NCBI GenBank assembly: GCA_001790525.1
Contig: MGCU01000023.1
Span: forward strand, 5,659 to 69,658
Source of the DNA: Candidatus Saccharibacteria bacterium RIFCSPHIGHO2_12_FULL_47_16b
GTDB lineage: Bacteria; Patescibacteriota; Saccharimonadia; Saccharimonadales; UBA10212
Direction: 5' to 3'
DNA: 64,000 nucleotides
In this document: positions 1-64,000 of the stretch, in pieces
Layout: each line of letters begins with the position of its first letter
Position numbering within the stretch: position 1 is the stretch's first letter
Notes under the pieces: model-generated
Seen by the model: the letters and a program-made list of their open reading frames with translations, nothing else
Database searches by the model: none
What the model was told of the DNA's origin: nothing
Program-made: the position numbers and the translations under genes

Positions 1-121
1 TGGTCGCCTCCTTAATTGGCTCCTTACTGCGGTTATGGGCAATGACTTGATGGTTGTCCTCGGCCAGCTTTTGGGTAATTTGGGTGCCCATTCGACCAAG
101 ACCAGCTATAGCTATCTTCAC
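1..121 (-). CDS. gnd: 6-phosphogluconate dehydrogenase, 5' part (runs off window)
   Basis: Hand translation from GTG 121: MKIAIAGLGRMGTQITQKLAEDNHQVIAHNRS, Rossmann GxGxMG; follows pgl-like gene. Confidence 0.75.
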   Translation of the reverse strand, partial: MKIAIAGLGRMGTQITQKLAEDNHQVIAHNRSKEPIKEAT

Positions 122-288
122 GACACGCCTCCTAGCGTCGGCTTAAATTCTAAGTTCGAATTTCTAATTTCTAAACAATTATCAAATTCTAAGCACCAAA
201 TTCTAAATATTTGGGAATTAGAACTTAGATATTCGGATTTGTTTAGGATTTCGATATTAGATATTAGAAATTGGAGTAATGTAATCAC
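118..288 (-). other. Bridge mini-ORF/heptamer palindrome 1 (pgl to gnd), 56 aa
   Basis: GTG overlaps pgl TGA; MITLLQFLISNIEILNKSEY...EFKPTLGGVS*; TGA overlaps gnd GTG. Confidence 0.75.
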
Positions 289-956
289 GACGGCTCCCCT
301 CTGTAATCATTATATATGGTTAGTTTTTTGGCTGTCTTTAAGACTTGGGCTGGTTGTTTGTTTGGAGGGATGTCTTCATCGACAATTTGATCAATCAGCG
401 ACCATTTCTCTCGGCCAACCATATAGACGACTGCTTCATCCAAGTTAGTAAGCGAGCCAAGGGTCATAGTTATGCGTTGGAAATCCGCGGCCTGATAGCC
501 AACTACCAACTCTTGTGAATCAATGCCGATACTGCCGGGCATAACACCCAGCGTGTGTCCATCGGCGCCAATGCCAATGCAGGCAATTTTAAAATCGCAG
601 CTGGCAAATTCTTGCTTTAAGTACGCCGCAAAATCGGCAGTGGTTGAAGCGAAATCCTTATTTTCTAAGACCGGACGAAACTTGGCGCCGCTTAAGCTGA
701 AACCGGCATTGACTAATTTCTGCCAGTTAGAATCTGGATGTCCAATCGGCCCAAAACGCTCATCGGTTAAGCTGACAGTTAAATTCTGGACGTTTTGGCT
801 TTGGAGTCTTTTGGCTGTCTCAATTTGAATCGGCGTCAAAGAACCACCAGATAGTAGCCATAAAACCTTTGCACCGGCCGTCAATCTTTTAGCAATGGCC
901 TCATTTAAATAATCGACGACTACTTCACTACTGCCAATCTTTTGGAAACTGATCAC
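285..956 (-). CDS. pgl: 6-phosphogluconolactonase / glucosamine-6P isomerase family
   Basis: LSGGS, DER, SN, GIGADGHT, RIT motifs. Confidence 0.8.
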   Translation of the reverse strand: MISFQKIGSSEVVVDYLNEAIAKRLTAGAKVLWLLSGGSLTPIQIETAKRLQSQNVQNLTVSLTDERFGPIGHPDSNWQKLVNAGFSLSGAKFRPVLENKDFASTTADFAAYLKQEFASCDFKIACIGIGADGHTLGVMPGSIGIDSQELVVGYQAADFQRITMTLGSLTNLDEAVVYMVGREKWSLIDQIVDEDIPPNKQPAQVLKTAKKLTIYNDYRGEPS

Positions 957-1036
957 TTGCCTCGATTATACAGAAGTCACGTATTCCATGTGCTTGCATT
1001 TGAGTGCAGCGCAAATCTTTTTAAGACTTATCATAT

Positions 1037-1135
1037 TTGGGTGCGGTACAAGGAAGAAGCGAGCAACGAACTGAGATGTATACAGATATACTTTGAAGGA
1101 GTAGCGTAGCTTCTGACGATGTAATGCGTCAAAGA
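1037..1135 (+). repeat. Class II ~100-bp hairpin repeat, copy 1
   Basis: Shares GTACAAGGAAGA...TGTAT-loop-ATAC...GAAGGAGTA...CTGACG..GTAATGCG with 20732-20833 (-). Confidence 0.7.
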
Positions 1136-1153
1136 TGTAAGTCGTCTGGAAAT

Positions 1154-1186
1154 GAAAAGGCGCCCTTGTTTAAGGGGCGTCTTTTC
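1154..1186. terminator. Hairpin terminator downstream of pyrE
   Basis: GAAAAGGCGCCCTT-GTTT-AAGGGGCGTCTTTTC. Confidence 0.55.
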
Positions 1187-1299
1187 TACAGTTTGGCTAC
1201 CGAAGTAGTTACGCTGTAGCCACCTCACGATGGCACATTACAATTTACGCCCAGTCGAAATAGCAGTCAATAACTTCTGCTGTGTATAAATGTTGTAGT

Positions 1300-1899
1300 T
1301 TATGCCTGGTTGTCAGCAAGAAACTTTTTAACCTTATCAAGTACCTTATGTGTAATAGCTTTTTCGGCCAGCAAAACATCAAGGGCTTCTCCCAAGGTAA
1401 AGACGGCATACAAGTTGTAGCCTCTTTCAGCCAGATTTTTTTTGGCTCCCTGCTCACGATCTAATAGAACTACAACGTCATTAACTTTCAATCCTTCTGA
1501 TTCAAACGGCTGAATAACCTCAAACTTGGAAGCGCCAGTCGTAACCATGTCATCTATCAAAACCACTGTTTCCCCAGGCTTATACTCTCCTTCGATTGGT
1601 TTCTTGATGCCGTGATCTTTGATCTCTTTGCGGGTGTAAATCCATGGTCGGTTGCTTACGAGCGATATGGCAGCCGTAATCGGCAGCGCGGTATATGGCA
1701 CAGCTCCCATCCTATCGAATTTCAATTTTGCCAAAATATCGCTATAGACCTTGGCTACTTTGCGCATAGTTGCCGGATAAGAAACTAGAACTCGTAAATC
1801 AATATAAATTGGTGAAACCAACCCGCTCTTAAGCGTGAACTGGCCAAACTTTATGACGCCGATGGAATTAAGCTCAATGATTAAATCTTTATGCTCCAT
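1300..1899 (-). CDS. pyrE: Orotate phosphoribosyltransferase
   Basis: [27 protein letters not shown] motif. Confidence 0.93.
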
Positions 1900-2629
1900 T
1901 GATTACTCCCTTGATGTCATCAATAATTTTAGCGAAAGCGGTTGCCGGGTCGCTAGCTTGAGTGATCTCTCGGCCGATGACCAGTAAATCAGCACCGGCG
2001 GCAATTGTTTCGGCTGGCGTAGCGACCCTGGCCTGATCAACCGTTTGAACACGGGTCGAACGTGCGCCAGGGATCATGGTCAAGAGGTTCTTGGTCTTTT
2101 CGTTTTGTTTGATCATACTAACTTCCTGTGGTGAAGCGACAATGCCGGCTAAGCCGGCCGTCGCCGCTGACTGCGCCAGTTCCAATACTTTTTCTTTAGC
2201 CGTGGAGCCATAAATACGCTGACACTCTTCATCACTTAGAGATGTTAAAACAGTGACTCCAAATATCTTAACTTGCCCGGCTTTGGCTTGGGCTCCTAGC
2301 ATGGCTTGATGACCGGCTGTGGTGTGAATTGTAATAGCATATGGTGAGTGGGTCAGTTTAACTAAACTGGCCACGCTGGCTGAAGTTGTATTTGGAATAT
2401 CATCCAATTTGGCATCTGCCACCCAGTCTAATTGATGCTTTTTGGCTAGCTTGGCGCACCATTGCCAGCTCTTGGCCGTGGCTAGCTGTAAACCGAACTT
2501 GATATAGATTGCTCCTGCTGATTTGGCCAACTCGGCAAGTTTTTCAGCCTCTGCTGCATTGGCAGTATCAATCGCCAATATAATTCTATTGGCCACCTCG
2601 TGCTTACTTTGAAAAGTCGGCATTGTCAC
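1889..2629 (-). CDS. pyrF: Orotidine-5'-phosphate decarboxylase (ATG 2623 alternative start)
   Basis: [24 protein letters not shown]. Confidence 0.93.
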
Positions 2630-2647
2630 TTAGTATAGTAAGAAGTT

Positions 2648-3745
2648 ATGGGAAAAACCACTACCGCGCTCAAAGCCTTCTACGATCCGACTAAGACCTA
2701 TGACGATAATTTCGATGATGGCCCAACCTTAGTTTCTTCCGACGATAAACCCTTTCAAAATCTTGGTGAACCAAAATTTACTTTCCTTGGCAAGAAGCTA
2801 TATTCACCTTTTGGTATTCCAGCTGGACCAATTCTGAACAGCAAATATGTCAAGTATGCTTTTGAGCGCGGCTTTGATGTGGTTACATACAAAACTCAAC
2901 GAAGTGTAGAATTTAACGTTAACCAATTTCCCAACGTCCTTTATGTTGATATAGATGGCGATCTAACTTTAGATAAAACCTCAAAACCGTTACTTGGCTC
3001 GACCAAAACGAATAAACCATCTAACAAATTTTCTATTACCAATTCATTCGGTAATCCCTCCCGTGGTCCGGCCTTTTGGGTAGCCGACACTAAAAAAGCC
3101 CACAGTTATCAAGGCAAGGGCCAACTGCTAGTGTCAAGCGCCGTCGGCACTATTAATGAAGGCTTCACTAACGAAGATTATTATGAAGATTTTGCGCTGA
3201 CAGCTGGACTAGCTAAATCATCTGGCGTTGAAGCCATCGAAATTAACCTGTCCTGCCCCAACGTTGCCAATGAAGGAATTTTGTGCTACACGCAGAAGGC
3301 TGTGGTTGACATTGTCCGCCGGGTCAAAGACCGAATTGGCAATAAGCCATTAATTGTCAAAGTTGGCTATTACACGCCCGAGCAGCAGTCATTATTAGAG
3401 AATATTATGAAGGAAATAGCTCCTTACATTGCTGCCATCTCGGCAATCAATACTATCCCCGCTCCGGTTGTAGATAAAAATGGTAAACAAGCTCTACCCG
3501 GTCCAAACCGCTTAGTCAGCGGCATTTGCGGGGTGGCTATTAAATGGGCTGGACTGGATATGGTCAAACGTTTGAATGAACTTCGCCGTAAAACAAAAGC
3601 AGAGTTCGAGATTGTCGGCGTTGGTGGTGTAATGACTCCGGACGATTTTTGGCAGTACCGTAGAGCTGGTGCGGATAACGTTCAGTCGGCCACTGGCGCC
3701 ATGTGGAATCCAAAGCTGGCAGCCAAGATAAAAGCTACACTTTAG
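2648..3745 (+). CDS. pyrD: Dihydroorotate dehydrogenase-like flavoprotein
   Basis: NSFG, EINLSCPN, INT, GVGGV motifs; divergent from pyrF. Confidence 0.75.
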   Translation: MGKTTTALKAFYDPTKTYDDNFDDGPTLVSSDDKPFQNLGEPKFTFLGKKLYSPFGIPAGPILNSKYVKYAFERGFDVVTYKTQRSVEFNVNQFPNVLYVDIDGDLTLDKTSKPLLGSTKTNKPSNKFSITNSFGNPSRGPAFWVADTKKAHSYQGKGQLLVSSAVGTINEGFTNEDYYEDFALTAGLAKSSGVEAIEINLSCPNVANEGILCYTQKAVVDIVRRVKDRIGNKPLIVKVGYYTPEQQSLLENIMKEIAPYIAAISAINTIPAPVVDKNGKQALPGPNRLVSGICGVAIKWAGLDMVKRLNELRRKTKAEFEIVGVGGVMTPDDFWQYRRAGADNVQSATGAMWNPKLAAKIKATL

Positions 3746-3790
3746 AAAAATTGTTGTTTGATAAAAATCAAACTGTTACACTACTGCTAG

Positions 3791-4777
3791 ATGGGAGCAT
3801 CATCAGCCTTAACTATACCTGCTCATAAAAAGGAGCTGCACATAATAAGTGGCTCTAGCCATCGTGAATTGGCCGGAATGGTCGCCAAGAAACTCGGTAC
3901 TGAATTAAGTCAGGTTGAACTTACCCACTTTGCCAACGGCGAAATCATGTGCAAACTAGAAGAGTCGGTCCGCGGGGCCGACGTTTTTGTTTTTCAAAGC
4001 CATTTTAATCCGGTTAATGATGCCATCATTGAGCAAGCGATTATTATCGATGCCTGCAAACGGGCCTCAGCGGCTCGCATTACGGCCGTTTGTCCACTAT
4101 TTGGCTATGCTCGGCAAGACCGTAAATCTTCGGGACGCGAACCGATTGCCGCTAGATTGATGATTGATATATTAGCCACAGCCGGCGCCAACCGCATCGT
4201 TAGTCTTAATTTACATAGCGGCCAAATCCAAGGTTTTTTCAGCGGACCGTTTGATCACTTGACTGCACTACCGGCCCTAGCCGAACATCTAAAATCAAAG
4301 TTTGGTACCGATTTTGTCATCGTCTCGCCTGACACAGGCAGGGTTAAAATGGCCGAACGCTATGCTACCTATCTTGGAACTGATTTAGCAATTGTCCATA
4401 AACGCCGGGTTGGTAAAAACGTGGCAGAGGCACTAGATGTAATTGGCGATGTTAAAGGTAAGAACTGTGTGATTATTGATGACATGATTGATACGGCCGG
4501 GACGATGTGTGCCGCTGCTGAACAGCTTAAAAAACACGGTGCCGCCAAAATTTCGGCTGTTTCGTCTCATGGGCTATTTTCGCCGCCAGCTAAAGAAAGG
4601 CTAGATAATTCGCCGATTAACTTTATTATCGTAACCGACACTGTTCCGCAGACACTTAAATTCAAGAATGCCAAGCTGGAAGTCGTGACTGTATCAGATT
4701 TATTAGCCTCGGCCGTTAAAGCCATCTTTGAGGATAGTTCGGTTTCTGCCATCTTCGGCGGCCTTAACCAGATATAG
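3791..4777 (+). CDS. prs: Ribose-phosphate pyrophosphokinase
   Basis: YARQDRK, VSPDTG, IIDDMIDTAGT. Confidence 0.95.
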   Translation: MGASSALTIPAHKKELHIISGSSHRELAGMVAKKLGTELSQVELTHFANGEIMCKLEESVRGADVFVFQSHFNPVNDAIIEQAIIIDACKRASAARITAVCPLFGYARQDRKSSGREPIAARLMIDILATAGANRIVSLNLHSGQIQGFFSGPFDHLTALPALAEHLKSKFGTDFVIVSPDTGRVKMAERYATYLGTDLAIVHKRRVGKNVAEALDVIGDVKGKNCVIIDDMIDTAGTMCAAAEQLKKHGAAKISAVSSHGLFSPPAKERLDNSPINFIIVTDTVPQTLKFKNAKLEVVTVSDLLASAVKAIFEDSSVSAIFGGLNQI

Positions 4778-4890
4778 AAATTGAAGGACAACCTGCGGTT
4801 TTCCTTCAACGCGCCTTTTGGAATGAATTCAAATTCGGCTAATGCCGAACCGGCGCTACTACCTTTCCCTTTTTAAGCTACACTAGGAAT

Positions 4891-5271
4891 ATGAAGTTAC
4901 CGACAAAGATTGGCGGGATGACTGCTCGGTTTGATGGTCGGGGGCGCAGCCTTGGCTATCCAACGGCCAATCTTAGGAAAACAAATGTTTCGGTCGACGA
5001 TGGCGTTTATTTTGGTTTTGCCACGCTTGGCAAATTTAAAAGTGAACCAGCTCTAATTTTTATTGGTGCGCCGGAAACTTTTGGTAAAAACGAACGTCGA
5101 GTCGAAACCTATCTTTTGGATATACCGGATGAGGATCATTATGACCAAAAATTAATGTTAAGTTTGGAAAAGTTCTGGCGGCCGTCTAAAAAATTTACAT
5201 CAATCAACGAATTAAAACACGCTATGCGCGACGATGAACTGGCCGCGCGCAAGTGGTTTGTCAATCACTGA
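4891..5271 (+). CDS. Stand-alone riboflavin kinase domain
   Basis: GRSLGYPTANL and VETYLLD motifs of the RibF C-terminal domain. Confidence 0.85.
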   Translation: MKLPTKIGGMTARFDGRGRSLGYPTANLRKTNVSVDDGVYFGFATLGKFKSEPALIFIGAPETFGKNERRVETYLLDIPDEDHYDQKLMLSLEKFWRPSKKFTSINELKHAMRDDELAARKWFVNH

Positions 5272-5430
5272 TGGCTGGGGAGGAGGGATTTTCGACCCAC
5301 AAATATTTTTCCTGACGGAAAAATTTCGCGGGCCCACCTCGCCGCCGTTGCGGCTGCGGTTTCCGGACTGCCACTGGCAGTTCTCACCCCGAATGCCGGG
5401 ACACCAGCACTAAAAATTATTCTATTTATT

Positions 5431-5504
5431 TGGCTTCGGGACTTGGACTCGAACCAAGATTGCTGGGACCAAAACCCAGTGTCCTACCATTAGACGATCC
5501 CGAA
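5431..5504 (-). tRNA. tRNA-Gln(TTG), intact, nested in the outer tRNA
   Basis: TTCGGGA/TCCCGAA acceptor, CTGGG-TTTTGGT-CCCAG anticodon arm, TTCGAGT T-loop, CCA. Confidence 0.93.
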
Positions 5505-5541
5505 TTATTTTAATGCTGGGCAAGCAAAACCCTGTGCCTTA

Positions 5542-5613
5542 TTTTACCCCGCTTATTTTCGTGAGTAGAATAGTCTGCAACCAGATTATGGAACTTCTAA
5601 AAAATGTGCGGGG
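5542..5613 (+). mobile_element. 72-bp hairpin insertion element, copy 1 (D-loop of outer tRNA)
   Basis: Core TAGTCTGCAAYCAGATTATG and CCCCGC/GCGGGG ends shared with 43045-43116 and 44136-44207. Confidence 0.75.
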
Positions 5614-5710
5614 CCGCTTGGCTACTCCCCACCGAAGCTTTGTTATTGTAACACCTTTAACGGTTAAGTTTTACAGATGAATCTAAAGTAATTATAATTT
5701 GTTGATAGGA

Positions 5711-6652
5711 ATGACAAAAGCCGAGAAAAAACCGGCTGATTATATTCAGCCGCTATATATCAATGGACTTCATGGCCGCCTGCTTCGCTTGCCACCACCC
5801 AAAGGCAAGAAGCGGGAGATTATGTATATTTACGGTCATCACTCCAGCATTGAGCGTAACTTTGGCTTGGCTTTATATTTGAACCGTTATGGCGGTGTGA
5901 CGGCGCCAGATCTACCCGGTTTTGGCGGTATGGATCCTTTTTATAAGATCGGTGAAAAGCCGACGCTTGATAACCTGGCGGATTATTTAGCCAGTGTGAT
6001 TAAGCTACGCTACCGTGGCCAGCGATTTAGCCTAACGGGCTTGAGTCTCGGCTTTACTATCATTACCAGGATGTTGCAAAAATATCCTCAAATTGCCAAA
6101 CAGATAGATTACTTGGTTAGTTTTGCTGGCTTTGCTCACAAGGACGATTTCAAGTACAAGCCCCGCACTTATTGGTTCTTCCGCGGTCTAACTTGGCTAT
6201 GCTCGCATCGTCTACCGGCAGCGTTTGTAAAATACTTTATCTTGCGCGGGCCGCTGATTCGTTTGGCCTACGCCGTTCTTGAACCACTATTTGTCAAAGA
6301 AACCAACACCAAAGTACGTGGTGTTGATGAGATGGAGCGAAAAAAACGAATCGATTTTGAGGTTTATCTTTGGAAGTGCAATGACCCGCGGACTTATATA
6401 TCTGTTGCGCACACTATGTTGATGTTAGATCTGTCTGGCCAGCATATTGATAAAAAGGTTTACCATGAGGCAATCGACACCGATAGATATTTTGATAATG
6501 TCAGGGTCGAACAGCATATGCGAGCTATCTATAAGGACTTTCACTTGGTTAAAGCCGGGATGCCGGCTCATGCGCCGTCGATAATCGCTACCGCCGAAGA
6601 GGCAGCACCATTCGTTCCATCACATATAAGACGGTTGTTAAGCAAGGATTAA
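5711..6652 (+). CDS. Alpha/beta hydrolase
   Basis: PDLPGFG, GLSLG nucleophile elbow, C-terminal His; ATG 5711 after TATAAT. Confidence 0.8.
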   Translation: MTKAEKKPADYIQPLYINGLHGRLLRLPPPKGKKREIMYIYGHHSSIERNFGLALYLNRYGGVTAPDLPGFGGMDPFYKIGEKPTLDNLADYLASVIKLRYRGQRFSLTGLSLGFTIITRMLQKYPQIAKQIDYLVSFAGFAHKDDFKYKPRTYWFFRGLTWLCSHRLPAAFVKYFILRGPLIRLAYAVLEPLFVKETNTKVRGVDEMERKKRIDFEVYLWKCNDPRTYISVAHTMLMLDLSGQHIDKKVYHEAIDTDRYFDNVRVEQHMRAIYKDFHLVKAGMPAHAPSIIATAEEAAPFVPSHIRRLLSKD

Positions 6653-6664
6653 AGTATACTAGAC

Positions 6665-6835
6665 ATGAACAGGTTCATGCATTTACAATTTACCATTTAC
6701 CATTTATCATTAATTTCCCATTTGTCATTTACCAAACAAACTGCAACTGATATCTGTAAATTGCTAAATGATAAATCATTGAGAATTGAAAAATGTGAAT
6801 TGATAATTGCGCCGACACAAGGAGGCGCGGTGTGA
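6665..6835 (+). other. Bridge mini-ORF 2 (before GT4), 56 aa
   Basis: MNRFMHLQFTIYHLSLISHLSFTKQ...CELIIAPTQGGAV*; ATG 4 nt after TATACT; TGA overlaps GT4 GTG. Confidence 0.75.
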
Positions 6836-8079
6836 AGATCGGGTTGGTCTGTCCCTATAATATGTTCGATAGAACTGGCGGTGTCCAACAGGTTGTCCAG
6901 CACCTCCACGATGGTCTGACCAAAAAAGGTCACATCGTCAAAATTATTACCCCAAAGCCACCGGGCTTTAAAAATGAGGCGCCAGATGACTACATTATTT
7001 TAGGCTCAACCACCAATTTTACAGCCGGTTTTGGTGCCGCCGGCAACTGGGGCTTGCCTACCGATAGTAAGGAAATGGCCCAAATTTTAAAAAAAGAAAA
7101 ATTCGACGTTATTAACTTCCATGAACCCTGGGCACCGTTACTGGCCTGGCAAATGATCAGACAAACTAAAGCGGCCTTTGTGGGCACCTTTCATGCCAAC
7201 TTATTCGATAGGCCGTCAACCTCTTCCTGGGTTAATGTGTTTACACCTTACGCTCGGAATTTGGGCAAGCGTTTGCACGTTATAACCGCTGTCTCACCGG
7301 CGCCAGCTGCCCTAATGATTCAAAAAGCTCAAACTAGTTTTGAGAAAAGAATGGTTGCCGATATTAAGTACATTCCTAACGGTGTTGACCTTAATATTTA
7401 TAAACCATTCAAAAAACGCCTGCCGCTTAACGGCCCAGACACTAAAACTGTTCTTTATGTTGGCCGGCTAGACAGGCGAAAAAATGTTGAAGCTTTAATA
7501 AGAGCCTTTGCTTTAGTTGAGGCTAAAATGCCCAAGGCCTACTTAAATATCGCTGGTGAAGGTTCCAGGCGCGGTAGTCTGGATCAACTGGCTAAAACTT
7601 TAGGCATTAAAAACATTCATTTTAGCGGTTATGTTAACGAAGACGAAAAGCGACGTTTAATGGGTAATGCTGACGTTTTTTGTAGCCCCGCGATCGTTGG
7701 TGAAAGTTTTGGCATAGTCTTGATTGAAGCCATGGCAATGGGTTGTCCGGTAGTGGCTGGTAGAAATTCCGGCTACATTCATGTTTTGACCAATACCGGT
7801 AGAGTCGGCCTAGTTGATCCTAAAGCGACCGAGGACTTTGCCGAACGTTTGATGGTTATAATAAGCGACGGCAAACTAAGTAGTACGCTTCGGGCCTGGG
7901 GCTTAGCCGAAGTTAAAAAGTTTGATTACACCAAAATAATTGATCAATATGAAAAGACCTATATGGAGGCTTATATCAAGTGGCGGATAGAGCAGCATCT
8001 TAACGGTGTTAATAGCAAGAATGCAAAGAAATTCTGGAAAACTAAGCGTCGCTTTCCTTTACGACGATTCTTTAGATAG
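6832..8079 (+). CDS. Glycosyltransferase family 4 (PimA-like)
   Basis: MKIGLVCPY, GGVQ, HEP, ESFGIVLIEAMA. Confidence 0.9.
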   Translation: MKIGLVCPYNMFDRTGGVQQVVQHLHDGLTKKGHIVKIITPKPPGFKNEAPDDYIILGSTTNFTAGFGAAGNWGLPTDSKEMAQILKKEKFDVINFHEPWAPLLAWQMIRQTKAAFVGTFHANLFDRPSTSSWVNVFTPYARNLGKRLHVITAVSPAPAALMIQKAQTSFEKRMVADIKYIPNGVDLNIYKPFKKRLPLNGPDTKTVLYVGRLDRRKNVEALIRAFALVEAKMPKAYLNIAGEGSRRGSLDQLAKTLGIKNIHFSGYVNEDEKRRLMGNADVFCSPAIVGESFGIVLIEAMAMGCPVVAGRNSGYIHVLTNTGRVGLVDPKATEDFAERLMVIISDGKLSSTLRAWGLAEVKKFDYTKIIDQYEKTYMEAYIKWRIEQHLNGVNSKNAKKFWKTKRRFPLRRFFR

Positions 8080-9184
8080 GCCCGATGGCGTCTCACAATA
8101 CGTCAGGACGTTGGGGGCTTGGCTAGCTAAAGGCGGCCATAAAGTTACCTATTTAGTCGGTCAATCAAAACTGCCATCATACGCTGGCGGCAAGGTCTAT
8201 TCCTTAAGCAAAAATCTACCCGTTAGTTGGGGCGGTAGTCGCTTATCAATTTCAGTTTTTCCAAAATTGAAGGCCATAAAAAAAATTCTCGATCAAGAAG
8301 ATTTTGATGTAATTCATGTCCAATTTCCTTACTCGCCTTTTATGGCAAAGTTGGTAATTAATGCTGCCAAACCGCAAACGGCAATTGTCGGCACGGTTCA
8401 TATATATCCTGCCAACCGACTGGCAGTGGATGGCTCGCGAGCCTTAAAGATAATTTATGGCAAAAGTCTTAAGCGGATTGATAAAGTAATTAGCGTTAGC
8501 CGGGCTGCAGCCAACTATGCTGATGATGTTTTCAAGCTGCAGACTGATATTTTACCGAACGTGGTTGATCTAGCAAAATATCAATCCACCGCAATGGTCA
8601 GCCAACAACAATCTAAACACATTGTTTTTTTAGGCAGGCTGGTTAAACGTAAAGGCTGCCAACAGCTACTAGAGGCCTTTCGATTACTTTTGAAAAAAGA
8701 TGCCGATGTGCACTTGAGCATTGGCGGCCAGGGTCCGTTGCGAACTAAACTCGAGCGCTACGCTAAAAACTATGGTCTTGAAAACAATGTTAAATTCTTG
8801 GGTTTTGTGCCTGAAGAAGCTAAGCCGTCTCTACTGGCTAGTGCGGCCATTGCCTGCTTCCCTTCTCTTTATGGCGAATGTTTCGGGATTGTCTTAATTG
8901 AGGCCATGGCGGCTGGTAGCGGCGTAGTTATCGGCGGTGATAATGAAGGCTATCGCAGCGTGCTTGGAAGCCGACCGAGCCTGTTAGTCAATCCTAGGGA
9001 ACCTCAAGACTTTGCCGACAGATTGTATCAGCTATTAAACAATAGCGCTTTAGCCAAAAAACTACATCAGTGGCAACAAGCAGAAATTAATCAATACGAC
9101 GTTGCAGTAGTTGGTCCAAAGCTAGTGGAACTTTATAAAGAGACAATTGCCAAGCGCCGCTCAAGCATGCATAATTTAGGTTAA
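8021..9184 (+). CDS. Glycosyltransferase family 4
   Basis: DGVSQY, GRLVKRKG, ECFGIVLIEAMA; ATG 8021 chosen as start. Confidence 0.88.
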   Translation: MQRNSGKLSVAFLYDDSLDRPDGVSQYVRTLGAWLAKGGHKVTYLVGQSKLPSYAGGKVYSLSKNLPVSWGGSRLSISVFPKLKAIKKILDQEDFDVIHVQFPYSPFMAKLVINAAKPQTAIVGTVHIYPANRLAVDGSRALKIIYGKSLKRIDKVISVSRAAANYADDVFKLQTDILPNVVDLAKYQSTAMVSQQQSKHIVFLGRLVKRKGCQQLLEAFRLLLKKDADVHLSIGGQGPLRTKLERYAKNYGLENNVKFLGFVPEEAKPSLLASAAIACFPSLYGECFGIVLIEAMAAGSGVVIGGDNEGYRSVLGSRPSLLVNPREPQDFADRLYQLLNNSALAKKLHQWQQAEINQYDVAVVGPKLVELYKETIAKRRSSMHNLG

Positions 9185-10260
9185 TGGAGAGACCGAGAAA
9201 GATAACGGTCGCGGTGACTAACCGGACAATGGTCCGAGCCATCTTCTGGCTGGCTGTCGCCGTGCTTGGTTATAAATTTATCGGCATGGTTTCTCATGTA
9301 CTGACTTTAATCGCCGCGGCTGTCTTTGTGGCTCTAGCGCTTAATCCGGTAGTCAGTGCCATTAGCCGACGCCTGAAAGTTCATAGTCGGATTCGGGCCA
9401 CTGCTTCAGCCTATTTACTGGTGGTGGCAGTTCTAACACTGTTCTTCGTATTAGTTATTCCGCCGCTAGTACAACAAACTCGGGATTTTATTAGAGATGT
9501 TCCGCAAAAAGTTCAGAATTTCCAAGATCAGGATAATAGTCTGTCTCGAGCGGTCAAGCGCTACGATTTAGACGAAAAGTTAAACCAAGCCGCTAAAGAC
9601 TTTGCCTCTAATTACGGTGGCTTTGGCTCCAAATTACTCGATACCGGCCGGCGGGTAGTTGAGGCGCTAGTTTCAGTATTAGTGGTTTTGGTTTTGGCCT
9701 TTATGATGCTAGTTGAGGGTCCGGCCTGGCTAGAAACTTACTTTAAGGTTTTGCCAGAAAGAAAGCGTGAGCATCACCGGCGCCTAGCTCATAAAATCTA
9801 CCGAGCGGTTACAGCCTTCGTCAACGGCCAGGTCATATTAGCTGCCGTGGCTGGTCTGTTTGCTTTTATCGCTCTAGAAATTGCTGGTCAGGTGCTGAAT
9901 ATACCGACTAACGCGGCGGCTTTAGCTGGTATTGTGGCGGTCTTTGGGATCATTCCATTATTTGGCAACCCGATTGCTGCCAGCGTTGTGGTACTGGTTA
10001 GCCTGCTAAATTCAGGGGCTCTAGCTGTCGTCATGGCTATTTACTTCATCGTCTACTTCTTTATTGAAAATCATACCTTCCAACCTTACATCCAATCTAA
10101 GTTAAGTGAACTAACCCCGCTAACGGTCTTTATAGCGGCTTTGATTGGTATTGGCTTTGGCGGAATTTTAGGTGCGATCGTGGCAATTCCGGCAGCTAGC
10201 ACCGTTAAGATCATAATCGAAGATTACGTCCGACGTCGCCGTCAAGTTGTTGGCAGTTAA
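9184..10260 (+). CDS. AI-2E family (PerM-like) transporter
   Basis: Multi-TM; LNPVV, IPLFG, IEN..QP, GILGAIVAIP. Confidence 0.85.
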   Translation: MERPRKITVAVTNRTMVRAIFWLAVAVLGYKFIGMVSHVLTLIAAAVFVALALNPVVSAISRRLKVHSRIRATASAYLLVVAVLTLFFVLVIPPLVQQTRDFIRDVPQKVQNFQDQDNSLSRAVKRYDLDEKLNQAAKDFASNYGGFGSKLLDTGRRVVEALVSVLVVLVLAFMMLVEGPAWLETYFKVLPERKREHHRRLAHKIYRAVTAFVNGQVILAAVAGLFAFIALEIAGQVLNIPTNAAALAGIVAVFGIIPLFGNPIAASVVVLVSLLNSGALAVVMAIYFIVYFFIENHTFQPYIQSKLSELTPLTVFIAALIGIGFGGILGAIVAIPAASTVKIIIEDYVRRRRQVVGS

Positions 10261-11627
10261 GCTCGATACCAAATTGGACCAAGTTCTGTATCGTTAAGTT
10301 CAATTTTTTGACTTTTTAACTGCTGACGCAGCTCATCAGCTTTGGCCCAGTTTTTTGAAACTCTAGCCTCTTCCCGCTTCGTAATAAGTTGTTTTTGCTC
10401 TGGTGTGATATCGTTTGATTTGAGAAGTTCAAGACCGAAAACCAAATCTAAGAATTCAAGAAATTGATTTAGCTGATTTAGGGTTCGAGTTGGATCAACG
10501 CCGCTACTGCCGACTAAGTCAATTATTTTGTCCAGTTTAGCTAGGGCGGTTGGTGTAGCGAGATCGTTAGATAAATCTGCTAAGATCGACTCTTGTTGCT
10601 CGGTAAAATAATCATCGGGGGTTGAGGTAGCACCCGGCTGGGTTTGAAAACGTAAATCGGCAAAAGCTTGTAGACTTTTAAGGTTAGTTTGAGCGGCGCC
10701 AATCGAATCCCAGGTAAAGTTCAACTGGCTGCGGTAGTGGGCTTGCAGAAATAATAGACGCAGAGCTATCGGATCAAAACCTTTAGCGATGACATCCTCG
10801 AGAGTCAGAAAATTATTTAGACTTTTACTCATTTTTCGACCATCGACTAAAAGATGTTCAGCATGGACGAAAAAGCTGGCCAACTCCTTACCAGTGGCCG
10901 CCCGGCTTTGGGCGATTTCATTTTCGTGATGGGGGAACTTCAAATCGACACCGCCAGTATGAATATCAAAAGGCTGGCCGAGATACTTTACTGACATGGC
11001 TGAACATTCAATATGCCAGCCCGGCCTTCCTTCTATATTTTTGCCATCGATCTTGAAGTCCCAGCTAGGTTCGTCTGGCTTTTTAGCTTTCCAGAGGGCA
11101 AAGTCGGCCACGTGCTCTTTATCATATTCATCGTTATTAATTCGGTGGTGCTGGTGGCTACGATCAAGTGTCACAAACCGTCCATAATCTTTATAGTTAC
11201 CTATGTCAAAATAGACGCCATCATCCTCAATATACCTATTGGGAATTTGACGTATTAGTTCCTGCATCTCGGTAATCGCTTGACTGGCCCGAATCAGCTT
11301 AGATTCGTGTAGATCTATCCTTATCTTGGAAATGTCTTTGAGGAATATTTTTTCGTATTTCGCAGTCAAAATCTTGAAGTCTTGATTAGTCTGATTGGCT
11401 CGGGCAAAGATTTTGTCTTCAATATCAGTGATGTTCATAACGTGCTTAACCCCATAACCAGTAGCCTTGAGTGCGCGTCGTAACGTGTCTTCGAAAACAT
11501 AAGTTCGTAAATTCCCAATATGGACATGGTCATAAACCGTTGGGCCGCAGGTATAAAGTAAAACCTGACCCTTTTTAATGGGCGAAAATTCTTCTATTTT
11601 TTGAGTCAGGCTATTAAATAGTTTCAC
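10257..11627 (-). CDS. cysS: Cysteine-tRNA ligase
   Basis: CGPTVY, HIGN, GRPGWHIECS, KMSKS. Confidence 0.97.
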   Translation of the reverse strand: MKLFNSLTQKIEEFSPIKKGQVLLYTCGPTVYDHVHIGNLRTYVFEDTLRRALKATGYGVKHVMNITDIEDKIFARANQTNQDFKILTAKYEKIFLKDISKIRIDLHESKLIRASQAITEMQELIRQIPNRYIEDDGVYFDIGNYKDYGRFVTLDRSHQHHRINNDEYDKEHVADFALWKAKKPDEPSWDFKIDGKNIEGRPGWHIECSAMSVKYLGQPFDIHTGGVDLKFPHHENEIAQSRAATGKELASFFVHAEHLLVDGRKMSKSLNNFLTLEDVIAKGFDPIALRLLFLQAHYRSQLNFTWDSIGAAQTNLKSLQAFADLRFQTQPGATSTPDDYFTEQQESILADLSNDLATPTALAKLDKIIDLVGSSGVDPTRTLNQLNQFLEFLDLVFGLELLKSNDITPEQKQLITKREEARVSKNWAKADELRQQLKSQKIELNDTELGPIWYRA

Positions 11628-12636
11628 CGGCCTTCTCTTTTTCGCTTTCGTCTAACAACTTGGTGGCAATCTTAATAGTTTCTACCTTAATTTCATCAAA
11701 AGCTCGACCGTTAGTAATTTTAAAACCGGCGGCTAGGGGATGGCCGCCACCGCCAAAATGCTCGGCTAACTTATCGGCAATGCCGTAGCCATAGTTAGAG
11801 CGGATTTTGGCTGTTATTTTACTAGCTTTATATTTTTTAAAACAAATGGCCACTTCAGTATTTTTAGCTAGTCGCATGTCATCAATGACGAGCATTGGTG
11901 GATTGTAAAGCGGACTATAGCGCTCAATTTCTTCCCATGGGATTGTGACAGTAGCAATACGTTCATCGCTATGAAACTCAACGCGCTTTAGCAGCTCGCC
12001 TTTATAGTGGATTAGCTCGGCCTCACGCCGCAACGTCTCGCGTCTAGCGCTTTCCAGCTCGGGCAGCTTAACGCCTTTTTCGACCAATTCGGCAATGATA
12101 TGAATCGAGCGGGCGGTGGTTGAAGCACTCATCAGCCCCAAGCTATCGCTTAATATAGCCACGGCGATTAAATCCATGGCTTCGCGGTCAAGTTGCCAGT
12201 TCAACTTATCCGCCAGTTCATAGATTATTTCGCCGGTGGCCACGGCTGCGGGTCGATAAATAACATCAGCTAACGAAATACTGGCGTCAGAAGCGTGGTG
12301 GTCGAGTACGATGACCGGCCTAGCCGCCAACCATGGCTTAGTGCCGCTTTTACTAAGCTGCTCGAGCAAATCTTCCGAAGCTGTATCAACGATGATTGCC
12401 CCGTCAAAATTTTTAGGTAGTTCTTTAAGTACCCTACCCCAACCTGGCAAATAATGAAGGTAACTTGGTAAATCGACACCACAATAGAGACTTACTTTTT
12501 TGCCCTGATTCTCCAAGATAGACTCTAAGGCCAGAGCGCTGGCCAGAGAATCGGCATCCGGATTGTCGGCTTGAATTATGACAATCTGCTTGGCGTCGTT
12601 AATAATTTGGCGGATTTTAGCCGGTTCGTCAGACAT
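11614..12636 (-). CDS. DHH/DHHA1 phosphoesterase (NrnA-like)
   Basis: NPDAD, DHH, GGGGH motifs. Confidence 0.88.
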   Translation of the reverse strand: MSDEPAKIRQIINDAKQIVIIQADNPDADSLASALALESILENQGKKVSLYCGVDLPSYLHYLPGWGRVLKELPKNFDGAIIVDTASEDLLEQLSKSGTKPWLAARPVIVLDHHASDASISLADVIYRPAAVATGEIIYELADKLNWQLDREAMDLIAVAILSDSLGLMSASTTARSIHIIAELVEKGVKLPELESARRETLRREAELIHYKGELLKRVEFHSDERIATVTIPWEEIERYSPLYNPPMLVIDDMRLAKNTEVAICFKKYKASKITAKIRSNYGYGIADKLAEHFGGGGHPLAAGFKITNGRAFDEIKVETIKIATKLLDESEKEKAGETI

Positions 12637-12689
12637 ATTTAGAGTATAAACTTCAATACTTGTAACATCTAGTTTCTAAATTCCAGATT

Positions 12690-13298
12690 CTAAATTTTTT
12701 GTCGGCCTTCTAAAGCCCGTGTCAATGTAATCTGATCGGCGTATTCAAGATCTAAACCAACCGGCAGCCCCCTGGCCAGGCGGGTAATTTTAATTTTACG
12801 TTTGTTTAATTTTTGGGCGATTAATAAAGTTGTGCTTTCGCCTTCGACGCTAGCGTTAGTCGCCAATATTAGTTCAGATACTTTATCTTCATCGACTCGC
12901 TTAATTAGTTCTTTAATTCGCAATTGATCCGGGTCGACGCCCTCAATCGGCGATACTAGACCGCCCAGCACATGGTAGGTTCCATTAAAAGTGCCAGTTT
13001 TTTCAATAGCCATGATATCAAAAGGGTCGGCCACAACCGCCACCAGTTTTTTATCTCGCTTGGGGTCTAGGTAGAGAGAGCTAACGGTCTGTGAAGAGTC
13101 AATCAGGGCAAATGTTTTTGGGCAGTATTTAATTTTGGCGTGGAGCAGAGTTAGGGCGGATGCTAGTTGGGTTGATTTGGCCGGATCGGCTTTTAGTAAA
13201 AAATAAGCATAACGTTCGGCCGTGCGCGGGCCGACACCGGGTAGAGCAGCTATGGCCTCGATCAGCTGGGCCAGCGGCGGCGGAATAACACTTCTCAC
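12690..13298 (-). CDS. recR: Recombination protein RecR
   Basis: LPGVGPRTAER, YHVLGG, TOPRIM, LEYAD; zinc-finger cysteines mostly absent. Confidence 0.93.
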   Translation of the reverse strand: MRSVIPPPLAQLIEAIAALPGVGPRTAERYAYFLLKADPAKSTQLASALTLLHAKIKYCPKTFALIDSSQTVSSLYLDPKRDKKLVAVVADPFDIMAIEKTGTFNGTYHVLGGLVSPIEGVDPDQLRIKELIKRVDEDKVSELILATNASVEGESTTLLIAQKLNKRKIKITRLARGLPVGLDLEYADQITLTRALEGRQKI

Positions 13299-13591
13299 AG
13301 CCCCAATCCGCTTAAGGCGCCCATCATCGGTTTCATCTTTTCGGCTGCAAGTTGCTGCGATTTAGTAATAGCTTCTTTAACTGCGTCTTCCAACCACATC
13401 TCAAGTTGTTCAATGTCATCAAGATTGACCCTCTCTGGGTCGATGTCGATTCTTTTAATTTTCTGTTCACCGGAAATTTCGATTCTGACAGCCCCGTCAC
13501 CGGCTTCGACTGTAATAATTTCCCGCTGTAACTCTTTTTGTAGTTTACGAGCCTTCATTAGCAATTTCGCCTGGTCGAATTTAGTCACCAT
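13295..13591 (-). CDS. ybaB: YbaB/EbfC nucleoid-associated protein
   Basis: Size, AGDGAV motif, position upstream of recR. Confidence 0.85.
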   Translation of the reverse strand: MVTKFDQAKLLMKARKLQKELQREIITVEAGDGAVRIEISGEQKIKRIDIDPERVNLDDIEQLEMWLEDAVKEAITKSQQLAAEKMKPMMGALSGLGL

Positions 13592-13680
13592 ATACTCCTT
13601 TTAGTCGCTCGATTAACAAAAAACAAAGAACAATAAACAAAAATGATTGTTGCTTATTGCTGATTGCTCATTGTCATCAT
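13585..13680 (-). pseudogene. Bridge element 3 with one in-frame TAA
   Basis: MMTMSNQQ*ATIIFVYCSLFFVNRATKRSIW*; both ends overlap the neighbouring genes. Confidence 0.6.
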
Positions 13681-14855
13681 TTTATCACGTAAATCATTCG
13701 CGTTTCGGGCGTATTCGGCCAAGCTAACAACGAATAATTAAAGCCATAAATTAAATGAATGAGAGATAGTGCCAAGATTAAAACGTAGGCAAAGTTTCTT
13801 GGGATGGGATTTTTCGGAAATACATTTTGCCACTCCAAATACAAAAAACGTAGGCCAGCTGAGGCAATAACGGCTAGTGGCGTAAGTGCAAAGATCAGAA
13901 ATATAGACAGGTTGTTTAATCCAGAAAAGATGACGGCGCCTATTACCATACAAAGCAGCCAGTATAATTTTTTGCGAGACGATGATTGCATGGCATAAAC
14001 ACCGAAAATCATTAAAACAGACACTAGTGTGGTAAGAATCGGTAACCGCCCAATAATAAATTCCATTTGTTCCTTGGCACGAACAAATAAAGTCAATACT
14101 GACCAGCCAATATTTTTTAGAAAATCGGTTACGGTTGGTAAATCGTTCGGGATAAGAGCTAATGATTTTAGCAGATTAGGGCTAACCACCAGACTGTAAA
14201 TAAGCGGTGACAAAATTAGAACAGACAATAAAAAGCCGCCCATAAAAGTCAACTTACTGAGCCGTTTGACATTGAACCAGAGAATCTTACGGCTGACGAT
14301 TAAAGCTGCCAGGAACAGCCAGATTAGGCCGGGTATATAGAGACTGGCGGCAATAATAAAACAAAATACCAACCAAGCTATGTTCACTCTATTTTTGGTT
14401 CTAGCTAGCCAATAATAACTGGCCAAAACTAAAACCGGTGACAGAAACAGGATGAATGGAGTGCCGCTGCGGCCAAAAATAATAGTCCAAGGTAAAGATG
14501 CGAAGATGATCGTTGCAGCTAGAGCGATAATTTTACCGAACCATTTGGCGCTAATCAAGTAAAAACAGACGATAAAAAGCACTGCCAAAATAACAGAGGT
14601 CAATCGCAGACTAAAGGCCGAAAATTCAAATAAATTCTGCAAGCCATACTGAATTAGCTTATGCGGACCATACAATGGATTATCAATAATCGCCTTAATT
14701 GAGGAGCTGTTGCCGGCAGCTGTAGTTTCACTATTACTAAGACCAAGATAATCTAATCGCCAGATAAATAATAAATAAAAAAGGCCGCTGCTCAGAACTA
14801 TGAAAAAGACTAACCGAGGGTTTATTTTTGTCAGCCGCCCTAACCGACTTAGCAT
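13677..14855 (-). CDS. Multi-pass membrane protein, GT39/ArnT-like glycosyltransferase
   Basis: Many TM helices; E after TM1, NPLY, LRL pattern. Confidence 0.6.
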   Translation of the reverse strand: MLSRLGRLTKINPRLVFFIVLSSGLFYLLFIWRLDYLGLSNSETTAAGNSSSIKAIIDNPLYGPHKLIQYGLQNLFEFSAFSLRLTSVILAVLFIVCFYLISAKWFGKIIALAATIIFASLPWTIIFGRSGTPFILFLSPVLVLASYYWLARTKNRVNIAWLVFCFIIAASLYIPGLIWLFLAALIVSRKILWFNVKRLSKLTFMGGFLLSVLILSPLIYSLVVSPNLLKSLALIPNDLPTVTDFLKNIGWSVLTLFVRAKEQMEFIIGRLPILTTLVSVLMIFGVYAMQSSSRKKLYWLLCMVIGAVIFSGLNNLSIFLIFALTPLAVIASAGLRFLYLEWQNVFPKNPIPRNFAYVLILALSLIHLIYGFNYSLLAWPNTPETRMIYVIK

Positions 14856-14875
14856 GTAGCTAAGTATAACAAAGG

Positions 14876-16237
14876 TTAGGTTTCGAAAGGTTCTTCGTGC
14901 TTAGTGTCTAAATCTCGTATCTGCTGTCTAACACGGTCGAAATAGACTTCCAAGTTAGCCACCGGACCATTGCGGTGCTTCTTGACCATTAGATCCATAA
15001 TGTTTTGCCGTCCGGTATCTGGGTTATAGTACTCTTCGCGGTATAAAAAGACGACTATGTCAGCATCCTGCTCAATTGAACCCGATTCGCGCAAGTCGGC
15101 CAGTTGCGGTATTTGCGGGCTTCGGCTTTCAACGGAGCGAGAAAGCTGAGAAGCTGCCACTACCGGAACATTTAATTCTCGGGCTAGGATTTTCAAACTC
15201 CGGCTGATCTCGGAAATCTCTTGGACGCGGTTGGCCACCGTCGCAAAGCGCGATCCGCCACTCATCAGCTGTAAATAATCAACCATAATGACCGAAAGGG
15301 GGTGCTGATGATGCAACCGCCGGGCTTTAGTTCGAAGGTCCGATACTGTAATGCCAGAAGTATCATCAATGTATACAGGCGCTTCCGCTAGCTCGCCCAT
15401 AGCAGTGCTTAACTTTTCAAAATCACTATCAGTTAAACCGTCGCCGGTCCGCAGTTTCCAAGCATCGACTCCAGCTTGAGCTGCCAGCAAGCGATCAACC
15501 AACTGCTCCTTACTCATTTCCAGGCTAAAATATAGTACTGTGCCATGTTCAGCTTGGGTGGCAATGTTAAGTGCCATATTAAGCATCAAGGCGGTTTTAC
15601 CCATTGATGGTCGGGCGGCAATCACGTCAAGATCAGACCGTTGTAGGCCAGCCAGCAATTTATCGAGATCGCGCATTCCGGTTGCCAGGCCGCGCAATCG
15701 GCCTTTGTGGCGATGCAGATCATCTAACCTATCAAAACTTTCGCCTAGGATTGATTCCAACGGTGTTATGTCTTGTTTGACACTGCGTTGGGAGACTTCG
15801 AATAGACGAGCTTCGGCTTCTTCGATTAACTCCTGCAGGCTTTTGCCCTCTTGTTGACTGATATTAGCGATTGACTCCGAGGCCTCAATTAGCCGCCGTC
15901 GGATTGATTTTTCGGCCACGATTTCAGCATAGTGTTCGACGTGCGATGAGGTTGGCACAAAGTTAGTCAGTTCGGTCAAGTAACCGGCGCCACCGACATC
16001 ATCTAAATCGCCATTACTTTTAAGTTGCTCGGATAAGGTTAAGATGTCAATTGGTCGGTGTTTTTCGAAAAGTTTACGCATCGAAGCGAAAATTCGTCGG
16101 TGCTGCTCATTAAAAAAATCTTCGGCTTTTATCGAATCAGCAATTTTAATAAAAGCTTCGCTATCGATTATTAAACTACCAAGTAAGCTGGCTTCAGCGT
16201 CAGCACTTTGCGGAACGGATGTTTTTTTAGCGTCCAT
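14876..16237 (-). CDS. dnaB: Replicative DNA helicase
   Basis: AARPSMGKT, DYLQL, DLRESGSIEQDAD; ATG 16237. Confidence 0.97.
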   Translation of the reverse strand: MDAKKTSVPQSADAEASLLGSLIIDSEAFIKIADSIKAEDFFNEQHRRIFASMRKLFEKHRPIDILTLSEQLKSNGDLDDVGGAGYLTELTNFVPTSSHVEHYAEIVAEKSIRRRLIEASESIANISQQEGKSLQELIEEAEARLFEVSQRSVKQDITPLESILGESFDRLDDLHRHKGRLRGLATGMRDLDKLLAGLQRSDLDVIAARPSMGKTALMLNMALNIATQAEHGTVLYFSLEMSKEQLVDRLLAAQAGVDAWKLRTGDGLTDSDFEKLSTAMGELAEAPVYIDDTSGITVSDLRTKARRLHHQHPLSVIMVDYLQLMSGGSRFATVANRVQEISEISRSLKILARELNVPVVAASQLSRSVESRSPQIPQLADLRESGSIEQDADIVVFLYREEYYNPDTGRQNIMDLMVKKHRNGPVANLEVYFDRVRQQIRDLDTKHEEPFET

Positions 16238-16347
16238 CAGACGCACCTTTCGGGCTTAATTCTCAGTTTACAATTTACAGTTTTCATTATTTTTTCATTG
16301 ATAATTGAACATTGATCATAGATCATTGTGAATTGGAGAAATTTCAT
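16237..16347 (-). other. Bridge mini-ORF 4 (dnaX to dnaB), 36 aa
   Basis: MKFLQFTMIYDQCSIINEKIMKTVNCKLRIKPERCV*; ATG 5 nt after dnaX TAG; TGATG overlap with dnaB. Confidence 0.75.
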
Positions 16348-16352
16348 TGCGA

Positions 16353-17777
16353 CTATGATTCTAGCATCTCAGCCGGACCGAAAATATTGCTTATGGTTTG
16401 ATAATTGTCGGTCGAATCCTGAGTGAGTGTCTGTCGATGTTCAATCGGCGCGGTGGCATCTTTTTCGACTACACAGTCGATAGTCACAGAATTACCGGAT
16501 ATTTCTTTTATAATCTTGGCTAAACGTTGGATGTTATCGGCCTGCTTGACTTTATTAAGATGAAACGGAAAGGCAAAAGCTAGTCGTAAAACTCCGTTTT
16601 TGTAAGAAGGCGCCGCTAGTCGTAAAGCCGAATGGAGCGACCCGGCTTGATCTTTAACTGCTTGCAGAATTTTTGGCCAAATTTCCAGCGAGAAGATATT
16701 TGGATTGTCTTTTATTCTTGGCGGCTTTTTGACATTCGGCGAAGTTAGCTGAGCGGCAACTTCAACTTTGGCTAGCACTGGCTTAATCGGCCTGCTCGGT
16801 TGACTTAATTGGAAGTTCGGTGAGTTGACAGCCGCTTCGAATAGAACAATTTCTAGCTTATCAGCTGGATGTTTAGCAGCCGATACTTCACCGAGTTGTT
16901 TTAAAAGATCGGTTAGCCAAATGGCGTTATCAGCTTTAGCATTAATTAAATCGTCTCTGATTGATCGAGCCATTTGATTAGCAACGTAGACTGAATTGAT
17001 GGAGCTGCCTTTAATTTCTTCTATTAACCCGGCAATCTTGGCTAAGTCGGCGCGGTAAGTACTTTGCTTGAGCTGCTCGATTATATATGATGACGGTAGT
17101 CCGAGGAGCTTAAGTATTTTGGCGACGGTTATTTTACCCTTACTAGCACTAAGTTGATCAAGCAGACTAATGCTATCTCTAAAACTGCCTTCACCAAACT
17201 CGGCCAGTAGCTGCAATGCCTCGCGTTCGATAGCCAGTTTTTCTTTAGTAGCGATATTGCTAATATGTTTGGTCGCCTCAACTACCCCAACCGGTTTAAA
17301 GTTAAATCTTTGAGTTCGACTAACAATTGTTTCGGGTAGTTTATGCGGTTCGGTGGTAGCTAGGATAAAAATACAATGAGCCGGCGGTTCCTCCAGGGTC
17401 TTAAGCAGGGCATTGAAAGCTTCTTTGGTTAGCATGTGCACTTCGTCGATGATATAGACTTTGTATTTAGCCACAGTTGGCACGGTACTGACCTTGTCTC
17501 GTAAATCACGGATTTCATCAATCCGACGGTTACTGGCCGCATCAATTTCGATGATATCAAGATGAACCGTCTCACCACTGTAGGGTAGTTGGTTGACTTC
17601 GTGAGCTAGGATTCTAGCGACGCTGGTTTTGCCGACTCCGCGAGGGCCAGAAAATAAGTAGGCATGGCTAATTCGGCCGTCTTTGACAGCTTTAGCCAAG
17701 GTCTCGATAACAGCTGATTGACCAACCACTTCAGCAAATTTACGTGGTCTGTATTTGCGATATAAAGCCTGCCCCAT
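16353..17777 (-). CDS. dnaX: DNA polymerase III gamma/tau
   Basis: ALYRKYRP, GPRGVGKT, IIDEVHML, NALLKTLEEPP. Confidence 0.96.
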   Translation of the reverse strand: MGQALYRKYRPRKFAEVVGQSAVIETLAKAVKDGRISHAYLFSGPRGVGKTSVARILAHEVNQLPYSGETVHLDIIEIDAASNRRIDEIRDLRDKVSTVPTVAKYKVYIIDEVHMLTKEAFNALLKTLEEPPAHCIFILATTEPHKLPETIVSRTQRFNFKPVGVVEATKHISNIATKEKLAIEREALQLLAEFGEGSFRDSISLLDQLSASKGKITVAKILKLLGLPSSYIIEQLKQSTYRADLAKIAGLIEEIKGSSINSVYVANQMARSIRDDLINAKADNAIWLTDLLKQLGEVSAAKHPADKLEIVLFEAAVNSPNFQLSQPSRPIKPVLAKVEVAAQLTSPNVKKPPRIKDNPNIFSLEIWPKILQAVKDQAGSLHSALRLAAPSYKNGVLRLAFAFPFHLNKVKQADNIQRLAKIIKEISGNSVTIDCVVEKDATAPIEHRQTLTQDSTDNYQTISNIFGPAEMLES

Positions 17778-17852
17778 ATGCTTATATTATAACTTCTAGG
17801 CTTAGGCTTGATTGTTGTGATTCTTGCTAAGCTAAAGCCTATGTTAAGCCGC

Positions 17853-18365
17853 CTAAAGAGCGGCTTCTAGAGCAGCCCATTCGGTATTAACGCTGTCGTC
17901 AGCCGGAATATTGACACTAACTTGATCACCGGGCTTTGCTTTAAAATAGGTCACCGACGCTAATAATACGCGGTACTGTTTTTTACCAACGTCTACGTAA
18001 TAATGACCATCCTTCTGACTTAGGAGACCAACTACTTGTTTACGTGGAATTGGCCCGATTTGCTTATACATAAAAGCCCCGTCATCACCGATAGTAAGTT
18101 TTAAAATGTCGCCTTGGACCAGCTTAGATTTTGAAGCATAATTGGCCGGTACAGGATATGTCTTGCCGTCGGAACCAACCATATTTTGACCGTCAAATAC
18201 GCCTTCAATAACCTTGCCGAGAGAGTCTTCCTTAACTTTTTTGGTTAGCACTTTATCGTCACCGACTAAACTAACCAATAGTTCCTTAGCTGCGGCCAAG
18301 GAAGTTTCAGCTTCAGTAATCAAAGCTTTCAGACGTTTGACCTGTTTTTCTGGTATATCTGTCAT
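17853..18365 (-). CDS. Conserved hypothetical protein
   Basis: Clean 170-aa ORF with EGVFDG / VPANYASKSKL motifs; function not recognised. Confidence 0.7.
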   Translation of the reverse strand: MTDIPEKQVKRLKALITEAETSLAAAKELLVSLVGDDKVLTKKVKEDSLGKVIEGVFDGQNMVGSDGKTYPVPANYASKSKLVQGDILKLTIGDDGAFMYKQIGPIPRKQVVGLLSQKDGHYYVDVGKKQYRVLLASVTYFKAKPGDQVSVNIPADDSVNTEWAALEAAL

Positions 18366-18576
18366 TTTGTTTACGTTTTACCTCTTAAGTCTCACATTCA
18401 CGTATTTGTTTGAATTTAAGACTCTTAATCGCAATCGTACCATAGGTGTTTATGATCGTCAAAGTGTCAAGCGAATTCTTGTGGATAATTTTTTTATTCG
18501 TAGGCGGTGTCTAACTTGGCGTCAAGCCAGGTTGCATATAAAAAATATCCAAAGACTATGTAATCGTTCGTATTTA

Positions 18577-19179
18577 CTAGCTTAGTTCGACTGTCGCGCC
18601 AGCTTCTTCCAGGGCCTTTTTCGCCTCTTCGGCTTCGTCTTTTTTGACTTTTTCTTTGACTGGCTTGGGGGCGGCGTCAACAATGGCTTTAGCTTCACCA
18701 AGACCTAGTCCTGTAACGTCTTTGACCGCTTTAATTACGGCGACTTTTTGCGAACCGGGGTCTTTAAGGATGACGTCAAACTCACTTTTTTCTTCAGCGG
18801 CGGGACTGCCGGCTTCACCGCCGGCTGCTGGTGCTGCCACGGCACTAACTGGCGCAACGGCACTAACTCCCCAGTGTTCCTCCAAAACTTTGATAAACTT
18901 GCTTACTTCTAGGGCGCTCAGTTTATCGAGTTCTTTGACCAGGCCTTCAAACTCTTTCGGAATTTCAAGCTTGGCTTTAGCTGGTTTTTCTTCTGGTTTT
19001 GGCTTGGAGTCTGCCTTAACCTCTGTCTTTGGTGCTTCAGCCGGGGCTTCTTCCTTAGTATGAGCCTCGGCCGGTGCGTCGGCGACTTTTTCGGTTGCCT
19101 CTACAGCCGTTTCAGCTTTCATTTCTTCCTTAACTTTTTCTTCTGACTTAGTTGCCTTTTCGGCTTCTTCGTTTGCCAT
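18577..19179 (-). CDS. rplL: 50S ribosomal protein L7/L12 with long acidic N-terminal extension
   Basis: [24 protein letters not shown]. Confidence 0.95.
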
Positions 19180-19204
19180 CTTAGTTCTCCTTCATTTAGT
19201 TAAT

Positions 19205-19735
19205 TTAGGTTGTTTGACTTGCTCGGGCTTTGAGTAAGTACAATATCCGACGATTACTAGCTGATAGGACTCCGACTAAATTATTGAACGGTGCTGACAG
19301 CGTAGCGATTAATTGGCCTCGGAGTTGTTCCTTTGTCGGCAAGCTGGCTAGCATTACTAAATCGCTAGATTCGATTATTTGACCGTCGGAGTTGAGGGCG
19401 GCTACTAATTCAATCTGCGGATTGGTTTTGGCAAAATTAGCCAAGGCTTGAGCTGGGGCCACTTCATCGTCAGGATTAAAAGCAAAGACTAGCTGTCCGC
19501 TTAACGGCATAGATTCGGCTGCAACCTTAAAGCCGCTATCGATTAAAGCTCTTTTAAACAACCGATTTTTAACTACCATTATGGTAGTTCCGCTGTCTTT
19601 GGCCTGGTGTCGTAGCTGCAGCATTTGTGTCACCTTGGTGCCACTATAGTGAGCGGCCACTGTCAATTTTGACGAACTAAGTAGAGATTTAACTTCATCA
19701 ACCACCTGGTTCTTGGATTCTTTAGTCCGAGCCAA
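19205..19735 (-). CDS. rplJ: 50S ribosomal protein L10
   Basis: VVKNRL, LASLPT; upstream of rplL. Confidence 0.92.
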   Translation of the reverse strand: MARTKESKNQVVDEVKSLLSSSKLTVAAHYSGTKVTQMLQLRHQAKDSGTTIMVVKNRLFKRALIDSGFKVAAESMPLSGQLVFAFNPDDEVAPAQALANFAKTNPQIELVAALNSDGQIIESSDLVMLASLPTKEQLRGQLIATLSAPFNNLVGVLSASNRRILYLLKARASQTT

Positions 19736-19772
19736 TTTTGTCCTTTCTTAACAGCCATGACAATTAAAAAAT

Positions 19773-19870
19773 CTTTGGCTATTTAAACCAAAGACTGTCT
19801 TAGGCGAAGCTTAATTTACCTCGGTAGCGGATTAAGTTCGGGGTTATCCGGACAGCTACTGTCTTTGGTC
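19773..19870 (-). promoter_or_regulatory. L10 leader (rplJ autoregulatory RNA)
   Basis: AAGACAGTAG...CTACCGAGG motif in the rplJ 5' UTR. Confidence 0.65.
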
Positions 19871-19922
19871 TTGCCCGCTATCTTAACATACTCTAGTCTA
19901 GCTAAGCAACTCTTTATTTTTT

Positions 19923-20678
19923 CTAGTTTTTACTTGGTTCTTTGGAGTTTTTGTTAGTTGATTTATCGTCTGTTAATTTGACGGTCAGAGGCTTGGGCTC
20001 GTTCGGTGGATTAGGCGGCAGCAAGGGTTTTATCTCTTTCCAAATGGAGTTGCTAATTTGTCTAACAGCGAGTTGATGGCCCTTTTTGGCGCAGTTTATC
20101 TTAGTAAAATCTTTTGGGAAAAGACTGCAAAGTAATTCATAGGTGGCAATTGTGTTAATTAGATGCTCTTCGTCAGCTTCGTGCTCATCAGCTAAACCGG
20201 CACGGGTCTTAATACGTTGATTGGCAATACCGATTGGCAAATGCAGGTAAATGTTGAGATCTGGCCGCGGAATACCAAGCAGTTCATACTCTAAACTTTC
20301 GGCCCAAATAAAAAAGCCGCGTTTTTCGCCGCCGCTAGCAAATTTGGAGCCTTGATGGGCCATATTAGAACCAACATAGCGATCGGCTAGAACTAACTTA
20401 CCTTCTTTGAGGGCGTTGCTGATTTTAGTAGCTGCCTCGTACCTGTCGACAGCGTAGAATAATGAGGCTGTGTAGGGGCTGATTTCCGAAGCAGGGCCAT
20501 ACGCGCCAGCCAAATATTGTCTGATGAAATAACTAGATTTCGCCCGGTAGCGGGGAAAACTAACCGTTGCCACCTCATAACCCAAGGCCATCAGGCGACC
20601 CTCTGTCAGTTTTAGTTGAGTTGATTTACCTGCTCCATCCGAACCTTCTAGGACAATAAACAAACCTGGGTGGTTCAC
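19923..20678 (-). CDS. tmk: Thymidylate kinase
   Basis: EGSDGAGKST, FPRY, DRY. Confidence 0.92.
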   Translation of the reverse strand: MNHPGLFIVLEGSDGAGKSTQLKLTEGRLMALGYEVATVSFPRYRAKSSYFIRQYLAGAYGPASEISPYTASLFYAVDRYEAATKISNALKEGKLVLADRYVGSNMAHQGSKFASGGEKRGFFIWAESLEYELLGIPRPDLNIYLHLPIGIANQRIKTRAGLADEHEADEEHLINTIATYELLCSLFPKDFTKINCAKKGHQLAVRQISNSIWKEIKPLLPPNPPNEPKPLTVKLTDDKSTNKNSKEPSKN

Positions 20679-20878
20679 CGCATACTCCGCACCGCCGCCC
20701 TGCCAGCCAGCCGAGCCGGCTGCACCGGCGGCTCTTGGCGCATTACGGCGTCAGAGCCTGCGGTACTCCTTCGCGCCGTATGTTCATATACAGCGAAGTA
20801 AAGGTCCTCGACTCTTCCTTGTACTGCATCCAAGTGCGAAGATGCGGTAATCGGTTCACACAGTCTGAAGATGAACAT
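20675..20878 (-). other. Bridge ORF built from the class II repeat (dcd to tmk), 67 aa
   Basis: ATG 1 nt after dcd TAA; TGA overlaps tmk GTG; contains repeat copy 20732-20833. Confidence 0.6.
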
Positions 20879-20879
20879 T

Positions 20880-21605
20880 TTAGAGCGCTTTCAGGCCTTT
20901 GATTTTGGGCGGTTTGGTGCGCGAATCTTTATAGGCTTTAGGTAGCATTTGTTCCGGTGTCCATTCTCTTATAAGTTTGTCAAGGTTGGTCCCCGATTGA
21001 TACTTACCGGAAAAGCCGCTGTGGCGACCTCTGCCATAATTTCCCTCAACTGGTCCGGTTTCGTGAAAGACAGCCTGAGCGATTCGTTCGCCAACCGGTA
21101 GCAAAACGATATCTTTTTGATTTAAATTGTAAATCTCCATTGTGAGGCGGTTGATATAGCCCGGATCAACCCAGCCAGCATCAAAGACTGCCGCTATACC
21201 ATTGCGCCCCCAGCTAGAGCGCGACTTAACCTCATAGGCCCCCGGGGGCAATATACCGAAAAATTCATGGGTATGGGCCAGTATCCTCTCGCCGGGCTTC
21301 AGCGGGATTACCGGGTGATTTGGCGGAATGCCGGCCAGCAGACTGACGCCATTTTGTTTGCACCACTCGGCGTGTTTGACAGCCGTGAACGGTCCTTCGA
21401 AATACCGCGCGACGTCGGCTTTATCAAAAGGGTTGTAAACACGCTTATCGCCGACTTTTTCGGTCCGGTAATAGTAGTGTCCAAGAGTTACGTCCAGGCT
21501 GGCATGCGAGACGTGCTTTTGGTTGAATGGCTGGCAAATTATATGGCCCTCGGCAATTGCCTGTCTAATCTGTAGGTTACTGAAAACTCCCATAGGTTCC
21601 TTCAA
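20880..21605 (-). CDS. dcd: dCTP deaminase
   Basis: SLDVTL, SRSSWGR, AGWVDPGY, RIAQ. Confidence 0.88.
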   Translation of the reverse strand: MKEPMGVFSNLQIRQAIAEGHIICQPFNQKHVSHASLDVTLGHYYYRTEKVGDKRVYNPFDKADVARYFEGPFTAVKHAEWCKQNGVSLLAGIPPNHPVIPLKPGERILAHTHEFFGILPPGAYEVKSRSSWGRNGIAAVFDAGWVDPGYINRLTMEIYNLNQKDIVLLPVGERIAQAVFHETGPVEGNYGRGRHSGFSGKYQSGTNLDKLIREWTPEQMLPKAYKDSRTKPPKIKGLKAL

Positions 21606-21659
21606 ATATTAGTTTATAACTTAGAGCTGTTGCCAAGCAAGAAAACGGCTGTTGTAGTA

Positions 21660-22187
21660 TTAGCGTTTGACTGCTTTTACTCTGATGGGGCGCTTTTGAC
21701 CTTTATATTTTTCGACCCGATTATTTATAAGCTCAAATTTAACACCAGCTGTCTTAAAGATGGCTTTAGTTCGCTGGCCGGCATGGTAGTCGTTAAGTGC
21801 TACCACTCGCTCAATGCCGGCGTTGATTATCATCTTAGCGCAGGCGTAACAAGGCGTCATTTTGCAATAAAGTGTGCCACCCTCCAAGGCAATCCCTAGG
21901 CGGGCGGCATGAGCAATGGCGTTTTGCTCGGCGTGAGCGGTCCGTACGCAATGCTTTGAAATAGTGCCATCGGCATTTAGAGCTTCCATAAGCTCATGGC
22001 CGTCTTTGTCGCAGTGTGGAGTGCCGGCTGGAGAACCGACATAGCCGGTAGCCAGTATCCGCTTATCACGAGCAATAACACAGCCTGACTGTCCTCTTTC
22101 GCAGGTGGCTCGTTTAGCCACGGCTGCCATAATTTCTAAAAAATATTCGTCCCAGCTTGGTCGGGCCACAGCTATCTCTTTCGTCAT
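21660..22187 (-). CDS. dCMP deaminase (ComEB family)
   Basis: RPSWDEYF, HAEQNA, PCYAC. Confidence 0.92.
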   Translation of the reverse strand: MTKEIAVARPSWDEYFLEIMAAVAKRATCERGQSGCVIARDKRILATGYVGSPAGTPHCDKDGHELMEALNADGTISKHCVRTAHAEQNAIAHAARLGIALEGGTLYCKMTPCYACAKMIINAGIERVVALNDYHAGQRTKAIFKTAGVKFELINNRVEKYKGQKRPIRVKAVKR

Positions 22188-22208
22188 TAGTATATCTAAG
22201 CCTTGCTA

Positions 22209-23183
22209 TTAGCTCAAAGCCAGTCTGATTGACGGGCCCATGCTGGTTGTTAGGTAAACTGAGCTTATGTACGCACCTTTTACGGAGGCCGGCTTGGCGG
22301 CCTTGAGGCTTTTTATAACCGCCTCGGCGTTAGCCACTAGTTTGTCTTTACCAAAACTAACTTTGCCGATCGCCAAGTGGACAATTCCGGCTTGATCGAC
22401 TCGATATTCAACCTTGCCGGCTTTGGCGGCTTTGACCCCAGCCGTAATATCGGTGGTAATGGTGCCGCTTTTCGGATTTGGCATTAGGCCTTTCGGGCCG
22501 AGTAACTTAGCGTACTTGCCAAGCTGCGGCATCATAGCTGGTGTTGTTAACAGGATGTCAAAAGCAATTTCCGACTTATCTAGTTTGGCTAGCAGATCGT
22601 CACTACCAGCCATGTCGGCGCCAGCGGCCTTGGCTTTTTTTATGTCAGTCTCATCGGCAAAGACTGCCACTCGGACTGTTTTGCCAGAACCAGCTGGTAA
22701 ATTAACAACATCACGAACGTTCTGATCGGCCAGTTTAGGATCAACATTAAGATTAAAATGCATCTCGACCGAGGCGTCGAACTTAACCGGGCTAGTCTTA
22801 ATCGCCAATTCTACCGCTTCAGCCAATTCGTAAACTCTACCTTTTTCAACCAACTTAGCAACATCACGGAACTTTTTACCGGCTCGTTCTAATTTTGAAC
22901 GCGGTGGTTTTTGCTTGGGTTTTGGTTTGGCTTCGGCCTCGCCAGCAACTACCTTAGCTTTACGGGCTTGTTTGGCTTCTAAATCTTCAGCTTCCTTTGC
23001 GGCCTTAGCGCTTCGCTTCCCCGCCTTAGCAACGGATGTTTTAGCATCCGTAGTCTCTAGTCTCGAGTCATTAGTCTCCTGTTCTGCTTTCTTTGCATCA
23101 TCTTTTTTATTTTTACTAGAGACTGATGACTGTCGACTGGTGACTTTTCTTTTGGGTTTAACACCAGTTTTCTTATCTACCAT
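22209..23183 (-). CDS. rplA: 50S ribosomal protein L1 with ~95-aa N-terminal extension
   Basis: KFDASVE, LGPKGLMPNPK, TSMGP. Confidence 0.96.
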   Translation of the reverse strand: MVDKKTGVKPKRKVTSRQSSVSSKNKKDDAKKAEQETNDSRLETTDAKTSVAKAGKRSAKAAKEAEDLEAKQARKAKVVAGEAEAKPKPKQKPPRSKLERAGKKFRDVAKLVEKGRVYELAEAVELAIKTSPVKFDASVEMHFNLNVDPKLADQNVRDVVNLPAGSGKTVRVAVFADETDIKKAKAAGADMAGSDDLLAKLDKSEIAFDILLTTPAMMPQLGKYAKLLGPKGLMPNPKSGTITTDITAGVKAAKAGKVEYRVDQAGIVHLAIGKVSFGKDKLVANAEAVIKSLKAAKPASVKGAYISSVYLTTSMGPSIRLALS

Positions 23184-23185
23184 TT

Positions 23186-23611
23186 TTACTCAATCTCCAC
23201 GCCCATACTTCGGGCGGTGCCGGCCACCATTTTTTTAACGGCTTCAATATCATCTGTATTCATATCATCAGCCTTAGCTTGGGCAATTTCGGTCAGCTGC
23301 GATTGGCTTAATTTTTTCTCGAGTTTGGTTTTATTTGGCTCACCAGAGCCCTTGTCTTCTTTAAGGGCTTTAAGTATCAGTTCGTCTGTTGGTGTGCCAA
23401 CCACTTGCCAAGTCATAGTTCGGTCATCATAAATCGTAATGTGGACTGTCAGATTTTGCCCCATCCGGTCCTTGGTTTGTTCGTTAAACGGATTGACAAA
23501 GTCCATCATGTTAACGCCGTATTGGCCCAAGGTTGAACCGACCGGCGGTCCAGCGTTTGCTTGTCCGCCCGGAATTTTCATTTTTAGATTAGACGCTACT
23601 TTCTTAGCCAT
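23186..23611 (-). CDS. rplK: 50S ribosomal protein L11
   Basis: GPPVG..LGQ, GTARSMG. Confidence 0.96.
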   Translation of the reverse strand: MAKKVASNLKMKIPGGQANAGPPVGSTLGQYGVNMMDFVNPFNEQTKDRMGQNLTVHITIYDDRTMTWQVVGTPTDELILKALKEDKGSGEPNKTKLEKKLSQSQLTEIAQAKADDMNTDDIEAVKKMVAGTARSMGVEIE

Positions 23612-23735
23612 CAGTGTCGCTCCTTTCAGTCGCTTCCAAGCTCGAAGTTCTAAACACTAGGGTTTGAAATTTAGAATTTAGAATTTGAAATTTGTTTATG
23701 ATTTCGGGTTTAGTATTCAGGGTTTTCATCTTCAC
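23604..23735 (-). other. Bridge mini-ORF 5 (nusG to rplK), 41-43 aa
   Basis: (MK)MKTLNTKPEIINKFQ...LEATERSDTDG*; GTG overlaps nusG TGA; TAA lies inside the rplK start. Confidence 0.75.
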
Positions 23736-24274
23736 ACTCGCTTTACCTGCAGGCCATCGAGCTCAACCGGCGTTTCCCGGCCGAACATATTAACTAGTAC
23801 CTTAAGTTTACCTTTCTGGGCGTCAATTTCATTGATAGCACCGTCAAAGCCTTTAAAAGGCCCGTCAATGATGTTAACCACTTCGCCAACTTGGAAATCA
23901 AACTTATGCTTAGGTTCTTCCCGGCCCATCCGCTTCATGATTTTTTCAATTTCATCTTCACCTAGAGGCGTCGGTTCAGTGCCGGTTCCAACAAAACCGG
24001 TAACGTTTGGTGTGTTGCGAACAATGTACCAAGCATCTTCGGATAGCTTCATCTCAACCAGGACATAACCTTGAAAGATGCGCTTTTCGACAACCTTTCG
24101 CTTACCGTTTTTAATCTCAATCATTTTCTCTTTTGGTACTAACACTTGGAAAATCTTATCGCCCATATCAAGCGATTCGGCCCGCTGGCGAATGCTCTCC
24201 GCCACCTTTTCTTCGTATCCAGAATAAGTGTGGATAGCATACCATTGCTTACTTGAATCGTATCGTTTATTCAC
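23732..24274 (-). CDS. nusG: Transcription factor NusG
   Basis: WYAIHTYSGYE, KOW GPFKGF, FGRETPVE. Confidence 0.97.
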   Translation of the reverse strand: MNKRYDSSKQWYAIHTYSGYEEKVAESIRQRAESLDMGDKIFQVLVPKEKMIEIKNGKRKVVEKRIFQGYVLVEMKLSEDAWYIVRNTPNVTGFVGTGTEPTPLGEDEIEKIMKRMGREEPKHKFDFQVGEVVNIIDGPFKGFDGAINEIDAQKGKLKVLVNMFGRETPVELDGLQVKRV

Positions 24275-24372
24275 AAGACTCTCCTTTTAGCCGCAGAAAC
24301 TAGAAAATAGGAACTAGGAAGTAGTATTACTAATTCCTGATTGCTGATTTCTAATTGCTTGATCTGAATCAT
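24271..24372 (-). other. Bridge mini-ORF 6 (secE to nusG), 33 aa
   Basis: MIQIKQLEISNQELVILLPSSYFLVSAAKRRVL*; ATGA and GTGA overlaps. Confidence 0.78.
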
Positions 24373-24716
24373 TTTAGGATTACTCGTTTAAAAAATTCAT
24401 CGATGCCTTTGTCGACACCTGCCGCCAAGCCGCCAAAAATGATCGCAAAAATAAAAACCGCCAGTGTCAGTCGCCAAGTTTCTCGTCGCGATGGCCACGT
24501 CACTTGCCGGACTTCGCGCCAGGCATTGATAAAATAGCGCGGTAAAATCCAGCTTAAAACTTTTTTGAAAGGCATAAAGATAAAACCGAACAATCTAAAA
24601 AGCGGCTTTAAAAAACTTAGTCTTGACGGCTTGACAGCCTGAACCGGTTGAGCTTGCGACTCAACAATTTCCCGCGTTGGCGGTGCTTTACGAATTCTCG
24701 GCTTTCGATCAGCCAC
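24369..24716 (-). CDS. secE: Preprotein translocase SecE
   Basis: EVRQVTWPSRRET followed by a TM helix. Confidence 0.92.
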   Translation of the reverse strand: MADRKPRIRKAPPTREIVESQAQPVQAVKPSRLSFLKPLFRLFGFIFMPFKKVLSWILPRYFINAWREVRQVTWPSRRETWRLTLAVFIFAIIFGGLAAGVDKGIDEFFKRVILK

Positions 24717-24827
24717 TCGTCTCTCCTTTACCGCAAAAAATCCTTAGATATTTTATATGAGCAATAAAATAACCTACCTTAAATGGTAGGCCTTCACTGT
24801 CAATAGTACCAAAAATTGTTGCTTTGT

Positions 24828-25538
24828 TCAATAGTTGCTAATGGGTCTCAAGGCTGGCCCGATGCGTCGAAGTTGCTTACGAAAAGCTTGTGTATTTGGT
24901 TCCAAACTCTCCATTAACTGCCAAAAATTGGGGTTGTGACTCATATGTTTAGTGTGGGCCAGTTCATGCAGGATTACATAATCCATTAGTTCGTCTGGCA
25001 GTTGCACCAAGAAAAGACTAAGTGAAATGTTGCCACTGGCTGAACAACTACCCCACCGGGATGTCATTTTACGGATTCTTAATTTATTGAATTTTAAGTT
25101 GGTAATTTTAGATAATCTATCAACACGATTTGGCAGGATGTCGTGAGCCTGCATTTTGAGACTGGCTTCTGCTGCCAGCTGCAGTTTTTTTTGCAGTTCC
25201 CTTGAATTCCAAGCCAAGACTGAAGTGACTATTATTTGATTAGCTTCAACCTTTATAACCGTCCGACCGGCTTCTCGTTGCTCAAATTTGACTTTAGCTA
25301 ACCGACCGATCCTGTCGCCCGGTTTGATGACAACAGTTTTGACCTTACTTTTTTGTCGCATAATCCAATCCGAGTGTTTAACAGCAAACCGCTCGGCAGT
25401 TCTAAACGACGTCCAGCGAGGTAGGTTTACTCTTATAGTACCGTTGGCTAAAACGGAAATCCGAATGTTACGCATACCAGTGCGTTTTGCTAGCAGGACT
25501 GGCCCAATCTCAGCTATTTCTATTTCTTTTTTAGGCAT
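24828..25538 (-). CDS. YgjP/SprT-like zinc metalloprotease
   Basis: RWGSCS, YVILHELAH..H. Confidence 0.88.
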   Translation of the reverse strand: MPKKEIEIAEIGPVLLAKRTGMRNIRISVLANGTIRVNLPRWTSFRTAERFAVKHSDWIMRQKSKVKTVVIKPGDRIGRLAKVKFEQREAGRTVIKVEANQIIVTSVLAWNSRELQKKLQLAAEASLKMQAHDILPNRVDRLSKITNLKFNKLRIRKMTSRWGSCSASGNISLSLFLVQLPDELMDYVILHELAHTKHMSHNPNFWQLMESLEPNTQAFRKQLRRIGPALRPISNY

Positions 25539-25542
25539 TAAG

Positions 25543-26202
25543 CTAAGTGATTGATATGTTGCGTCGGCTTAGGTCAACCCGCCCGGCAGCTGGATTCGGT
25601 ACTAGATTAACTAGTCCCGGCTTGGCGATATTTTGCTGGACAACAGTAGAAGCCACCAATCCCGTTTGATAGAGTCGATTTATCAGAGTACTTTTTTGAG
25701 TAACAAAAGCGTGTTTGCCGGAAATAACTAAGTATTCTTCGTCTTTAGGGTTTTGCATATTGGCAACTGCTTGTTCAAACGACTGCTTGGAATGCGGTTG
25801 GGCATATTTATCATCATAGGTTCGCTTGTCGCGACGTTGAGTCCGCTCGTAAGCACTGTCAGTATCAATTTGAAGCCAGACCAGCAAATAGGCAGCTCTA
25901 TGCTTAAGGGCTAATTGACGCAAGCGAGATCTTTGACCGGCTCGTTGGACATTGATGTCATAGATAACACTCACCCCAGCAGTCAAGAGGGACTCAGCTA
26001 AGTAGTTCATTAGGTGTAAAATTACGGCGTTTTCCTGACTATCAAAACGAGGGTTTCTAAATAACTCACCACGGATCCGGTCGGCATCTAAATGTGCTAA
26101 CTGAATGTGCTCACATAAGTTGCGAGCCAGAAAAGTTTTTCCAGAGCCAGAAAAACCGTATAAACAAATCAGAATAGGTTTGTTCAGCAAAATCTTTGTC
26201 AT
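25543..26202 (-). CDS. P-loop kinase (AAA_33-like)
   Basis: GFSGSGKT, DRIR. Confidence 0.75.
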   Translation of the reverse strand: MTKILLNKPILICLYGFSGSGKTFLARNLCEHIQLAHLDADRIRGELFRNPRFDSQENAVILHLMNYLAESLLTAGVSVIYDINVQRAGQRSRLRQLALKHRAAYLLVWLQIDTDSAYERTQRRDKRTYDDKYAQPHSKQSFEQAVANMQNPKDEEYLVISGKHAFVTQKSTLINRLYQTGLVASTVVQQNIAKPGLVNLVPNPAAGRVDLSRRNISIT

Positions 26203-26245
26203 CTCTTTGATACTAACATCGGTAACGGAGAAGATAAAGCTCTAA

Positions 26246-26316
26246 TGGTCCTTCAACTAGGCTTAGCATCATTCATATCACAGAAGGTTTATCATGAGCG
26301 AGCGGAGCGAGTCGAA
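26246..26316. repeat. REP-like CTTCGAC..GCTCA / TGAGC..GTCGAA repeat next to tRNA-Trp
   Basis: CTTCAACTAGGCTTAG...TGAGCGAGCGGAGCGAGTCGAA; relatives near 29750, 29840 and 59009. Confidence 0.5.
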
Positions 26317-26393
26317 TGGCAGGGGTGGAGGGACTTGAACCCCCTACCTTCGGTTTTGGAGACCGACGCTCTAGCCAGATGAGCTACACCCCT
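26317..26393 (-). tRNA. tRNA-Trp(CCA)
   Basis: Cloverleaf; TCGGT-CTCCAAA-ACCGA; CCA end. Confidence 0.95.
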
Positions 26394-26536
26394 TCGCAAT
26401 GGCTACATTATATCTGAATTTGTGTTTTGGGGCCCCCATTGTGCGGATTGTGTGCAATGGGGTTAAGCGTAAGGACGTGTGGATGCTGAAAGTAATTGAA
26501 GAAATACAATTACGAAAGCTGAAGTCGCAGCTTAAG

Positions 26537-26740
26537 CTAGCGGCGGACTGGAACGACATTGCGGCCAAGGTTCTTTTTGGTTTCGGTTTGTTTAGTTCGA
26601 ACTCGTTTAACCGGACAATATTTTATTAGCGCGATTTTGTCGGGTACGTTCATAGTGTTTTTGGTCGTATAGTAATGTCGACCGCCGCAGGCCTTACAAA
26701 CCAAACCAACAATTTTCCGCTTTTCACTCTTCTTGGCCAT
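26537..26740 (-). CDS. rpmG: 50S ribosomal protein L33
   Basis: LVCKAC..HYYTTKN..KYCP. Confidence 0.9.
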   Translation of the reverse strand: MAKKSEKRKIVGLVCKACGGRHYYTTKNTMNVPDKIALIKYCPVKRVRTKQTETKKNLGRNVVPVRR

Positions 26741-26782
26741 ATCCCAAAGATATTACCAAATAACAGATGTAAAAACAACCTC

Positions 26783-26856
26783 TGGAGCCGTGAACGAGAA
26801 TCGAACTCGTGTTTACGCCTTACCATGGCGTCGCTCTGCCACTGAGCTATCACGGC
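26783..26856 (-). tRNA. tRNA-Thr(GGT)
   Basis: Cloverleaf; ACGCC-ATGGTAA-GGCGT; CCA end. Confidence 0.92.
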
Positions 26857-26868
26857 ATGCAAGCAGGA

Positions 26869-27930
26869 TTATTTTATCAAACCTAGCAAACTGATGGTTT
26901 TTTCAATAGTTGCTATGGCGTCTAAAATGCTCTCGGCTCGGATGTTTTTGGCACCTGCGGCCTGTTTATGCCCTCCTCCACCTAATTTAGCGGCAATCTG
27001 TGAAACATCAACTCCGCCACTAACTGACCTAAAAGAAGCCGAATATGAAATTGGCTCGCTTAAAAGCTCTGGATAAACTACAAATCCCCAAAAATTGTTA
27101 TCTAGATTTCGAAGATATTGGTTAGTAAAAATATCACAGCCGGCTTTGAGGTCCATATCCGGTTTGACATCCGATTGCCAGTCTTTGGCAAATTGATCGT
27201 CAATAAAGCTGTAGGTATAGCCTTTACCGTTATCGGTTGCATTTTCAAGTAGGTGGGCTAAGACAACCAGCTCATCTTTAGTAAATCGGTTTAATCGAAA
27301 TTCGAGTTGTTCAATGCTGGCTCCGGCCTCAATTAACTGGCTAACGATTCGGAAGGTGTTTTTATAATCCGGATTATCGTATTTAAAGCGGCTGGTGTCT
27401 CTTAAAATCCCAAGCAGGGCCGTCTTGGCATAACCTTCAGGCTTTTGGAAGTCTAACTGCTCGAAGCAAAGTTCATAAATTTGTTGAGCCGTAGACGATT
27501 TGCCTTCGTTGATATAAATGTCGCCCTGGAAAGAACCGTCATCAGGATGATGATCGATAACAGCTACTTTTGACTTCAAATGCTCGTGAATTAACTTAGA
27601 AAGTTCGTCGGTTTTATTTCTAGAGACTCGGGCTAGTGAATTTCCATCGACGATAACAACTAAATCTGGCTTAAAATCGGAAGCGGCTTCAAAGACCGGT
27701 GCAAATTTAATTTCGCTATAACCACCCAAAAAACTTAGATCTTGAGAGGTATTTTCTTCAAGCACCATTTGGATTTGCTTATCCGGAAAATTTGCCTGCA
27801 ACGTCCTACCCATCAACAAGACCGAACAAACCGCATCCGGATCCGGCGATATATGTGAAGTTACCAAAATTCGGTTAGCTGCCTTAACTAAACTTTGAAA
27901 TTGTTGAGTCAAAATGGCCCCTGCCACCAA
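26869..27930 (-). CDS. Second DHH/DHHA1 phosphoesterase
   Basis: HISPDPD, DHH, DT, GGGGH. Confidence 0.88.
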   Translation of the reverse strand: MVAGAILTQQFQSLVKAANRILVTSHISPDPDAVCSVLLMGRTLQANFPDKQIQMVLEENTSQDLSFLGGYSEIKFAPVFEAASDFKPDLVVIVDGNSLARVSRNKTDELSKLIHEHLKSKVAVIDHHPDDGSFQGDIYINEGKSSTAQQIYELCFEQLDFQKPEGYAKTALLGILRDTSRFKYDNPDYKNTFRIVSQLIEAGASIEQLEFRLNRFTKDELVVLAHLLENATDNGKGYTYSFIDDQFAKDWQSDVKPDMDLKAGCDIFTNQYLRNLDNNFWGFVVYPELLSEPISYSASFRSVSGGVDVSQIAAKLGGGGHKQAAGAKNIRAESILDAIATIEKTISLLGLIK

Positions 27931-28130
27931 TCACTAAACACGTAATCAGTAACCTTAATACTCTTGTACTTCACTATTAGGATGCTAAAAGTTACGAATA
28001 AAGAACCAGGTATTATCATAATAACTCCAATTAGTTTTCCGCTCGCAAATCCCATGTAAATAACTCCGAAACCAATAAGAGCAAGGATTATCGCAAAACA
28101 ATACAGTCCATAAAGTTTTAACTTTTTCAT
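27909..28130 (-). CDS. Small 2-TM hypothetical protein
   Basis: 73-aa hydrophobic ORF; ATG 4 nt after TAGAAT. Confidence 0.55.
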   Translation of the reverse strand: MKKLKLYGLYCFAIILALIGFGVIYMGFASGKLIGVIMIIPGSLFVTFSILIVKYKSIKVTDYVFSDWWQGPF

Positions 28131-28228
28131 ACAGATTCTATGGTGCAGCGTAGTTGCCGAAGCTAGGACGCTGTTCCTTGTTTAACTTTGGTAATTCCTC
28201 TGTCCCCGCTATTAAGGTGACGTACTTG

Positions 28229-28501
28229 TTATGAACCTGTTCCTTCTGCGGAATAACGCAGTTTGTTTTCTATGTTCCACTTGTTTACCCACGCACCCGA
28301 TTCGAGCATTGCGCTTGTTGCCAAAAGACCCAACACTACGGCTGTGTGATATCGCCCATCAACTGTAATTTCGGCAACACCGACACCCACAAAGGCTGCA
28401 ACCGCCAAACCATGAAATGTATCTTTGGCAAAGCGACACGCCTCGACATAGCTTGAATCACTATTCGTAAGTAAATCTAAACCTCTTCTAATATAGCCCA
28501 T
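28229..28501 (-). CDS. Hypothetical membrane protein
   Basis: 90-aa ORF; ATG 6 nt after TGCTATAAT. Confidence 0.6.
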   Translation of the reverse strand: MGYIRRGLDLLTNSDSSYVEACRFAKDTFHGLAVAAFVGVGVAEITVDGRYHTAVVLGLLATSAMLESGAWVNKWNIENKLRYSAEGTGS

Positions 28502-28627
28502 AGCTCAATTATAGCAGTCGTAGATTTTCCAAAAAAGTATGGAGTAGGTTCTAACGTTCACAATGCTCTAATCTGTGGTGCAGCGTAATAAACGATGCTA
28601 GAACCATTTTAACCCAGCATCAGTCGT

Positions 28628-29260
28628 TTAGTCCGTGTAATAATCTTCGCCATAGACAATATCCGGCCTAATTTTACCTAACGCTACTGTATCGGGCAGA
28701 AGTTTCTCTAATTCATTCAGTGGTTCTTCTGATGGAAGTTCACCAACTAACGGATGAACATATCCTAGCGTAATATCTGGAGTATAGACACCATGAGGAA
28801 CTTCCACGCCAAGTTCTCTGGCAAGATTCTCTAAATACACTGCCCGTTCTGCATCAAGGATACTTTCTTCATCGTCTAGTATAACTCGAATTTTGTACTG
28901 ATTCTGATACCTCTGCCCATGAGGAACCTTAGTGTATTGAACAGCTTCAAGTGGAAATTCTAACCTCTCTTTTGCATTAACGGCCGGTGGGTTCATAACG
29001 CGAGATAGGGCGACTGATGGGGGGAGAAAAAGAAAATCTACATCGTCTAGCTCTGCCAAAATATCTCTCGTTTCATAGTGACTCACAAGCCCAAGAGTAG
29101 GGGCTATCGCTCTCTTACCGATTAATTTGTATTCAGGGTAGTTACTGTTAAATTTTAGGCGTTCGGTCTCTCCTAATACTCCTGCGATCTGCCTTCTCTG
29201 AACACGTAAACTATATATCAATTCACTTTGGTCCGGACTTGAGTGTTGCTCGCTCGTCAT
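28628..29260 (-). CDS. Hypothetical protein, possibly degenerate 2H-phosphoesterase fold
   Basis: 210-aa ORF; YTPDITLG resembles PHITL; ATG after TAGAAT. Confidence 0.6.
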   Translation of the reverse strand: MTSEQHSSPDQSELIYSLRVQRRQIAGVLGETERLKFNSNYPEYKLIGKRAIAPTLGLVSHYETRDILAELDDVDFLFLPPSVALSRVMNPPAVNAKERLEFPLEAVQYTKVPHGQRYQNQYKIRVILDDEESILDAERAVYLENLARELGVEVPHGVYTPDITLGYVHPLVGELPSEEPLNELEKLLPDTVALGKIRPDIVYGEDYYTD

Positions 29261-29353
29261 AGTTATTCTAATAGTTCTAACATACCGATTGCTCTAATCT
29301 GTGGTGCAGCGTAGTTGCCGACCTGTCCTCCGAGACCTTGGTGAAGGGGGAAG

Positions 29354-29680
29354 CTAGGACAATCTTAAATCTGGGTCAGTTGGGCTAATTAACTCGTTAT
29401 GTTCATGGACTCTGATTTCGTAAGCCTTTCTGCCCTCAAGTGCAGTAGAGTACCAACTTGCAGCTTCGGGTTCTCCTGCCTCTATCCAATAGTCACGATT
29501 CGCAGCGGCATTACGCTTCGCGGTTTCCATGACATCTTGAGGAAACGTACCTGAAGCAACGATATTTACGATGTTTGCACTCCCTTGCCGAGCGATGGCA
29601 ATTGGGCTAAGAGGGTCTTCAGCTGGTGGTCTTACTGATTTAAATGCTTCTCTCGTATTTACTCCTAATGAATTACTATT
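29354..29680 (-). CDS. Hypothetical ORF, start uncertain (first ATG at 29530)
   Basis: About 108 stop-free codons ending at the TAG inside the repeat. Confidence 0.4.
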   Translation of the reverse strand, partial: NSNSLGVNTREAFKSVRPPAEDPLSPIAIARQGSANIVNIVASGTFPQDVMETAKRNAAANRDYWIEAGEPEAASWYSTALEGRKAYEIRVHEHNELISPTDPDLRLS

Positions 29681-30035
29681 TTATACTTTTACAGTAGAAA
29701 TGCAAATAAAAAAGTTCTAACGTCCCGAATGCTCTTATCTTATGATGGTCCCTCGACAAGCTCGGGGTTATTCGACTCGGCGTAAATGGTTTACTGCGAG
29801 CGAGGCAGGAGTATTTCTGCCGAGTTGAGTGGTGCTGGTCTTCGACGTGGCTCAGGCTAAAGGGGAGGGATTCTGACCTTGCCAGCAAATCAAATTTAGA
29901 TTTGCTAAGGCAACCCCGATTTGTCACAGCCCCAAGTCGGGGCTCTGGGCGGGGTATGCCACCGGCATACCCGTTCTCATCCCTCCACAAAAACAAGCGA
30001 CTTATTAATGAGCACAAGGCTCATTGCCAAGTCGC

Positions 30036-30122
30036 TGGTGCTGGGGGAGGGATTCGAACCCCCGAAGGCGTAAAGCCGTTTGATTTACAGTCAAATGCGT
30101 TTGGCCACTTCGCTACCCCAGC
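30036..30122 (-). tRNA. tRNA-Tyr(GTA)
   Basis: Cloverleaf with long variable arm; TTTGA-CTGTAAA-TCAAA; CCA. Confidence 0.95.
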
Positions 30123-30124
30123 GC

Positions 30125-30201
30125 TGGAGCCGACGAGCGGATTCGAACCGCTGACATGCTGTTTACAAAACAGCTGCTCTGGCCAGCTGAGCTACGTCGG
30201 C
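30125..30201 (-). tRNA. tRNA-Thr(TGT)
   Basis: Cloverleaf; GCTGT-TTTGTAA-ACAGC; CCA. Confidence 0.95.
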
Positions 30202-30232
30202 ATTAACCACAAAGAGTTTAACAAAACAGGGG

Positions 30233-30883
30233 TCAGATTACAACTCGGCGGGGGCGGACTAGTCTTTTGGGTTGGCTGGCCGCCGCTAGGCGGTTTAGTT
30301 TTTTACGTACCCTGGCGGTTTCGTCCTTCATCCCTCGCTCTTCATAGGCGTTTAACAGCAGGTTGTAACTTTCGGCGGTCGGTTCTATTCTAGCCGCAAC
30401 TTCTAGTTCATGCATCATATGTTTATCATTACCTAGCTTTTCCTGAACTTTGGCATAAGCAATATGCCGAGCCGCCAAATTATCTTCGAGTCTTAAGGCT
30501 TGCTCAAAAGCGGTAGCGGCCTTAGGGTAATTTTCCGTCTCGTAGTAAATCAGTCCTAGATTGTGCAAACTTGAGGCGCTTGGCTCGATAGAGCTAGCTA
30601 TCTCAAAACAATCAATGGCGTCGCGGTATTCGCGTTGCTTGGCGTAAAGGATGCCGAGCCGGTTGTAGGCGGCAGCATTTTTTTCATCTATTTTTAAGAT
30701 TGTCAGCAAGGCTTTTTCAGCCCGCAATAGGCGATTTTCACGCATACCATAATGGGCAATTTCCCATAATTTGCTTAATCGATTACCGATGAAGCGTGGC
30801 ACTTCCGTTAAGGTGGTTATCGATTTGGCGCCGTGATAATAAACAAGATAGGCAAAAATCAAAAATAAAAGGACTGAATACAT
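30233..30883 (-). CDS. Membrane-anchored TPR protein
   Basis: N-terminal TM; AYNRLG / LHNLG TPR motifs. Confidence 0.85.
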   Translation of the reverse strand: MYSVLLFLIFAYLVYYHGAKSITTLTEVPRFIGNRLSKLWEIAHYGMRENRLLRAEKALLTILKIDEKNAAAYNRLGILYAKQREYRDAIDCFEIASSIEPSASSLHNLGLIYYETENYPKAATAFEQALRLEDNLAARHIAYAKVQEKLGNDKHMMHELEVAARIEPTAESYNLLLNAYEERGMKDETARVRKKLNRLAAASQPKRLVRPRRVVI

Positions 30884-30893
30884 CAGGCGCTCG

Positions 30894-31016
30894 CTACTCT
30901 CGCTTCAATTTACAATTTACAATTTTCAATGAAACATCAATGGAGTAATGATTCATAGAATTGGCACATTGATTACTTGAGCATTCATTGAGTCTTGACC
31001 ATAGGGCATTGAGCAT
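30894..31016 (-). other. Bridge-type mini-ORF 7 (before TPR gene), 40 aa
   Basis: ATG 7 nt after TATAAT; MLNALWSRL...SLKIVNCKLKRE*; stop 10 nt before the next ATG. Confidence 0.6.
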
Positions 31017-31034
31017 TGATAAGATTATAACAGT

Positions 31035-31937
31035 TCAGACCTTTAGATTAAGGCAGAGCGACAGATAGATAGCCCTGGTGTTGCTGTTATTTTCTAATGA
31101 TAGCTTTAAATTCTGAATTAGTTTTAGCGAACTAATGAACTTTTTATGCAGATCAGCGCTCGGCTTAGATGAAGGCTGACTGATCGTTAGACTTTGCAAG
31201 GCGTGCAAAACCAGACCGAGAGCATCTAAAAATAATGATAGGCTTTCCCTATCCGTTGATACTGATGAGCTATCCAGAAGACGTTCGTACTTTGACTGGC
31301 TGATAAATTGTTTAGCCAATCTTACGGCTTGCCTTAACTCGTGATCTTCCTCGTTTAACAGCAGAGTCTGCATTAAACCCGGGCGGCCACCGCTAATCTG
31401 CCAAGCATTGGTAATCTCTATTTTTGGAAATTGCTTTGCAAAAAACTTTTGGCTATCGGCTAAACTAACAGGCAGCAACTCTATTAATCTGGCTCGAGAC
31501 ACGACCGTCCCTGTTAAATTTGATGAACTGTCAACAGTCAGGATAAAAACTGTATCAACTGGCGGTTCTTCGAGGGTTTTAAGAAAGGCATTTTGGGCCT
31601 CCTCGCTCATATGTTGGGCGTTTTCGACCACCACCAGTCTTCTAATTTCGCCTTTGCCGGTGGTGTGTAGTTTGAGTTTAGAAATTACGTCCCGGATTGC
31701 ATCAATCGAAATATCTTTCTTATCTTTTTGTCGCTTAATGTGAATAAAGTACGGATAACTAAATAAAGCTTTATAGTCTAATAAGCCAAGCAGTTGGCAG
31801 CCTATAAACTGACTAACTTGAAATTTACCGATTCCGCTTGGACCGGCCAATAATAAAAAGTGTCTGGGTTTTCTGATAAATAGTTCGATTTGCGACGCAG
31901 CTGCTGGATTAAGCAAGAGTTTTAGATTCGACTTCAC
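31035..31937 (-). CDS. holB: DNA polymerase III delta'
   Basis: GPSGIGK, ISIDAIR, AQNAFLKTLEEPP. Confidence 0.85.
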   Translation of the reverse strand: MKSNLKLLLNPAAASQIELFIRKPRHFLLLAGPSGIGKFQVSQFIGCQLLGLLDYKALFSYPYFIHIKRQKDKKDISIDAIRDVISKLKLHTTGKGEIRRLVVVENAQHMSEEAQNAFLKTLEEPPVDTVFILTVDSSSNLTGTVVSRARLIELLPVSLADSQKFFAKQFPKIEITNAWQISGGRPGLMQTLLLNEEDHELRQAVRLAKQFISQSKYERLLDSSSVSTDRESLSLFLDALGLVLHALQSLTISQPSSKPSADLHKKFISSLKLIQNLKLSLENNSNTRAIYLSLCLNLKV

Positions 31938-32806
31938 TAAACAAACTCCTTAAATTTTGCCGACAGCGGCGCTTCAAATTTTTTAAGTACGCCATTCGGT
32001 AGTTTAATCTCAAGATTTTTAGCGTGTAACCGCATTTGACCCCCGGCTTTACCATAGACTGAATCTCCCACTATCGAGTGGCCGATGAATGAGCAATGGA
32101 CTCGTAGTTGGTGCGTGCGGCCAGTTTCTGGACTTAGCTCCACCAAAGAATAAATCTTATCATTTATATTCATCGATTTAATTAAGCGGTATTTGGTTTG
32201 AGCAGTTTTACCCAGTGAACTGACTTTAAAAGTCTGCGGCTTTTTAGGATTACGGGCAATTGGCGCATCGATTATAGCTGTCGGTTCCTTTGGCTTACCT
32301 TCTAAAACCGCCAGGTAGGTTTTTTTAACTTTACGGTTAGCAAATTGTTTTTGCAGCCACTGCCGAACTGATTCATTCTTGGCAGCAATAATTACGCCGC
32401 TGGTTTCTCGATCAAGCCGGTGAACGATGCCGGCGCGATTACTAGATGGTTTATCAGTTAGTTTCGGCCTAATGAAACTAGCCACAGTCGCTTCAGTGTT
32501 AATGGCGCCCTTGGAATGCGTCAAGATACCACTCGGTTTATCTATTACTATTACGTCTTTATCTTCATAAATAATCGGCAGCTCTATTTTTGGCGGCCGT
32601 TTGGTTAATGCTGATTTATCGATAGATATTGTCTGGCCGGGTCTTAATTTGTGACCCGGTTTAGCCGGTTTGCCATTGATGTTTACTAGGCCTTGCATGA
32701 ATAGTAGCTTAAGCGATGAACGGCTAAATTTAGGGTTGTGACTAGCTACAAACACATCAGCCCTGACACCGGAATATTTATCTGTTACAGTCAATTTTTG
32801 CATCAA
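31937..32806 (-). CDS. RluA/RluD family pseudouridine synthase
   Basis: S4 domain, HRLDRETSG, TGRTHQLRVH. Confidence 0.93.
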   Translation of the reverse strand: MMQKLTVTDKYSGVRADVFVASHNPKFSRSSLKLLFMQGLVNINGKPAKPGHKLRPGQTISIDKSALTKRPPKIELPIIYEDKDVIVIDKPSGILTHSKGAINTEATVASFIRPKLTDKPSSNRAGIVHRLDRETSGVIIAAKNESVRQWLQKQFANRKVKKTYLAVLEGKPKEPTAIIDAPIARNPKKPQTFKVSSLGKTAQTKYRLIKSMNINDKIYSLVELSPETGRTHQLRVHCSFIGHSIVGDSVYGKAGGQMRLHAKNLEIKLPNGVLKKFEAPLSAKFKEFV

Positions 32807-32817
32807 CTTTGATGGGT

Positions 32818-33897
32818 TCAGAGCGGCCGAAGACCAACTGCTTTCTGAACCTTTAGGAGTGTGGCCTCGGCAACTTGGCGCATAGCCAATTCGTCAGCCT
32901 CTAGTTTTTGCATTAACTCTCGATCATCAACAGCTTTGAGTTTAGCATGAAGGTTTGACAGAAAAGCACTGACGTTTTTAGCGACTAGTTGCTTGAAATC
33001 TTCGTAGTTCATCTCGCTGACGTTGGCTTCGGAGCCAGGGCTCAGTAGTTTCAAGATTTGTAGCAGATTAGCGATACCCGGCCGCGACTCAAAATCGGGG
33101 CTACCAACCTTAGCTTGGTTGTCAGTCGTGGCTGTCATTATTTTCTTAGCCGCTTCTTCGGGCTTATCGCTGAGCATGATAGTACCAGCTGGGTCATCAA
33201 TGCTTTTGCTCATTTTCCTGTCCGGATTACGCAGACTGCGGATACGTACAGGCTCCTGTGTACCAACAAATTTAGCCTGTTCTTTAATGGTTGCCGGTAA
33301 CACAAACATCTCGCCAAAGCGCTTGTTAAAGCGCTCGGCTAGATCACGAGTAAACTCCAGATGCTGACGCTGATCTTCGCCGACAGGGACGTATTTGGCA
33401 CCATAAAGAAGAATATCGGCTGCCATCAACACCGGGTAATTGAAAAGGCCGACATTGGCCGTACCGCCAGCCAGCATCATTTCTTTAACCCGCTCGATGT
33501 CGCTAGTAATCTGTTCGGCGTCATTGCCGGCTTTAGCGGCTTTATCTTTAAACTGTGTCATCCGGTTAAGCTCACCCAGATAGGTGAAGCAGTCCAATAT
33601 CCAAGTCAGCTCGGAATGAGCCGGTATATAGCTTTGGCGGTAAATAAACGTATCAGGCTGGTCGATATCTAGTCCGGCAGCAACGAAAACTTTCAGATTT
33701 TGGTGGGTTTGGTCGTAGAGCGTACCATGATCGATTGGTGTGGTAAAGCTATGTAAATCCGGAATAAACATATTCAGCTGATACTCGCCCGCATGTTTCT
33801 GTTGGAGTTTTACCATAGGCAAGATAGCACCGAGGTAATTGCCTAGGTGAAACTCATCATTGGACCTAAGCCCAGTTAAAATAACCTCTTTGTTCAT
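32818..33897 (-). CDS. trpS: Tryptophan-tRNA ligase
   Basis: HLGNYLG, YPVLMAADIL, VPVGEDQ, KMSKS. Confidence 0.96.
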   Translation of the reverse strand: MNKEVILTGLRSNDEFHLGNYLGAILPMVKLQQKHAGEYQLNMFIPDLHSFTTPIDHGTLYDQTHQNLKVFVAAGLDIDQPDTFIYRQSYIPAHSELTWILDCFTYLGELNRMTQFKDKAAKAGNDAEQITSDIERVKEMMLAGGTANVGLFNYPVLMAADILLYGAKYVPVGEDQRQHLEFTRDLAERFNKRFGEMFVLPATIKEQAKFVGTQEPVRIRSLRNPDRKMSKSIDDPAGTIMLSDKPEEAAKKIMTATTDNQAKVGSPDFESRPGIANLLQILKLLSPGSEANVSEMNYEDFKQLVAKNVSAFLSNLHAKLKAVDDRELMQKLEADELAMRQVAEATLLKVQKAVGLRPL

Positions 33898-33906
33898 TGT
33901 GTCTAA

Positions 33907-34176
33907 TTATATCGTATCCTGTTGTCTAGCATCTAAATCCTTCAGGAAGGCCAGAATTTCTTCAGGCGAACGAGCATCATCAGTGATTTCAACACCCATA
34001 TGCTTCAACTCTGATAAAGCCTGATCGCGAGCCTCTATCCTTGCAAGCATGGACTGAGTGATCATTGCTTCATCCTCAGTCGCAATACCTACCGCTAGCC
34101 TCACCGCATAGTAACCAGGCATACCGGATAGCACAGTCCTTTCGACGGGCTGATCTTCGCTATTACTTGAATTCAT
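33907..34176 (-). CDS. Hypothetical protein
   Basis: 89-aa ORF with AGGA upstream; ends 9 nt before trpS. Confidence 0.55.
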   Translation of the reverse strand: MNSSNSEDQPVERTVLSGMPGYYAVRLAVGIATEDEAMITQSMLARIEARDQALSELKHMGVEITDDARSPEEILAFLKDLDARQQDTI

Positions 34177-34198
34177 ATTCCTACCTTTCTTTAAAATT

Positions 34199-34317
34199 AA
34201 AAAAACCGCCTGGTGGCGGTTTTCTGTGTACTTTGGTTAATATTTTGAGTAACTTTAGCAATACCGCCACGTCATGGTGTGAGTCCAGTAATAAAATCTG
34301 TTAAACTTGTGACTCAT
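34199..34317 (-). promoter_or_regulatory. Trp attenuator-like leader 2
   Basis: Peptide MSHKFNRFYYWTHTMTWRYC (34255-34317) plus AACCGCC-ACCA-GGCGGTTTTTTT terminator. Confidence 0.6.
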
Positions 34318-34537
34318 TTTTCACTTTCACTGCTTCGAAATCGACATATGCTCCGTTGAGCTTAACTGCACCTTCGCCTGCAGCTAAGACTCCTGGCGGT
34401 AGATCACCTATATCTCTGTATCTAACCAGAACTTCTATCATGCGGTCGCCTAAAGGATCCGGCCAAGGCCAGGCTAATCTCCGGTCGCTGTACCCCTTTG
34501 TTATGGGAGCGTTTTCAAATACATTTTGTCCTCTCAT
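34301..34537 (-). CDS. Hypothetical protein
   Basis: 78-aa ORF with AAGGA upstream. Confidence 0.55.
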   Translation of the reverse strand: MRGQNVFENAPITKGYSDRRLAWPWPDPLGDRMIEVLVRYRDIGDLPPGVLAAGEGAVKLNGAYVDFEAVKVKNESQV

Positions 34538-34557
34538 TTGTTATCCTTTTCTAAATT

Positions 34558-34677
34558 AAAAAACCCGCCTTTTGGGCGGTTAGTTCTTGATTAATTTTAT
34601 GTTAATTATGCACGCATAGAAGAAACCGCCACTTGGTGGGTAATAAACCAGTAGAGATTCATAATTCGCATAACCAT
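34558..34677 (-). promoter_or_regulatory. Trp attenuator-like leader 1
   Basis: Peptide MVMRIMNLYWFITHQVAVSSMRA (34606-34677) plus ACCGCC-CAAAA-GGCGGGTTTTT terminator. Confidence 0.55.
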
Positions 34678-34721
34678 GCGCCTAAATTAGCAACATTTTA
34701 CAGCAAATGCAAGCATAAACA

Positions 34722-35120
34722 TTACCGTTTGGAGTATTGTTGCTTTTTGCGAGCTCCTCTTAGGCCGTATTTTTTGCGTTCTTTCTCGCGCGGATCACGA
34801 CCTAGTAAAGCTGATTTTTTCAAACTGCCGTGGAAATCGGGATTCATCTCGACCAGTGCTTTAGCGATGCCTAATCGAATGGCACCGGTTTGACTGGGAT
34901 GACCGCCACCATTGACCCTGACATTAACATCGTACTTTTCTGGGTCTAATTCCAAAGTGTGGAAGGGTTTTAAGGCTTGGTGCTGTAAGTATTTACTATC
35001 GGCGAAGTATTCCTTCCAGCCCTTATTATTGACGGTAAATAAGCCTTTGCCGTTAGATAATCTGACGCGGGCGGTCGAACTTTTGCGTCTACCAAGGCCG
35101 TAAAAGTAACTGGCTACCAT
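34722..35120 (-). CDS. rpsI: 30S ribosomal protein S9
   Basis: GRRKSSTARV, ERKKYGL, QYSKR. Confidence 0.96.
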   Translation of the reverse strand: MVASYFYGLGRRKSSTARVRLSNGKGLFTVNNKGWKEYFADSKYLQHQALKPFHTLELDPEKYDVNVRVNGGGHPSQTGAIRLGIAKALVEMNPDFHGSLKKSALLGRDPREKERKKYGLRGARKKQQYSKR

Positions 35121-35560
35121 CACTTAACCTCTTTATTAAAGTAATCGATGGGTTTTTGACCGCTGTGATTATGCTCGCTACCGGCATAAACCTTTAATCG
35201 CTTCAGACGAGCCGGGCGCAGCTTATTAACAGGTAACATGCCACGGACCGATCTCATGATTACTTTTGTCGGATTACGCTTTGTTTGATCGGCTAAGCTA
35301 CGTTTATAAAGTCCGCCAGGGTAACCGCTATGACGATAAAAAATTTTATCGCGCATTTTATTACCAGTAATCTTAAGCTTTGAGGCGTTGATGACAATTA
35401 CATAGTCACCGCTATCTACGTGCGGTGTTTGAGTGGTTTTATCTTTACCGATTAATAATCGGGCAGCCACCGTGGATAATCGTCCAAGCGGCAGCTTGGT
35501 GGCATCCAGGAGATACCACTTACGTGTAACATCCTTTGCTTTAGCAGCATACGTTTTCAT
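35120..35560 (-). CDS. rplM: 50S ribosomal protein L13
   Basis: WYLLDA, LGRL, HSGYPGG, VRGMLP. Confidence 0.96.
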   Translation of the reverse strand: MKTYAAKAKDVTRKWYLLDATKLPLGRLSTVAARLLIGKDKTTQTPHVDSGDYVIVINASKLKITGNKMRDKIFYRHSGYPGGLYKRSLADQTKRNPTKVIMRSVRGMLPVNKLRPARLKRLKVYAGSEHNHSGQKPIDYFNKEVK

Positions 35561-36021
35561 GAACGGACCTTAGCCTTGGCTTTAGTTGGCGTCTTGGCTT
35601 TTTTAGCAGTTATGTCAGCGGCTTTCTCAGCTTTTGACTTGCCGGGTGAAGCTGTCTGTTCTTGTTTGGCCGGCTTGATTTTTCTTAAGTCATCGACAAA
35701 TTTGACCTCTGCAAGTTGGGTAGCGTCGCCTCGACGTAAAGCGCTTTTACTAATACGGAAATAACCACTATTTCGAGCGGTCAACTTTGGCGTTAACTCC
35801 TCAACCAGTTTATGGGCGGCTTCTTTGCTAGCCAGAGCTTGGATAACCTGACGCCGGCTAGCTAAGTTGGTCGTTTTAGCTTTGGTGATTAGTTTTTCGG
35901 TATAGCTAACCACGGCTTTGGCTTTTGGCAAACTGGTCTTTAACGATTCGTTTAATATTAAGGAGTCAGCTAAAGACTTTATCAGGGCTCGTCGTTGGTC
36001 ACGTTGACGGTGAAACTTCAC
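35557..36021 (-). CDS. rplQ: 50S ribosomal protein L17
   Basis: TSLPKAK, EKLITKAK, RRGDA; GTG 36021. Confidence 0.92.
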   Translation of the reverse strand: MKFHRQRDQRRALIKSLADSLILNESLKTSLPKAKAVVSYTEKLITKAKTTNLASRRQVIQALASKEAAHKLVEELTPKLTARNSGYFRISKSALRRGDATQLAEVKFVDDLRKIKPAKQEQTASPGKSKAEKAADITAKKAKTPTKAKAKVRS

Positions 36022-36182
36022 ATACACCTCCGGTGCTCGGTTTTCAGTTTACCGTTTACAGTCTTCAGTAAGTTGACAGTTTTCAATTTACAGTTATTCA
36101 GTGTTGCTACATTGATCATTGATAACTGATTGTTCATTGTGAATTGTGAATTGTAAATTGTAAATTGGAATGACGCAGTCAT
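36018..36182 (-). other. Bridge mini-ORF 8 (rpoA to rplQ), 54 aa
   Basis: MTASFQFTIYNSQF...GKLKTEHRRCM*; ATG 2 nt after TAG; GTGA overlap. Confidence 0.78.
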
Positions 36183-36184
36183 GA

Positions 36185-37126
36185 CTAGAGCTCCAGGCTA
36201 GCTAGTTTCTCCTTAACCTCTTCCAGGGCCTTATTGCCAAAACCTTTTAGGTCACGCAGTTCGGCTTCGCTCAAAGATATTAAGTCCTTAATGGTATGAA
36301 TGTCATTGTTGATTAAGGCATTGGTGGTTCTGGCACTAAGGTTAAGATCTTCGATGGTAGTCATTAGTTCGGCCGGCTCTTCGCCCTCGGCGCTGACCTC
36401 GCTTATCTCTTCCGGCAAAATTGAACCAGCTTCGACGCGAGTTTGACCCGCTAAAGCCGTGTACTGGTTAACTAAAATGGCAGCGGCTTCTTCAAATGCT
36501 TCACGAGGCGTAATTGTGCCGTCTGTATTGATGGTGATAAGTAATTTATCGAGATCAGTCATTTGGCCGACACGGGTATTTTCCACCTTATAGCGAACCC
36601 TTAAGACCGGCGAGAATAGGGCGTCCATCAATATTAGATCGGTTGCCTTTTTGGTTGAGCCTTGTTCATCAAGCACGCGATAGCCGCGGCCGGCCTCAAC
36701 CATAATCTCGGCATTGAAAGTAGCTTTAGCATCGTCGATAGTGCAAATTAAATGGTCTGGGTTAACTACTTCTACGTCAGCGTTAAGTCGAATATCTTTG
36801 GCAGTTACTTTAGACTTGCCCTTTTTGGAAATTTTTAGGGTTTGCGGTTCATTGCTAAATACTTTAAATCTAATGCCTTTTAGGTTCATCATAATCGCTA
36901 CAACGTCTTCTTTAATGCCAGCTATGGTCGAGAATTCGTGGCTAACACCGTCAATTCTAAAGCCAGTCACGGCTGCACCGGAAATGCTCGATAGCAATAC
37001 TCGACGCAGGCTATTGCCAAGCGTCATACCATAGCCGGGGTGCAAAGGCTCGATGGCAAAGGTTGAACTATACGGTCCATGGTCATCGATTTTGGCTAGT
37101 GATGGGTTGTGAATATATTTAGTCAT
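36185..37126 (-). CDS. rpoA: RNA polymerase alpha subunit
   Basis: GYGMTLGNSLRRVLLSS, HEFST, alpha-CTD. Confidence 0.97.
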   Translation of the reverse strand: MTKYIHNPSLAKIDDHGPYSSTFAIEPLHPGYGMTLGNSLRRVLLSSISGAAVTGFRIDGVSHEFSTIAGIKEDVVAIMMNLKGIRFKVFSNEPQTLKISKKGKSKVTAKDIRLNADVEVVNPDHLICTIDDAKATFNAEIMVEAGRGYRVLDEQGSTKKATDLILMDALFSPVLRVRYKVENTRVGQMTDLDKLLITINTDGTITPREAFEEAAAILVNQYTALAGQTRVEAGSILPEEISEVSAEGEEPAELMTTIEDLNLSARTTNALINNDIHTIKDLISLSEAELRDLKGFGNKALEEVKEKLASLEL

Positions 37127-37141
37127 ATATAAATCTCCTTG

Positions 37142-37762
37142 TTAACGTGAGTAAAACTCAATAATTAGTTGCTCTTTAATATCTGGCTCAGCGTCATCGC
37201 GGCTTGGTTGACCGCTAAGCTTTATCTTGAAGTTCTTTCTATCAACTTTCAGCCAAGCTGGAGTGGCTGAGGGTGCTGGCGAAAGCTCATCTATATTTTT
37301 GAAGTAACTGGTTGTTTTAGCAGAATCACGGAGTACTAACTCGTCACTAATGTCTAATCTGATTGATGGTATGTCTGTCCGGCGGCCATTTAACATAAAG
37401 TGGCCGTGGCTGACTAGTTGACGGGCTGCCGGCCTGGAAACAGCCAAACCAGCTCGATAGATAACATTGTCCAGCCGTCTTTCTAAAAATTCCAGTAGTT
37501 TTATGCCGGATTCACCTTTACTACGCAATGCCTCGTTTACCAACTTCACAAACTGTTTTTCTAATAACCCATAAAGCCGTTTAACTTTTTGCTTTTCCCG
37601 CAGTTGAAGGGCATATTGGCTGGGTTTTCTGGGCCGGCCACCACCACCTGGCGTCGTACCGGGAGCGGTCGTTCTTTTGACCAAGACCTTATGGGCTTTT
37701 GGATGAAGTGCATAGCCCTCGCGGCGAGACCGTTTTACGATGGAACCTAGGTCCCTAGCCAT
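37142..37762 (-). CDS. rpsD: 30S ribosomal protein S4
   Basis: QLREKQK, LERRLDN, ARQLVSHGH, IIEFYSR. Confidence 0.96.
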   Translation of the reverse strand: MARDLGSIVKRSRREGYALHPKAHKVLVKRTTAPGTTPGGGGRPRKPSQYALQLREKQKVKRLYGLLEKQFVKLVNEALRSKGESGIKLLEFLERRLDNVIYRAGLAVSRPAARQLVSHGHFMLNGRRTDIPSIRLDISDELVLRDSAKTTSYFKNIDELSPAPSATPAWLKVDRKNFKIKLSGQPSRDDAEPDIKEQLIIEFYSR

Positions 37763-37863
37763 CAGGCGCACATCCGGTGCTCAAAATTCAAAAACCAAAT
37801 ACCAAACATCAGAGGGTTTGAACTTTGAAATTTGAAAATTGAAGTTTGGAATGACGCAGTCAT
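37762..37863 (-). other. Bridge mini-ORF 9 (rpsK to rpsD), 33 aa
   Basis: MTASFQTSIFKFQSSNPLMFGIWFLNFEHRMCA*; TGATG overlap. Confidence 0.78.
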
Positions 37864-37865
37864 GA

Positions 37866-38321
37866 CTAGTTCCTTTTAGCCTTTCTTGGTCGAGTGCCGC
37901 CGTGCGGAATGCCAGTCTTATCTCTTATGGTTTCGACGGTTAGTCTCTGATTAATCAATGTCCGGATGGCCGAATCACGGCCCAAGCCAATGCCAGTGAC
38001 GATAACATCTACTTTGGCAATACCGAATGTTTTGGCGTCAGTCAGCGCTTTTTCAGTAGCCACTTGGGCGGCATAAGCTGTTCCTTTTTTCGAACCCCTA
38101 AAGCCGCTGCTGCCGGCACTAGCTGAAGCCAAAACGTTGCCTTGCTCATCGGTTACAGACACAACTGTGTTATTAAAACTTGCCAAAATATGAACTTGAC
38201 CGCGACTAACTTGACGCTTTAGCTTTTTGCGCTTGGTTACGGTCTTTGGTTTTTCGTCAGTAATTTCTGCCGTTTCAACCGGTTTTACTTGTTCACTGCT
38301 TTGACCTTCTTTAACTACCAT
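37866..38321 (-). CDS. rpsK: 30S ribosomal protein S11
   Basis: ASFNNT, GSKKGTAYAAQ, IPHGG. Confidence 0.96.
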   Translation of the reverse strand: MVVKEGQSSEQVKPVETAEITDEKPKTVTKRKKLKRQVSRGQVHILASFNNTVVSVTDEQGNVLASASAGSSGFRGSKKGTAYAAQVATEKALTDAKTFGIAKVDVIVTGIGLGRDSAIRTLINQRLTVETIRDKTGIPHGGTRPRKAKRN

Positions 38322-38440
38322 ACGCTCCTTTCAGTCGCTTTAGGGTCTAGGGTGTAGGCTATAGGGGATAGTTTGCCAAAAAGTATTTCTAGACCCTTGC
38401 CCCTTGCCCCTAGTCCCTGATGATGAATGCAATGAATCAT
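38315..38440 (-). other. Bridge mini-ORF 10 (rpsM to rpsK), 41 aa
   Basis: MIHCIHHQGLGARGKGLEIL...KATERSVW*; CTAGGGG/CAAGGGG heptamers. Confidence 0.75.
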
Positions 38441-38441
38441 C

Positions 38442-38828
38442 TTATGTTTTACTCGGTGCTTTCCTAGCGGTTCCACCTACTGTTATACGCTTACCGCGAC
38501 GAGTCCGGGCGTTAGTTCTGGTGCGCTGGCCACGGGTTGGTAAATTAGCAGCGTGGCGTAAGCCACGATAAGCATTGATGTCCTTCAAGCGCTTAATATT
38601 AGCGGTTACTGTTTTATGGAGCTCACCTTCAATGGTGTAATCGCTAGTGATAACATCTTGCAGTTTTGAGATTTCGCTATCTGTCAACTTTTTTACCCTA
38701 ATAGTTGGTTCAATGTTGGCTTTATCAAGGATTTGATGGCTAATCTTTGGACCAATGCCGTAGATGTAAGTTAAAGCTACTTGAACTTGTTTTTCGTCTG
38801 GAATTACCACACCGGCTAGTCGAGCCAT
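38442..38828 (-). CDS. rpsM: 30S ribosomal protein S13
   Basis: LTYIYGIG, YRGLRH, RGQRTRTNARTR. Confidence 0.97.
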   Translation of the reverse strand: MARLAGVVIPDEKQVQVALTYIYGIGPKISHQILDKANIEPTIRVKKLTDSEISKLQDVITSDYTIEGELHKTVTANIKRLKDINAYRGLRHAANLPTRGQRTRTNARTRRGKRITVGGTARKAPSKT

Positions 38829-38962
38829 CAGACGTTCTCTCCGGTCGCTTCAAACCCTAAGTTCGAAGTTCTAAACTCTAAAGTTTGGTAATTGGAATTT
38901 AGGATTTGGAAATTGTTTAGAAATTCGGGTTTAGAAATTAGGTATTGGAATGTCGAAGGCAT
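38828..38962 (-). other. Bridge mini-ORF 11 (rpmJ to rpsM), 44 aa
   Basis: MPSTFQYLISKPEFLNNF...GFEATGENV*; TGATG overlap. Confidence 0.78.
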
Positions 38963-38965
38963 GAC

Positions 38966-39082
38966 TTAACCTTGCCTCTGTTTATTACGAGGTTTCTTTT
39001 TATTAATCACATAAACTCGGCCTTTGCGACGAACAATGATGTCGCTTGGGCTGATTTTTTTTACGCTAGCACGCACCTTCAT
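38966..39082 (-). CDS. rpmJ: 50S ribosomal protein L36 (Cys-free form; not in ORF track)
   Basis: [38 protein letters not shown]. Confidence 0.95.
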
Positions 39083-39124
39083 TCAGAACTGGTTCTCCCT
39101 TGTTATTCCAGATTTTTCAAAATC

Positions 39125-39216
39125 GATGCAGTTTGGAGTGAAGACCGAGGATCGTAAGCAAGCTGTATTGCGTAATACTGCGAGTGCGACCCGGAGGTTT
39201 TCGCCCAAAATGCGCG
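39125..39216 (+). repeat. Class II hairpin repeat, copy 3 (diverged)
   Basis: GATGCAG...GAAGACCGAGGA...GCTGTATTGCGTAATAC...AATGCGC. Confidence 0.5.
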
Positions 39217-39233
39217 ATTTGTGAAAGATCTGG

Positions 39234-39455
39234 TTAATTTTCGCGGTAGGTTATCCGACCCTTCGTCAGATCGTAAGGTGTCAATTCTACCTTAACGCGG
39301 TCGCCAGGCACTAGGCGGATATAGTGTTTCCGCATGCGTCCAGCGATGTGAGCTATAATTTTATGGCCGTTTTCCAATTCGACTTTGAACTGGGTACCTG
39401 GCAGGGCTTCAACAACAGTCCCGGCCAGCTCAATTACCTCTTTTTCACGAACCAT
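39234..39455 (-). CDS. infA: Translation initiation factor IF-1
   Basis: [21 protein letters not shown]. Confidence 0.97.
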
Positions 39456-39514
39456 AAATATAACCTGAAGATTATATCAAGTCGGAAGGTTTTTTGCAAA
39501 GTGTTTTTAAAGAG

Positions 39515-41038
39515 TTACTTTCGGCGGAAACGAGGCAAACGGGGTCTTGGGATAAAGCGCAGGCGCTTGGCGGCTGTTCCAGGTGGGTAGCTTTCTTCAT
39601 AAAAGTAATCGGGCTGTTCGTATTGATCATAGGTTATCATCAGGGCTCTTGATTCAATTTGACGTAAGGTCTCAAGTGAAACTGATACCAAAATCAGAAT
39701 GCTGGTACCGCCAATAGCTATACTTTGGGTTAAATAGATTTGAGCGATAATTGGCATAACTGCCAAAATGCCTAGAGCGATGGCACCAAACAAAGTCAGG
39801 CGGTTTACAATTTTGCTTAAGTATTTTTCGGTTTGTTTACCAGATCGGACGTTGGCAATAAAACCGCCTTGCTTTTGCAGATTTTCGGCGATCTCTTTAG
39901 AGTTGAAGGTCACGCTAGTATAAAAATAAGTGAAAACAAAAACTAGCAAGAAATAGGTCGCCGGATAAACCCAAGGCTTCCAGCCGCCGGCGGCAAAAGT
40001 AGCCGCGGTGGGGTTTTGAAATAGTTCTGATAAACGAACGCCTAGCTGTTCCCAGCCAGTTTGAGCGGCGTAGGCTACGCCTTGGCCGCGAGTTAAAAGT
40101 TGGCCGGCAAAGCTTGGTACACTCAAAAAAGCTACAGCAAAAATTATCGGGATAACGCCGGCCGTAATTAATTTTACGGGCAAGGTGGTAGTTACTCCGC
40201 CATATGCCCGACTGCCTTGGACTCTTTTGGCGTAATTGACTGTTAGTCGCCGCGAGGCTTCATTTAGTTTCACCACCGCCCAAGTTACAAAAACAGTTGC
40301 TAGCGCTGTTAAACTGATGATTATCAGCCCCCGGCGGCTGAAATTGTGGTTAAAAAGGGTTACTTTGTCGGCCGTCAGATTGTTAGTCCAAGTCGTGACG
40401 CCAGCTAGTTCGGAAATAAAAGTCGGCAGCCGACTGACAATGCCAACAGTTATTAAAAGCGAAATGCCATTACCAATCGAGCGTTCGGTAATAAGTTCGC
40501 CTAACCACATCAGGACCATTGAGCCGCCGGTTAGAGCGGCAATCATCAAAAACCATTCGCCGCCCGAAGCATTAGCGGTTATATCACCGAGTCCGCCGAT
40601 AGCTGAAGCTTGTTGCCTAATAAGGTAGATTAGGCCGATTGACTGAACTATGGCTAAGGGAAAGGTAAGCATCCTGGTATATTGATTGATTTTTTTGCGG
40701 CCAAATTCGCCTTCTTTGTTCATGGCTTCAAACTTTGGAATAGCCCGTGTCAGTAGCTGCATGATAATTGAGGCATTAATGTAGGGGGCCAGCCCGACCA
40801 GCATAATTGAAAAATTAGCTAGCGCCCCGCCGGACAAAACGTTCAAAAAGCCAAGCAGTTGATTAGAGTTAGTTTGGGTATAGAGGTTCTCTAGAACTTG
40901 CTTGAGGGTTTCGGGATCAGATAAAGGTACCGGGATATGGGCTAAAATTCTAAAAACCAAAAGCATGCCCAGTACGGCCAAAATTCGCTTGCGCATTTCC
41001 GTGTGACCGAGCGATTTAAATATCAGCTTCCAATTCAA
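39515..41038 (-). CDS. secY: Preprotein translocase SecY
   Basis: PYINASIIMQLL, GNGISL, AGVIPIIFA, GGTSILI. Confidence 0.97.
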   Translation of the reverse strand: MNWKLIFKSLGHTEMRKRILAVLGMLLVFRILAHIPVPLSDPETLKQVLENLYTQTNSNQLLGFLNVLSGGALANFSIMLVGLAPYINASIIMQLLTRAIPKFEAMNKEGEFGRKKINQYTRMLTFPLAIVQSIGLIYLIRQQASAIGGLGDITANASGGEWFLMIAALTGGSMVLMWLGELITERSIGNGISLLITVGIVSRLPTFISELAGVTTWTNNLTADKVTLFNHNFSRRGLIIISLTALATVFVTWAVVKLNEASRRLTVNYAKRVQGSRAYGGVTTTLPVKLITAGVIPIIFAVAFLSVPSFAGQLLTRGQGVAYAAQTGWEQLGVRLSELFQNPTAATFAAGGWKPWVYPATYFLLVFVFTYFYTSVTFNSKEIAENLQKQGGFIANVRSGKQTEKYLSKIVNRLTLFGAIALGILAVMPIIAQIYLTQSIAIGGTSILILVSVSLETLRQIESRALMITYDQYEQPDYFYEESYPPGTAAKRLRFIPRPRLPRFRRK

Positions 41039-41088
41039 AACAGACTTACCCTCTCAATTTTTAATAGTATAGCAGGCGCCTTTACTTT

Positions 41089-41553
41089 TTAAGCCTTGGT
41101 TTTAGGGCGGGCCTGACGTTCAATCTTTGTAAAGCTGCCGCCGGCTTTTTTAACAGCCGCTATCGCTGCCTGACTAGCCGATTGTAGCTTTACTTCTTTT
41201 TTCGAACTAAAATCTCCTTTAACAACCAGCTTAACCTTGGTGTACGGGCTCTCAACCAATCCGACGTCAAATAAGGCTTGATTATCAATTGTCGGCTTTT
41301 TAACGAGCGGAAGTTGAGAGGTATAGACGGTTTCGGTCTTTGGCCGGTGGCTGGTAAAACCACGCAGATGGGGCAAGCGCATATAAATTGGCATTTGACC
41401 ACCTTCAAAGCCGGGTCGAACTCCGCCGCTTTTTCGGGCGCCCTGGCCCTTGGTGCCGCGTCCGGCAGTTTTGCCTCCACCGGCACTTATACCCCGGCCG
41501 ACCCGCTTAGCAGATTTTAGTCGCTTGGTTTTTAACTCGTGGTACTTGGTCAT
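41089..41553 (-). CDS. rplO: 50S ribosomal protein L15
   Basis: RVGRG, GRGTKGQ, FEGGQ. Confidence 0.96.
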
Positions 41554-42095
41554 CTAACTGTCCTCTTCTTGGATTTGCTTGACGGCGTCTTAGCGGGTTG
41601 ATTTTTACGTGTCACCCAACTGCTTGGAGCAGTCATAGAAGTTAAAGCAGCAATTGTGGCATAAGCCATATTAACTTTGTTGTTTCTACCTAAAGATTTA
41701 CTTAGGGCATTTTCATAGCCGGCCACCTCCAGCAGGGTTCTGATCACACCGCCGGCAATCAAACCAGTCCCAGGCGATGCCGGCTTGATTAGGATATGCG
41801 AACCACTAACCTTAGCTTCTACTTCATGGGTCAGAGTACCGTTTCTAATTGGTAATTTAACCATGTCTTTTTTAGCGACATTAGTGGCTTTGGTAATAGC
41901 GGCAGTAACATCTGCGCCTTTACTCACACCCATACCAACTTGCCCCCCGTGATCACCAACAACAACTAAGGCTTGAAAACGAAAGCGGCGCCCGCCTTTG
42001 ACTACTCGAGCTACCCGATTAACAAACAAAACTCTCTCATCAAAAGTTTTGTCATCTGACGGTAAAGTTGTAGGACCGATTCTTTTATTAATCAT
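41550..42095 (-). CDS. rpsE: 30S ribosomal protein S5
   Basis: [22 protein letters not shown]. Confidence 0.96.
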
Positions 42096-42452
42096 CTAAA
42101 ATTCCATCCCGCCTTTGCGAGCGGCTTCGGCTAAGGCGGCTATCCGACCATGATATTTTTTAGGCCCGCGGTCAAAGACGACTTGTTTTACTTTAGCTTT
42201 CTTAGCTGCCTGGGCTAATTGCTCACCAACCCAGCTGGCTTTAGCAGTTAGATTAACAGACGGGCCGGACTTAGTCACTGATGTTACATAGACTATTGTT
42301 TGACCGCTATTATCATCAATTATTTGAGCCAACACCTGGCGATTACTAATATGAACGCTTAACCTAGGCAATTTGCCAGTTGTTTTTAGCTGGCTGCGGA
42401 CGCGATACGTCCGACGATTAGCAGTTCTGATTTTATGGACTAATCTGGTCAT
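42096..42452 (-). CDS. rplR: 50S ribosomal protein L18
   Basis: PRLSV, AQIIDD, VFDRG..YHGR. Confidence 0.95.
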   Translation of the reverse strand: MTRLVHKIRTANRRTYRVRSQLKTTGKLPRLSVHISNRQVLAQIIDDNSGQTIVYVTSVTKSGPSVNLTAKASWVGEQLAQAAKKAKVKQVVFDRGPKKYHGRIAALAEAARKGGMEF

Positions 42453-42454
42453 GG

Positions 42455-43003
42455 TTACGCCGCTGTTGCCTCCTTGCCGCTCTTACCACTTTTACGGATA
42501 ATCTGTTCACCCTCGTAGCTTATTCCCTTGCCTTTGTATGGTTCAGGCTTTTTAAAGGCTCGAATCTCGGCCGCCACCTGACCCACTTTTTGCTTGTCGG
42601 CGCCGCTGACGGTAATAATATTTTGATCAACAGATAGACTTACACCCTCCGGAATTTTATAAATAACATCATGTGATAAGCCTAGGTTCATTTTAAGGTC
42701 AGTGCCTGATAATTGGCTACGGTAACCAACTCCACTTAATTCAAGTTTTATGTCATAACCTTGGCTGACGCCGGCAATCATATTTTTAAGTAGCGAACGC
42801 ATGAGACCGTGCTTGGCTCTGGTAATCGCTGTCTCATTTTGGCGATTAACTTGCAATTGATTATCCTTAACCGTTACTGTTATGTCGGCCAGCTTGGCTT
42901 GCTTAAGTTTACCTTTTAGTCCTTCAATATAAATAAAGTCTTTATCTACGATTACAGACACGCCAGGCGGTACAGCAATTGGTTGTTTACCGATACGACT
43001 CAC
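42455..43003 (-). CDS. rplF: 50S ribosomal protein L6
   Basis: MSRIGK from GTG 43003; PEPYKGKGI. Confidence 0.96.
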   Translation of the reverse strand: MSRIGKQPIAVPPGVSVIVDKDFIYIEGLKGKLKQAKLADITVTVKDNQLQVNRQNETAITRAKHGLMRSLLKNMIAGVSQGYDIKLELSGVGYRSQLSGTDLKMNLGLSHDVIYKIPEGVSLSVDQNIITVSGADKQKVGQVAAEIRAFKKPEPYKGKGISYEGEQIIRKSGKSGKEATAA

Positions 43004-43239
43004 AGAAGGCACCTCCGGTGCTCAATTATCAATTCACAATTATCCCCACACCAAAAACTTGAAGCTCCATAATCTGATTGCAGACTACTCCGCTCAGGTT
43101 TTGGTGCAGGGTAAGCAATGCTCAATGAATTATCAATTAGCAATTTGCAACTACTGGCTGCAGTTTGTTTGATAAATGACAAATGAGAAATTAATGGTAA
43201 ATGGTAAATGGTAAATGGTAAATGGAATGATGGAGTCAT
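43000..43239 (-). other. Bridge mini-ORF 12 (rpsH to rplF), 79 aa, with nested 72-bp element
   Basis: MTPSFHLPFTIYHLP...CELIIEHRRCLL*; GTGA overlap. Confidence 0.78.
43045..43116 (-). mobile_element. 72-bp element, copy 2
   Basis: 24-codon insert relative to homologous bridge 2. Confidence 0.75.
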
Positions 43240-43241
43240 GA

Positions 43242-43631
43242 CTAGTAGACCTCGCAAATTAATTCGCCGCCAATACCCTTTTTTCTAGCAGCCAAGCCGC
43301 TCATGATGCCTTGGGAAGTTGATAAAACTACTATACCGCGGCCAGCTTTGATGCTTGGAATCTCCGAGGCTTTAACATAATGGCGCCGGCCTGGGCGACT
43401 GACTCGTTTAAGTTCTGTTATAAGCGGCGACTGATCTAGTCCGTAAAGGAGAATTTGCAACTCTTTTCGATCATCCACTTGATTTGCCTTAACACTCGCC
43501 AAAAAGCCACTTTGTACTAAAACTTGAGCTACATCGTGCTTGATTTTTGAATGTGGCAAATTAACTTCATTTTTGCCGGTTGCCAAGGCGTTGCGAATTC
43601 GTGCTAACATATCGGCGATTGGATCAGTCAT
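43242..43631 (-). CDS. rpsH: 30S ribosomal protein S8
   Basis: TDPIADML.RIRNA, SRPGRR, GGEL. Confidence 0.96.
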   Translation of the reverse strand: MTDPIADMLARIRNALATGKNEVNLPHSKIKHDVAQVLVQSGFLASVKANQVDDRKELQILLYGLDQSPLITELKRVSRPGRRHYVKASEIPSIKAGRGIVVLSTSQGIMSGLAARKKGIGGELICEVY

Positions 43632-43723
43632 ACGCCACTCCTTTCAGTCGCTCTAGAAACTAGGAAATAGGAAATAGGAAATAGTGATTTTACTAATTTC
43701 TGATTACTAATTTCTAATTTCAT
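43628..43723 (-). other. Bridge mini-ORF 13 (rpsN to rpsH), 31 aa
   Basis: MKLEISNQKLVKSLFPISYFLVSRATERSGV*; ATGA overlap. Confidence 0.78.
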
Positions 43724-43728
43724 AATCC

Positions 43729-43998
43729 TTACCAGCTGCTTTTAGTTACACCCGGTATTTCGCCTTTGGCAGCATGTTCTCTAAAAGCAATCCGGCTTAA
43801 ACCAAACTGACGCATATAACCACGGGGCCGGCCAGTTTCAGCGCAGCGGTTTTTACGACGAGTCGGCGACGAATTACGGGGTAGTTTGGCTAAGCCAGCA
43901 TAATCACCAATAGCCTTGAGCTGGGCTCTTTTAGCAGAGTATTTTTCAATCAGTTGCAAACGCTTAGCATCGCGGGCCAGATTTGATTTTTGGGCCAT
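43729..43998 (-). CDS. rpsN: 30S ribosomal protein S14 (89-aa form)
   Basis: LPRNSSP, RC..TGRPRG, GVTKSSW. Confidence 0.96.
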
Positions 43999-44240
43999 CA
44001 GGCAACTCCTTCCGTCGTTGCAATTATCAATTCACAATTATCAATTTTCAACGATTTATCAAATATCAATTTACAGATTAAAGCAGAGGTTGCAGCTAGT
44101 TTGGTAAATGGTAAATGAGAAATTAATGGTAAATGCCTGCCCCGCATCAAATCCTGAGCGGAGTAGTCTGCAATCAGATTATGCAGCATCAAGATTTGGT
44201 GCCGGGGGTAAATGGTAAATGGTAAATGGAGCAATTTCAT
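43998..44240 (-). other. Bridge mini-ORF 14 (rplE to rpsN), 80 aa, with nested 72-bp element
   Basis: ATGA overlap with rplE; TGATG overlap with rpsN. Confidence 0.78.
44136..44207 (+). mobile_element. 72-bp element, copy 3 (opposite orientation to copy 2)
   Basis: 24-codon insert between TIY and HLP of the bridge. Confidence 0.75.
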
Positions 44241-44833
44241 TGCGACCTCTCCTTTTCAAACGGCATGCCTAATTTCTCCAGTAAGGCCTTGGATTGCTCA
44301 ACCGATGAGCTTGATATATTGAAGGTTATTTCCAGGCCGTGTGGTATAGCTGTATCCTCGTACGTTAATTCCGGAAAAACAGTTTGATCGGCTAGTCCGA
44401 TAGTATAATTGCCCTGGCTATCAAACGATTTGTTGCTTAAACCGTGGAAGTCACGCAAGCGAGGTAGGACTAAGTTTACCAAACGATCAGCAAATTCGTA
44501 CATTCTTTGACCGCGCAGGCTTACTTTTAGACCAATTACCACACCCTGTCGAAGTTTAAATGCCGCAATCGCTTTTTTAGATAAGGTCTTAACTGGCTTT
44601 TGCCCGCTGATTTTCATGAGCGTATTTTCCGCTACATCTATCAGCTTTTTATCGTCTTTAGCTTTACCTAGGCCGACGCTAACAATAACTTTTTCTAGCC
44701 TTGGTACCTGATGAAGACTTTTAAGTCCCAGTTGGCCCTTAAGTTCAGGCGCGTACTGCTCTTTAAACAACGAGCCTAGCCTAGCTTTATAGGCCGGAGG
44801 TGCTTTTTTAGTAGTCTGTGCTTGAGCAACCAT
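44237..44833 (-). CDS. rplE: 50S ribosomal protein L5
   Basis: VPRLEK, ISGQKP, LPRLRDFHG, FPE. Confidence 0.96.
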   Translation of the reverse strand: MVAQAQTTKKAPPAYKARLGSLFKEQYAPELKGQLGLKSLHQVPRLEKVIVSVGLGKAKDDKKLIDVAENTLMKISGQKPVKTLSKKAIAAFKLRQGVVIGLKVSLRGQRMYEFADRLVNLVLPRLRDFHGLSNKSFDSQGNYTIGLADQTVFPELTYEDTAIPHGLEITFNISSSSVEQSKALLEKLGMPFEKERSQ

Positions 44834-45150
44834 TATTTAATTTCCTTGCCGGAAGTCTTTAAGAGTCTAATCTTGCTGCCATCTTCATCGACTTTATAAG
44901 CAACCCGTGAAGCTTTTTTGGCCGATGAGTCATATAGACCGACTTTACTTACGAAAATAGGTTTGGTTAATTCAATCACTCCGCCTTGAGGTTTGGTTCG
45001 GCTTGGCTTAAAGTGTCGTTTGACTATATTAACGCCCTCAACCGTGATTTTATTCAGCTTTGGATGAACAGCCAAAACTTTACCGATATGTCCTTTATAT
45101 TTACCAGACCGAATTATCACTGCATCACCCTTCTTCAAACGAATCTTCAT
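44833..45150 (-). CDS. rplX: 50S ribosomal protein L24
   Basis: KKGD.V, GKYKG, VEGVN. Confidence 0.95.
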   Translation of the reverse strand: MKIRLKKGDAVIIRSGKYKGHIGKVLAVHPKLNKITVEGVNIVKRHFKPSRTKPQGGVIELTKPIFVSKVGLYDSSAKKASRVAYKVDEDGSKIRLLKTSGKEIK

Positions 45151-45521
45151 TACAGTACCTCCGGCGCCAGTGAAGCAATTTTAGAAAAACCCTTTCGGCG
45201 AAGCTCGCGTGGGACTGGGCCAAAAATACGAGTGCCTCTTGGCGACCGGCTATCTTCGGCTAGCAAGACAGCGGCATTATCATCAAAGCGGATTATCGAG
45301 CCGTCTTTGCGCTTAATCGGGCTGCGGGTTCTGACAATAACGGCTTTGACTACACTTTTGCGCTTGACGCCACCAGTTGGGTTGGCCGTCTTAACGCTAG
45401 CTACTATCAGGTCGCCGACGCCACCATAGCGACGACCACTGCCGCCAAGAACTCGTATACAAAGAAGCTCGCGAGCACCGCTGTTATCAGCAGCGATTAA
45501 GCGGCTCTGTTGCTGTATCAT
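45150..45521 (-). CDS. rplN: 50S ribosomal protein L14
   Basis: MIQ from ATG 45521; [19 protein letters not shown]. Confidence 0.96.
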
Positions 45522-45577
45522 AAAGCTCCTTTCTGCCGCAGTAGTGAGTAGACAGTAGTGAGTAGTAAGTAATTCAC
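45518..45577 (-). other. Bridge mini-ORF 15 (rpsQ to rplN), 19 aa
   Basis: [19 protein letters not shown]; GTGA and ATGA overlaps; CTACTCA heptamers. Confidence 0.65.
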
Positions 45578-46053
45578 TTTTTAGACTCCTTCGGTGAACT
45601 TTTTTCGGAAAGTTGGTCCTTGCTTGCTGGCTTAGCATTTTGTTTGTCTTTTACTGTCGCCTGCCTGCTGTCCACTGGTTTCTGTCCAGTCTCTTCTGGA
45701 CTCTGGACTCGGGACTCTGGACTCTTTGCCTTAAGCTTCGGTTGGGGCTGTTGCTTTTTTGTAAGTTCTTCAATTGGCACATCGGCAGTAACGTCAGTTT
45801 CTTTATAGCCAATGCGAGCTTTATCGACAATTTTTTCCAGAACAAAATGCTTACGAGCACTTAATGGTCGGCTTTCACGAATAATAACTTTATCGCCAGT
45901 TTTAGCTTCGTTCTTCTCGTCATGGGCCATAAGCTTTTTACTAACGGAATACCGCTTCTTGTAAACAGGATGCGTCTTAGCAGAAGTCACCATAACGACG
46001 ATGCTTTTATCATTCTTATCACTCACTACCATACCTAAAATTAAGCGGGCCAT
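45574..46053 (-). CDS. rpsQ: 30S ribosomal protein S17 with long C-terminal extension
   Basis: VVSDK.DK, HPVYKK, AHDE, SRPLS. Confidence 0.95.
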
Positions 46054-46253
46054 TACATTTTCTCCTTGGCCAATTGTTCACTCATAACCGTCATCATCCT
46101 GGCCAGATCTCTACGCTTAGTCCGGATAACCCGGACATTAGCTAACTCACCGCTATATAGGCGAAGCTTTAGTTCAGTAATTTCATCTCGAAGTTTAGCT
46201 GACTCCTTGACCAGATCGCCAGTGTCTAATTTACGAATATCAGCTATTTTCAT
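46053..46253 (-). CDS. rpmC: 50S ribosomal protein L29
   Basis: Position and RRDLAR motif. Confidence 0.92.
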
Positions 46254-46669
46254 TAGGCCACCTCTTTAGCCAGAAATTCAGTTTGGACCGGTAATTTATG
46301 GCCAGCTAGGCGCATTGCCTCACGGGCGATCTCTTCGCTAACGCCATCCATTTCAAACAAAACCGTACCGGGTTTAACCTTGGCCACGAAAAACTCTGGG
46401 TTACCCTTACCGCTGCCCATCTTGACGTCTTGTGGTTTACGAGTAACTGGCGTATGCGGAAAGATACGAATCCAAATTGAGCCGCCGCGCTTGACATAGC
46501 GAGTCATGGCTTGTCTGGCAGACTCGATTTGACTGGCGCTTATCCTATCGGAGTCCAAACTGATAAGGCCGTATCGGCCATAAGCTAGCTCATTTATCGA
46601 AGTGGCTCGGCCGCCATGAATACGCCCTTTCCTTACTTTTCGGTACTTGGAACGTGATGGCATTAGCAT
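46253..46669 (-). CDS. rplP: 50S ribosomal protein L16
   Basis: MLMP from ATG 46669; WIRIFP, MGSGKG. Confidence 0.96.
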   Translation of the reverse strand: MLMPSRSKYRKVRKGRIHGGRATSINELAYGRYGLISLDSDRISASQIESARQAMTRYVKRGGSIWIRIFPHTPVTRKPQDVKMGSGKGNPEFFVAKVKPGTVLFEMDGVSEEIAREAMRLAGHKLPVQTEFLAKEVA

Positions 46670-46836
46670 ACGCACCTCCGGTGCTCAATTACCAATTCAC
46701 AATTTACATTTTTCAATAAGTTTTCATTTATCAATTTATAAATAGAAAATAAGTCTGCAGCCAGTTTGTTAAATGACAAATGCAAAATAAATGGTAAATG
46801 GTTAATGGAAAATGGAAAATGGAATGACGCAGTCAC
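46663..46836 (-). other. Bridge mini-ORF 16 (rpsC to rplP), 57 aa
   Basis: GTG overlaps rpsC TGA; MTASFHFPFSINHLP...VIEHRRCVC*; stop inside the rplP start. Confidence 0.78.
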
Positions 46837-47465
46837 GATAACTCCCCCCGATATATCCAAACCTTCACGCCAATTAGTCCAGCGCCTGGGTAAAGGGCGC
46901 TGGCTTTAGCAAAATCAACATCAGCTCTAATAGTATGAAGCGGCACGCTACCTTGAACTTCCTTCTCGCGTCGGCTCATCTCGGTACCGCCCAGTCGGCC
47001 GGAGACTTCAATCCGAACTCCTTTAGCTCCGGCGCGCATGGATGATGCCGCTGCAGCTTTGACAGCTCGCCGAAACATAATTCTTTTTTCAAGCTGATGA
47101 GCAATATTCTCAGCCACCAATTTGGCCTGCAATTCCGGTCGTTTAATCTCTTCGATGTTGACCCTAACCGGAACTTTAAAGATCTTTTCAATCGCCTGCT
47201 TTAGTTCAGTTGCGCCGGTACCGCCTCGACCTATTACTACACCAGCTTTTGCGGTCTGTAGGGTGACAGTTACAAGATTGGGCGAGCGCTCAATGTCAAT
47301 TTTACTAACAGCCGCCCGCGAGCCAAGTTTAACTTCAATCAGCTTGCGAGCAGCTAGGTCTTGCCGCAAAAACTGGGCATAATCCTTTTTAGAGGCAAAC
47401 CATTTACTGCGCCAGTCTTTAGTGAGCGGTAAACGCATGTTGATTGGGTTAACCTTCTGCCCCAT
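46833..47465 (-). CDS. rpsC: 30S ribosomal protein S3
   Basis: MGQKVNP, GVVIGRGG, GRLGG, VPLHT. Confidence 0.97.
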   Translation of the reverse strand: MGQKVNPINMRLPLTKDWRSKWFASKKDYAQFLRQDLAARKLIEVKLGSRAAVSKIDIERSPNLVTVTLQTAKAGVVIGRGGTGATELKQAIEKIFKVPVRVNIEEIKRPELQAKLVAENIAHQLEKRIMFRRAVKAAAASSMRAGAKGVRIEVSGRLGGTEMSRREKEVQGSVPLHTIRADVDFAKASALYPGAGLIGVKVWIYRGELS

Positions 47466-47587
47466 CAGACGCTCCTCCCAGTCGCTTCAAGCTCTAAACT
47501 CGAAGCTCGAAACCCTAAAATTCGGAATTTAGAACTTAGTGTTTGGGATTTGTTTAGAAATTCGGGTTTAGAAATTAGAGTTTCCAT
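47465..47587 (-). other. Bridge mini-ORF 17 (rplV to rpsC), 40 aa
   Basis: TAATG and TGATG overlaps; [15 protein letters not shown]...LEATGRSV*. Confidence 0.8.
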
Positions 47588-47967
47588 TATTTAACTTTCT
47601 TTGTATGTTCGGACGATGGCTTTTTAACAACTCTCTTTTCTCCGTCAACTAACACTTTGATGTGGCTAGTTTTATGCTGGTATGGCAAAGCTCGGCCTCG
47701 GGCCGCTGGTCGGTATCGTTTAAGACGTAAACCAGCGCCAACTGTTATTTGGCTAATGTATAGGCTATCCGGCTTGTAGTTGTGATCGTGCACGGCATTG
47801 GCTCTAGCGCTAACAATAACTTTTTTTATGGTAACGGCCGCTCGCCGAGGCGTATGCTCTAGGATGGTAATAGCGTCATTGACAGATCGGCCACGTACCA
47901 AAGAGGCCACTAGTGCGGCCTTGCGCGGACTAACTCGAGCGCTACGATATTCGGCTTTAACTGGCAT
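47587..47967 (-). CDS. rplV: 50S ribosomal protein L22
   Basis: SPRK, SARANA, PAARGRA, TSHI. Confidence 0.95.
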
Positions 47968-48376
47968 CGGTTTGGCCTTCCTCTGGTTGAGCTGTTACAC
48001 CTTCGGCTGATTCTTCCTTAGCCGCCTCCGGTTTGGCAGCTTCAGCTTTACCGGTTTTACCAGCCTCGGTAGCTGGTGCAGCTGTCTTCATCGCTTCGGC
48101 TTCTTCTAGGCTCTTGGCTAGTTTGCCGCCGTGAACCTTAAACTTTCGAGTTGGGGCAAATTCACCTAGCTTGTGACCGACCATATTTTCTGTAATAAAG
48201 ACCGGTATATGGACTTTGCCATTATGTACGGCAATAGTTCGCCCAACGAATTCCGGCGGAATCGATGAAGCTCGAGCCCAGGTTTTGACAGCTGTTCGGT
48301 CGTCGGCCGACATAGCGGCTATCTTTTTGGCCAGCTTAAAATCAATAAACGGCCCTTTTTTGAGCGATCTACCCAT
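47957..48376 (-). CDS. rpsS: 30S ribosomal protein S19 with C-terminal extension
   Basis: [23 protein letters not shown]. Confidence 0.96.
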
Positions 48377-49213
48377 TTATTTTCTCCTGCCTTCGTGCCG
48401 CGCCCGGATGATGTACTTGTCCGTCGTTTTACGGCGCCGAGTTTTATAACCTAGTGTCTTTTGACCCCACGGCGTTGTCGGTGGTCTAGCCATTTTATGA
48501 CGACCGCCATCTCCACCACCATGCGGATGATCGGCTGCCGCCATAACTACACCTCTGACTGTTGGTCGAATGCCCCTGCGTCTGGTTCGACCGGCCTTGC
48601 CAACTTGAACATTTTGTTGCTGCTCATTGCCGACTGGTCCAATCGAAGCCATTGCTTCAGCTTGGAAAAGGCGTATTTCGCCGCTTGGTAAGCGGACCTG
48701 GGCAGATTTACCATCTTTGGCTAGTAGTTGAGCGGCAGTGCCGGCACCACGAGCTACTTGCGCACCGTGGCCAGGTGTAAGTTCTATGGCGTGGATAGTC
48801 GTGCCAGTCGGGATATTCTTAAGCGGTAATCGGTTGCCTCGGCTAATTGGCACTTCTTCATCAACTTTTACCTGTCGGCCAACCCGCATGCCTTTGCTGG
48901 CGATAATATAGTGGTAGTTGCCAGCTTGATCTTTTAGGCGGGCGATTTGGGCGCTCCGGTTAGGGTCGTATTCTATCTGTTCAACTGTGGCAACACTGCC
49001 GCGTGGTAGCTTAAAATTCACTTGTCGCCAAAACCGTTTGGCGCCACCACCACGGTGACGTGTGGTGATACGACCGCGGTTATTGCGAGCAACCGACGCT
49101 CGTTTTACTCTGACTAGACTCTTGAGCGGTTTTTTAGTCGTAATTTCCGAAAAATCGGGCGAGCTCATCCCACGTTGGGAGGGAGTAGTTGGCTTATATT
49201 CTCTAATAGCCAT
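48377..49213 (-). CDS. rplB: 50S ribosomal protein L2
   Basis: EYDPNRSA, RLPSGE, DHPHGGG; ATG 49213. Confidence 0.96.
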   Translation of the reverse strand: MAIREYKPTTPSQRGMSSPDFSEITTKKPLKSLVRVKRASVARNNRGRITTRHRGGGAKRFWRQVNFKLPRGSVATVEQIEYDPNRSAQIARLKDQAGNYHYIIASKGMRVGRQVKVDEEVPISRGNRLPLKNIPTGTTIHAIELTPGHGAQVARGAGTAAQLLAKDGKSAQVRLPSGEIRLFQAEAMASIGPVGNEQQQNVQVGKAGRTRRRGIRPTVRGVVMAAADHPHGGGDGGRHKMARPPTTPWGQKTLGYKTRRRKTTDKYIIRARHEGRRK

Positions 49214-49214
49214 C

Positions 49215-49559
49215 TTATAGAACCTTTCTGTCACTCTTTTTAACTTCTATATCTGATTTTTCAGTCTCCGTAAAAAACGGTAAACTCTGGCCGCTTTGCA
49301 AAGTTACATAAGCCTTCTTGTATGGTTTGTGATGAACCCTAATAAAGCGACCACGTTTCCGATAAAATCTTAACGGCTTAGCTGACGAAGCAGCTAGTCG
49401 GACAGTGCTAATCTCAACCTTATATTGTTTTGCAACCATATCAGCAACTTGTTGTCGGCTGGCATTTTTTGGGACAACAAAGATATAGGTATTTAGCTCC
49501 TGACTCTGCCGATAAGCCTTTTCGCTCATCTGTGGTTTGATAATTATCGCCGCCTTCAT
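49215..49559 (-). CDS. rplW: 50S ribosomal protein L23
   Basis: SEKA, KKAYVTL; position in operon. Confidence 0.92.
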   Translation of the reverse strand: MKAAIIIKPQMSEKAYRQSQELNTYIFVVPKNASRQQVADMVAKQYKVEISTVRLAASSAKPLRFYRKRGRFIRVHHKPYKKAYVTLQSGQSLPFFTETEKSDIEVKKSDRKVL

Positions 49560-50215
49560 TTACTAGCCTCCCTAACGGTGGTTTTTTGACCAAGCCAAGC
49601 ATGGATAATTTCCACGGCTTTTTTGGATAAAACAATACTGTCTGCATTTAGCACATCAAAGACTGTCAAATAATTGGCGGCTACCGCTTGGACGTTGTCC
49701 AAATTCCTGGTAGCTCTATCAACTAACTCGTCCTTTTGTGAAACTACCAATAAGACCGAGCCTTTGGTGCCGATTTTCTGTAGCAGACTAATGGTTGGCT
49801 TAACTTGGCCGCTGGAACAATCGAAAGTTTCGATAACGCTAATTTTGTCGGAATTTGCGGCTAGGCTTAGAGCTTGACGCAACGCTTGGCGTTTAGTCTT
49901 GAGACCGATTTTACGCTGATAATTTTCGTAGCCAGTTGGACCAAAGGCCACACCGCCACCCCGCCAAATCGGGTTACGTCTGGAACCAAAACGCGCCTGT
50001 CCAGTACCCTTTTGGCGCCACGGTTTACGGCCGCCGCCGCGGACTTCGCCCCGTCTTTTAGTTTTAGCCAAGTTTGTTCTACCGCTCGATTGATAAGCCA
50101 GATAAGCATCCTGTAAAAGCTGATGGTTAATGTCGGTCTGACCAAATATAGACTTATCAAGCTTGGCTTCCGTCTCGGCTTTAGTGCCAGTTTTAGTATA
50201 GGTCGGTACCGCCAT
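49556..50215 (-). CDS. rplD: 50S ribosomal protein L4
   Basis: [23 protein letters not shown]. Confidence 0.96.
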
Positions 50216-50340
50216 CAGGCGCTCCTTCCAGTTGCTTCAAGCTCTAAGTTCGAAGTTCTAAGCTCTAAATTTTGGTATTTAAAACTTCGAGTTTGGTATT
50301 TGTTTAGAGTTTCGAGTTTAGGAATTAAAGCTTTCTTCAT
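50215..50340 (-). other. Bridge mini-ORF 18 (rplC to rplD), 41 aa
   Basis: ATGA and TGATG overlaps; MKKALIPKLETLNKYQ...LEATGRSA*. Confidence 0.8.
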
Positions 50341-50951
50341 TTGGCCTCCTTCAATAAAACCAGGCCCTTTCTTGGACCTGGAATTGCACCGGCTACGCCA
50401 ATGAGGTTGTGCTTTGGATCAACAATGGCGATTTTGAGGTTTTTGACTGTCACTTGCTGGCCGCCCATTCGGCCAGCCATTTTTTTACCGGGGAAAATCC
50501 GCTGTGGAAACATCGAACCGATTGAGCCTGGGCGTCGGTAACTGCGGCCACCATGAGTTTTACGGCCACGGGCAAAGCCATGTCTTTTAATAACACCGGC
50601 AAAGCCTTTACCTTTGTTAACAGCCGTTGCATCTACTAAATCGCCAACCGAAAAAATATCGGCGGCCAGTTGGTCGCCGATATTAAGTTCTAGTTCAGCT
50701 TCGTCCTTAATCCGAAACTCGCGCATAATCCTGGCATTAGCCTTGGACTTTATAAGATGGCCCTCTTGGGCTCTGCCGATTTTTTTAGATTGTTCAGCGC
50801 CTAGCTGTATTGCCTGATAGCCATCTGTATCACTAGATTTGATTTGAGTAACTATATTCGGAGCGGCGGTCAGTAAGGTCACTGCGGTAGCTGCGCCCTT
50901 GTCGGAGAGCGTTGTCGTCATACCCAACTTTCTGGTAATTAGTGCTTTCAT
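50337..50951 (-). CDS. rplC: 50S ribosomal protein L3
   Basis: KLGMT, DGY.A.Q, KGKGFAG, GKKMAGRMG. Confidence 0.96.
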   Translation of the reverse strand: MKALITRKLGMTTTLSDKGAATAVTLLTAAPNIVTQIKSSDTDGYQAIQLGAEQSKKIGRAQEGHLIKSKANARIMREFRIKDEAELELNIGDQLAADIFSVGDLVDATAVNKGKGFAGVIKRHGFARGRKTHGGRSYRRPGSIGSMFPQRIFPGKKMAGRMGGQQVTVKNLKIAIVDPKHNLIGVAGAIPGPRKGLVLLKEAK

Positions 50952-51169
50952 TAACCGCGTCCTTTGCGCGTTTGTTTGAACATATAGCCGTAAAAATTAT
51001 TGTTGGCATATTAAAAAACTCTCGGTTTTAGCAGTTTCCTTTGATGTACTTTGCGATATTGGACTTACATAAAACCAAGATTGCAGAACTGCAATAGTTA
51101 ACAGATTAACACAATTAATCGACACTGGTCAAGTTGTAGTAAAAATTACAGTCGGCCTCAGGTGAGGCC

Positions 51170-51266
51170 GGAGGTCTGTCCTTGAACAAGGTAAGTGAAT
51201 AGTCGTTTTTACCAAAAAACACATTGCCTTTTTCAAGAACAGACCTCATCGCAAGGTCGGACCTCT
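51170..51266. repeat. REP-like inverted repeat
   Basis: GAGGTCTGTCCTTGAA...TTCAAGAACAGACCTC followed by AGGTCGGACCT. Confidence 0.55.
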
Positions 51267-51655
51267 TAAATTGTCGTTACTATTAATTGTCTGTCGCGAG
51301 GGCCGTCCAGCTCAACCAGCACAGCTCTTTGCCAAGTACCCAGAACTAGTTTTCCGTTTCGAACAGGTATACTTACGGAAGGTCCAATTATCGAACTGGC
51401 CAAATGGGCCGGCACATGAGCTGGATTATGTGGATGACGGTATTTGAGTTTTGGTATCATCTGCCAAACAGCGTCAAGTAAGTCGAGATCAGTTCCGGGA
51501 TCTAAATCGGCGGTCGTCACCGCACAAGTTGTATGCGCCGCGGAAACAATACATAATTTATCGCTAGCCTCAATTAGATTATTAACTTGCTCGGTAATGT
51601 CGATTACTTCTCGGTTTTGGCTGGTTTTTACTGTAAGCTCGATGGTTTTAGCCAT
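51266..51655 (-). CDS. yjbQ: YjbQ/UPF0047 family protein
   Basis: HTT, AHL, LGTWQ..LVELDGPR. Confidence 0.9.
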   Translation of the reverse strand: MAKTIELTVKTSQNREVIDITEQVNNLIEASDKLCIVSAAHTTCAVTTADLDPGTDLDLLDAVWQMIPKLKYRHPHNPAHVPAHLASSIIGPSVSIPVRNGKLVLGTWQRAVLVELDGPRDRQLIVTTI

Positions 51656-51712
51656 ACATCTATAATAACTAACTTTTGATTGGCGGAGATAGTTGAGGCA
51701 TTATATAAGCAT

Positions 51713-52135
51713 ATGCAGATTTATAGAGATGGTGATTCATATGTCGTTGTTCTAAAACTAGGCGAAGAGCTGTTTGAATCCCTGACTAATTTTGTTAAAC
51801 AAAATGAACTAAAGTCTGCTTGGTTTGATGGCCTTGGCGCCGCCAAAGAAGTTGAGCTTGGTTATTACCGGCTAGACGATAAGCAGTACTCCTGGAAAAC
51901 TTTTGTCGGACCATTAGAGATTACCGGTTTGCACGGTAACATGGTTTTAAAAGATGGCCAGCCAGTCTTTCACGCCCATGGTTCCTTCGCCGACGGATCT
52001 TATAAGGTCATTGGCGGTCATATAAAAAGACTTATGGTCGCCGGCACCTGTGAAATTTTGGTTTCAAAACTCAATTTAGCTCTGACTCGTAAGTTTGACG
52101 ATGAAGTCGGTCTCGAGCTACTTGAAACGAATTAA
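51713..52135 (+). CDS. PPC domain (DUF296) protein
   Basis: GLGA, LEI..L.GN, HAHG, GGH, TCE; ATG 51713. Confidence 0.88.
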   Translation: MQIYRDGDSYVVVLKLGEELFESLTNFVKQNELKSAWFDGLGAAKEVELGYYRLDDKQYSWKTFVGPLEITGLHGNMVLKDGQPVFHAHGSFADGSYKVIGGHIKRLMVAGTCEILVSKLNLALTRKFDDEVGLELLETN

Positions 52136-52266
52136 CCTAATTAACCTAATTTCTAATTAACCTAAATAATGACCTAATGTGCCAATGACTTAATGAGTAA
52201 AGTTTGGGATTAGGGTTTTGAATTTGTTTAGAGCAATTAGAACAATTAGTGCAATTAGAAATTTAA
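52132..52266. repeat. AT-rich palindromic repeat with ~9-nt period between convergent genes
   Basis: TTAACCTAA units facing CAATTAG units; no coupled mini-ORF. Confidence 0.65.
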
Positions 52267-52267
52267 T

Positions 52268-52603
52268 TTACATCTTGATCTCAGCATCGCACCCGGCTGG
52301 AAGGGTGAGATTCATAAGGGAATCGACAGTTTTCGGCGTTGGGTCGGTAATATCGATTAATCTTTTATGAACGCGCATTTCGTACTGTTCGCGGCCTTTT
52401 TTGTAAACATGGGGGCTTTTGACAACTGTAAAGGTACTTTTGCGGGTTGGCAGAGGTATTGGTCCGGCAATGTTAGCGCCGGTTCTTAAAGCTGTCTCGA
52501 TTATTTGTTTAGCTGATTGGTCTATAACCTTATGGTCATAGGCCTTCAGACGGATCCTTATCCGTTGCTTAATTTCTGACTCGTTTTTTTTGCTATCCGC
52601 CAT
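52268..52603 (-). CDS. rpsJ: 30S ribosomal protein S10
   Basis: [24 protein letters not shown]; ATG 52603. Confidence 0.96.
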
Positions 52604-52607
52604 AGTT

Positions 52608-52856
52608 TTATCGTGGTAAGGTGACCCCGGCCTGTTTAGCGGCTTCCAGTAGTTCGGCATTAAGCCTTAGAAGTTTAGCCTCCACACTAACTTTGGCGAA
52701 GTTTTTGTCAGTTATCACGCTACTTTTCATCTGTTTCAACATCGCATATATCTCTTTAACATCATTCTCTATAGCTTCGAGCTTGCCTTCGAGCGGCTTC
52801 AGCTCTTCGCGCATAATTGAACGAATTTCGCTTAAATCAGTTGCGGTCAAACTCAT
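52608..52856 (-). CDS. Small coiled-coil hypothetical protein
   Basis: 82-aa ORF after TAGAAT; stop 4 nt before rpsJ ATG. Confidence 0.65.
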
Positions 52857-52924
52857 AGTGTTGAGTATTCTAACATTAATTTGATCCGCTGCTTTATTTC
52901 CGGCTCAGCTTTTTTATCTGCCAT

Positions 52925-53230
52925 TTAGTGTCCAATCCTTATTACTTGACCGGGTTTTAGGTCGACTTTACGTTGAGTAGCCAGCATAAAGTTCTTCACG
53001 ATTACCTCAGCTGAGTCATCGTAAGCGATATCCTCATAGCCAACACGTTCACTCTCACTCTCCGGTGGAAAAACAACTTGTGGAGAGTTTTTTGTGTGCC
53101 AATAAACCGTAACTGAGCCATCAGCCTCCGCCATCATTGCGCCTGAGACGCCAGCATATGAGAAAATGCGTCGGAATGGGTCCTCGTCCGTTATGCGATA
53201 TGGAGCTCCGTGGAATTCGACTTTGCTCAT
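52925..53230 (-). CDS. Hypothetical protein
   Basis: 101-aa ORF starting 9 nt after the tuf stop. Confidence 0.6.
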   Translation of the reverse strand: MSKVEFHGAPYRITDEDPFRRIFSYAGVSGAMMAEADGSVTVYWHTKNSPQVVFPPESESERVGYEDIAYDDSAEVIVKNFMLATQRKVDLKPGQVIRIGH

Positions 53231-53239
53231 TAAATTAGT

Positions 53240-54421
53240 CTATTTTACGATTTTGGTAACGACGCCGGCGCCGACAGTTCGGCCGCCCTCGCGAATGGCA
53301 AACCGCAGACCTTGCTCCATGGCGATTGGTGCTTGCAATTTTACTTTGAAGGTAACAGTGTCGCCGGGCATGACCATCTCTTTATCGGCTGGTAGTTCAA
53401 CTTCGCCGGTTACGTCTGTCGTGCGGAAGTAAAACTGCGGTTTGTAGCCTTTGAAAAACGGCGTGTGACGACCGCCTTCTTCTTTGGTCAGAATGTAAAC
53501 TTCGCTGTCAAATTCAGTGTGCGGCGTAATTGAACCGGGCTTAGCTAGAACCTGGCCGCGCTCGATGTCATCGCGTTCGATTCCGCGCAGCAGTACACCA
53601 ACGTTGTCGCCAGCTTGACCTTGGTCAAGATTCTTCTTGAACATTTCAACACCGGTTACAACCACTTTCTTGGTTGGGCGAATACCGACGATCTCAACTT
53701 CCTCGTTGACTTTGACTACGCCGGTTTCCACACGACCGGTGGCAACTGTACCACGGCCTTTGATAGAGAACACATCTTCGACGGCTAACATAAAGGGTTT
53801 ATCAAGATCGCGCTTGGGCTCGGGAATGTAGTCATCCATCGCCTTAAGCAACTCCATTACAGCCTCTTCATTGGCGGCGTCACCCTCTAGGGCTTTAGTG
53901 GCCGAACCCTTAATGATTGGGCAATCCCTGTCAAATTCGTATTTTTTAAGCAGATCGCGCACGTCTTCTTCGACTAAATCAACTAGTTCAGGGTCGGCCA
54001 AGTCCATTTTGTTTAAGAAAACCAGAATACTTGGCACACCAACCTGTTTGGCCAGCAGCACATGCTCACGAGTTTGGGGCATCGGACCATCAGCCGCGCT
54101 AACAACTAAGATAGCGCCATCAATTTGGGCGGCACCGGTAATCATGTTTTTGATGTAGTCGGCGTGGCCGGGCATGTCAACGTGAGCATAGTGACGTTTT
54201 TCGGTCTCATACTCTTGATGAGATGTGGCAATGGTAATACCTCGGGCTTTTTCTTCTGGAGCGTTATCAATCTGTTCATAAGAAACCGGCTTATTGATAT
54301 CACTTGGTAGCTTTTTAGATAAGACGCTAGTAATAGCGGCTGTTAATGTAGTTTTGCCATGATCAACGTGGCCAATAGTGCCAACGTTAAGATGGGTCTT
54401 AGTCCGATCAAAATCTGCCAT
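53240..54421 (-). CDS. tuf: Elongation factor Tu
   Basis: [20 protein letters not shown]. Confidence 0.98.
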
Positions 54422-54639
54422 TTTCTCTCCCTTTGCCCACCTAAACTTTTTTAAAGTTTGCGCGGGTTTTCATTATTAGATTAATTATTAAATGCATGAG
54501 TTGTTATCTTACCATGTGGCCGCCGTCCCGCCAGGGCGGGATTGCACCTGAACATGAGAATACTAATCACCCCCATGCGGATATGCGAGAATTATAGATA
54601 AACCTAAACGCTTTGTAAAGTGTAATTAGACAGGAATTC

Positions 54640-55638
54640 TTACGAAATTTCGTCCGGCTTTCTACCAGGCGTGCTATAATCACCGACCGGATGGATTATT
54701 GCGTATGGACCTAAGTCGAAATCTCCAAGCGAATTACTCATTGAGTCTCCAGGACCAAGGTCATAATGATCGACTACTCCTCTGTTGCGCGCGTAATTTA
54801 CACACCCAGTTAGATTAGTTGGTTTGGTCGTTTGCAGGACTAAGTTATTGATTATCGTCTTAGCGCGTCGCATGGGCCTAGCCGTCCTTGTCGCAATAAT
54901 TTCTAAAGTGCTATCTTTGACGCCACCTTCCCTTAGGATTTCGTCCATCATGTAAGCCAATTTTTCTTCAGTAGCTTTTACAAATTTACCGTGAGGCGGA
55001 AACGGCAAGTTATCCAACGCAATCACCCTTCTGACACCAGGAATATCCTCAAGCGCTGCCTTTAATGCAACTTTTTCCTCATTGACATATGTCACCATAG
55101 TTTTAAAAGGTGTGTGTTCACCTCCTAGATGCGAATTCTCAAATTCTTTTACAGTTTTTTTAATAGTGTGTTTCAATCTTTTTGGAGGTGCACTCCGATC
55201 GTGTATGACAACAAAACCCCCGCCCTTTCCGCCAGCTTCTTCTACCTGTGAGCGACCTCTTTCATACGCAGTTATAGCCGCATCACGAAGTGAAATCGCT
55301 CCACCGATAGCAGCCGCCGTGAACTCCCCGGAACTAACGCCTATAAGGTAATCAGTAAAAATCCCACATTCATTGAGTGCTTTGGCGCGGGCGTATCCAA
55401 CTCCGACATTGACCGCTTGGATCACCGCAGGGTCGGTAACGGCTATTTCGCTTCGGCAAACATCAATCACATCTACGCCCGTAGCTATTCCAATTTCTTC
55501 ATAGATTCTGTGTGTTTCCGAGCCCTCTGATAAAAGATCTTGGCCGTCTTTAAAGCTTTTTATGCCTTGGCCTGGAGCATAAAAGGCTATTCTGCGCTTA
55601 ACGGGCGGAGAAGTGAACTCCGCCACTCTACTTGACAT
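54640..55638 (-). CDS. FabD-like acyltransferase (malonyl-CoA:ACP transacylase fold)
   Basis: APGQG, IQ, GVSSGEFTAA, RG, PH, LGPG motifs. Confidence 0.7.
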   Translation of the reverse strand: MSSRVAEFTSPPVKRRIAFYAPGQGIKSFKDGQDLLSEGSETHRIYEEIGIATGVDVIDVCRSEIAVTDPAVIQAVNVGVGYARAKALNECGIFTDYLIGVSSGEFTAAAIGGAISLRDAAITAYERGRSQVEEAGGKGGGFVVIHDRSAPPKRLKHTIKKTVKEFENSHLGGEHTPFKTMVTYVNEEKVALKAALEDIPGVRRVIALDNLPFPPHGKFVKATEEKLAYMMDEILREGGVKDSTLEIIATRTARPMRRAKTIINNLVLQTTKPTNLTGCVNYARNRGVVDHYDLGPGDSMSNSLGDFDLGPYAIIHPVGDYSTPGRKPDEIS

Positions 55639-55653
55639 ACTTTTATTATAGCA

Positions 55654-56424
55654 TTATTTGCCAGATTTGGCAAAATCGGCTGCCACATTTCTGACTGGAT
55701 CAGTTAGTGAGGGCAAAATCAAGCTACACTTACGAAAGCTTGCGATTTTCTGAGCCCGCTGGTGGTGAGGGGTTAAGGGGTCTACAACTATTAGATTGGT
55801 TTCTTCTGGCTGAGTTTGATTTAAATTAACGTAGCCTACCGCTAATACAACGTGCTCTGGTAAGTCCATGCTTAATACGCTGCCTCTTGATAACTCTGTC
55901 AGAGCAACTCTAGCCAAATCTTCCCCGGCGAATTGAACATCGTAATAAGAAAAGTCAGCATCAGGAACGATTTCTTCAAAGTGTTCGCTAATCGCCAAAT
56001 TGCCAATTTTTACAACTTGATTTGATAGGATCAGTAGTTCAGCGTCGTTAAAGTATGACCTCAGCTCATCAGTCAAACTAGCATTAACGCGCTCGGCCGT
56101 TACCTGACTTATCTGCCCTTGCCAAAGCATGGCATTAAGTTGATTTGTGTTAACGCAGCTATGTATATCATTATTCTTGCTGTGTTGAGCTAATGGTGTT
56201 ATTTCGGCTGCCGGCTCTATATAATGCGTGACCGATAGATCAGTCATGCCTAATTCGTGTGAGCGGTATAGGAATAAAAGATAAGCCGCCCTTGATCTTT
56301 CCTCTTCCCAAATTTGACCGAGGGTCCTTGTAACAAGTGTCTCAGGACCAATCGTAATAGCTGGCTTGGGACCTACAATAATTGGCGCCTTTCGTCCAGC
56401 GGGCCTAAAACGAGGGTCTTCCAT
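55654..56424 (-). CDS. Hypothetical protein whose C-terminus copies the fusA end
   Basis: 256-aa ORF; SC / HVVLAVGY / VDP suggest a C39-like peptidase (weak); ends NVAADFAKSGK. Confidence 0.6.
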   Translation of the reverse strand: MEDPRFRPAGRKAPIIVGPKPAITIGPETLVTRTLGQIWEEERSRAAYLLFLYRSHELGMTDLSVTHYIEPAAEITPLAQHSKNNDIHSCVNTNQLNAMLWQGQISQVTAERVNASLTDELRSYFNDAELLILSNQVVKIGNLAISEHFEEIVPDADFSYYDVQFAGEDLARVALTELSRGSVLSMDLPEHVVLAVGYVNLNQTQPEETNLIVVDPLTPHHQRAQKIASFRKCSLILPSLTDPVRNVAADFAKSGK

Positions 56425-56439
56425 AAGAGATACTATAAA

Positions 56440-58527
56440 CTATTTGCCGGATTTGGCAATTAGGCCGGCTGCCACATTGGCCGGCACATCGGCATAGTGG
56501 TCCAGTTCCATCGATGACGAAGCCCTGCCCTGAGTCATGCTCCTAAGATTGGTGACATAGCCGAACATCTCGCCCAGCGGCGCAAAAGCCGTGATCTCTT
56601 TGATTCCAGGTGATAGATCTACCATCGATTCAATACGACCACGTTTAGAGTTAAGATCGCCAATCACATCACCCATAAACCCCTCAGGCGTGACAACCAC
56701 GATTTTCATAATTGGTTCCAGCAAAACCGGTGAGGCTTTTTTGACAGCATCCTGGAGGGCGGCCGAGCCGGCGATTTTAAAGGCTACTTCGCTCGAATCA
56801 ACGTCGTGATAGGAGCCATCATATAGCTCAACTTTAACGTCAACTACCGGATAACCGGCGATCACGCCATTAGCCATAGCTTCCTCGATACCAGATTTTA
56901 TGGCCGGAATAAACTCGCTCGGGATGGAGCCGCCTTTAATGCTGTTAATGAACTCAAAGCCCTTGCCAGCTTCATTTTGGAAAAGCCGTAGCCAACAGTG
57001 GCCGTACTGACCACGACCACCGGTTTGACGAATGTATTTACCTTCGGCCTCAACGCCGTCTTTACGAATGGTTTCGCGGTAAGCAACCTGCGGCTCACCG
57101 ACATTAGCATCAACTGTAAACTCGCGTTTCATTCGATCGGCGATTATTTCAAGGTGCAGCTCGCCCATTCCAGAAATGATTGTCTGACCGGTTTCATGGT
57201 CGATTTTCATCCTAAAAGTTGGATCTTCTTCAGCCAGCCGTTGCAAGGCTTGGCTCATTTTTTCCTGATCGGCCTTAGTTTTAGGTTCAATGGCAATACT
57301 GACTGGTGGATCGGGAAAAGTGATACTTTCTAAAACAATCGGGTGCGTTGGATCACAAAGCGTATTGCCGGTTGTAGTACCCTTAAGACCAACTATAGCG
57401 GCAATGTCGCCGGCTTCAATTTCGCTAACATCTTCGCGCTTGTTAGCGTGTAACCTAACAATTCGGCCAATTCTCTCTTTTTCTCCTGTGGAACTGTTGA
57501 GGATGTAGCTACCGGCTTCTACCTTTCCGGAATAGGCTCTAAAGAAGGCCAGTTTGCCAACAAAGGGGTCGGTGGCAATCTTGAAGGCTAAAGCTGCAAA
57601 TGGTTCGGAGGCGTCCGGCTTACGCTCAATTTTATCGCCGTTTTTAGGGTTTACTCCCCAAGTCGAGCCACGGTCCAACGGGCTAGGTAGAAAATCAGTT
57701 ACAGCGTCGAGTAATTTCTCAACGATGACGCCCCGGCCATCCCCGCCAGAAACGGCAAAAAACTTACCGGTCAACACCGCCGTGCGGATAGCCTTACGAA
57801 TTTCATCTTCCGAGAGTCCCTCTTCGCCAACCTCCAAATACTTTTCAAGCATTTGCTCATCTTCAGCCACAGCATTCTCAACCAAAAGCGAACGGTATTT
57901 TTTGACTTGATCGGTCATATCGGCTGGTATCTCGCCTTCTATCAAGTTCTTGTCATGGTACTCCTTATAGATGTAAGCCTTCATGGTAATCAGATCGACC
58001 ACGCCATTGACATTTTGTTCAAAGCCAATTGGTAGATGAATCGGAAAGGCTCGTTTGGAAAGTCGGTGATGGATACTGTCCAAGCTTTTATAAAAATCGC
58101 CGCCGGTCTGGTTGATTTTGTTAATAAAACAAAGCCGCGGCACGTTATATCTATCGGCCTGGCGCCAAACGGTCTCGGACTGTGATTCGACGCCCATCTT
58201 GCCATCAAAGACAACCACCGCGCCGTCTAATACTCGTAAGCTGCGCTCGACCTCAACCGTAAAGTCAATGTGGCCGGGCGTATCAATGATGTTAATTTTT
58301 TTATCTTTCCAAAAACAAGTCACGGCGGCAGCTGTAATGGTAATACCGCGCTCTTTTTCTTGGGCCATCCAGTCAGTTGTGGTATCCCCGGTATGGACTT
58401 CACCGATTTTATGCTTTAAGCCGGTTCGATAAAGGATAGCCTCGGTGGTGGTCGTCTTGCCCGCATCAATGTGAGCAATAATGCCGATGTTCCGTAGATT
58501 CTCTAATGGGTATTTTTTATCTACCAT
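56440..58527 (-). CDS. fusA: Elongation factor G
   Basis: [22 protein letters not shown]. Confidence 0.98.
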
Positions 58528-58532
58528 ACTAG

Positions 58533-58985
58533 TTATATCTCTATAGTTCTATCGATTATTTTACGGCTCATCCTTGAAGCTGCTTTTTGCACTGCTTCGT
58601 CATGTCGCGTCTTACGCTCCTCAATCTCAGCAACAGGTTGTTTTGATAAATTTTTTCTCTCTAATAACATTTGTACGGCAAGGCATTTTTTTGGTCTTTC
58701 GCCGATAGCCGGCATAAGGCAACCTTGCATGGCTTCAGCAACTTCTTCTGGAGTTGCATCTTTAGAAGATAATCCTAGATCTATTCGAGATATAAGTCTT
58801 CGCGAGCTCAGAGCGACTATCGCCAATCGTTCTGTGTTTGATGAGAAACCTTGAGCTATACTCTGCCACGAACCGGATTGCTTCATATACTTATCGATTT
58901 CATAGCCTAGCGGAGAATTTCCCAGTCTCCTTCTGAAGACACATCGGGCACAAGGCTCCACCATAATTCTTTCGGCGCCTATCAT
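58533..58985 (-). CDS. Hypothetical protein
   Basis: 150-aa ORF with CxxC between rpsG and fusA. Confidence 0.5.
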
Positions 58986-58988
58986 AAT

Positions 58989-59066
58989 TTAAGACCTCGC
59001 AAAGTGGGCCCCTCGACTACGCTCGGGGTTCATTTTACTTTTATTATTTCGTAACTCTTGACTCAT
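58989..59066 (-). other. Possible additional bridge mini-ORF, 25 aa
   Basis: GAGTAAA-type heptamers plus a REP; MSQELRNNKSKMNPERSRGAHFARS*; stop 3 nt before the next ATG. Confidence 0.4.
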
Positions 59067-59086
59067 TACTCTTTACTCCAGGGCGT

Positions 59087-59566
59087 TTATGATCTTGCAA
59101 AATGAGCAAATGCCCTATTGGCTTCGGCCATTTTATGAACATCTTCTTTTTTCTTAACGGCTGCGCCGGTGCCGTTGTAAGCATCGACCAGTTCGGCAGT
59201 AATTCGTTTTTCCATGGGCATGCCTTTACGATCGCGGGCGGCGGCCACAAACCACATTATTGTTAGGTGTTGCTGACGCTGGCCTTTAACTTCAACCGGA
59301 ATTTGGTAATTAGCGCCGCCGATCCGCCGAGCCCTAGTCTCAAGATGAGGTTGGATATTGGCAAAACCTTTTTCCAGTACCTCCAGCGGGTTATCAACTT
59401 TTAATTTATCTGCAGCCTGTTGCATGCCGCCGTAGACTAGTCGTTCGGCCAGTTGCTTTTTGCCGTTTAACATCACTCGATTAATTAGTTTACTTACCAG
59501 TTTGCTGTTATATAGACGATCTGGCTCAACATCGCGCACCAAAGATTTTGTAGTCTTACGCGGCAC
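59087..59566 (-). CDS. rpsG: 30S ribosomal protein S7
   Basis: GKK..AE, RRIGGANYQIP, MAEANRAFAH. Confidence 0.97.
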   Translation of the reverse strand: MPRKTTKSLVRDVEPDRLYNSKLVSKLINRVMLNGKKQLAERLVYGGMQQAADKLKVDNPLEVLEKGFANIQPHLETRARRIGGANYQIPVEVKGQRQQHLTIMWFVAAARDRKGMPMEKRITAELVDAYNGTGAAVKKKEDVHKMAEANRAFAHFARS

Positions 59567-59663
59567 GGTGACCTCCGGTCAGAGTAACTAGAAAATAGGA
59601 ACTAGGAAATAGTAAAGCTAATTCCTGATTGCTAATTACTAATTTCTTAAAAATGCGTAGCAT
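59556..59663 (-). other. Bridge mini-ORF 19 (rpsL to rpsG), 35 aa
   Basis: MLRIFKKLVISNQELALLFPSSYFLVTLTGGHRAA*; ATG 2 nt after TAA; stop inside the rpsG start. Confidence 0.78.
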
Positions 59664-59665
59664 TT

Positions 59666-60076
59666 TTATTTACCCTTCTTGACGCCGTACTTACTGCGGC
59701 CTTTTTTACGATCCTGAACACCTTGCAGATCCAGATGGCCGCGGACAATGTGATAACGCACGCCGGGCAAGTCCTTAACTCGACCACCTCGAACTAATAC
59801 CACGGCGTGCTCCTGTAAATTATGCCCTTCACCGCCAATATAAGCCCAAACTTCATGGCCGTTAGTTAAACGCACACGGGCGACCTTACGCAGCGCCGAG
59901 TTTGGTTTTTTAGGAGTCTTGGTGGTAACCCGAATACAAACGCCGCGTTTAAACGGCGACGGTTTTTCATAACTTTTGGTTTTAAGGTTGTTAACCACGC
60001 GCTGCAGCGCCGGCGATTTGGTTTTGGCTTTGGCCGATTTACGAGGCTTCTTAACAAGTTGATTAATGGTTGGCAT
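59666..60076 (-). CDS. rpsL: 30S ribosomal protein S12
   Basis: MPTINQLV from ATG 60076; [11 protein letters not shown]. Confidence 0.97.
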
Positions 60077-60191
60077 CAGACGCTCCCTTCGGTCGCTCAA
60101 ACAACAAAAAGCAAAAATCAAAAATCAAACTTTGGAATTTGAAATTTGAATTTTTTTTGAAGTTTGAAGTTTGGAGTTTGGAGTTTATCAC
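60063..60191 (-). other. Bridge mini-ORF 20 (rpoC to rpsL), 42 aa
   Basis: GTG overlaps rpoC TGA; MINSKLQTSNF...[12 protein letters not shown]; stop 14 nt into rpsL. Confidence 0.72.
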
Positions 60192-63100
60192 TGTTTCTCC
60201 TCTGTTTCAACTGGCTCCTCATCTGTTCTAGCACCTGTGCCGACTGGTATCAGCCGGCCTAAAATAACGTTTTCTTTCAAACCATAAAGCTTATCAACTT
60301 TACCGCTAGTAGCCGCGGCAATTAACACCCTGGTTGTATCCTGGAACGAGGCCGCACTTAAGAAGGAATCAGTGCTAAGCGAGGCTTTGGTTATACCGAG
60401 TAACAGCTGATTGTATTGAGCCGGTTTTTTCTTTTCTTTAACCAGCCTCTCATTAGCCTCAACCACTGCTAGTTTACTGACAATATCACCGGTAATAAAT
60501 TCGGAATCACCGGAATCTTCAATCTGCACCCGGCTGAACATTTGCCGAATGATAACTTCCAGGTGTTTATCGGCAATCGTCTGACCTTGGCTGGCAAAGA
60601 TGTAAAGCACTTCGTTCATGATGTAACGTTGGGTTTCCTCAATACCAGATAGGCGCATCAGGTCATGCAGGTTAATAGAACCATTGGTTAAGCGTTGTCC
60701 AGCTTCAACAATATCGCCGTCTTTGACAACTATCTGCCTAAAGCTTGGGATTTCGTATCGGACTACGCTTTTGGCGGTTGGCGTAATGGCAATAATCTTT
60801 TTACCTAGTTTAACTTTGCCGACTGTCGTCGCCAGTAGCGGCTCACTGCCGTCTTCGACGGCGGCGATAACATCTCCGATATTGACTTCATCGCCATCGG
60901 CAACTTTAGCAATTCTTTCACCAAGCGTTACTTCTACCGGCTTGCGCTTTTTAGCGGTAATTTGGACTATGTACTGCTCGTCTTCTTCCCAGGTGTTAAC
61001 CGTGCCGGTGATATCAGCCAAATAGGCTTGACCTTTTGGTGTGCGAACTTCCAGAATTTCCTCAACGCGGGTTAGGCCTTGGGTAACGTCATCGCCAGCC
61101 GTAACGGCGCCGGCCCGGTGCTTGGAATCGAGTGACAGCTGGGTGCCTGGCTCGCCAATACTTTGAGCAGCGATTACGCCAATTGGATAATCGCTAGCAA
61201 CCAGCCGGCCGGTAGCCAAATCAAGCCCATAGGATTTGCGGCTGACGCCGCGGACTGACTCGCAAGATAAAACGCTCATAATTCGGACTGTTTCAATCGA
61301 ACTATCTTCACCGATAGCCCGGGCCGCTTCCGGCGTAATCATCTCACCGGCTTTAACATAGCGTTTAACATTTTCGGCTGCGTAGCGGCCAGCCAAGCGG
61401 TTGCCAAAATTGACATTAATATTTTCGGAATCACTGCGGTAAATTGGAAAGCCACCATCTTCGGCTTCGGGTTCGACAGTGAAGACATCTTGGGCTACAT
61501 CAACCAAACGTCTGGTTAGGTAGCCGGAGTCGGCTGTTCTTAGAGCAATGTCAATCAAAGACTTACGTGTGCCTCGGGTAGCCGTAAAGTACTCTAGCGG
61601 CGTCAAGCCATACTTATAGTTGGAACGTACCGGCAGCTCAATCGCCCGACCAGTCGCATCAGCAAACATACCGAGCATTCCGACTGATTTTTTCATCTGC
61701 GAAATGTTGCCACGCGCGCCGCTAGCTACGGCAATCGACATAGTGTTATCCTCGGTTGCAAATTGCTCGGCCAGAGCTTGCTCGACTTTTGTATCAACGT
61801 CAGTCCAGGTATCAACCGTTAAGCGATAGCGCTCGTCATCAGTGATAAAGCCTTCAGCATACTGGCGGGAAATTTCGGTAGCCTTGGCTTCGCCCTGACT
61901 GACAATTGATTGCAAGTCTTTAAGGTCGCTAAAGTCATCCATGCCAATAGACAGTCCCGAATAAGTCGCAAAGTAAAAGCCTAGGTCTTTCAAGTCGTCA
62001 GCTATCAAGGCTGTCTGATCTTGACCATATTTCTCGTAAACTGCCGACATGACTTTTTCCAGTTTTTTATTGGTCATAGCTTCGTTTTGAAAAGCAAAGT
62101 CTTCTGGAAAGATTTCGTTAAAGATTAAACGCCCGACTGTGGTATCTCTTAGTTGGCCTCGATATGGCACCTCAACCCGACTTTGCAGATTAAGCTTACG
62201 CTCGTCAAGAGCTTTTAAGACTTCCTCGTAGCTGCTGTAGACAATCGCCTTCTGGGCCTGTCCGCCATGTCGCTCGTAGGTTAGGTAGTAACAACCAAGC
62301 ACGATGTCTTGCTCAACATGCAAGATAGGCGAGCCATCGGCCGGCTTAAGCAAGTTGCGATTAGAAGCCATGATCTCGTGAGCTTCTTTTTGCGAAGCTT
62401 CGCCAAGTGGCAAGTGAACCGCCATTTGATCGCCATCAAAATCGGCGTTAAAGCCTTTGCAAACCAAGGGGTGTAGTTGAATGGCCTTACCTTCAATTAA
62501 AACCGGCTGAAAGGCTTGGATACTCAAGCGGTGTAAGCTTGGCGCCCGGTTAAGTAGAACGTACTTATCTTTAATGACTTCATCCAGCGCATCCCAGACG
62601 GCTGACTCGCTAGTTTCAATCATCCGAGTAGCACTGCGAATATTATGGGCCAGCTCTTTATCAATTAGATGGCCAATCACAAACGGTTTAAACAGCTCCA
62701 AGGCCATGGTCTTAGGCAGACCACACTGATACATCTTAAGTTCTGGTCCAGAGACGATCACACTTCGACCAGAATAATCTACGCGCTTGCCAAGCAGGTT
62801 TTGGCGAAAACGACCCTGTTTGCCGCGCAACATATCGCTTAAAGATTTTAGGCGGCGGCGCTGGCCAGTGGCCGCCACGGCTCGACCGCTTCGGGCATTA
62901 CTGTTGTCGATCAAAGCATCGACCGCTTCTTGCAGCATACGCATTTCATTACGTCGGATAACCTCCGGCGCTTTGAGTTCGATCAATTTTTTTAACCGGT
63001 TATTACGGTTAATCACCCGCCGATACAGATCGTTAAGGTCGGAAGTGGCAAACCGGCCACCGGTCAATTGCACCATCGGCCGCAGATCCGGCGGGATAAC

Positions 63101-63997
63101 CGGCAACACCGACAGACACATGCTGGACGGTTTAATACCAGCCCGCTGCATACTCTCGAGTAGGCGCAAGCGCTTCATAATTTTTTTCTTGCGCTGGCCG
63201 CGGGCGTCTTCGGCTTCTTTAGATAAATCGTCGATTAATTTAGCAATGTCAATTTCATCAAGCAGCTGTTTTAAAGCCTCGCCGCCCATGCCGACTTTAA
63301 TCAGCGACTGCAGCTCGTTTGGCAGGGCCCGATAGTCAGTTTCGGTCAGCAGGTTCAGTTTTTCCAACATATTAATTTGAGTCCGCCAGGCCTCGGCTTG
63401 GCTGGTTAGTTCTTCTAGCTCCTTATTGTAAGTGGCAGCTAGCTCCTTAATATCGGCGTCTTTTTTGGCAGCTGCTTTGTCATGTCGAGACTTGATAGCC
63501 GCTTCGGCAGCTTTGAATTCGGCTTCTTTATCGTCAACCAGCTTTTGCTTCTTGTCGGCCTCGATATCAGTGATGATGTAACTGGCAAAATAAGCGATTT
63601 TTTCCAAACTCTTGACGGTCAGGCCAAGCAGCAAGCCAATGGCGCTCGGCGTGCCGCGCAAAAACCAAATGTGGGCTACCGGCGAGGCCAGGCTGATATG
63701 GCCCATCCGCTCCCGGCGGACGATGCTGCGAGTAACAATTTCGCCTCTCTTATCAACTGCCATATCCCGACTGCGGATGCCTTTATATTTAGCATCGTGC
63801 GGATTGATGTCTTTAACCGGTCCAAAGATTCGCTCATCAAACAAGCCGTCGCGTTCCGGCTTTTGCGTTCGGTAGTTAATGGTCTCCGGCTTGGTTATTT
63901 CGCCGTAGCTCCATTCCAATATGTCATCAGCGCTAGCGATGGCTAAGCGAACAGCATCAAAATCGGCAATGTTAGTTCCAGGAGCGTAATAACGCAC
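60188..63997 (-). CDS. rpoC: RNA polymerase beta' subunit
   Basis: NADFDGD, GKRVDYSGRSVI, SAASFQ. Confidence 0.98.
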   Translation of the reverse strand: MRYYAPGTNIADFDAVRLAIASADDILEWSYGEITKPETINYRTQKPERDGLFDERIFGPVKDINPHDAKYKGIRSRDMAVDKRGEIVTRSIVRRERMGHISLASPVAHIWFLRGTPSAIGLLLGLTVKSLEKIAYFASYIITDIEADKKQKLVDDKEAEFKAAEAAIKSRHDKAAAKKDADIKELAATYNKELEELTSQAEAWRTQINMLEKLNLLTETDYRALPNELQSLIKVGMGGEALKQLLDEIDIAKLIDDLSKEAEDARGQRKKKIMKRLRLLESMQRAGIKPSSMCLSVLPVIPPDLRPMVQLTGGRFATSDLNDLYRRVINRNNRLKKLIELKAPEVIRRNEMRMLQEAVDALIDNSNARSGRAVAATGQRRRLKSLSDMLRGKQGRFRQNLLGKRVDYSGRSVIVSGPELKMYQCGLPKTMALELFKPFVIGHLIDKELAHNIRSATRMIETSESAVWDALDEVIKDKYVLLNRAPSLHRLSIQAFQPVLIEGKAIQLHPLVCKGFNADFDGDQMAVHLPLGEASQKEAHEIMASNRNLLKPADGSPILHVEQDIVLGCYYLTYERHGGQAQKAIVYSSYEEVLKALDERKLNLQSRVEVPYRGQLRDTTVGRLIFNEIFPEDFAFQNEAMTNKKLEKVMSAVYEKYGQDQTALIADDLKDLGFYFATYSGLSIGMDDFSDLKDLQSIVSQGEAKATEISRQYAEGFITDDERYRLTVDTWTDVDTKVEQALAEQFATEDNTMSIAVASGARGNISQMKKSVGMLGMFADATGRAIELPVRSNYKYGLTPLEYFTATRGTRKSLIDIALRTADSGYLTRRLVDVAQDVFTVEPEAEDGGFPIYRSDSENINVNFGNRLAGRYAAENVKRYVKAGEMITPEAARAIGEDSSIETVRIMSVLSCESVRGVSRKSYGLDLATGRLVASDYPIGVIAAQSIGEPGTQLSLDSKHRAGAVTAGDDVTQGLTRVEEILEVRTPKGQAYLADITGTVNTWEEDEQYIVQITAKKRKPVEVTLGERIAKVADGDEVNIGDVIAAVEDGSEPLLATTVGKVKLGKKIIAITPTAKSVVRYEIPSFRQIVVKDGDIVEAGQRLTNGSINLHDLMRLSGIEETQRYIMNEVLYIFASQGQTIADKHLEVIIRQMFSRVQIEDSGDSEFITGDIVSKLAVVEANERLVKEKKKPAQYNQLLLGITKASLSTDSFLSAASFQDTTRVLIAAATSGKVDKLYGLKENVILGRLIPVGTGARTDEEPVETEEKQ

Positions 63998-64000
63998 TAG

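Follow-up and report, generated by a model that had tools for sequence, protein, structure and literature searches.

A tiny-genome Saccharibacteria-like bacterium (95%-complete genome) carries dozens of hairpin inserts between co-oriented genes, and we consider it likely that those described here are lineage-specific elements of 7-nt units, inserted at operon stop/start junctions and tolerated by means of a stop-free relay open reading frame (ORF). In the mechanism we propose, imperfectly palindromic elements made of 7-nt tandem units would insert between the stop codon of one operon gene and the start codon of the next, and ribosomes finishing the upstream gene would be led by the relay ORF over the insert to the downstream start, with coupling by termination-reinitiation at both ends of the mini-ORF.

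Heptamer arrays and docked frames in the window

The original prediction had singled out 20 spacers in the window, by which we mean the whole 64-kb stretch of DNA analysed, as consisting of mostly palindromic repeats with a 7-nt period. These spacers, together with two inserts nested within them, are as follows.

118..288, minus strand: 56-aa bridge mini-ORF 3' of a 6-phosphogluconolactonase-like gene (285-956); open; GTG and upstream TGA overlap by 4 nt; period-7 arrays at 144-174 and 253-272
6665..6835, plus strand: 56-aa bridge mini-ORF 5' of a glycosyltransferase gene (6832-8079); open on plus, closed on minus; ATG 12 nt past upstream stop, within a 6-bp hairpin; TGA on the GTG start (GTGA)
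13585..13680, minus strand: repeat spacer, PMT_2-like gene/ybaB; frame broken by one TAA; both ends docked
16237..16347, minus strand: 36-aa bridge mini-ORF, dnaX-like to dnaB; open; ATG 5 nt past TAG; TGATG downstream
23604..23735, minus strand: 43-aa bridge mini-ORF, nusG to rplK (L11), flanking genes named by Pfam; open; GTGA overlap upstream; stop ends 8 nt beyond the L11 ATG
24271..24372, minus strand: 33-aa bridge mini-ORF, secE to nusG; open; ATGA upstream, GTGA downstream
30894..31016, minus strand: 40-aa repeat-derived ORF, holB-like gene/TPR gene; open; undocked, from 18 nt past the upstream stop to 10 nt before the next start
36018..36182, minus strand: 54-aa bridge mini-ORF, rpoA to rplQ (L17); open; ATG 2 nt past TAG; GTGA downstream; start hairpin ATGAC-TGC-GTCAT; junction empty in genome G001
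37762..37863, minus strand: 33-aa bridge mini-ORF, rpsK (S11) to rpsD (S4); open; ATG 2 nt past TAG; TGATG downstream; empty in G001
38315..38440, minus strand: 41-aa bridge mini-ORF, rpsM (S13) to rpsK (S11); open; ATG 1 nt past TAA; TAG ends 7 nt beyond the S11 ATG
38828..38962, minus strand: 44-aa bridge mini-ORF, L36-like 38-aa ORF to rpsM (S13); open; ATG 3 nt past the stop of ORF 38966-39082; TGATG downstream
43000..43239, minus strand: 79-aa bridge mini-ORF with nested insert, rpsH (S8) to rplF (L6); open; ATG 2 nt past TAG; GTGA downstream; empty in G001
43044..43111, no strand: nested ~70-nt hairpin insert within the S8-L6 bridge; adjoins TTAC, sense strand
43628..43723, minus strand: 31-aa bridge mini-ORF, rpsN (S14) to rpsH (S8); open; ATG 5 nt past TAA; ATGA overlap downstream
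43998..44240, minus strand: 80-aa bridge mini-ORF with nested insert, rplE (L5) to rpsN (S14); open; ATGA upstream, TGATG downstream
44135..44207, no strand: nested ~70-nt hairpin insert within the L5-S14 bridge, orientation opposite to the 43044-43111 copy; comes after TTAC of a CCATTTA array, sense strand
45518..45577, minus strand: short, 19-aa bridge mini-ORF, rpsQ (S17) to rplN (L14); open; GTGA upstream, ATGA downstream; 52-nt spacer open in all three sense frames
46663..46836, minus strand: 57-aa bridge mini-ORF, rpsC (S3) to rplP (L16); open; GTGA upstream; TAA ends 7 nt beyond the ATG; empty in G001
47465..47587, minus strand: 40-aa bridge mini-ORF, rplV (L22) to rpsC (S3); open; TAATG upstream, TGATG downstream; empty in G001
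50215..50340, minus strand: 41-aa bridge mini-ORF, rplC (L3) to rplD (L4); open; ATGA upstream, TGATG downstream
59556..59663, minus strand: 35-aa bridge mini-ORF, rpsL (S12) to rpsG (S7); open; ATG 2 nt past TAA; stop ends 11 nt beyond the GTG start; 7-bp start-codon hairpin
60063..60191, minus strand: 42-aa bridge mini-ORF, rpoC to rpsL (S12); open; GTGA upstream; stop ends 14 nt beyond the S12 ATG

The periodicity was borne out by TRF, which returned one or more rows of period 7 or 14 for each of the 20 spacers; together they hold 47 of the window's 58 rows, and the window's HIP1 count was zero. The palindromic character stood only in part: the 7-nt arrays form two inverted arms, but these are imperfect, and predicted RNA folds were 2 sd or more below mononucleotide shuffles in only 9/20 spacers and no lower than the shuffle mean in 2/20. 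TAG-bearing heptamers recur at every third unit of the 24271-24372 bridge, out of frame. The nested ~70-nt insert is multi-copy in G001, in both orientations, and has 7-8 matches in the host genome (G000).

As had been predicted, the frame is open on the gene-sense strand in 19/20 spacers (the exception, 13585-13680, has one TAA) even though the DNA is rich in stops. Counted over the 20 mini-ORFs with the coding frame first, sense-strand stop triplets number 1/107/77 (total 185), as against 90/41/61 by frame on the antisense strand; one in-frame stop among 185, where a third would be expected, gives a binomial p of ~3e-31. The predicted docking at upstream stops was confirmed by count, with the mini-ORF start overlapping the stop in 10/20 cases (nine as ATGA or GTGA, one as TAATG) and lying 1-5 nt past it in eight; the two distant starts are at 6665 and 31016. 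Of 19 downstream overlaps originally proposed, 18 were observed, in each of which the mini-ORF stop overlaps the start of a long ORF by 1-14 nt, while the 19th is only probable, as 118-288 ends in GTGA and its downstream gene leaves the window. A strong Shine-Dalgarno (SD) motif, itself part of the element, precedes the overlap of mini-ORF stop and downstream start.

Open frames across the genome

Arrays are confined almost entirely to one period genome-wide, with 159 at period 7 versus 2, 3, 0, 3, 0 and 0 at periods 5, 6, 8, 9, 10 and 11. They also occur between non-ribosomal genes, and 18/130 array regions lie within long ORFs. Using gene calls from a crude custom ORF picker, we scored co-oriented, array-bearing spacers of 40-260 nt for a fully open frame. 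This revealed an open sense frame in 49/63 spacers, 40 of the 49 in the frame overlapping the upstream stop by one base, against 10/63 on the antisense strand and an expectation of 10.7 from 7-nt block permutation. Of the 14 spacers failing this strict test, about eight are mostly open and fail only at one end, and array spacers between divergent or convergent genes were open in only 2/12 cases. In-frame stops are almost wholly avoided on the sense strand only, and between co-oriented genes only. Since perfect palindromy would leave the two strands equally open, the sense/antisense asymmetry is a signal in itself. Copies share descent, and the spacer counts are therefore not independent observations; clustering by sequence sorts the 63 spacers into 25 groups, 19 of them majority-open though lengths vary widely within groups, and copying alone does not account for the open frames.

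Filled and empty junctions and the competing explanations

At the junctions filled in the host genome, most of 21 relatives show -1/-4 overlaps or gaps of <20 nt. The same-genus sister genome G001 is empty at 9/10 of the filled junctions that its contig covers, and only one of its three spacers of 40-400 nt has a docked ORF. Each of the heavily filled genomes G021, G012 and G034 has sister genomes in which only 0-1 junctions are filled. Tight overlaps in most relatives, including the same-genus genome, and the empty sisters of filled genomes mark the elements as lineage-specific insertions. The open frames recur in G021 (17/20 open, antisense 2, expected 5.8) and G012 (7/10, antisense 2, expected 3.0), and across ten relatives 35/48 ribosomal-protein-junction spacers of 40-400 nt hold an ORF docked at both ends. 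The same junction is occupied by different element families in different genomes. The S3-L16 junction holds similar families in three genera, each with empty sisters, a shared occupancy that we cannot account for by simple random insertion. Taken together, filled and empty sites, patchy lineage distribution, sense-only stop avoidance between co-oriented genes and docking at both ends support the prediction of a dispersed element colonising operon junctions while keeping translational coupling intact.

The original prediction had offered a domesticated regulator of ribosomal-protein expression as its other possibility. More broadly, the hairpin and relay ORF could set the expression ratio of neighbouring cistrons, or stabilise or process the polycistronic mRNA, and be kept for that function. 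The density of elements in the core operon, where they occupy 12 junctions in the stretch from rpoC to L17, is consistent with such a device, as are the strong SD supplied by the elements themselves, the start-codon hairpin of some families (at least 4 bp in 13/46 mini-ORFs versus 27/644 ordinary genes), which counts equally towards the insertion-and-relay reading, and the effect on transcript stability or coupling suggested for cyanobacterial STRR hairpins in the available part of that report (PMC2670836). We nevertheless regard it as unlikely, given the tight overlaps in most of the family, the element's absence from most same-genus junctions and from the sisters of heavily filled genomes, the different families at one junction and the filled non-ribosomal junctions, which speak against a ribosomal-protein regulator in particular. 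RNA fold stability is only modest, and promoter-like and terminator-like sites are not in excess (19 versus 20.9 and 21 versus 19.3).

Translation might instead matter without reinitiation: ribosomes on the mini-ORF would melt the hairpin and shield the mRNA from cleavage or premature termination, and the downstream gene would use its own SD. The downstream SDs are strong, their predicted accessibility (0.40) showing no significant drop relative to other genes (0.44 and 0.45), and the open ORF at 30894-31016 is docked at neither end. Downstream initiation may accordingly be relay-independent, which weakens the case for coupling as the selected trait. Melting, however, needs no stop-on-start docking, which is seen in 18-19 of the 20 spacers and in the relatives' 35/48; no terminator-like sites are predicted in the spacers, and the 95%-complete genome yielded no Rho RNA-binding domain, which makes Rho polarity improbable as a selective pressure. 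We therefore find this account quite improbable.

That the mini-ORFs encode functional small proteins seems very improbable. Their frames run to 19-80 codons with plausible starts, and the peptides sort into the recognisable subfamilies originally described, but their 7-residue periodicity is dictated by the 7-nt DNA repeat and lengths vary within families. The two longest (79 and 80 aa) match no Pfam family, the 57-aa ORF at 46663-46836 has no homologue of 31-100 aa in a 5.8-billion-cluster protein set, and presence differs among sister genomes. The peptides are most likely by-products. Least credible of all is that the open frames merely follow from repeat composition or an assembly artefact: arrays of heptamers such as CCATTTA, with no stop in any frame, are automatically open, but stops fall 184 to 1 out of frame, block-permuted, antisense and non-operonic frames are rarely open, identical contigs came from sequencing runs of four samples in four studies, and the pattern recurs in other genomes.

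Mobilising enzymes and known repeat elements

REPs, which are G+C-rich stem-loops of ~35 bp, lack a relay ORF. The elements described here resemble the REP/REPIN-RAYT system in being dispersed extragenic palindromes with two inverted halves, and differ in having a relay ORF. The genome encodes three Y1-transposase ORFs, diverged paralogues that among NCBIfam models best match the REP-associated tyrosine transposase (RAYT); they score 39-43 bits, below the cut-off of 80, and no heptamer arrays flank the three genes. They are only a lead to a spreading agent, none being tied to the elements.

The arrangement was originally thought to be undescribed, a view that earlier reports, as far as their available parts go, do not sustain. 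Mycobacterial MIRUs (Supply et al. 1997, as summarised in PMC12548453 and PMC3184786) are intercistronic repeats enclosing an ORF that overlaps the neighbouring gene at either end, an arrangement taken to allow insertion with little effect on downstream expression. They share with our elements dispersal between operon cistrons, empty and filled sites among relatives and an internal docked ORF. By description rather than sequence, they differ in being 40-100-bp, G+C-rich units in direct tandem copies that form a chain of unit ORFs in Mycobacterium, as opposed to AT-rich 7-nt units in two inverted arms with one ORF per element in Patescibacteria. The cyanobacterial STRR hairpins between hupS and hupL, with a suggested role in translational coupling or transcript stability (PMC2670836), are likewise hairpin-capable 7-bp tandem units between co-transcribed genes; this likeness, too, is one of description, in another phylum, and the available part of the report contains no statement of a docked stop-free ORF.

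Two further systems are more distant. Rickettsia palindromic elements (RPEs; Ogata 2000 and others) and other repeats are fused in frame to genes (PMC3184786, in the part available); RPEs are palindromic selfish DNA surviving in coding context by staying translatable, as our elements would be, a parallel to the 18/130 array regions within long ORFs. RPEs, however, are intragenic and part of the protein, whereas our 20 elements are intergenic, each with a start and stop of its own. In Beggiatoaceae, Cyanobacteria and Bacteroidetes, TAACTGA repeats lie just 5' of start codons, also in ribosomal-protein operons, and a translational role has been proposed (PMC4679880). They too are intergenic heptamer tandem repeats, but direct ones only, which the available text proposes as protein-binding sites rather than relay ORFs; with TAA and TGA in the unit, such arrays are closed in every frame.

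We infer translation of the mini-ORFs, and likewise that selection would preserve reinitiation and that the element would have spread as selfish DNA. The relay logic is not new, MIRUs and STRR hairpins preceding it (PMC12548453, PMC3184786, PMC2670836, in their available parts); what is distinctive here is that the bridges are built of heptamers and are very dense in a genome of 0.8 Mb.

Heptamer arrays and open frames at the gene junctions

The source Saccharibacteria genome, of which the window covers contig C23:5659-69658, comprises 793,886 bases on 29 contigs with a G+C content of 43-49%, and its minus-strand genes in the window, as named from Pfam, include secE-nusG-rplK-rplA, rpoC-rpsL-rpsG-fusA-tuf, and the S10-spc-alpha cluster through rpoA and rplQ. 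The named records closest to its L2 protein belong to two MAGs, one an uncultured Candidatus Saccharibacteria (67% identity) and the other a Patescibacteria (61%), and the sequencing runs that contain the window stretch come from metagenomes of groundwater and soil. The fusA and tuf genes have two ORFs between them (54640-56424), one with a weak Acyl_transf_1 match under the Pfam cut-off. The S10 and L3 genes are separated by ~1.3 kb with a UPF0047 gene in between. Long K/E/A-rich extensions lacking 7-nt periodicity were observed in L1 (22209-23183, 324 aa), L7/L12 (18577-19179, 200 aa), and S19 (47957-48376, 139 aa). Two tandem arrays of a repeat type unlike the heptamers lie downstream of the S10 gene:

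52130-52169, 9-nt tandem array of AATTAACCT, 4.7 copies
52228-52260, 9-nt tandem array of TTAGAACAA, 3.7 copies

Twenty spacers between co-oriented genes had been described as consisting of 7-nt repeats, and Tandem Repeats Finder returned at least one row of period 7 or 14 in every one of them; together they contain 47 of the 58 rows in the window. Period 7 stands out in this genome, in which the same detector found 159 period-7 arrays versus 2, 3, 0, 3, 0, and 0 arrays of periods 5, 6, 8, 9, 10, and 11, respectively. The elements are composed of 7-nt units in two inverted arms, and predicted folds show long-range pairing of the arms in most of the 20 spacers. Their earlier description as mostly palindromic is only loosely right, the inversion of the arms being imperfect, and the predicted RNA folds were at least 2 sd under mononucleotide shuffles in only 9/20. 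Across the genome, long ORFs contain 18 of the 130 array regions, many of these close to gene ends; one such period-7 array in the window (TCTGGAC, 4.4 copies, 45695-45725) runs in frame within the C-terminal extension of S17, a protein of 159 aa whose Pfam domain covers residues 7-73.

Each of these spacers had been proposed to carry a bridge mini-ORF, a short open frame spanning the array. Nineteen of the 20 frames are indeed open when read on the same strand as the neighbouring genes, the exception being 13585-13680, and the peptide subfamilies described for them are real. The 20 ORFs contain 185 sense-strand stop triplets, of which one is in frame, 107 are in the +1 frame, and 77 in the +2 frame, while antisense stop triplets number 90, 41, and 61 by frame. 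As a 7-nt unit passes through each of the three frames once per 21 nt, a stop-bearing array can be open only with a stop-free variant in the in-frame unit; in 24271-24372, units bearing TAG come back every third unit. The exceptional spacer, 13585-13680, is a broken bridge with a single TAA in the sense frame and a fully open mirror frame of 32 codons on the opposite strand. Past the right edge of the window, the spacer upstream of rpoC (118 nt, contig C23:69656-69773, window 63998-64000 onward) also bears an array and has one open sense frame (6, 4, and 0 sense stops by frame).

The mini-ORFs are docked against their neighbours in the manner originally described. Ten of the 20 starts overlap the upstream stop and eight sit 1-5 nt past it, with the remaining two at 12 and 18 nt, while 18 of the 20 stops overlap the start of a long ORF, one more has a downstream gene that leaves the window, and one lies 10 nt before the next start. 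Stop and start codons therefore overlap or lie near one another at both ends of the mini-ORF, the arrangement expected for termination-reinitiation. The element supplies the Shine-Dalgarno (SD) sequence of the downstream gene and the stop that overlaps the start of that gene, and the mini-ORF start occupies the spot beside the upstream stop that is held by the downstream gene's start in genomes where the junction is empty. In some families the mini-ORF start is embedded in a short hairpin (ATGAC-NNN-GTCAT or AATGC-NNN-GCATT; 13/46 versus 27/644 ordinary gene starts), and at the 3' end of many elements a short stem encloses the SD, e.g. GCACC-GGA-GGTGC. The S8-L6 and L5-S14 bridges, both still open, each hold a nested hairpin insert of ~70 nt (43044-43111 and 44135-44207, in opposite orientations) that adjoins TTAC; this insert has 7-8 matches in the source genome and many in G001, a relative of the same genus.

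Genome-wide tests and empty versus filled junctions

Genome-wide counts were based on crude gene calls of our own (866 ORFs, each 70 or more codons long, covering 82% of the genome). Among spacers of 40-260 nt, arrays were present in 63/271 between co-oriented genes versus 12/123 between divergent or convergent genes (Fisher p = 0.0014). When the 7-nt blocks were permuted inside each spacer, 10.7 of the 63 array-bearing co-oriented spacers were expected to have a sense frame open over the whole length, versus the 49 observed. In 40 of these 49 the frame overlaps the upstream stop by one base. The antisense frame was open in 10/63, and among the 12 spacers with arrays that separate divergent or convergent genes 2 were open; binomial and Fisher tests of the open-frame comparisons gave p values of 5e-26, 2e-12, and 1e-4. 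Because the array copies are kin to one another, they were clustered before a recount, in which the 63 spacers collapsed into 25 clusters, with lengths varying widely inside clusters, and 19/25 clusters were majority-open. Of the 14 spacers that failed the strict test, ~8 are mostly open and fail at one end only, often through boundary calls, and only ~5-6 look truly broken, which led us to reject frequent frameshifted "off" states. The same pipeline, applied in 20 kb pieces to the relatives G021 (397 kb) and G012 (400 kb), gave 17/20 sense frames open versus 5.8 expected in the former, with 2 antisense, and 7/10 versus 3.0 expected in the latter, also with 2 antisense. The observation is confirmed and highly non-random.

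Orthologous junctions were compared in a table of 22 genomes, for which tblastn was used to locate 33 of the region's genes in 21 relatives. This revealed both empty and filled sites: in most genomes most junctions show an overlap of -1 or -4 or else a gap of <20 nt, while filled junctions number 12 in the source genome (rpoC to L17), 16 in G021, 9 in G012, and 9 in G034. With docking defined as a start at -4 to +9 nt relative to the upstream stop and an end 1-16 nt past the downstream start, 35 of the 48 spacers of 40-400 nt in the ten relatives having any carry an ORF docked at both ends; several of the remaining 13 are short or have a frame continuous with the downstream gene. The inserts of G034 (locus L126) are mostly non-heptamer, and several have a conserved segment in common; they are open in sense in 9/9 and, unlike the heptamer elements, also in antisense in 8/9.

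In a midpoint-rooted tree built with FastTree from a concatenation of 24 proteins (4,110 columns) and used for its topology alone, G021, G012, and G034 each neighbour a genome with 0-1 filled junctions. The source genome neighbours G001, which has three spacers, only one of them with an array and only one with a docked ORF, and which is empty at 9/10 of the source genome's filled junctions covered by its contig. The empty sister genomes, together with G001, argue that the elements are lineage-specific gains (or precise losses) rather than a conserved device. At the S3-L16 junction, similar families with a common 5' motif and CCATTTA-type arms fill the source genome (46663-46836) and loci L113 of G021 and L117 of G012, thus spanning three genera, while the sister genomes are empty; this coincidence might stem from a preference for the target, from transfer, or from precise loss on repeated occasions. 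Logan contigs from four runs contain pieces identical to the window, with breaks at repeats, and the sole spacer indel among them removes 3 nt at 43652 in a single contig of low depth.

Proposed relay of ribosomes and alternative functions

As only translation reads a frame, translation of the mini-ORFs best accounts for the frame-specific avoidance of stops, which is in phase with both the upstream stop and the downstream start. We consider it likely from the layout of the sequence that they are translated and act as relays by reinitiation: a ribosome ending the upstream gene would reinitiate at the adjoining mini-ORF start, translate across both arms, terminate on the downstream start, and reinitiate there. 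The patchy and recent distribution of the elements leads us to read them as selfish, or at least non-essential, DNA, of which only copies that preserve coupling would survive in operons. Of the two readings originally offered, the comparative evidence from sites that are empty or filled, and from patchy distribution, supports a colonising element that preserves coupling, while a regulator of ribosomal protein expression is not supported, as the elements are lineage-specific and form no conserved device.

It is improbable, in our estimate, that the heptamer bridges constitute a heritable tuning system, in which slippage-prone relay ORFs reset core-operon expression ratios lineage by lineage. 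With a 7-nt unit, gain or loss of one unit would frameshift the relay ORF and uncouple the downstream cistron, and three units would restore it; if this were true, the user would be a 0.8-Mb genome in which the Rho RNA-binding domain was not found.

Further candidate functions were rejected. Sense-specific G:U pairing, suspected from one element, would predict strand asymmetry, and mean MFEs of -30.1 (sense) and -32.5 (antisense) show none. Sequestration of the SD by the 3' hairpin was likewise dismissed, as the predicted unpaired probability of the SD core in element-associated genes (0.40) did not differ significantly from two control groups (0.44 and 0.45); predicted SD accessibility gives no hint for or against dependence of the downstream gene on upstream translation. 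Promoter and terminator matches were not above shuffles, with no minus-strand terminator-like site within any spacer, and an Rfam gathering scan returned only five tRNAs and the L10 leader. A conserved small protein was discounted since the S3-L16 mini-ORF has no homologue of 31-100 aa and the two longest mini-ORFs match no Pfam family, and Rho polarity was discounted as a selective force since the Rho RNA-binding domain PF07497 was not found in this 95%-complete genome. Among the matches listed in a metagenome scan with the 16-nt 5'-end motif, 80/81 lack 7-nt periodic sequence after the motif; the 81st has it, with an ORF of only 8 codons.

RAYT-like genes were considered as a source of a mobilising enzyme. 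Three ORFs of the source genome match Y1_Tnp above the Pfam cut-off and are mutually diverged:

Contig C26:1306-1917, RAYT-like Y1-transposase ORF, ~203-206 aa
Contig C2:6610-7230, RAYT-like Y1-transposase ORF, ~203-206 aa, preceding a 63-71-nt element that recurs on C2, C12, and C13
Contig C25:24635-25246, RAYT-like Y1-transposase ORF, ~203-206 aa, bordered by a 24-nt inverted repeat

In NCBIfam they match best to the REP-associated tyrosine transposase REP_Tyr_transpos, scoring 39-43 bits where the cut-off is 80. The three do not share their flanks, and no 7-nt arrays flank them, the nearest being >1 kb away for two genes and none lying within 2.5 kb of the third. A Y1_Tnp match was found in 14/41 related genomes, including 6/7 with at least three filled junctions versus 3/15 with at most one, a comparison that is confounded by kinship and whose groups were set post hoc. 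The association is suggestive and kin-confounded, and we set these genes aside as no more than candidates for the mobilising enzyme.

Relation to known intergenic repeats

According to PMC3184786, MIRUs are 40-100 bp long, occur in 40-50 copies at empty and filled sites, show tetranucleotide direct repeats, and contain ORFs whose ends overlap the adjacent genes, an arrangement that a review (PMC12548453) regards as likely to minimise the effect of insertion. Our elements resemble them as dispersed repeats between co-oriented genes, with empty and filled orthologous sites among relatives and an in-repeat ORF whose start and stop overlap the neighbours' stop and start (18/20 starts overlapping or within 5 nt; 18-19/20 stops). 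Unlike MIRUs, which are direct tandem copies of ~40-100 bp in Mycobacterium, they consist of 7-nt units in two inverted arms in a Saccharibacteria/Patescibacteria-like host, and the likeness drawn here is one of layout. Tandem 7-bp units are shared with cyanobacterial STRRs, which PMC2670836 describes as usually 7-bp repeats able to form hairpins, e.g. at hupS/hupL, that may raise transcript stability or confer translational coupling; in contrast to STRRs, the host is not a cyanobacterium. The cyanobacterial motif HIP1 has 0 occurrences in the 64-kb window. The TAACTGA repeats of Beggiatoaceae, heptamers upstream of starts (PMC4679880), differ in containing stops in every frame, and RPE-type in-frame inserts differ in lying inside a gene as part of its protein, whereas the 20 elements are intergenic with their own start and stop. 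A literature search for heptamer repeats in Saccharibacteria found no paper. The elements would work like MIRUs and are built like STRRs, and they fall outside the unit size and arrangement of the former and the host range of the latter; the arrangement is not categorically new.

Gene callers would miss the bridge ORFs or label the longest (79-80 aa) as hypothetical proteins. Passage of a 7-nt unit through three frames per 21 nt makes stop avoidance unusually clean (1 in frame versus 184 out of frame), and this signature makes the elements natural material for working out termination-reinitiation rules and the handling of hairpins by ribosomes. The logic of MIRUs is also extended to a bacterium of the candidate phyla radiation, in a repeat layout that is otherwise familiar from the STRRs of cyanobacteria. 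On our reading, selfish repeats can invade even the most conserved and closely packed operon in a streamlined genome of 0.8 Mb, and such insertions appear to be acceptable while the relay ORF keeps ribosomes moving.

What the first reader, a model, noticed from the sequence alone, without database searches (positions are those of the whole stretch)
5272..5631. A tRNA inside a tRNA: tRNA-Gln broken three times, with an intact tRNA-Gln nested in its anticodon loop
Seen (minus strand): TGGGGAGTAGCCAAGCGG |72 bp| TAAGGCACAGGGTTTTG |122 bp, 5403-5524| GTCCCGGCATTCGGGG.. |~90 bp| ..AATCCCTCCTCCCCAGCCA. Removing the D-loop and anticodon inserts restores those arms with no duplication; the T-arm junction is imperfect. 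The 122-bp insert sits right after the anticodon (36/37), is closed by a CCAGCA..AAAAT / ATTTT..TGCTGG stem, and carries a different, complete tRNA-Gln(TTG). Inference: either a hairpin element delivered a replacement tRNA into its own target, or these are small excisable introns. They are too short to be group I introns.
Basis: partly seen in the sequence, partly recalled or inferred. Interest (0 to 1): 0.85.

Follow-up and report, generated by a model that had tools for sequence, protein, structure and literature searches.

The report
Replacement tRNA nested in dead tRNA
A working glutamine tRNA gene sits inside the anticodon loop of the older glutamine tRNA gene of this tiny Saccharibacteria-like genome; the older gene is broken in three places and is likely a dead shell whose promoter the inner gene is predicted to use, so this looks like in-place gene replacement rather than tRNA introns.

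Summary
On the minus strand, four pieces (5631-5614, 5541-5525, 5402-5387, 5296/5290-5272) are the resident tRNA-Gln(UUG) gene. The same gene is uninterrupted at the same locus in the sister species.

The three inserts are of three different kinds:
- A 72-nt REPIN-like hairpin repeat lies in the D loop.
- A 122-nt cassette with inverted-repeat ends lies between positions 36 and 37. It carries a complete tRNA-Gln(UUG) of another sequence type.
- About 90 nt of a conserved three-hairpin "expanded T-arm" module is fused at the T stem.

The intron reading is not supported:
- The outer gene has an A.G mismatch in its anticodon stem and a non-canonical 8-nt T loop.
- No splicing endonuclease or group I core was found.
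- The outer gene is defective in all 9 nested loci I inspected in relatives and metagenome contigs.

The inner gene and its CUG paralogue, which is also nested in an outer remnant, are the only intact tRNA-Gln genes found in the genome.

Nested alleles are scattered across a tree of the neighbouring gene and share scars. I infer that they spread by recombination, but the mechanism is not shown.

This scan noted the same layout earlier in other Patescibacteria genomes. Four literature searches found no description of it.

The parts
5645..5653 (-). Predicted extended -10 element (TGT + TACAAT) of the resident tRNA-Gln promoter; predicted to drive the whole nested unit
   Evidence: Read by eye. 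The block ...CTGTAAAAC...TG(T/G)TACAATA is conserved upstream of the intact outer gene in G001 and upstream of inner-bearing alleles in G031, G035 and L196. The consensus scan did not list a minus-strand promoter here.
5614..5631 (-). Outer tRNA-Gln piece 1: acceptor 5' strand, D stem 5' strand, start of D loop
   Evidence: 17 of 18 positions identical to G001's intact gene. It shares the variant TAGCC with G001 only; the other 8 intact outer UUG genes read TGGCC.
5542..5613 (-). Insert 1: 72-nt long-hairpin repeat (REPIN-like) in the D loop
   Evidence: The 27-nt core recurs at C23:48719 and C5:17442. Shorter matches lie at C23:49841, C2:2713 and C27:35791. There is 79% identity over 68 nt to C2:2671-2739. 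It is absent from G001's D loop.
5525..5541 (-). Outer piece 2: end of D loop, D stem 3' strand, anticodon stem 5' strand, loop positions 32-36 (anticodon TTG)
5403..5524 (-). Insert 2: 122-nt cassette between positions 36 and 37, made of left arm, inner tRNA and right arm
   Evidence: Inverted arms at 5508-5519 and 5404-5415. The same cassette and joints occur in L003, L004 and L196, and in part in L002, L013, L026, L166 and L193.
5431..5504 (-). Inner tRNA-Gln(UUG), intact, CCA encoded; the only tRNA-Gln(UUG) gene found in the genome
   Evidence: ARAGORN and Rfam RF00005 at 60.1 bits. It is 90.5% identical to the genome's tRNA-Gln(CUG) on C10.
5387..5402 (-). Outer piece 3: loop positions 37-38, anticodon stem 3' strand (gives an A.G mismatch), variable loop, first four G of the T stem
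5285..5389 (-). Three-hairpin 'expanded T-arm' module (starts GGGTGAGAA, ends in a T-loop-like TCGAAAAT + CCC); contains insert 3 (5386-5297)
   Evidence: In an alignment of 10 copies from 9 genomes, 14 of 31 predicted pairs keep pairing through changes on both sides. Copies lie behind or fused to tRNA-Gln, Glu, Ser and Tyr genes.
5272..5290 (-). Outer piece 4: T stem 3' strand, acceptor 3' strand, discriminator, CCA. Its first 8 nt also belong to the module's constant end
   Evidence: 19 of 19 identical to G001 and G016. The module's end GTGGGTCGAAA.TCCCTC is followed by different tRNA 3' ends in other copies.
4891..5271 (+). Riboflavin kinase gene, converging on the tRNA unit (synteny marker)
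   Evidence: Pfam PF01687, E 3.9e-27. Also found next to the G001 locus.
5699..6652 (+). Alpha/beta-hydrolase-like gene, divergent from the tRNA unit (synteny marker used for the tree)
   Evidence: Weak Pfam match (PF12146, below the cut-off). tblastn finds it beside tRNA-Gln(UUG) in 13 of the 17 loci tested.

Best explanation
The outer tRNA-Gln(UUG) is the resident gene of this lineage, broken in three places and likely a non-functional shell. The complete inner tRNA-Gln(UUG) nested at anticodon-loop position 36/37 is likely the gene that now does the job.

Shown:
- The outer type is the order-wide norm and is intact at this very locus in the sister species.
- In this genome the outer gene carries a REPIN-like hairpin repeat in the D loop.
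- It also carries a 122-nt inverted-repeat cassette holding a full tRNA-Gln of another common bacterial type.
- It is fused to a conserved three-hairpin T-arm module.
- It has decayed, with a stem mismatch and an aberrant T loop.
- Both intact tRNA-Gln genes of the genome are of the inner type, and both sit inside outer-type remnants.

Inferred:
- The cassette has no promoter of its own and is transcribed from the resident gene's conserved extended -10 promoter.
- The inner tRNA is cut out of a roughly 360-nt precursor by the ordinary tRNA end-processing enzymes. The 12-19-bp flank helix would present it like a processing stalk.
- Once the inner copy took over, the shell was free to collect repeats and deletions.
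- The T-arm break arose by fusion or deletion between the T stem and a module that once trailed behind the gene, as it does in G016.
- The nested allele spreads between lineages, and between the UUG and CUG loci, mainly by homologous recombination or gene conversion. The conserved tRNA halves and neighbouring genes would serve as the homology.
For: 1. Orthology and synteny. The intact 75-nt outer gene lies between the same hydrolase and ribF genes in same-genus G001. The hydrolase lies beside tRNA-Gln(UUG) in 13 of 17 loci tested.

2. The outer type is the norm. 59 of 61 relatives match the intact gene, mostly over its full length. G000 itself has only short partial matches.

3. Decay.
- All 9 intact outer UUG genes have fully paired anticodon stems and the T loop TTCGAAT. 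G000 has A28.G42 and an 8-nt T loop.
- G020, of another genus, differs from G001 at 1 of 75 positions. G000 differs from G001 at 4 of the first 51.

4. Only two intact tRNA-Gln genes are found among 43 tRNAs, both of the inner type. The CUG gene on C10 lies between an outer 5' fragment plus left arm and an outer-like 3' end.

5. The nested layout, with the same joints, recurs in G023, G028, G031 (two loci), G001:C41, L196 and L193/L195. Together with the two G000 loci these make the 9 nested loci, and the outer gene is defective in all 9 by inspection.

6. Insert 1 belongs to a dispersed hairpin family. The genome has three Y1-transposase-domain genes.

7. Insert 3 belongs to a structured module family, with 14 of 31 pairs covarying. 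In G016 the module and a copy of the tRNA-Gln 3' end lie 1.2 kb behind an intact gene.

8. Spread.
- On the hydrolase tree of 13 taxa, at least 3 changes between inner and outer are needed, and well-supported branches force them.
- L196, at a UUG locus, carries CUG-type outer sequence right of the cassette.
- L193, at a CUG locus, carries the same D-loop scar as the 3' end of insert 1 plus the start of piece 2 here.
- The left-arm-plus-tRNA pattern was found only at these two kinds of locus in metagenome contigs (5 stretches) and never in viral contigs.

9. The promoter block is conserved before both intact-outer and inner-bearing alleles.

10. No EndA was found. An Rfam scan of the region at E up to 10 finds only the inner tRNA and a chance miRNA match.
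Against: - There are no RNA data. Expression, processing and the absence of a spliced outer tRNA are therefore untested.
- The whole 360 nt folds with the outer acceptor and D stems closed around the inserts (z = -3.98). ARAGORN accepts one excised form.
- RtcB, an RNA ligase used in tRNA splicing elsewhere, is present in this 0.8-Mb genome.
- The T arm and anticodon stem of the shells in G023 and G028 are still paired. That could mean residual constraint.
- The consensus promoter scan lists no minus-strand promoter upstream of piece 1.
- The clustering of states on the tree does not differ from shuffled labels (61-64 of 500 shuffles as low). A single-gene tree is also a weak proxy for the species tree.
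- No enzyme or mechanism for the first insertion is identified.
- Positions 5340-5427 lack independent contig support.
Confidence: 0.8

Rival explanations
1. The three inserts are small introns removed at the RNA level. The outer tRNA-Gln would be regenerated and the inner tRNA released as a by-product, in an archaeal-style or new bacterial splicing pathway with RtcB as ligase.
For: - Precise excision of the first two inserts restores the D arm and anticodon arm with no duplication.
- The precursor is predicted to fold with the outer stems closed.
- RtcB is present.
- Archaeal tRNA introns at several positions are known and can transpose (passages of PMC10714607 citing Fujishima 2010).
Against: - No tRNA-splicing endonuclease domain was found.
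- I saw no bulge-helix-bulge at the joints, by inspection.
- Rfam finds no intron or ribozyme family.
- The joined product has a stem mismatch and a T loop lacking the TTC motif, unlike all 9 intact orthologues.
- In G023 and G028 the outer anticodon positions are overwritten. In G031, G001 and G000:C10 large parts of the shell are deleted. There is therefore no selection for a spliceable outer gene.
- Insert 1 is a dispersed intergenic repeat.
Confidence: 0.04
2. The cassette is an enzyme-driven, site-specific mobile element. A transposase or recombinase would recognise the tRNA-Gln anticodon stem-loop and insert the cassette repeatedly and independently at 36/37, rather than the allele spreading by homologous recombination.
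For: - The joint is identical at two paralogous loci and in non-sister lineages.
- The inverted ends are 12-19 nt long, and their inner 5 nt copy the anticodon-stem strands, so each joint looks like an att-type stem-loop.
- Piece 1 carries a genus-specific variant shared with G001. This suggests insertion into the native allele.
- The G023 shell shares acceptor and T-stem variants with G023's own intact UUG gene.
- Three Y1 transposase-domain genes are present.
- A prophage inserted in a tRNA anticodon is reported for Thermus (passage of bioRxiv 10.64898/2026.04.20.719267).
Against: - There is no target-site duplication.
- The loop remnants are 9 nt and 2 nt rather than equal, as conservative recombination would leave.
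- No copy lies outside tRNA-Gln genes.
- No recombinase gene lies near the locus. The genome has a single tyrosine recombinase gene and no serine recombinase.
- Shell sequence and scars co-transferred with the cassette fit recombination better.
Confidence: 0.25
3. The outer shell is not junk. Its acceptor, D and T-like stems would be kept as a scaffold for processing, stability or regulation of the inner tRNA precursor.
For: - The predicted fold closes the outer stems (z = -3.98).
- Paired anticodon and T stems persist in G023 and G028, and L196 has a perfect 19-bp flank helix.
- The module in the T arm is itself under structural constraint.
Against: - G035 and several other-family genomes express the same tRNA type with no shell at all.
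- G031 keeps only 11 nt of it.
- The shells differ widely in what is left.
Confidence: 0.1
4. Assembly artefact: a chimeric contig joined reads of two organisms through shared tRNA words.
For: - The tRNA region is a graph tangle in the Logan contigs (many short pieces).
- 5340-5427 is not independently covered.
Against: - Exact contigs in runs of three studies bridge piece 1, insert 1, piece 2, the left arm and the start of the inner tRNA.
- The same nested architecture occurs in independent genomes and metagenome contigs.
Confidence: 0.02

Closest known systems
Genomic islands and prophages that integrate into tRNA genes and carry a replacement tRNA segment
   Same: A tRNA gene is the target. 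The insertion supplies what the interrupted gene can no longer give. The anticodon loop and the T-loop/3' end are the classic sub-sites (recalled: Williams 2002). Att-like copies of tRNA parts are left behind.
   Different: - The insert is 122 nt and has no integrase.
- It brings a whole tRNA of a different sequence type instead of repairing the host gene.
- It has inverted, not direct, end repeats.
- The host gene is left dead.
REP/REPIN elements mobilised by RAYT (Y1 HUH) transposases, and Rickettsia palindromic elements
   Same: Insert 1 is a roughly 70-nt long hairpin present in several copies, some inside operon spacers. Y1-transposase-domain genes are present.
   Different: No link between these particular repeats and these genes has been tested. 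Here a copy sits inside a tRNA D loop.
Archaeal multi-intron and transposing tRNA introns (Thermoproteales) and bacterial group I tRNA introns
   Same: Several interruptions of one tRNA gene, one of them in the anticodon loop.
   Different: No BHB motif, no EndA, no group I core, decayed exons, and a full tRNA inside the insert.
RtT RNA of the E. coli tyrT operon (tRNA 3'-end repeats in a structured trailer)
   Same: Insert 3 and piece 4 form a structured module that ends in a copy of the tRNA 3' end. Elsewhere the module trails behind tRNA genes.
   Different: There is no sequence relation: Rfam gave no RF00391 match. Here the module is fused into the T arm of the dead gene.
Xenologous (in situ) gene displacement
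   Same: A foreign-type gene of the same function replaces the resident one at the same locus and under the same promoter.
   Different: The replacement sits physically inside the displaced gene, at one defined nucleotide position, in several lineages.

Membership tests
Bacterial group I intron in a tRNA anticodon loop | Conserved group I catalytic core (P3-P9), usually about 200 nt or more | tested here: not met
   An Rfam scan of 5150-5750 at E up to 10 finds only the inner tRNA and a chance miRNA match. 74 of the 122 nt are the inner tRNA.
Bacterial group I intron in a tRNA anticodon loop | Exons join to a functional tRNA | tested here: not met
   The joined form has an A.G stem mismatch and an 8-nt T loop, against 9 of 9 canonical orthologues.
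Archaeal-type (BHB) tRNA intron | Splicing endonuclease (EndA, PF01974) encoded | tested here: not met
   No match in the 95%-complete genome; the control search found it in the four archaeal control genomes.
Archaeal-type (BHB) tRNA intron | Bulge-helix-bulge motif at both exon-intron joints | tested here: not met
   By inspection of the sequence and the MFE fold. The joints lie in a 9-nt/2-nt asymmetric internal loop. No dedicated BHB search tool was available.
Archaeal-type (BHB) tRNA intron | RtcB-type ligase encoded | tested here: met
   PF01139 match of 267 bits on C24:5380-6441. RtcB is common in bacteria, so this is weak evidence.
Integrase-borne tRNA-targeting island | Integrase gene in or beside the insert | tested here: not met
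   The neighbours are pyrimidine/PRPP genes, ribF, a hydrolase and glycosyltransferases. There is one Phage_integrase gene on another contig and no Resolvase.
Integrase-borne tRNA-targeting island | Direct repeat of the tRNA segment at both ends | tested here: not met
   The cassette has inverted arms only. No duplication is seen at the D-loop or anticodon joints.
MITE (non-autonomous DNA transposon) | Terminal inverted repeats | tested here: met
   12 nt at 92% here; 19 nt at 100% in L196.
MITE (non-autonomous DNA transposon) | Target-site duplication and copies at many unrelated sites | tested here: not met
   No duplication at the joints. The cassette was found only in tRNA-Gln genes.
REP/REPIN (insert 1 only) | Multi-copy long hairpin built of inverted halves | tested here: met
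   and the fold.
REP/REPIN (insert 1 only) | Cognate RAYT (Y1 transposase) that moves it | tested here: inconclusive
   Three Y1_Tnp-domain matches (206-231 aa frames). No link to this repeat was tested.
tRNA-trailing structured module (insert 3; unnamed family, RtT-like by layout) | Conserved three-hairpin fold ending in a T-loop-like motif plus the neighbouring tRNA's 3' end | tested here: met
   14 of 31 pairs covary in 10 copies. The 3' ends match Gln, Ser, Tyr and other tRNAs.

The most novel reading that the evidence does not exclude
The inverted-repeat tRNA-Gln cassette is a self-spreading 'tRNA overwrite' element. It lands at one nucleotide position (36/37) in the anticodon loop of resident tRNA-Gln genes and uses the near-universal tRNA halves as its landing arms. 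It kills the host gene, borrows its promoter, and so makes the cell dependent on the cassette's own tRNA. That would be a minimal, protein-free addictive mobile element. The same genomes also carry a second structured module that is aimed at tRNA T arms.
Probability: 0.3. Interest if true: 0.8.

Novelty: new variant of a known kind. Interest (0 to 1): 0.6.

Why it matters
This locus shows an essential tRNA gene being replaced in place by a different tRNA of the same specificity. The replacement is inserted at a defined position inside the old gene and probably runs from the old promoter.

The layout recurs at two paralogous loci and in several genera of ultra-small bacteria, so it is a process rather than an accident. 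It also gives a natural case of three different small non-coding elements all landing in one structured RNA gene.

Practical consequences:
- tRNA finders and annotators will miss or misread such loci as split or intron-bearing tRNAs.
- tRNA-gene counts in CPR/Patescibacteria genomes need this in mind.
- If the cassette proves to be self-spreading, it would be an unusually small selfish element that works by dependence rather than by an encoded enzyme.

Tried and rejected
- Known RNA family. I first suspected that insert 3 was SRP RNA or part of RNase P RNA, because of motif resemblance recalled from memory. Rfam found nothing in the region or in the related C15 locus. RF00010 and RF00169 find nothing anywhere in the genome.
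- tmRNA. ARAGORN finds none in the genome.
- Other interrupted tRNAs. ARAGORN with introns allowed adds only two weak calls: C15 5732-5862, which on inspection is poorly paired, and a C20 call with an 801-nt "intron". I take both as false positives.
- Collection scan for the inner D-arm motif. None of the 120 flanks printed shows the cassette arms. It shows only that the inner tRNA type is common in Bacteria.
- Chance matches of the left arm in two coding regions, C10:26598 and C12:3145.
- RNA evidence. The runs on record as RNA hold 4-5% of the words. I did not lay them, so nothing can be said on expression.
- Independent cover of 5340-5427. Not obtained at 97% likeness; a hole proves nothing.
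- Viral origin. The left-arm-plus-tRNA pattern has 0 matches in viral contigs.
There is no Resolvase domain in this genome.
- Promoter scan. It lists no minus-strand promoter before piece 1. My -10 call rests on reading the sequence and on conservation.
Full report
**1. What is in the sequence**

Read on the minus strand, 5631-5272 contains four pieces that together make a bacterial tRNA-Gln(UUG):
- 5631-5614
- 5541-5525
- 5402-5387
- 5296/5290-5272

Three inserts separate the pieces:
- 72 nt at 5613-5542
- 122 nt at 5524-5403
- 90-96 nt at 5386-5297/5291

ARAGORN and Rfam find one intact tRNA in the stretch, tRNA-Gln(TTG) at 5504-5431, inside the middle insert.

I cut the three inserts out by coordinates in a script. 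ARAGORN then calls a 76-nt tRNA-Gln(TTG), but only when the last piece resumes at 5300-5296. That is 5 of the 16 resume points tested. The best joined form has an 8-nt T loop without the TTC motif.

**2. The outer gene is the resident gene**

The window is contig 23 of a 794-kb assembly of 29 contigs with 46.6% G+C. Earlier notes of this scan call the genome Saccharibacteria. The record titles name Saccharibacteria and other Patescibacteria among carriers of the inner tRNA type.

In the same-genus genome G001, the same position holds an uninterrupted 75-nt tRNA-Gln(UUG). It lies between the same divergent hydrolase gene and the same ribF gene. That gene matches the four pieces at 47 of the first 51 positions and at 19 of the last 19.

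This outer sequence type is the norm in the order. 59 of 61 relatives match it, mostly over its full length. G000 itself gives only short partial matches.

**3. The outer gene is decaying**

All 9 intact outer-type UUG genes that I fetched have perfectly paired anticodon stems and the T loop TTCGAAT. G000 has an A.G mismatch and the aberrant T loop.

G020 belongs to another genus, and its hydrolase is only 43% identical to that of G000. Even so, its tRNA differs from G001's at one position. G000 differs from G001's at four positions within the first 51. That is the rate of the flanking spacer, not that of a constrained tRNA.

**4. The inner gene is the working one (inferred)**

Among 43 tRNA genes, the genome has two intact tRNA-Gln genes: the inner UUG gene here and a CUG gene on C10. 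They are 90.5% identical.

The C10 gene is nested too:
- It is preceded by the first about 16 nt of an outer-type gene and the same left arm.
- It is followed by an outer-like 3' end.

The genome has GatB and no GlnRS-type C-domain. Its tRNA-Gln is therefore presumably charged by the transamidation route, and both tRNA types start with U1-A72.

The inner D-arm type is widespread in Bacteria. A query made of the cassette and its two adjoining outer pieces matches 53 of 401 genomes sampled from the order, mostly over the tRNA itself.

**5. The three inserts are three different things**

*Insert 1* is a copy of a roughly 70-nt long-hairpin repeat. Other copies lie in spacers of the ribosomal-protein operon of this same window and on C5, C27 and C2. 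The C2 copy directly follows a sub-threshold FMN-riboswitch match. The genome has three Y1-transposase-domain genes, but I did not test any link to the repeat.

*Insert 2* is the cassette.
- Its arms are inverted repeats: 12 nt at 92% complementarity here, 19 nt at 100% in metagenome contig L196, and 9 + 9 nt in G023.
- The inner five bases of each arm copy the strands of the tRNA-Gln anticodon stem. The right arm is also an inverted partial copy of the inner tRNA's own anticodon-stem-to-T-stem segment.
- The origin of the arms is unresolved.

*Insert 3* is not a simple insertion. Together with the first 8 nt of the last piece, it is one copy of a conserved module:
- It starts GGGTGAGAA.
- It forms three hairpins.
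- It ends in a T-loop-like TCGAAA.TCCC.
- In 10 copies from 9 genomes, 14 of 31 predicted pairs keep pairing through double changes.

Elsewhere the module occurs in three settings:
- It trails behind an intact tRNA and ends in a copy of that tRNA's 3' end. Examples are Gln in G016, 1.2 kb downstream; Ser in G023 and G025; and Tyr in this window at 29983-29858.
- It is fused to the 5' part of a second, truncated tRNA-Gln or tRNA-Glu copy just upstream of an intact one (G012, G026, G015, G011).
- It is fused to a 5' fragment of an unidentified conserved RNA on C15.

I therefore read the T-arm break here as a fusion between the T stem of the dispensable outer gene and a module that once trailed behind it. 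This is inference; a direct insertion into the T arm is not excluded.

**6. The nested layout recurs, and the shell is always broken**

The same cassette, with the same joints, lies in outer-type genes at two conserved loci. At the left joint the outer loop runs through position 36 and the arm follows; at the right joint the arm is followed by GT and the stem.

At the UUG locus, beside the hydrolase:
- G000
- L196
- G031, where only 11 nt of shell are left

At the CUG locus:
- G000:C10
- G023
- G028
- G001:C41
- G031:C17
- L193/L195

By inspection the outer gene is defective in all 9 loci. The defects are insertions in the D loop, overwritten anticodon positions (G023, G028), lost acceptor pairing (G028), or large deletions.

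Three further loci show an inner-type gene followed by an outer-like 3' remnant without the arms: G144, G375 and G028:C53. G035 and genomes of other families have the inner type with no shell at all.

**7. How it spreads (inferred)**

At the hydrolase locus:
- Intact outer genes are found in G001, G008, G002, G029, G006, G009, G020 and G023.
- Inner-type genes are found in G000, G031, G035, G028 and G027.

Species of one genus differ in three genera: g1, g8 and g2.

On a maximum-likelihood tree of the hydrolase (13 rows; G028 is partial), at least three changes of state are needed, and well-supported branches force them. The labels are no more clustered than shuffled labels, with 61-64 of 500 shuffles as low.

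A decayed shell cannot mutate back to an intact gene. The pattern therefore needs either repeated arrival of the nested allele or re-import of intact genes.

Two observations favour recombination over repeated enzymatic insertion:
- L196, at a UUG locus, carries CUG-type outer sequence (variable loop and T stem) right of the cassette.
- L193, at a CUG locus in another organism, carries in its D-loop region the same string as the 3' end of insert 1 plus the start of piece 2 here, one A shorter.

Two observations favour insertion into native alleles:
- Piece 1 here has a variant shared only with G001.
- The G023 shell shares acceptor and T-stem variants with G023's own intact UUG gene.

Recombination with breakpoints inside the tRNA halves would explain both sets of observations, and I give it the larger share.

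No recombinase lies near the locus. The genome has one tyrosine recombinase gene and no serine recombinase.

**8. Expression (inferred)**

The block ...CTGTAAAAC...TG(T/G)TACAATA upstream of piece 1 is conserved before the intact outer gene of G001. It is also conserved before the inner-bearing alleles of G031, G035 and L196. In G035 the inner tRNA starts about 10 nt after this block.

I saw no usable promoter inside the cassette. The consensus scan lists none on the minus strand at all, including upstream of piece 1.

The 360-nt unit is predicted to fold with the inner cloverleaf on a 12-bp flank helix, inside closed outer stems (MFE -136.4 kcal/mol, z = -3.98).

No RNA data bear on any of this.

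**9. Against introns**

- No EndA was found.
- No group I, group II or small-ribozyme family was found.
- I saw no BHB motif by inspection.
- The exons are decayed, both here and in every relative examined.
- RtcB is present, but it is common in bacteria.

**10. Assembly**

Exact Logan contigs from runs of three studies bridge the joints from the inner tRNA's 5' part through the left arm, piece 2, insert 1 and piece 1 into the upstream spacer. Exact contigs of two of those runs bridge the module's 3' part and piece 4 into ribF. One of these runs may be the source sample. Positions 5340-5427 were not covered. The right joint rests on its recurrence in other assemblies.

**11. Literature and earlier notes**

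I ran four full-text searches. I saw listings only, plus passages of PMC10714607 and of bioRxiv 10.64898/2026.04.20.719267. None gave a description of a tRNA gene nested in the anticodon loop of another tRNA gene. The nearest item was a tRNA-Sec gene predicted inside selB (PMC8124441, listing only).

This scan has noted the same layout before, in three other Patescibacteria genomes (e1-716801, e1-787820, e1-787839). It has also noted tRNA-trailing elements (e1-1007011, e1-825144, e1-696445). These are unchecked notes and I did not re-examine their loci.

**12. Verdict**

It is best read as in-place displacement of the resident tRNA-Gln by a nested, promoterless replacement gene, followed by decay of the shell. 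It is not a set of tRNA introns. The way the cassette first entered the gene, and the way it spreads, remain open.

Noticed in passing
G000 contig C15:8497-8600 (locus L025 about 698-800); not in the window: A roughly 100-nt non-coding stretch between pth and dprA. Its first 41 nt are 93-100% identical in many genomes across the order. It lies just downstream of a copy of the three-hairpin module. Rfam finds nothing there. It may be an unrecognised housekeeping RNA.
   Followed up: partly
whole genome G000: No RNase P RNA (RF00010), no small SRP RNA (RF00169) and no tmRNA (ARAGORN) were detected in a 95%-complete genome. They are either very divergent or lie on missing contigs.
   Followed up: no
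G000 contig C24:5380-6441: An RtcB RNA ligase gene (385-aa frame) is kept in a 0.8-Mb genome, close to tRNA-Thr, tRNA-Gly and tRNA-Asp genes.
   Followed up: no
G000 contig C2:2671-2833 (locus L027 472-634): A sub-threshold FMN-riboswitch match (44.5 bits against a cut-off of 66.2) is directly followed by a copy of the insert-1 hairpin family, upstream region of tRNA-Arg.
   Followed up: no
window 42650-44650 (C23:48301-50300): Spacers between ribosomal-protein genes are filled with short AT-rich tandem units and with two inverted copies of the insert-1 hairpin family. Related earlier notes exist (e1-1070191, e1-1070194).
   Followed up: partly
L009 1681-2337 (G001): A 218-aa ORF of unknown function lies between the intact tRNA-Gln and ribF in G001 and is absent from G000. 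It may be a cassette anchored at the tRNA 3' end.
   Followed up: no
L018 about 440-520 (G011) and L156/L161 (G311, G251): Truncated upstream copies of tRNA-Glu or inner-type tRNA-Gln carry small GC-rich hairpins in the anticodon loop or D loop. Dead tRNA copies in these genomes seem to collect hairpin inserts generally.
   Followed up: no
L003 1200-1500, L013 and L166 upstream regions: Another hairpin element (arms CAATCTGCC / GGCAGATTG) lies upstream of the inner CUG gene in G023, G001 and G031.
   Followed up: no
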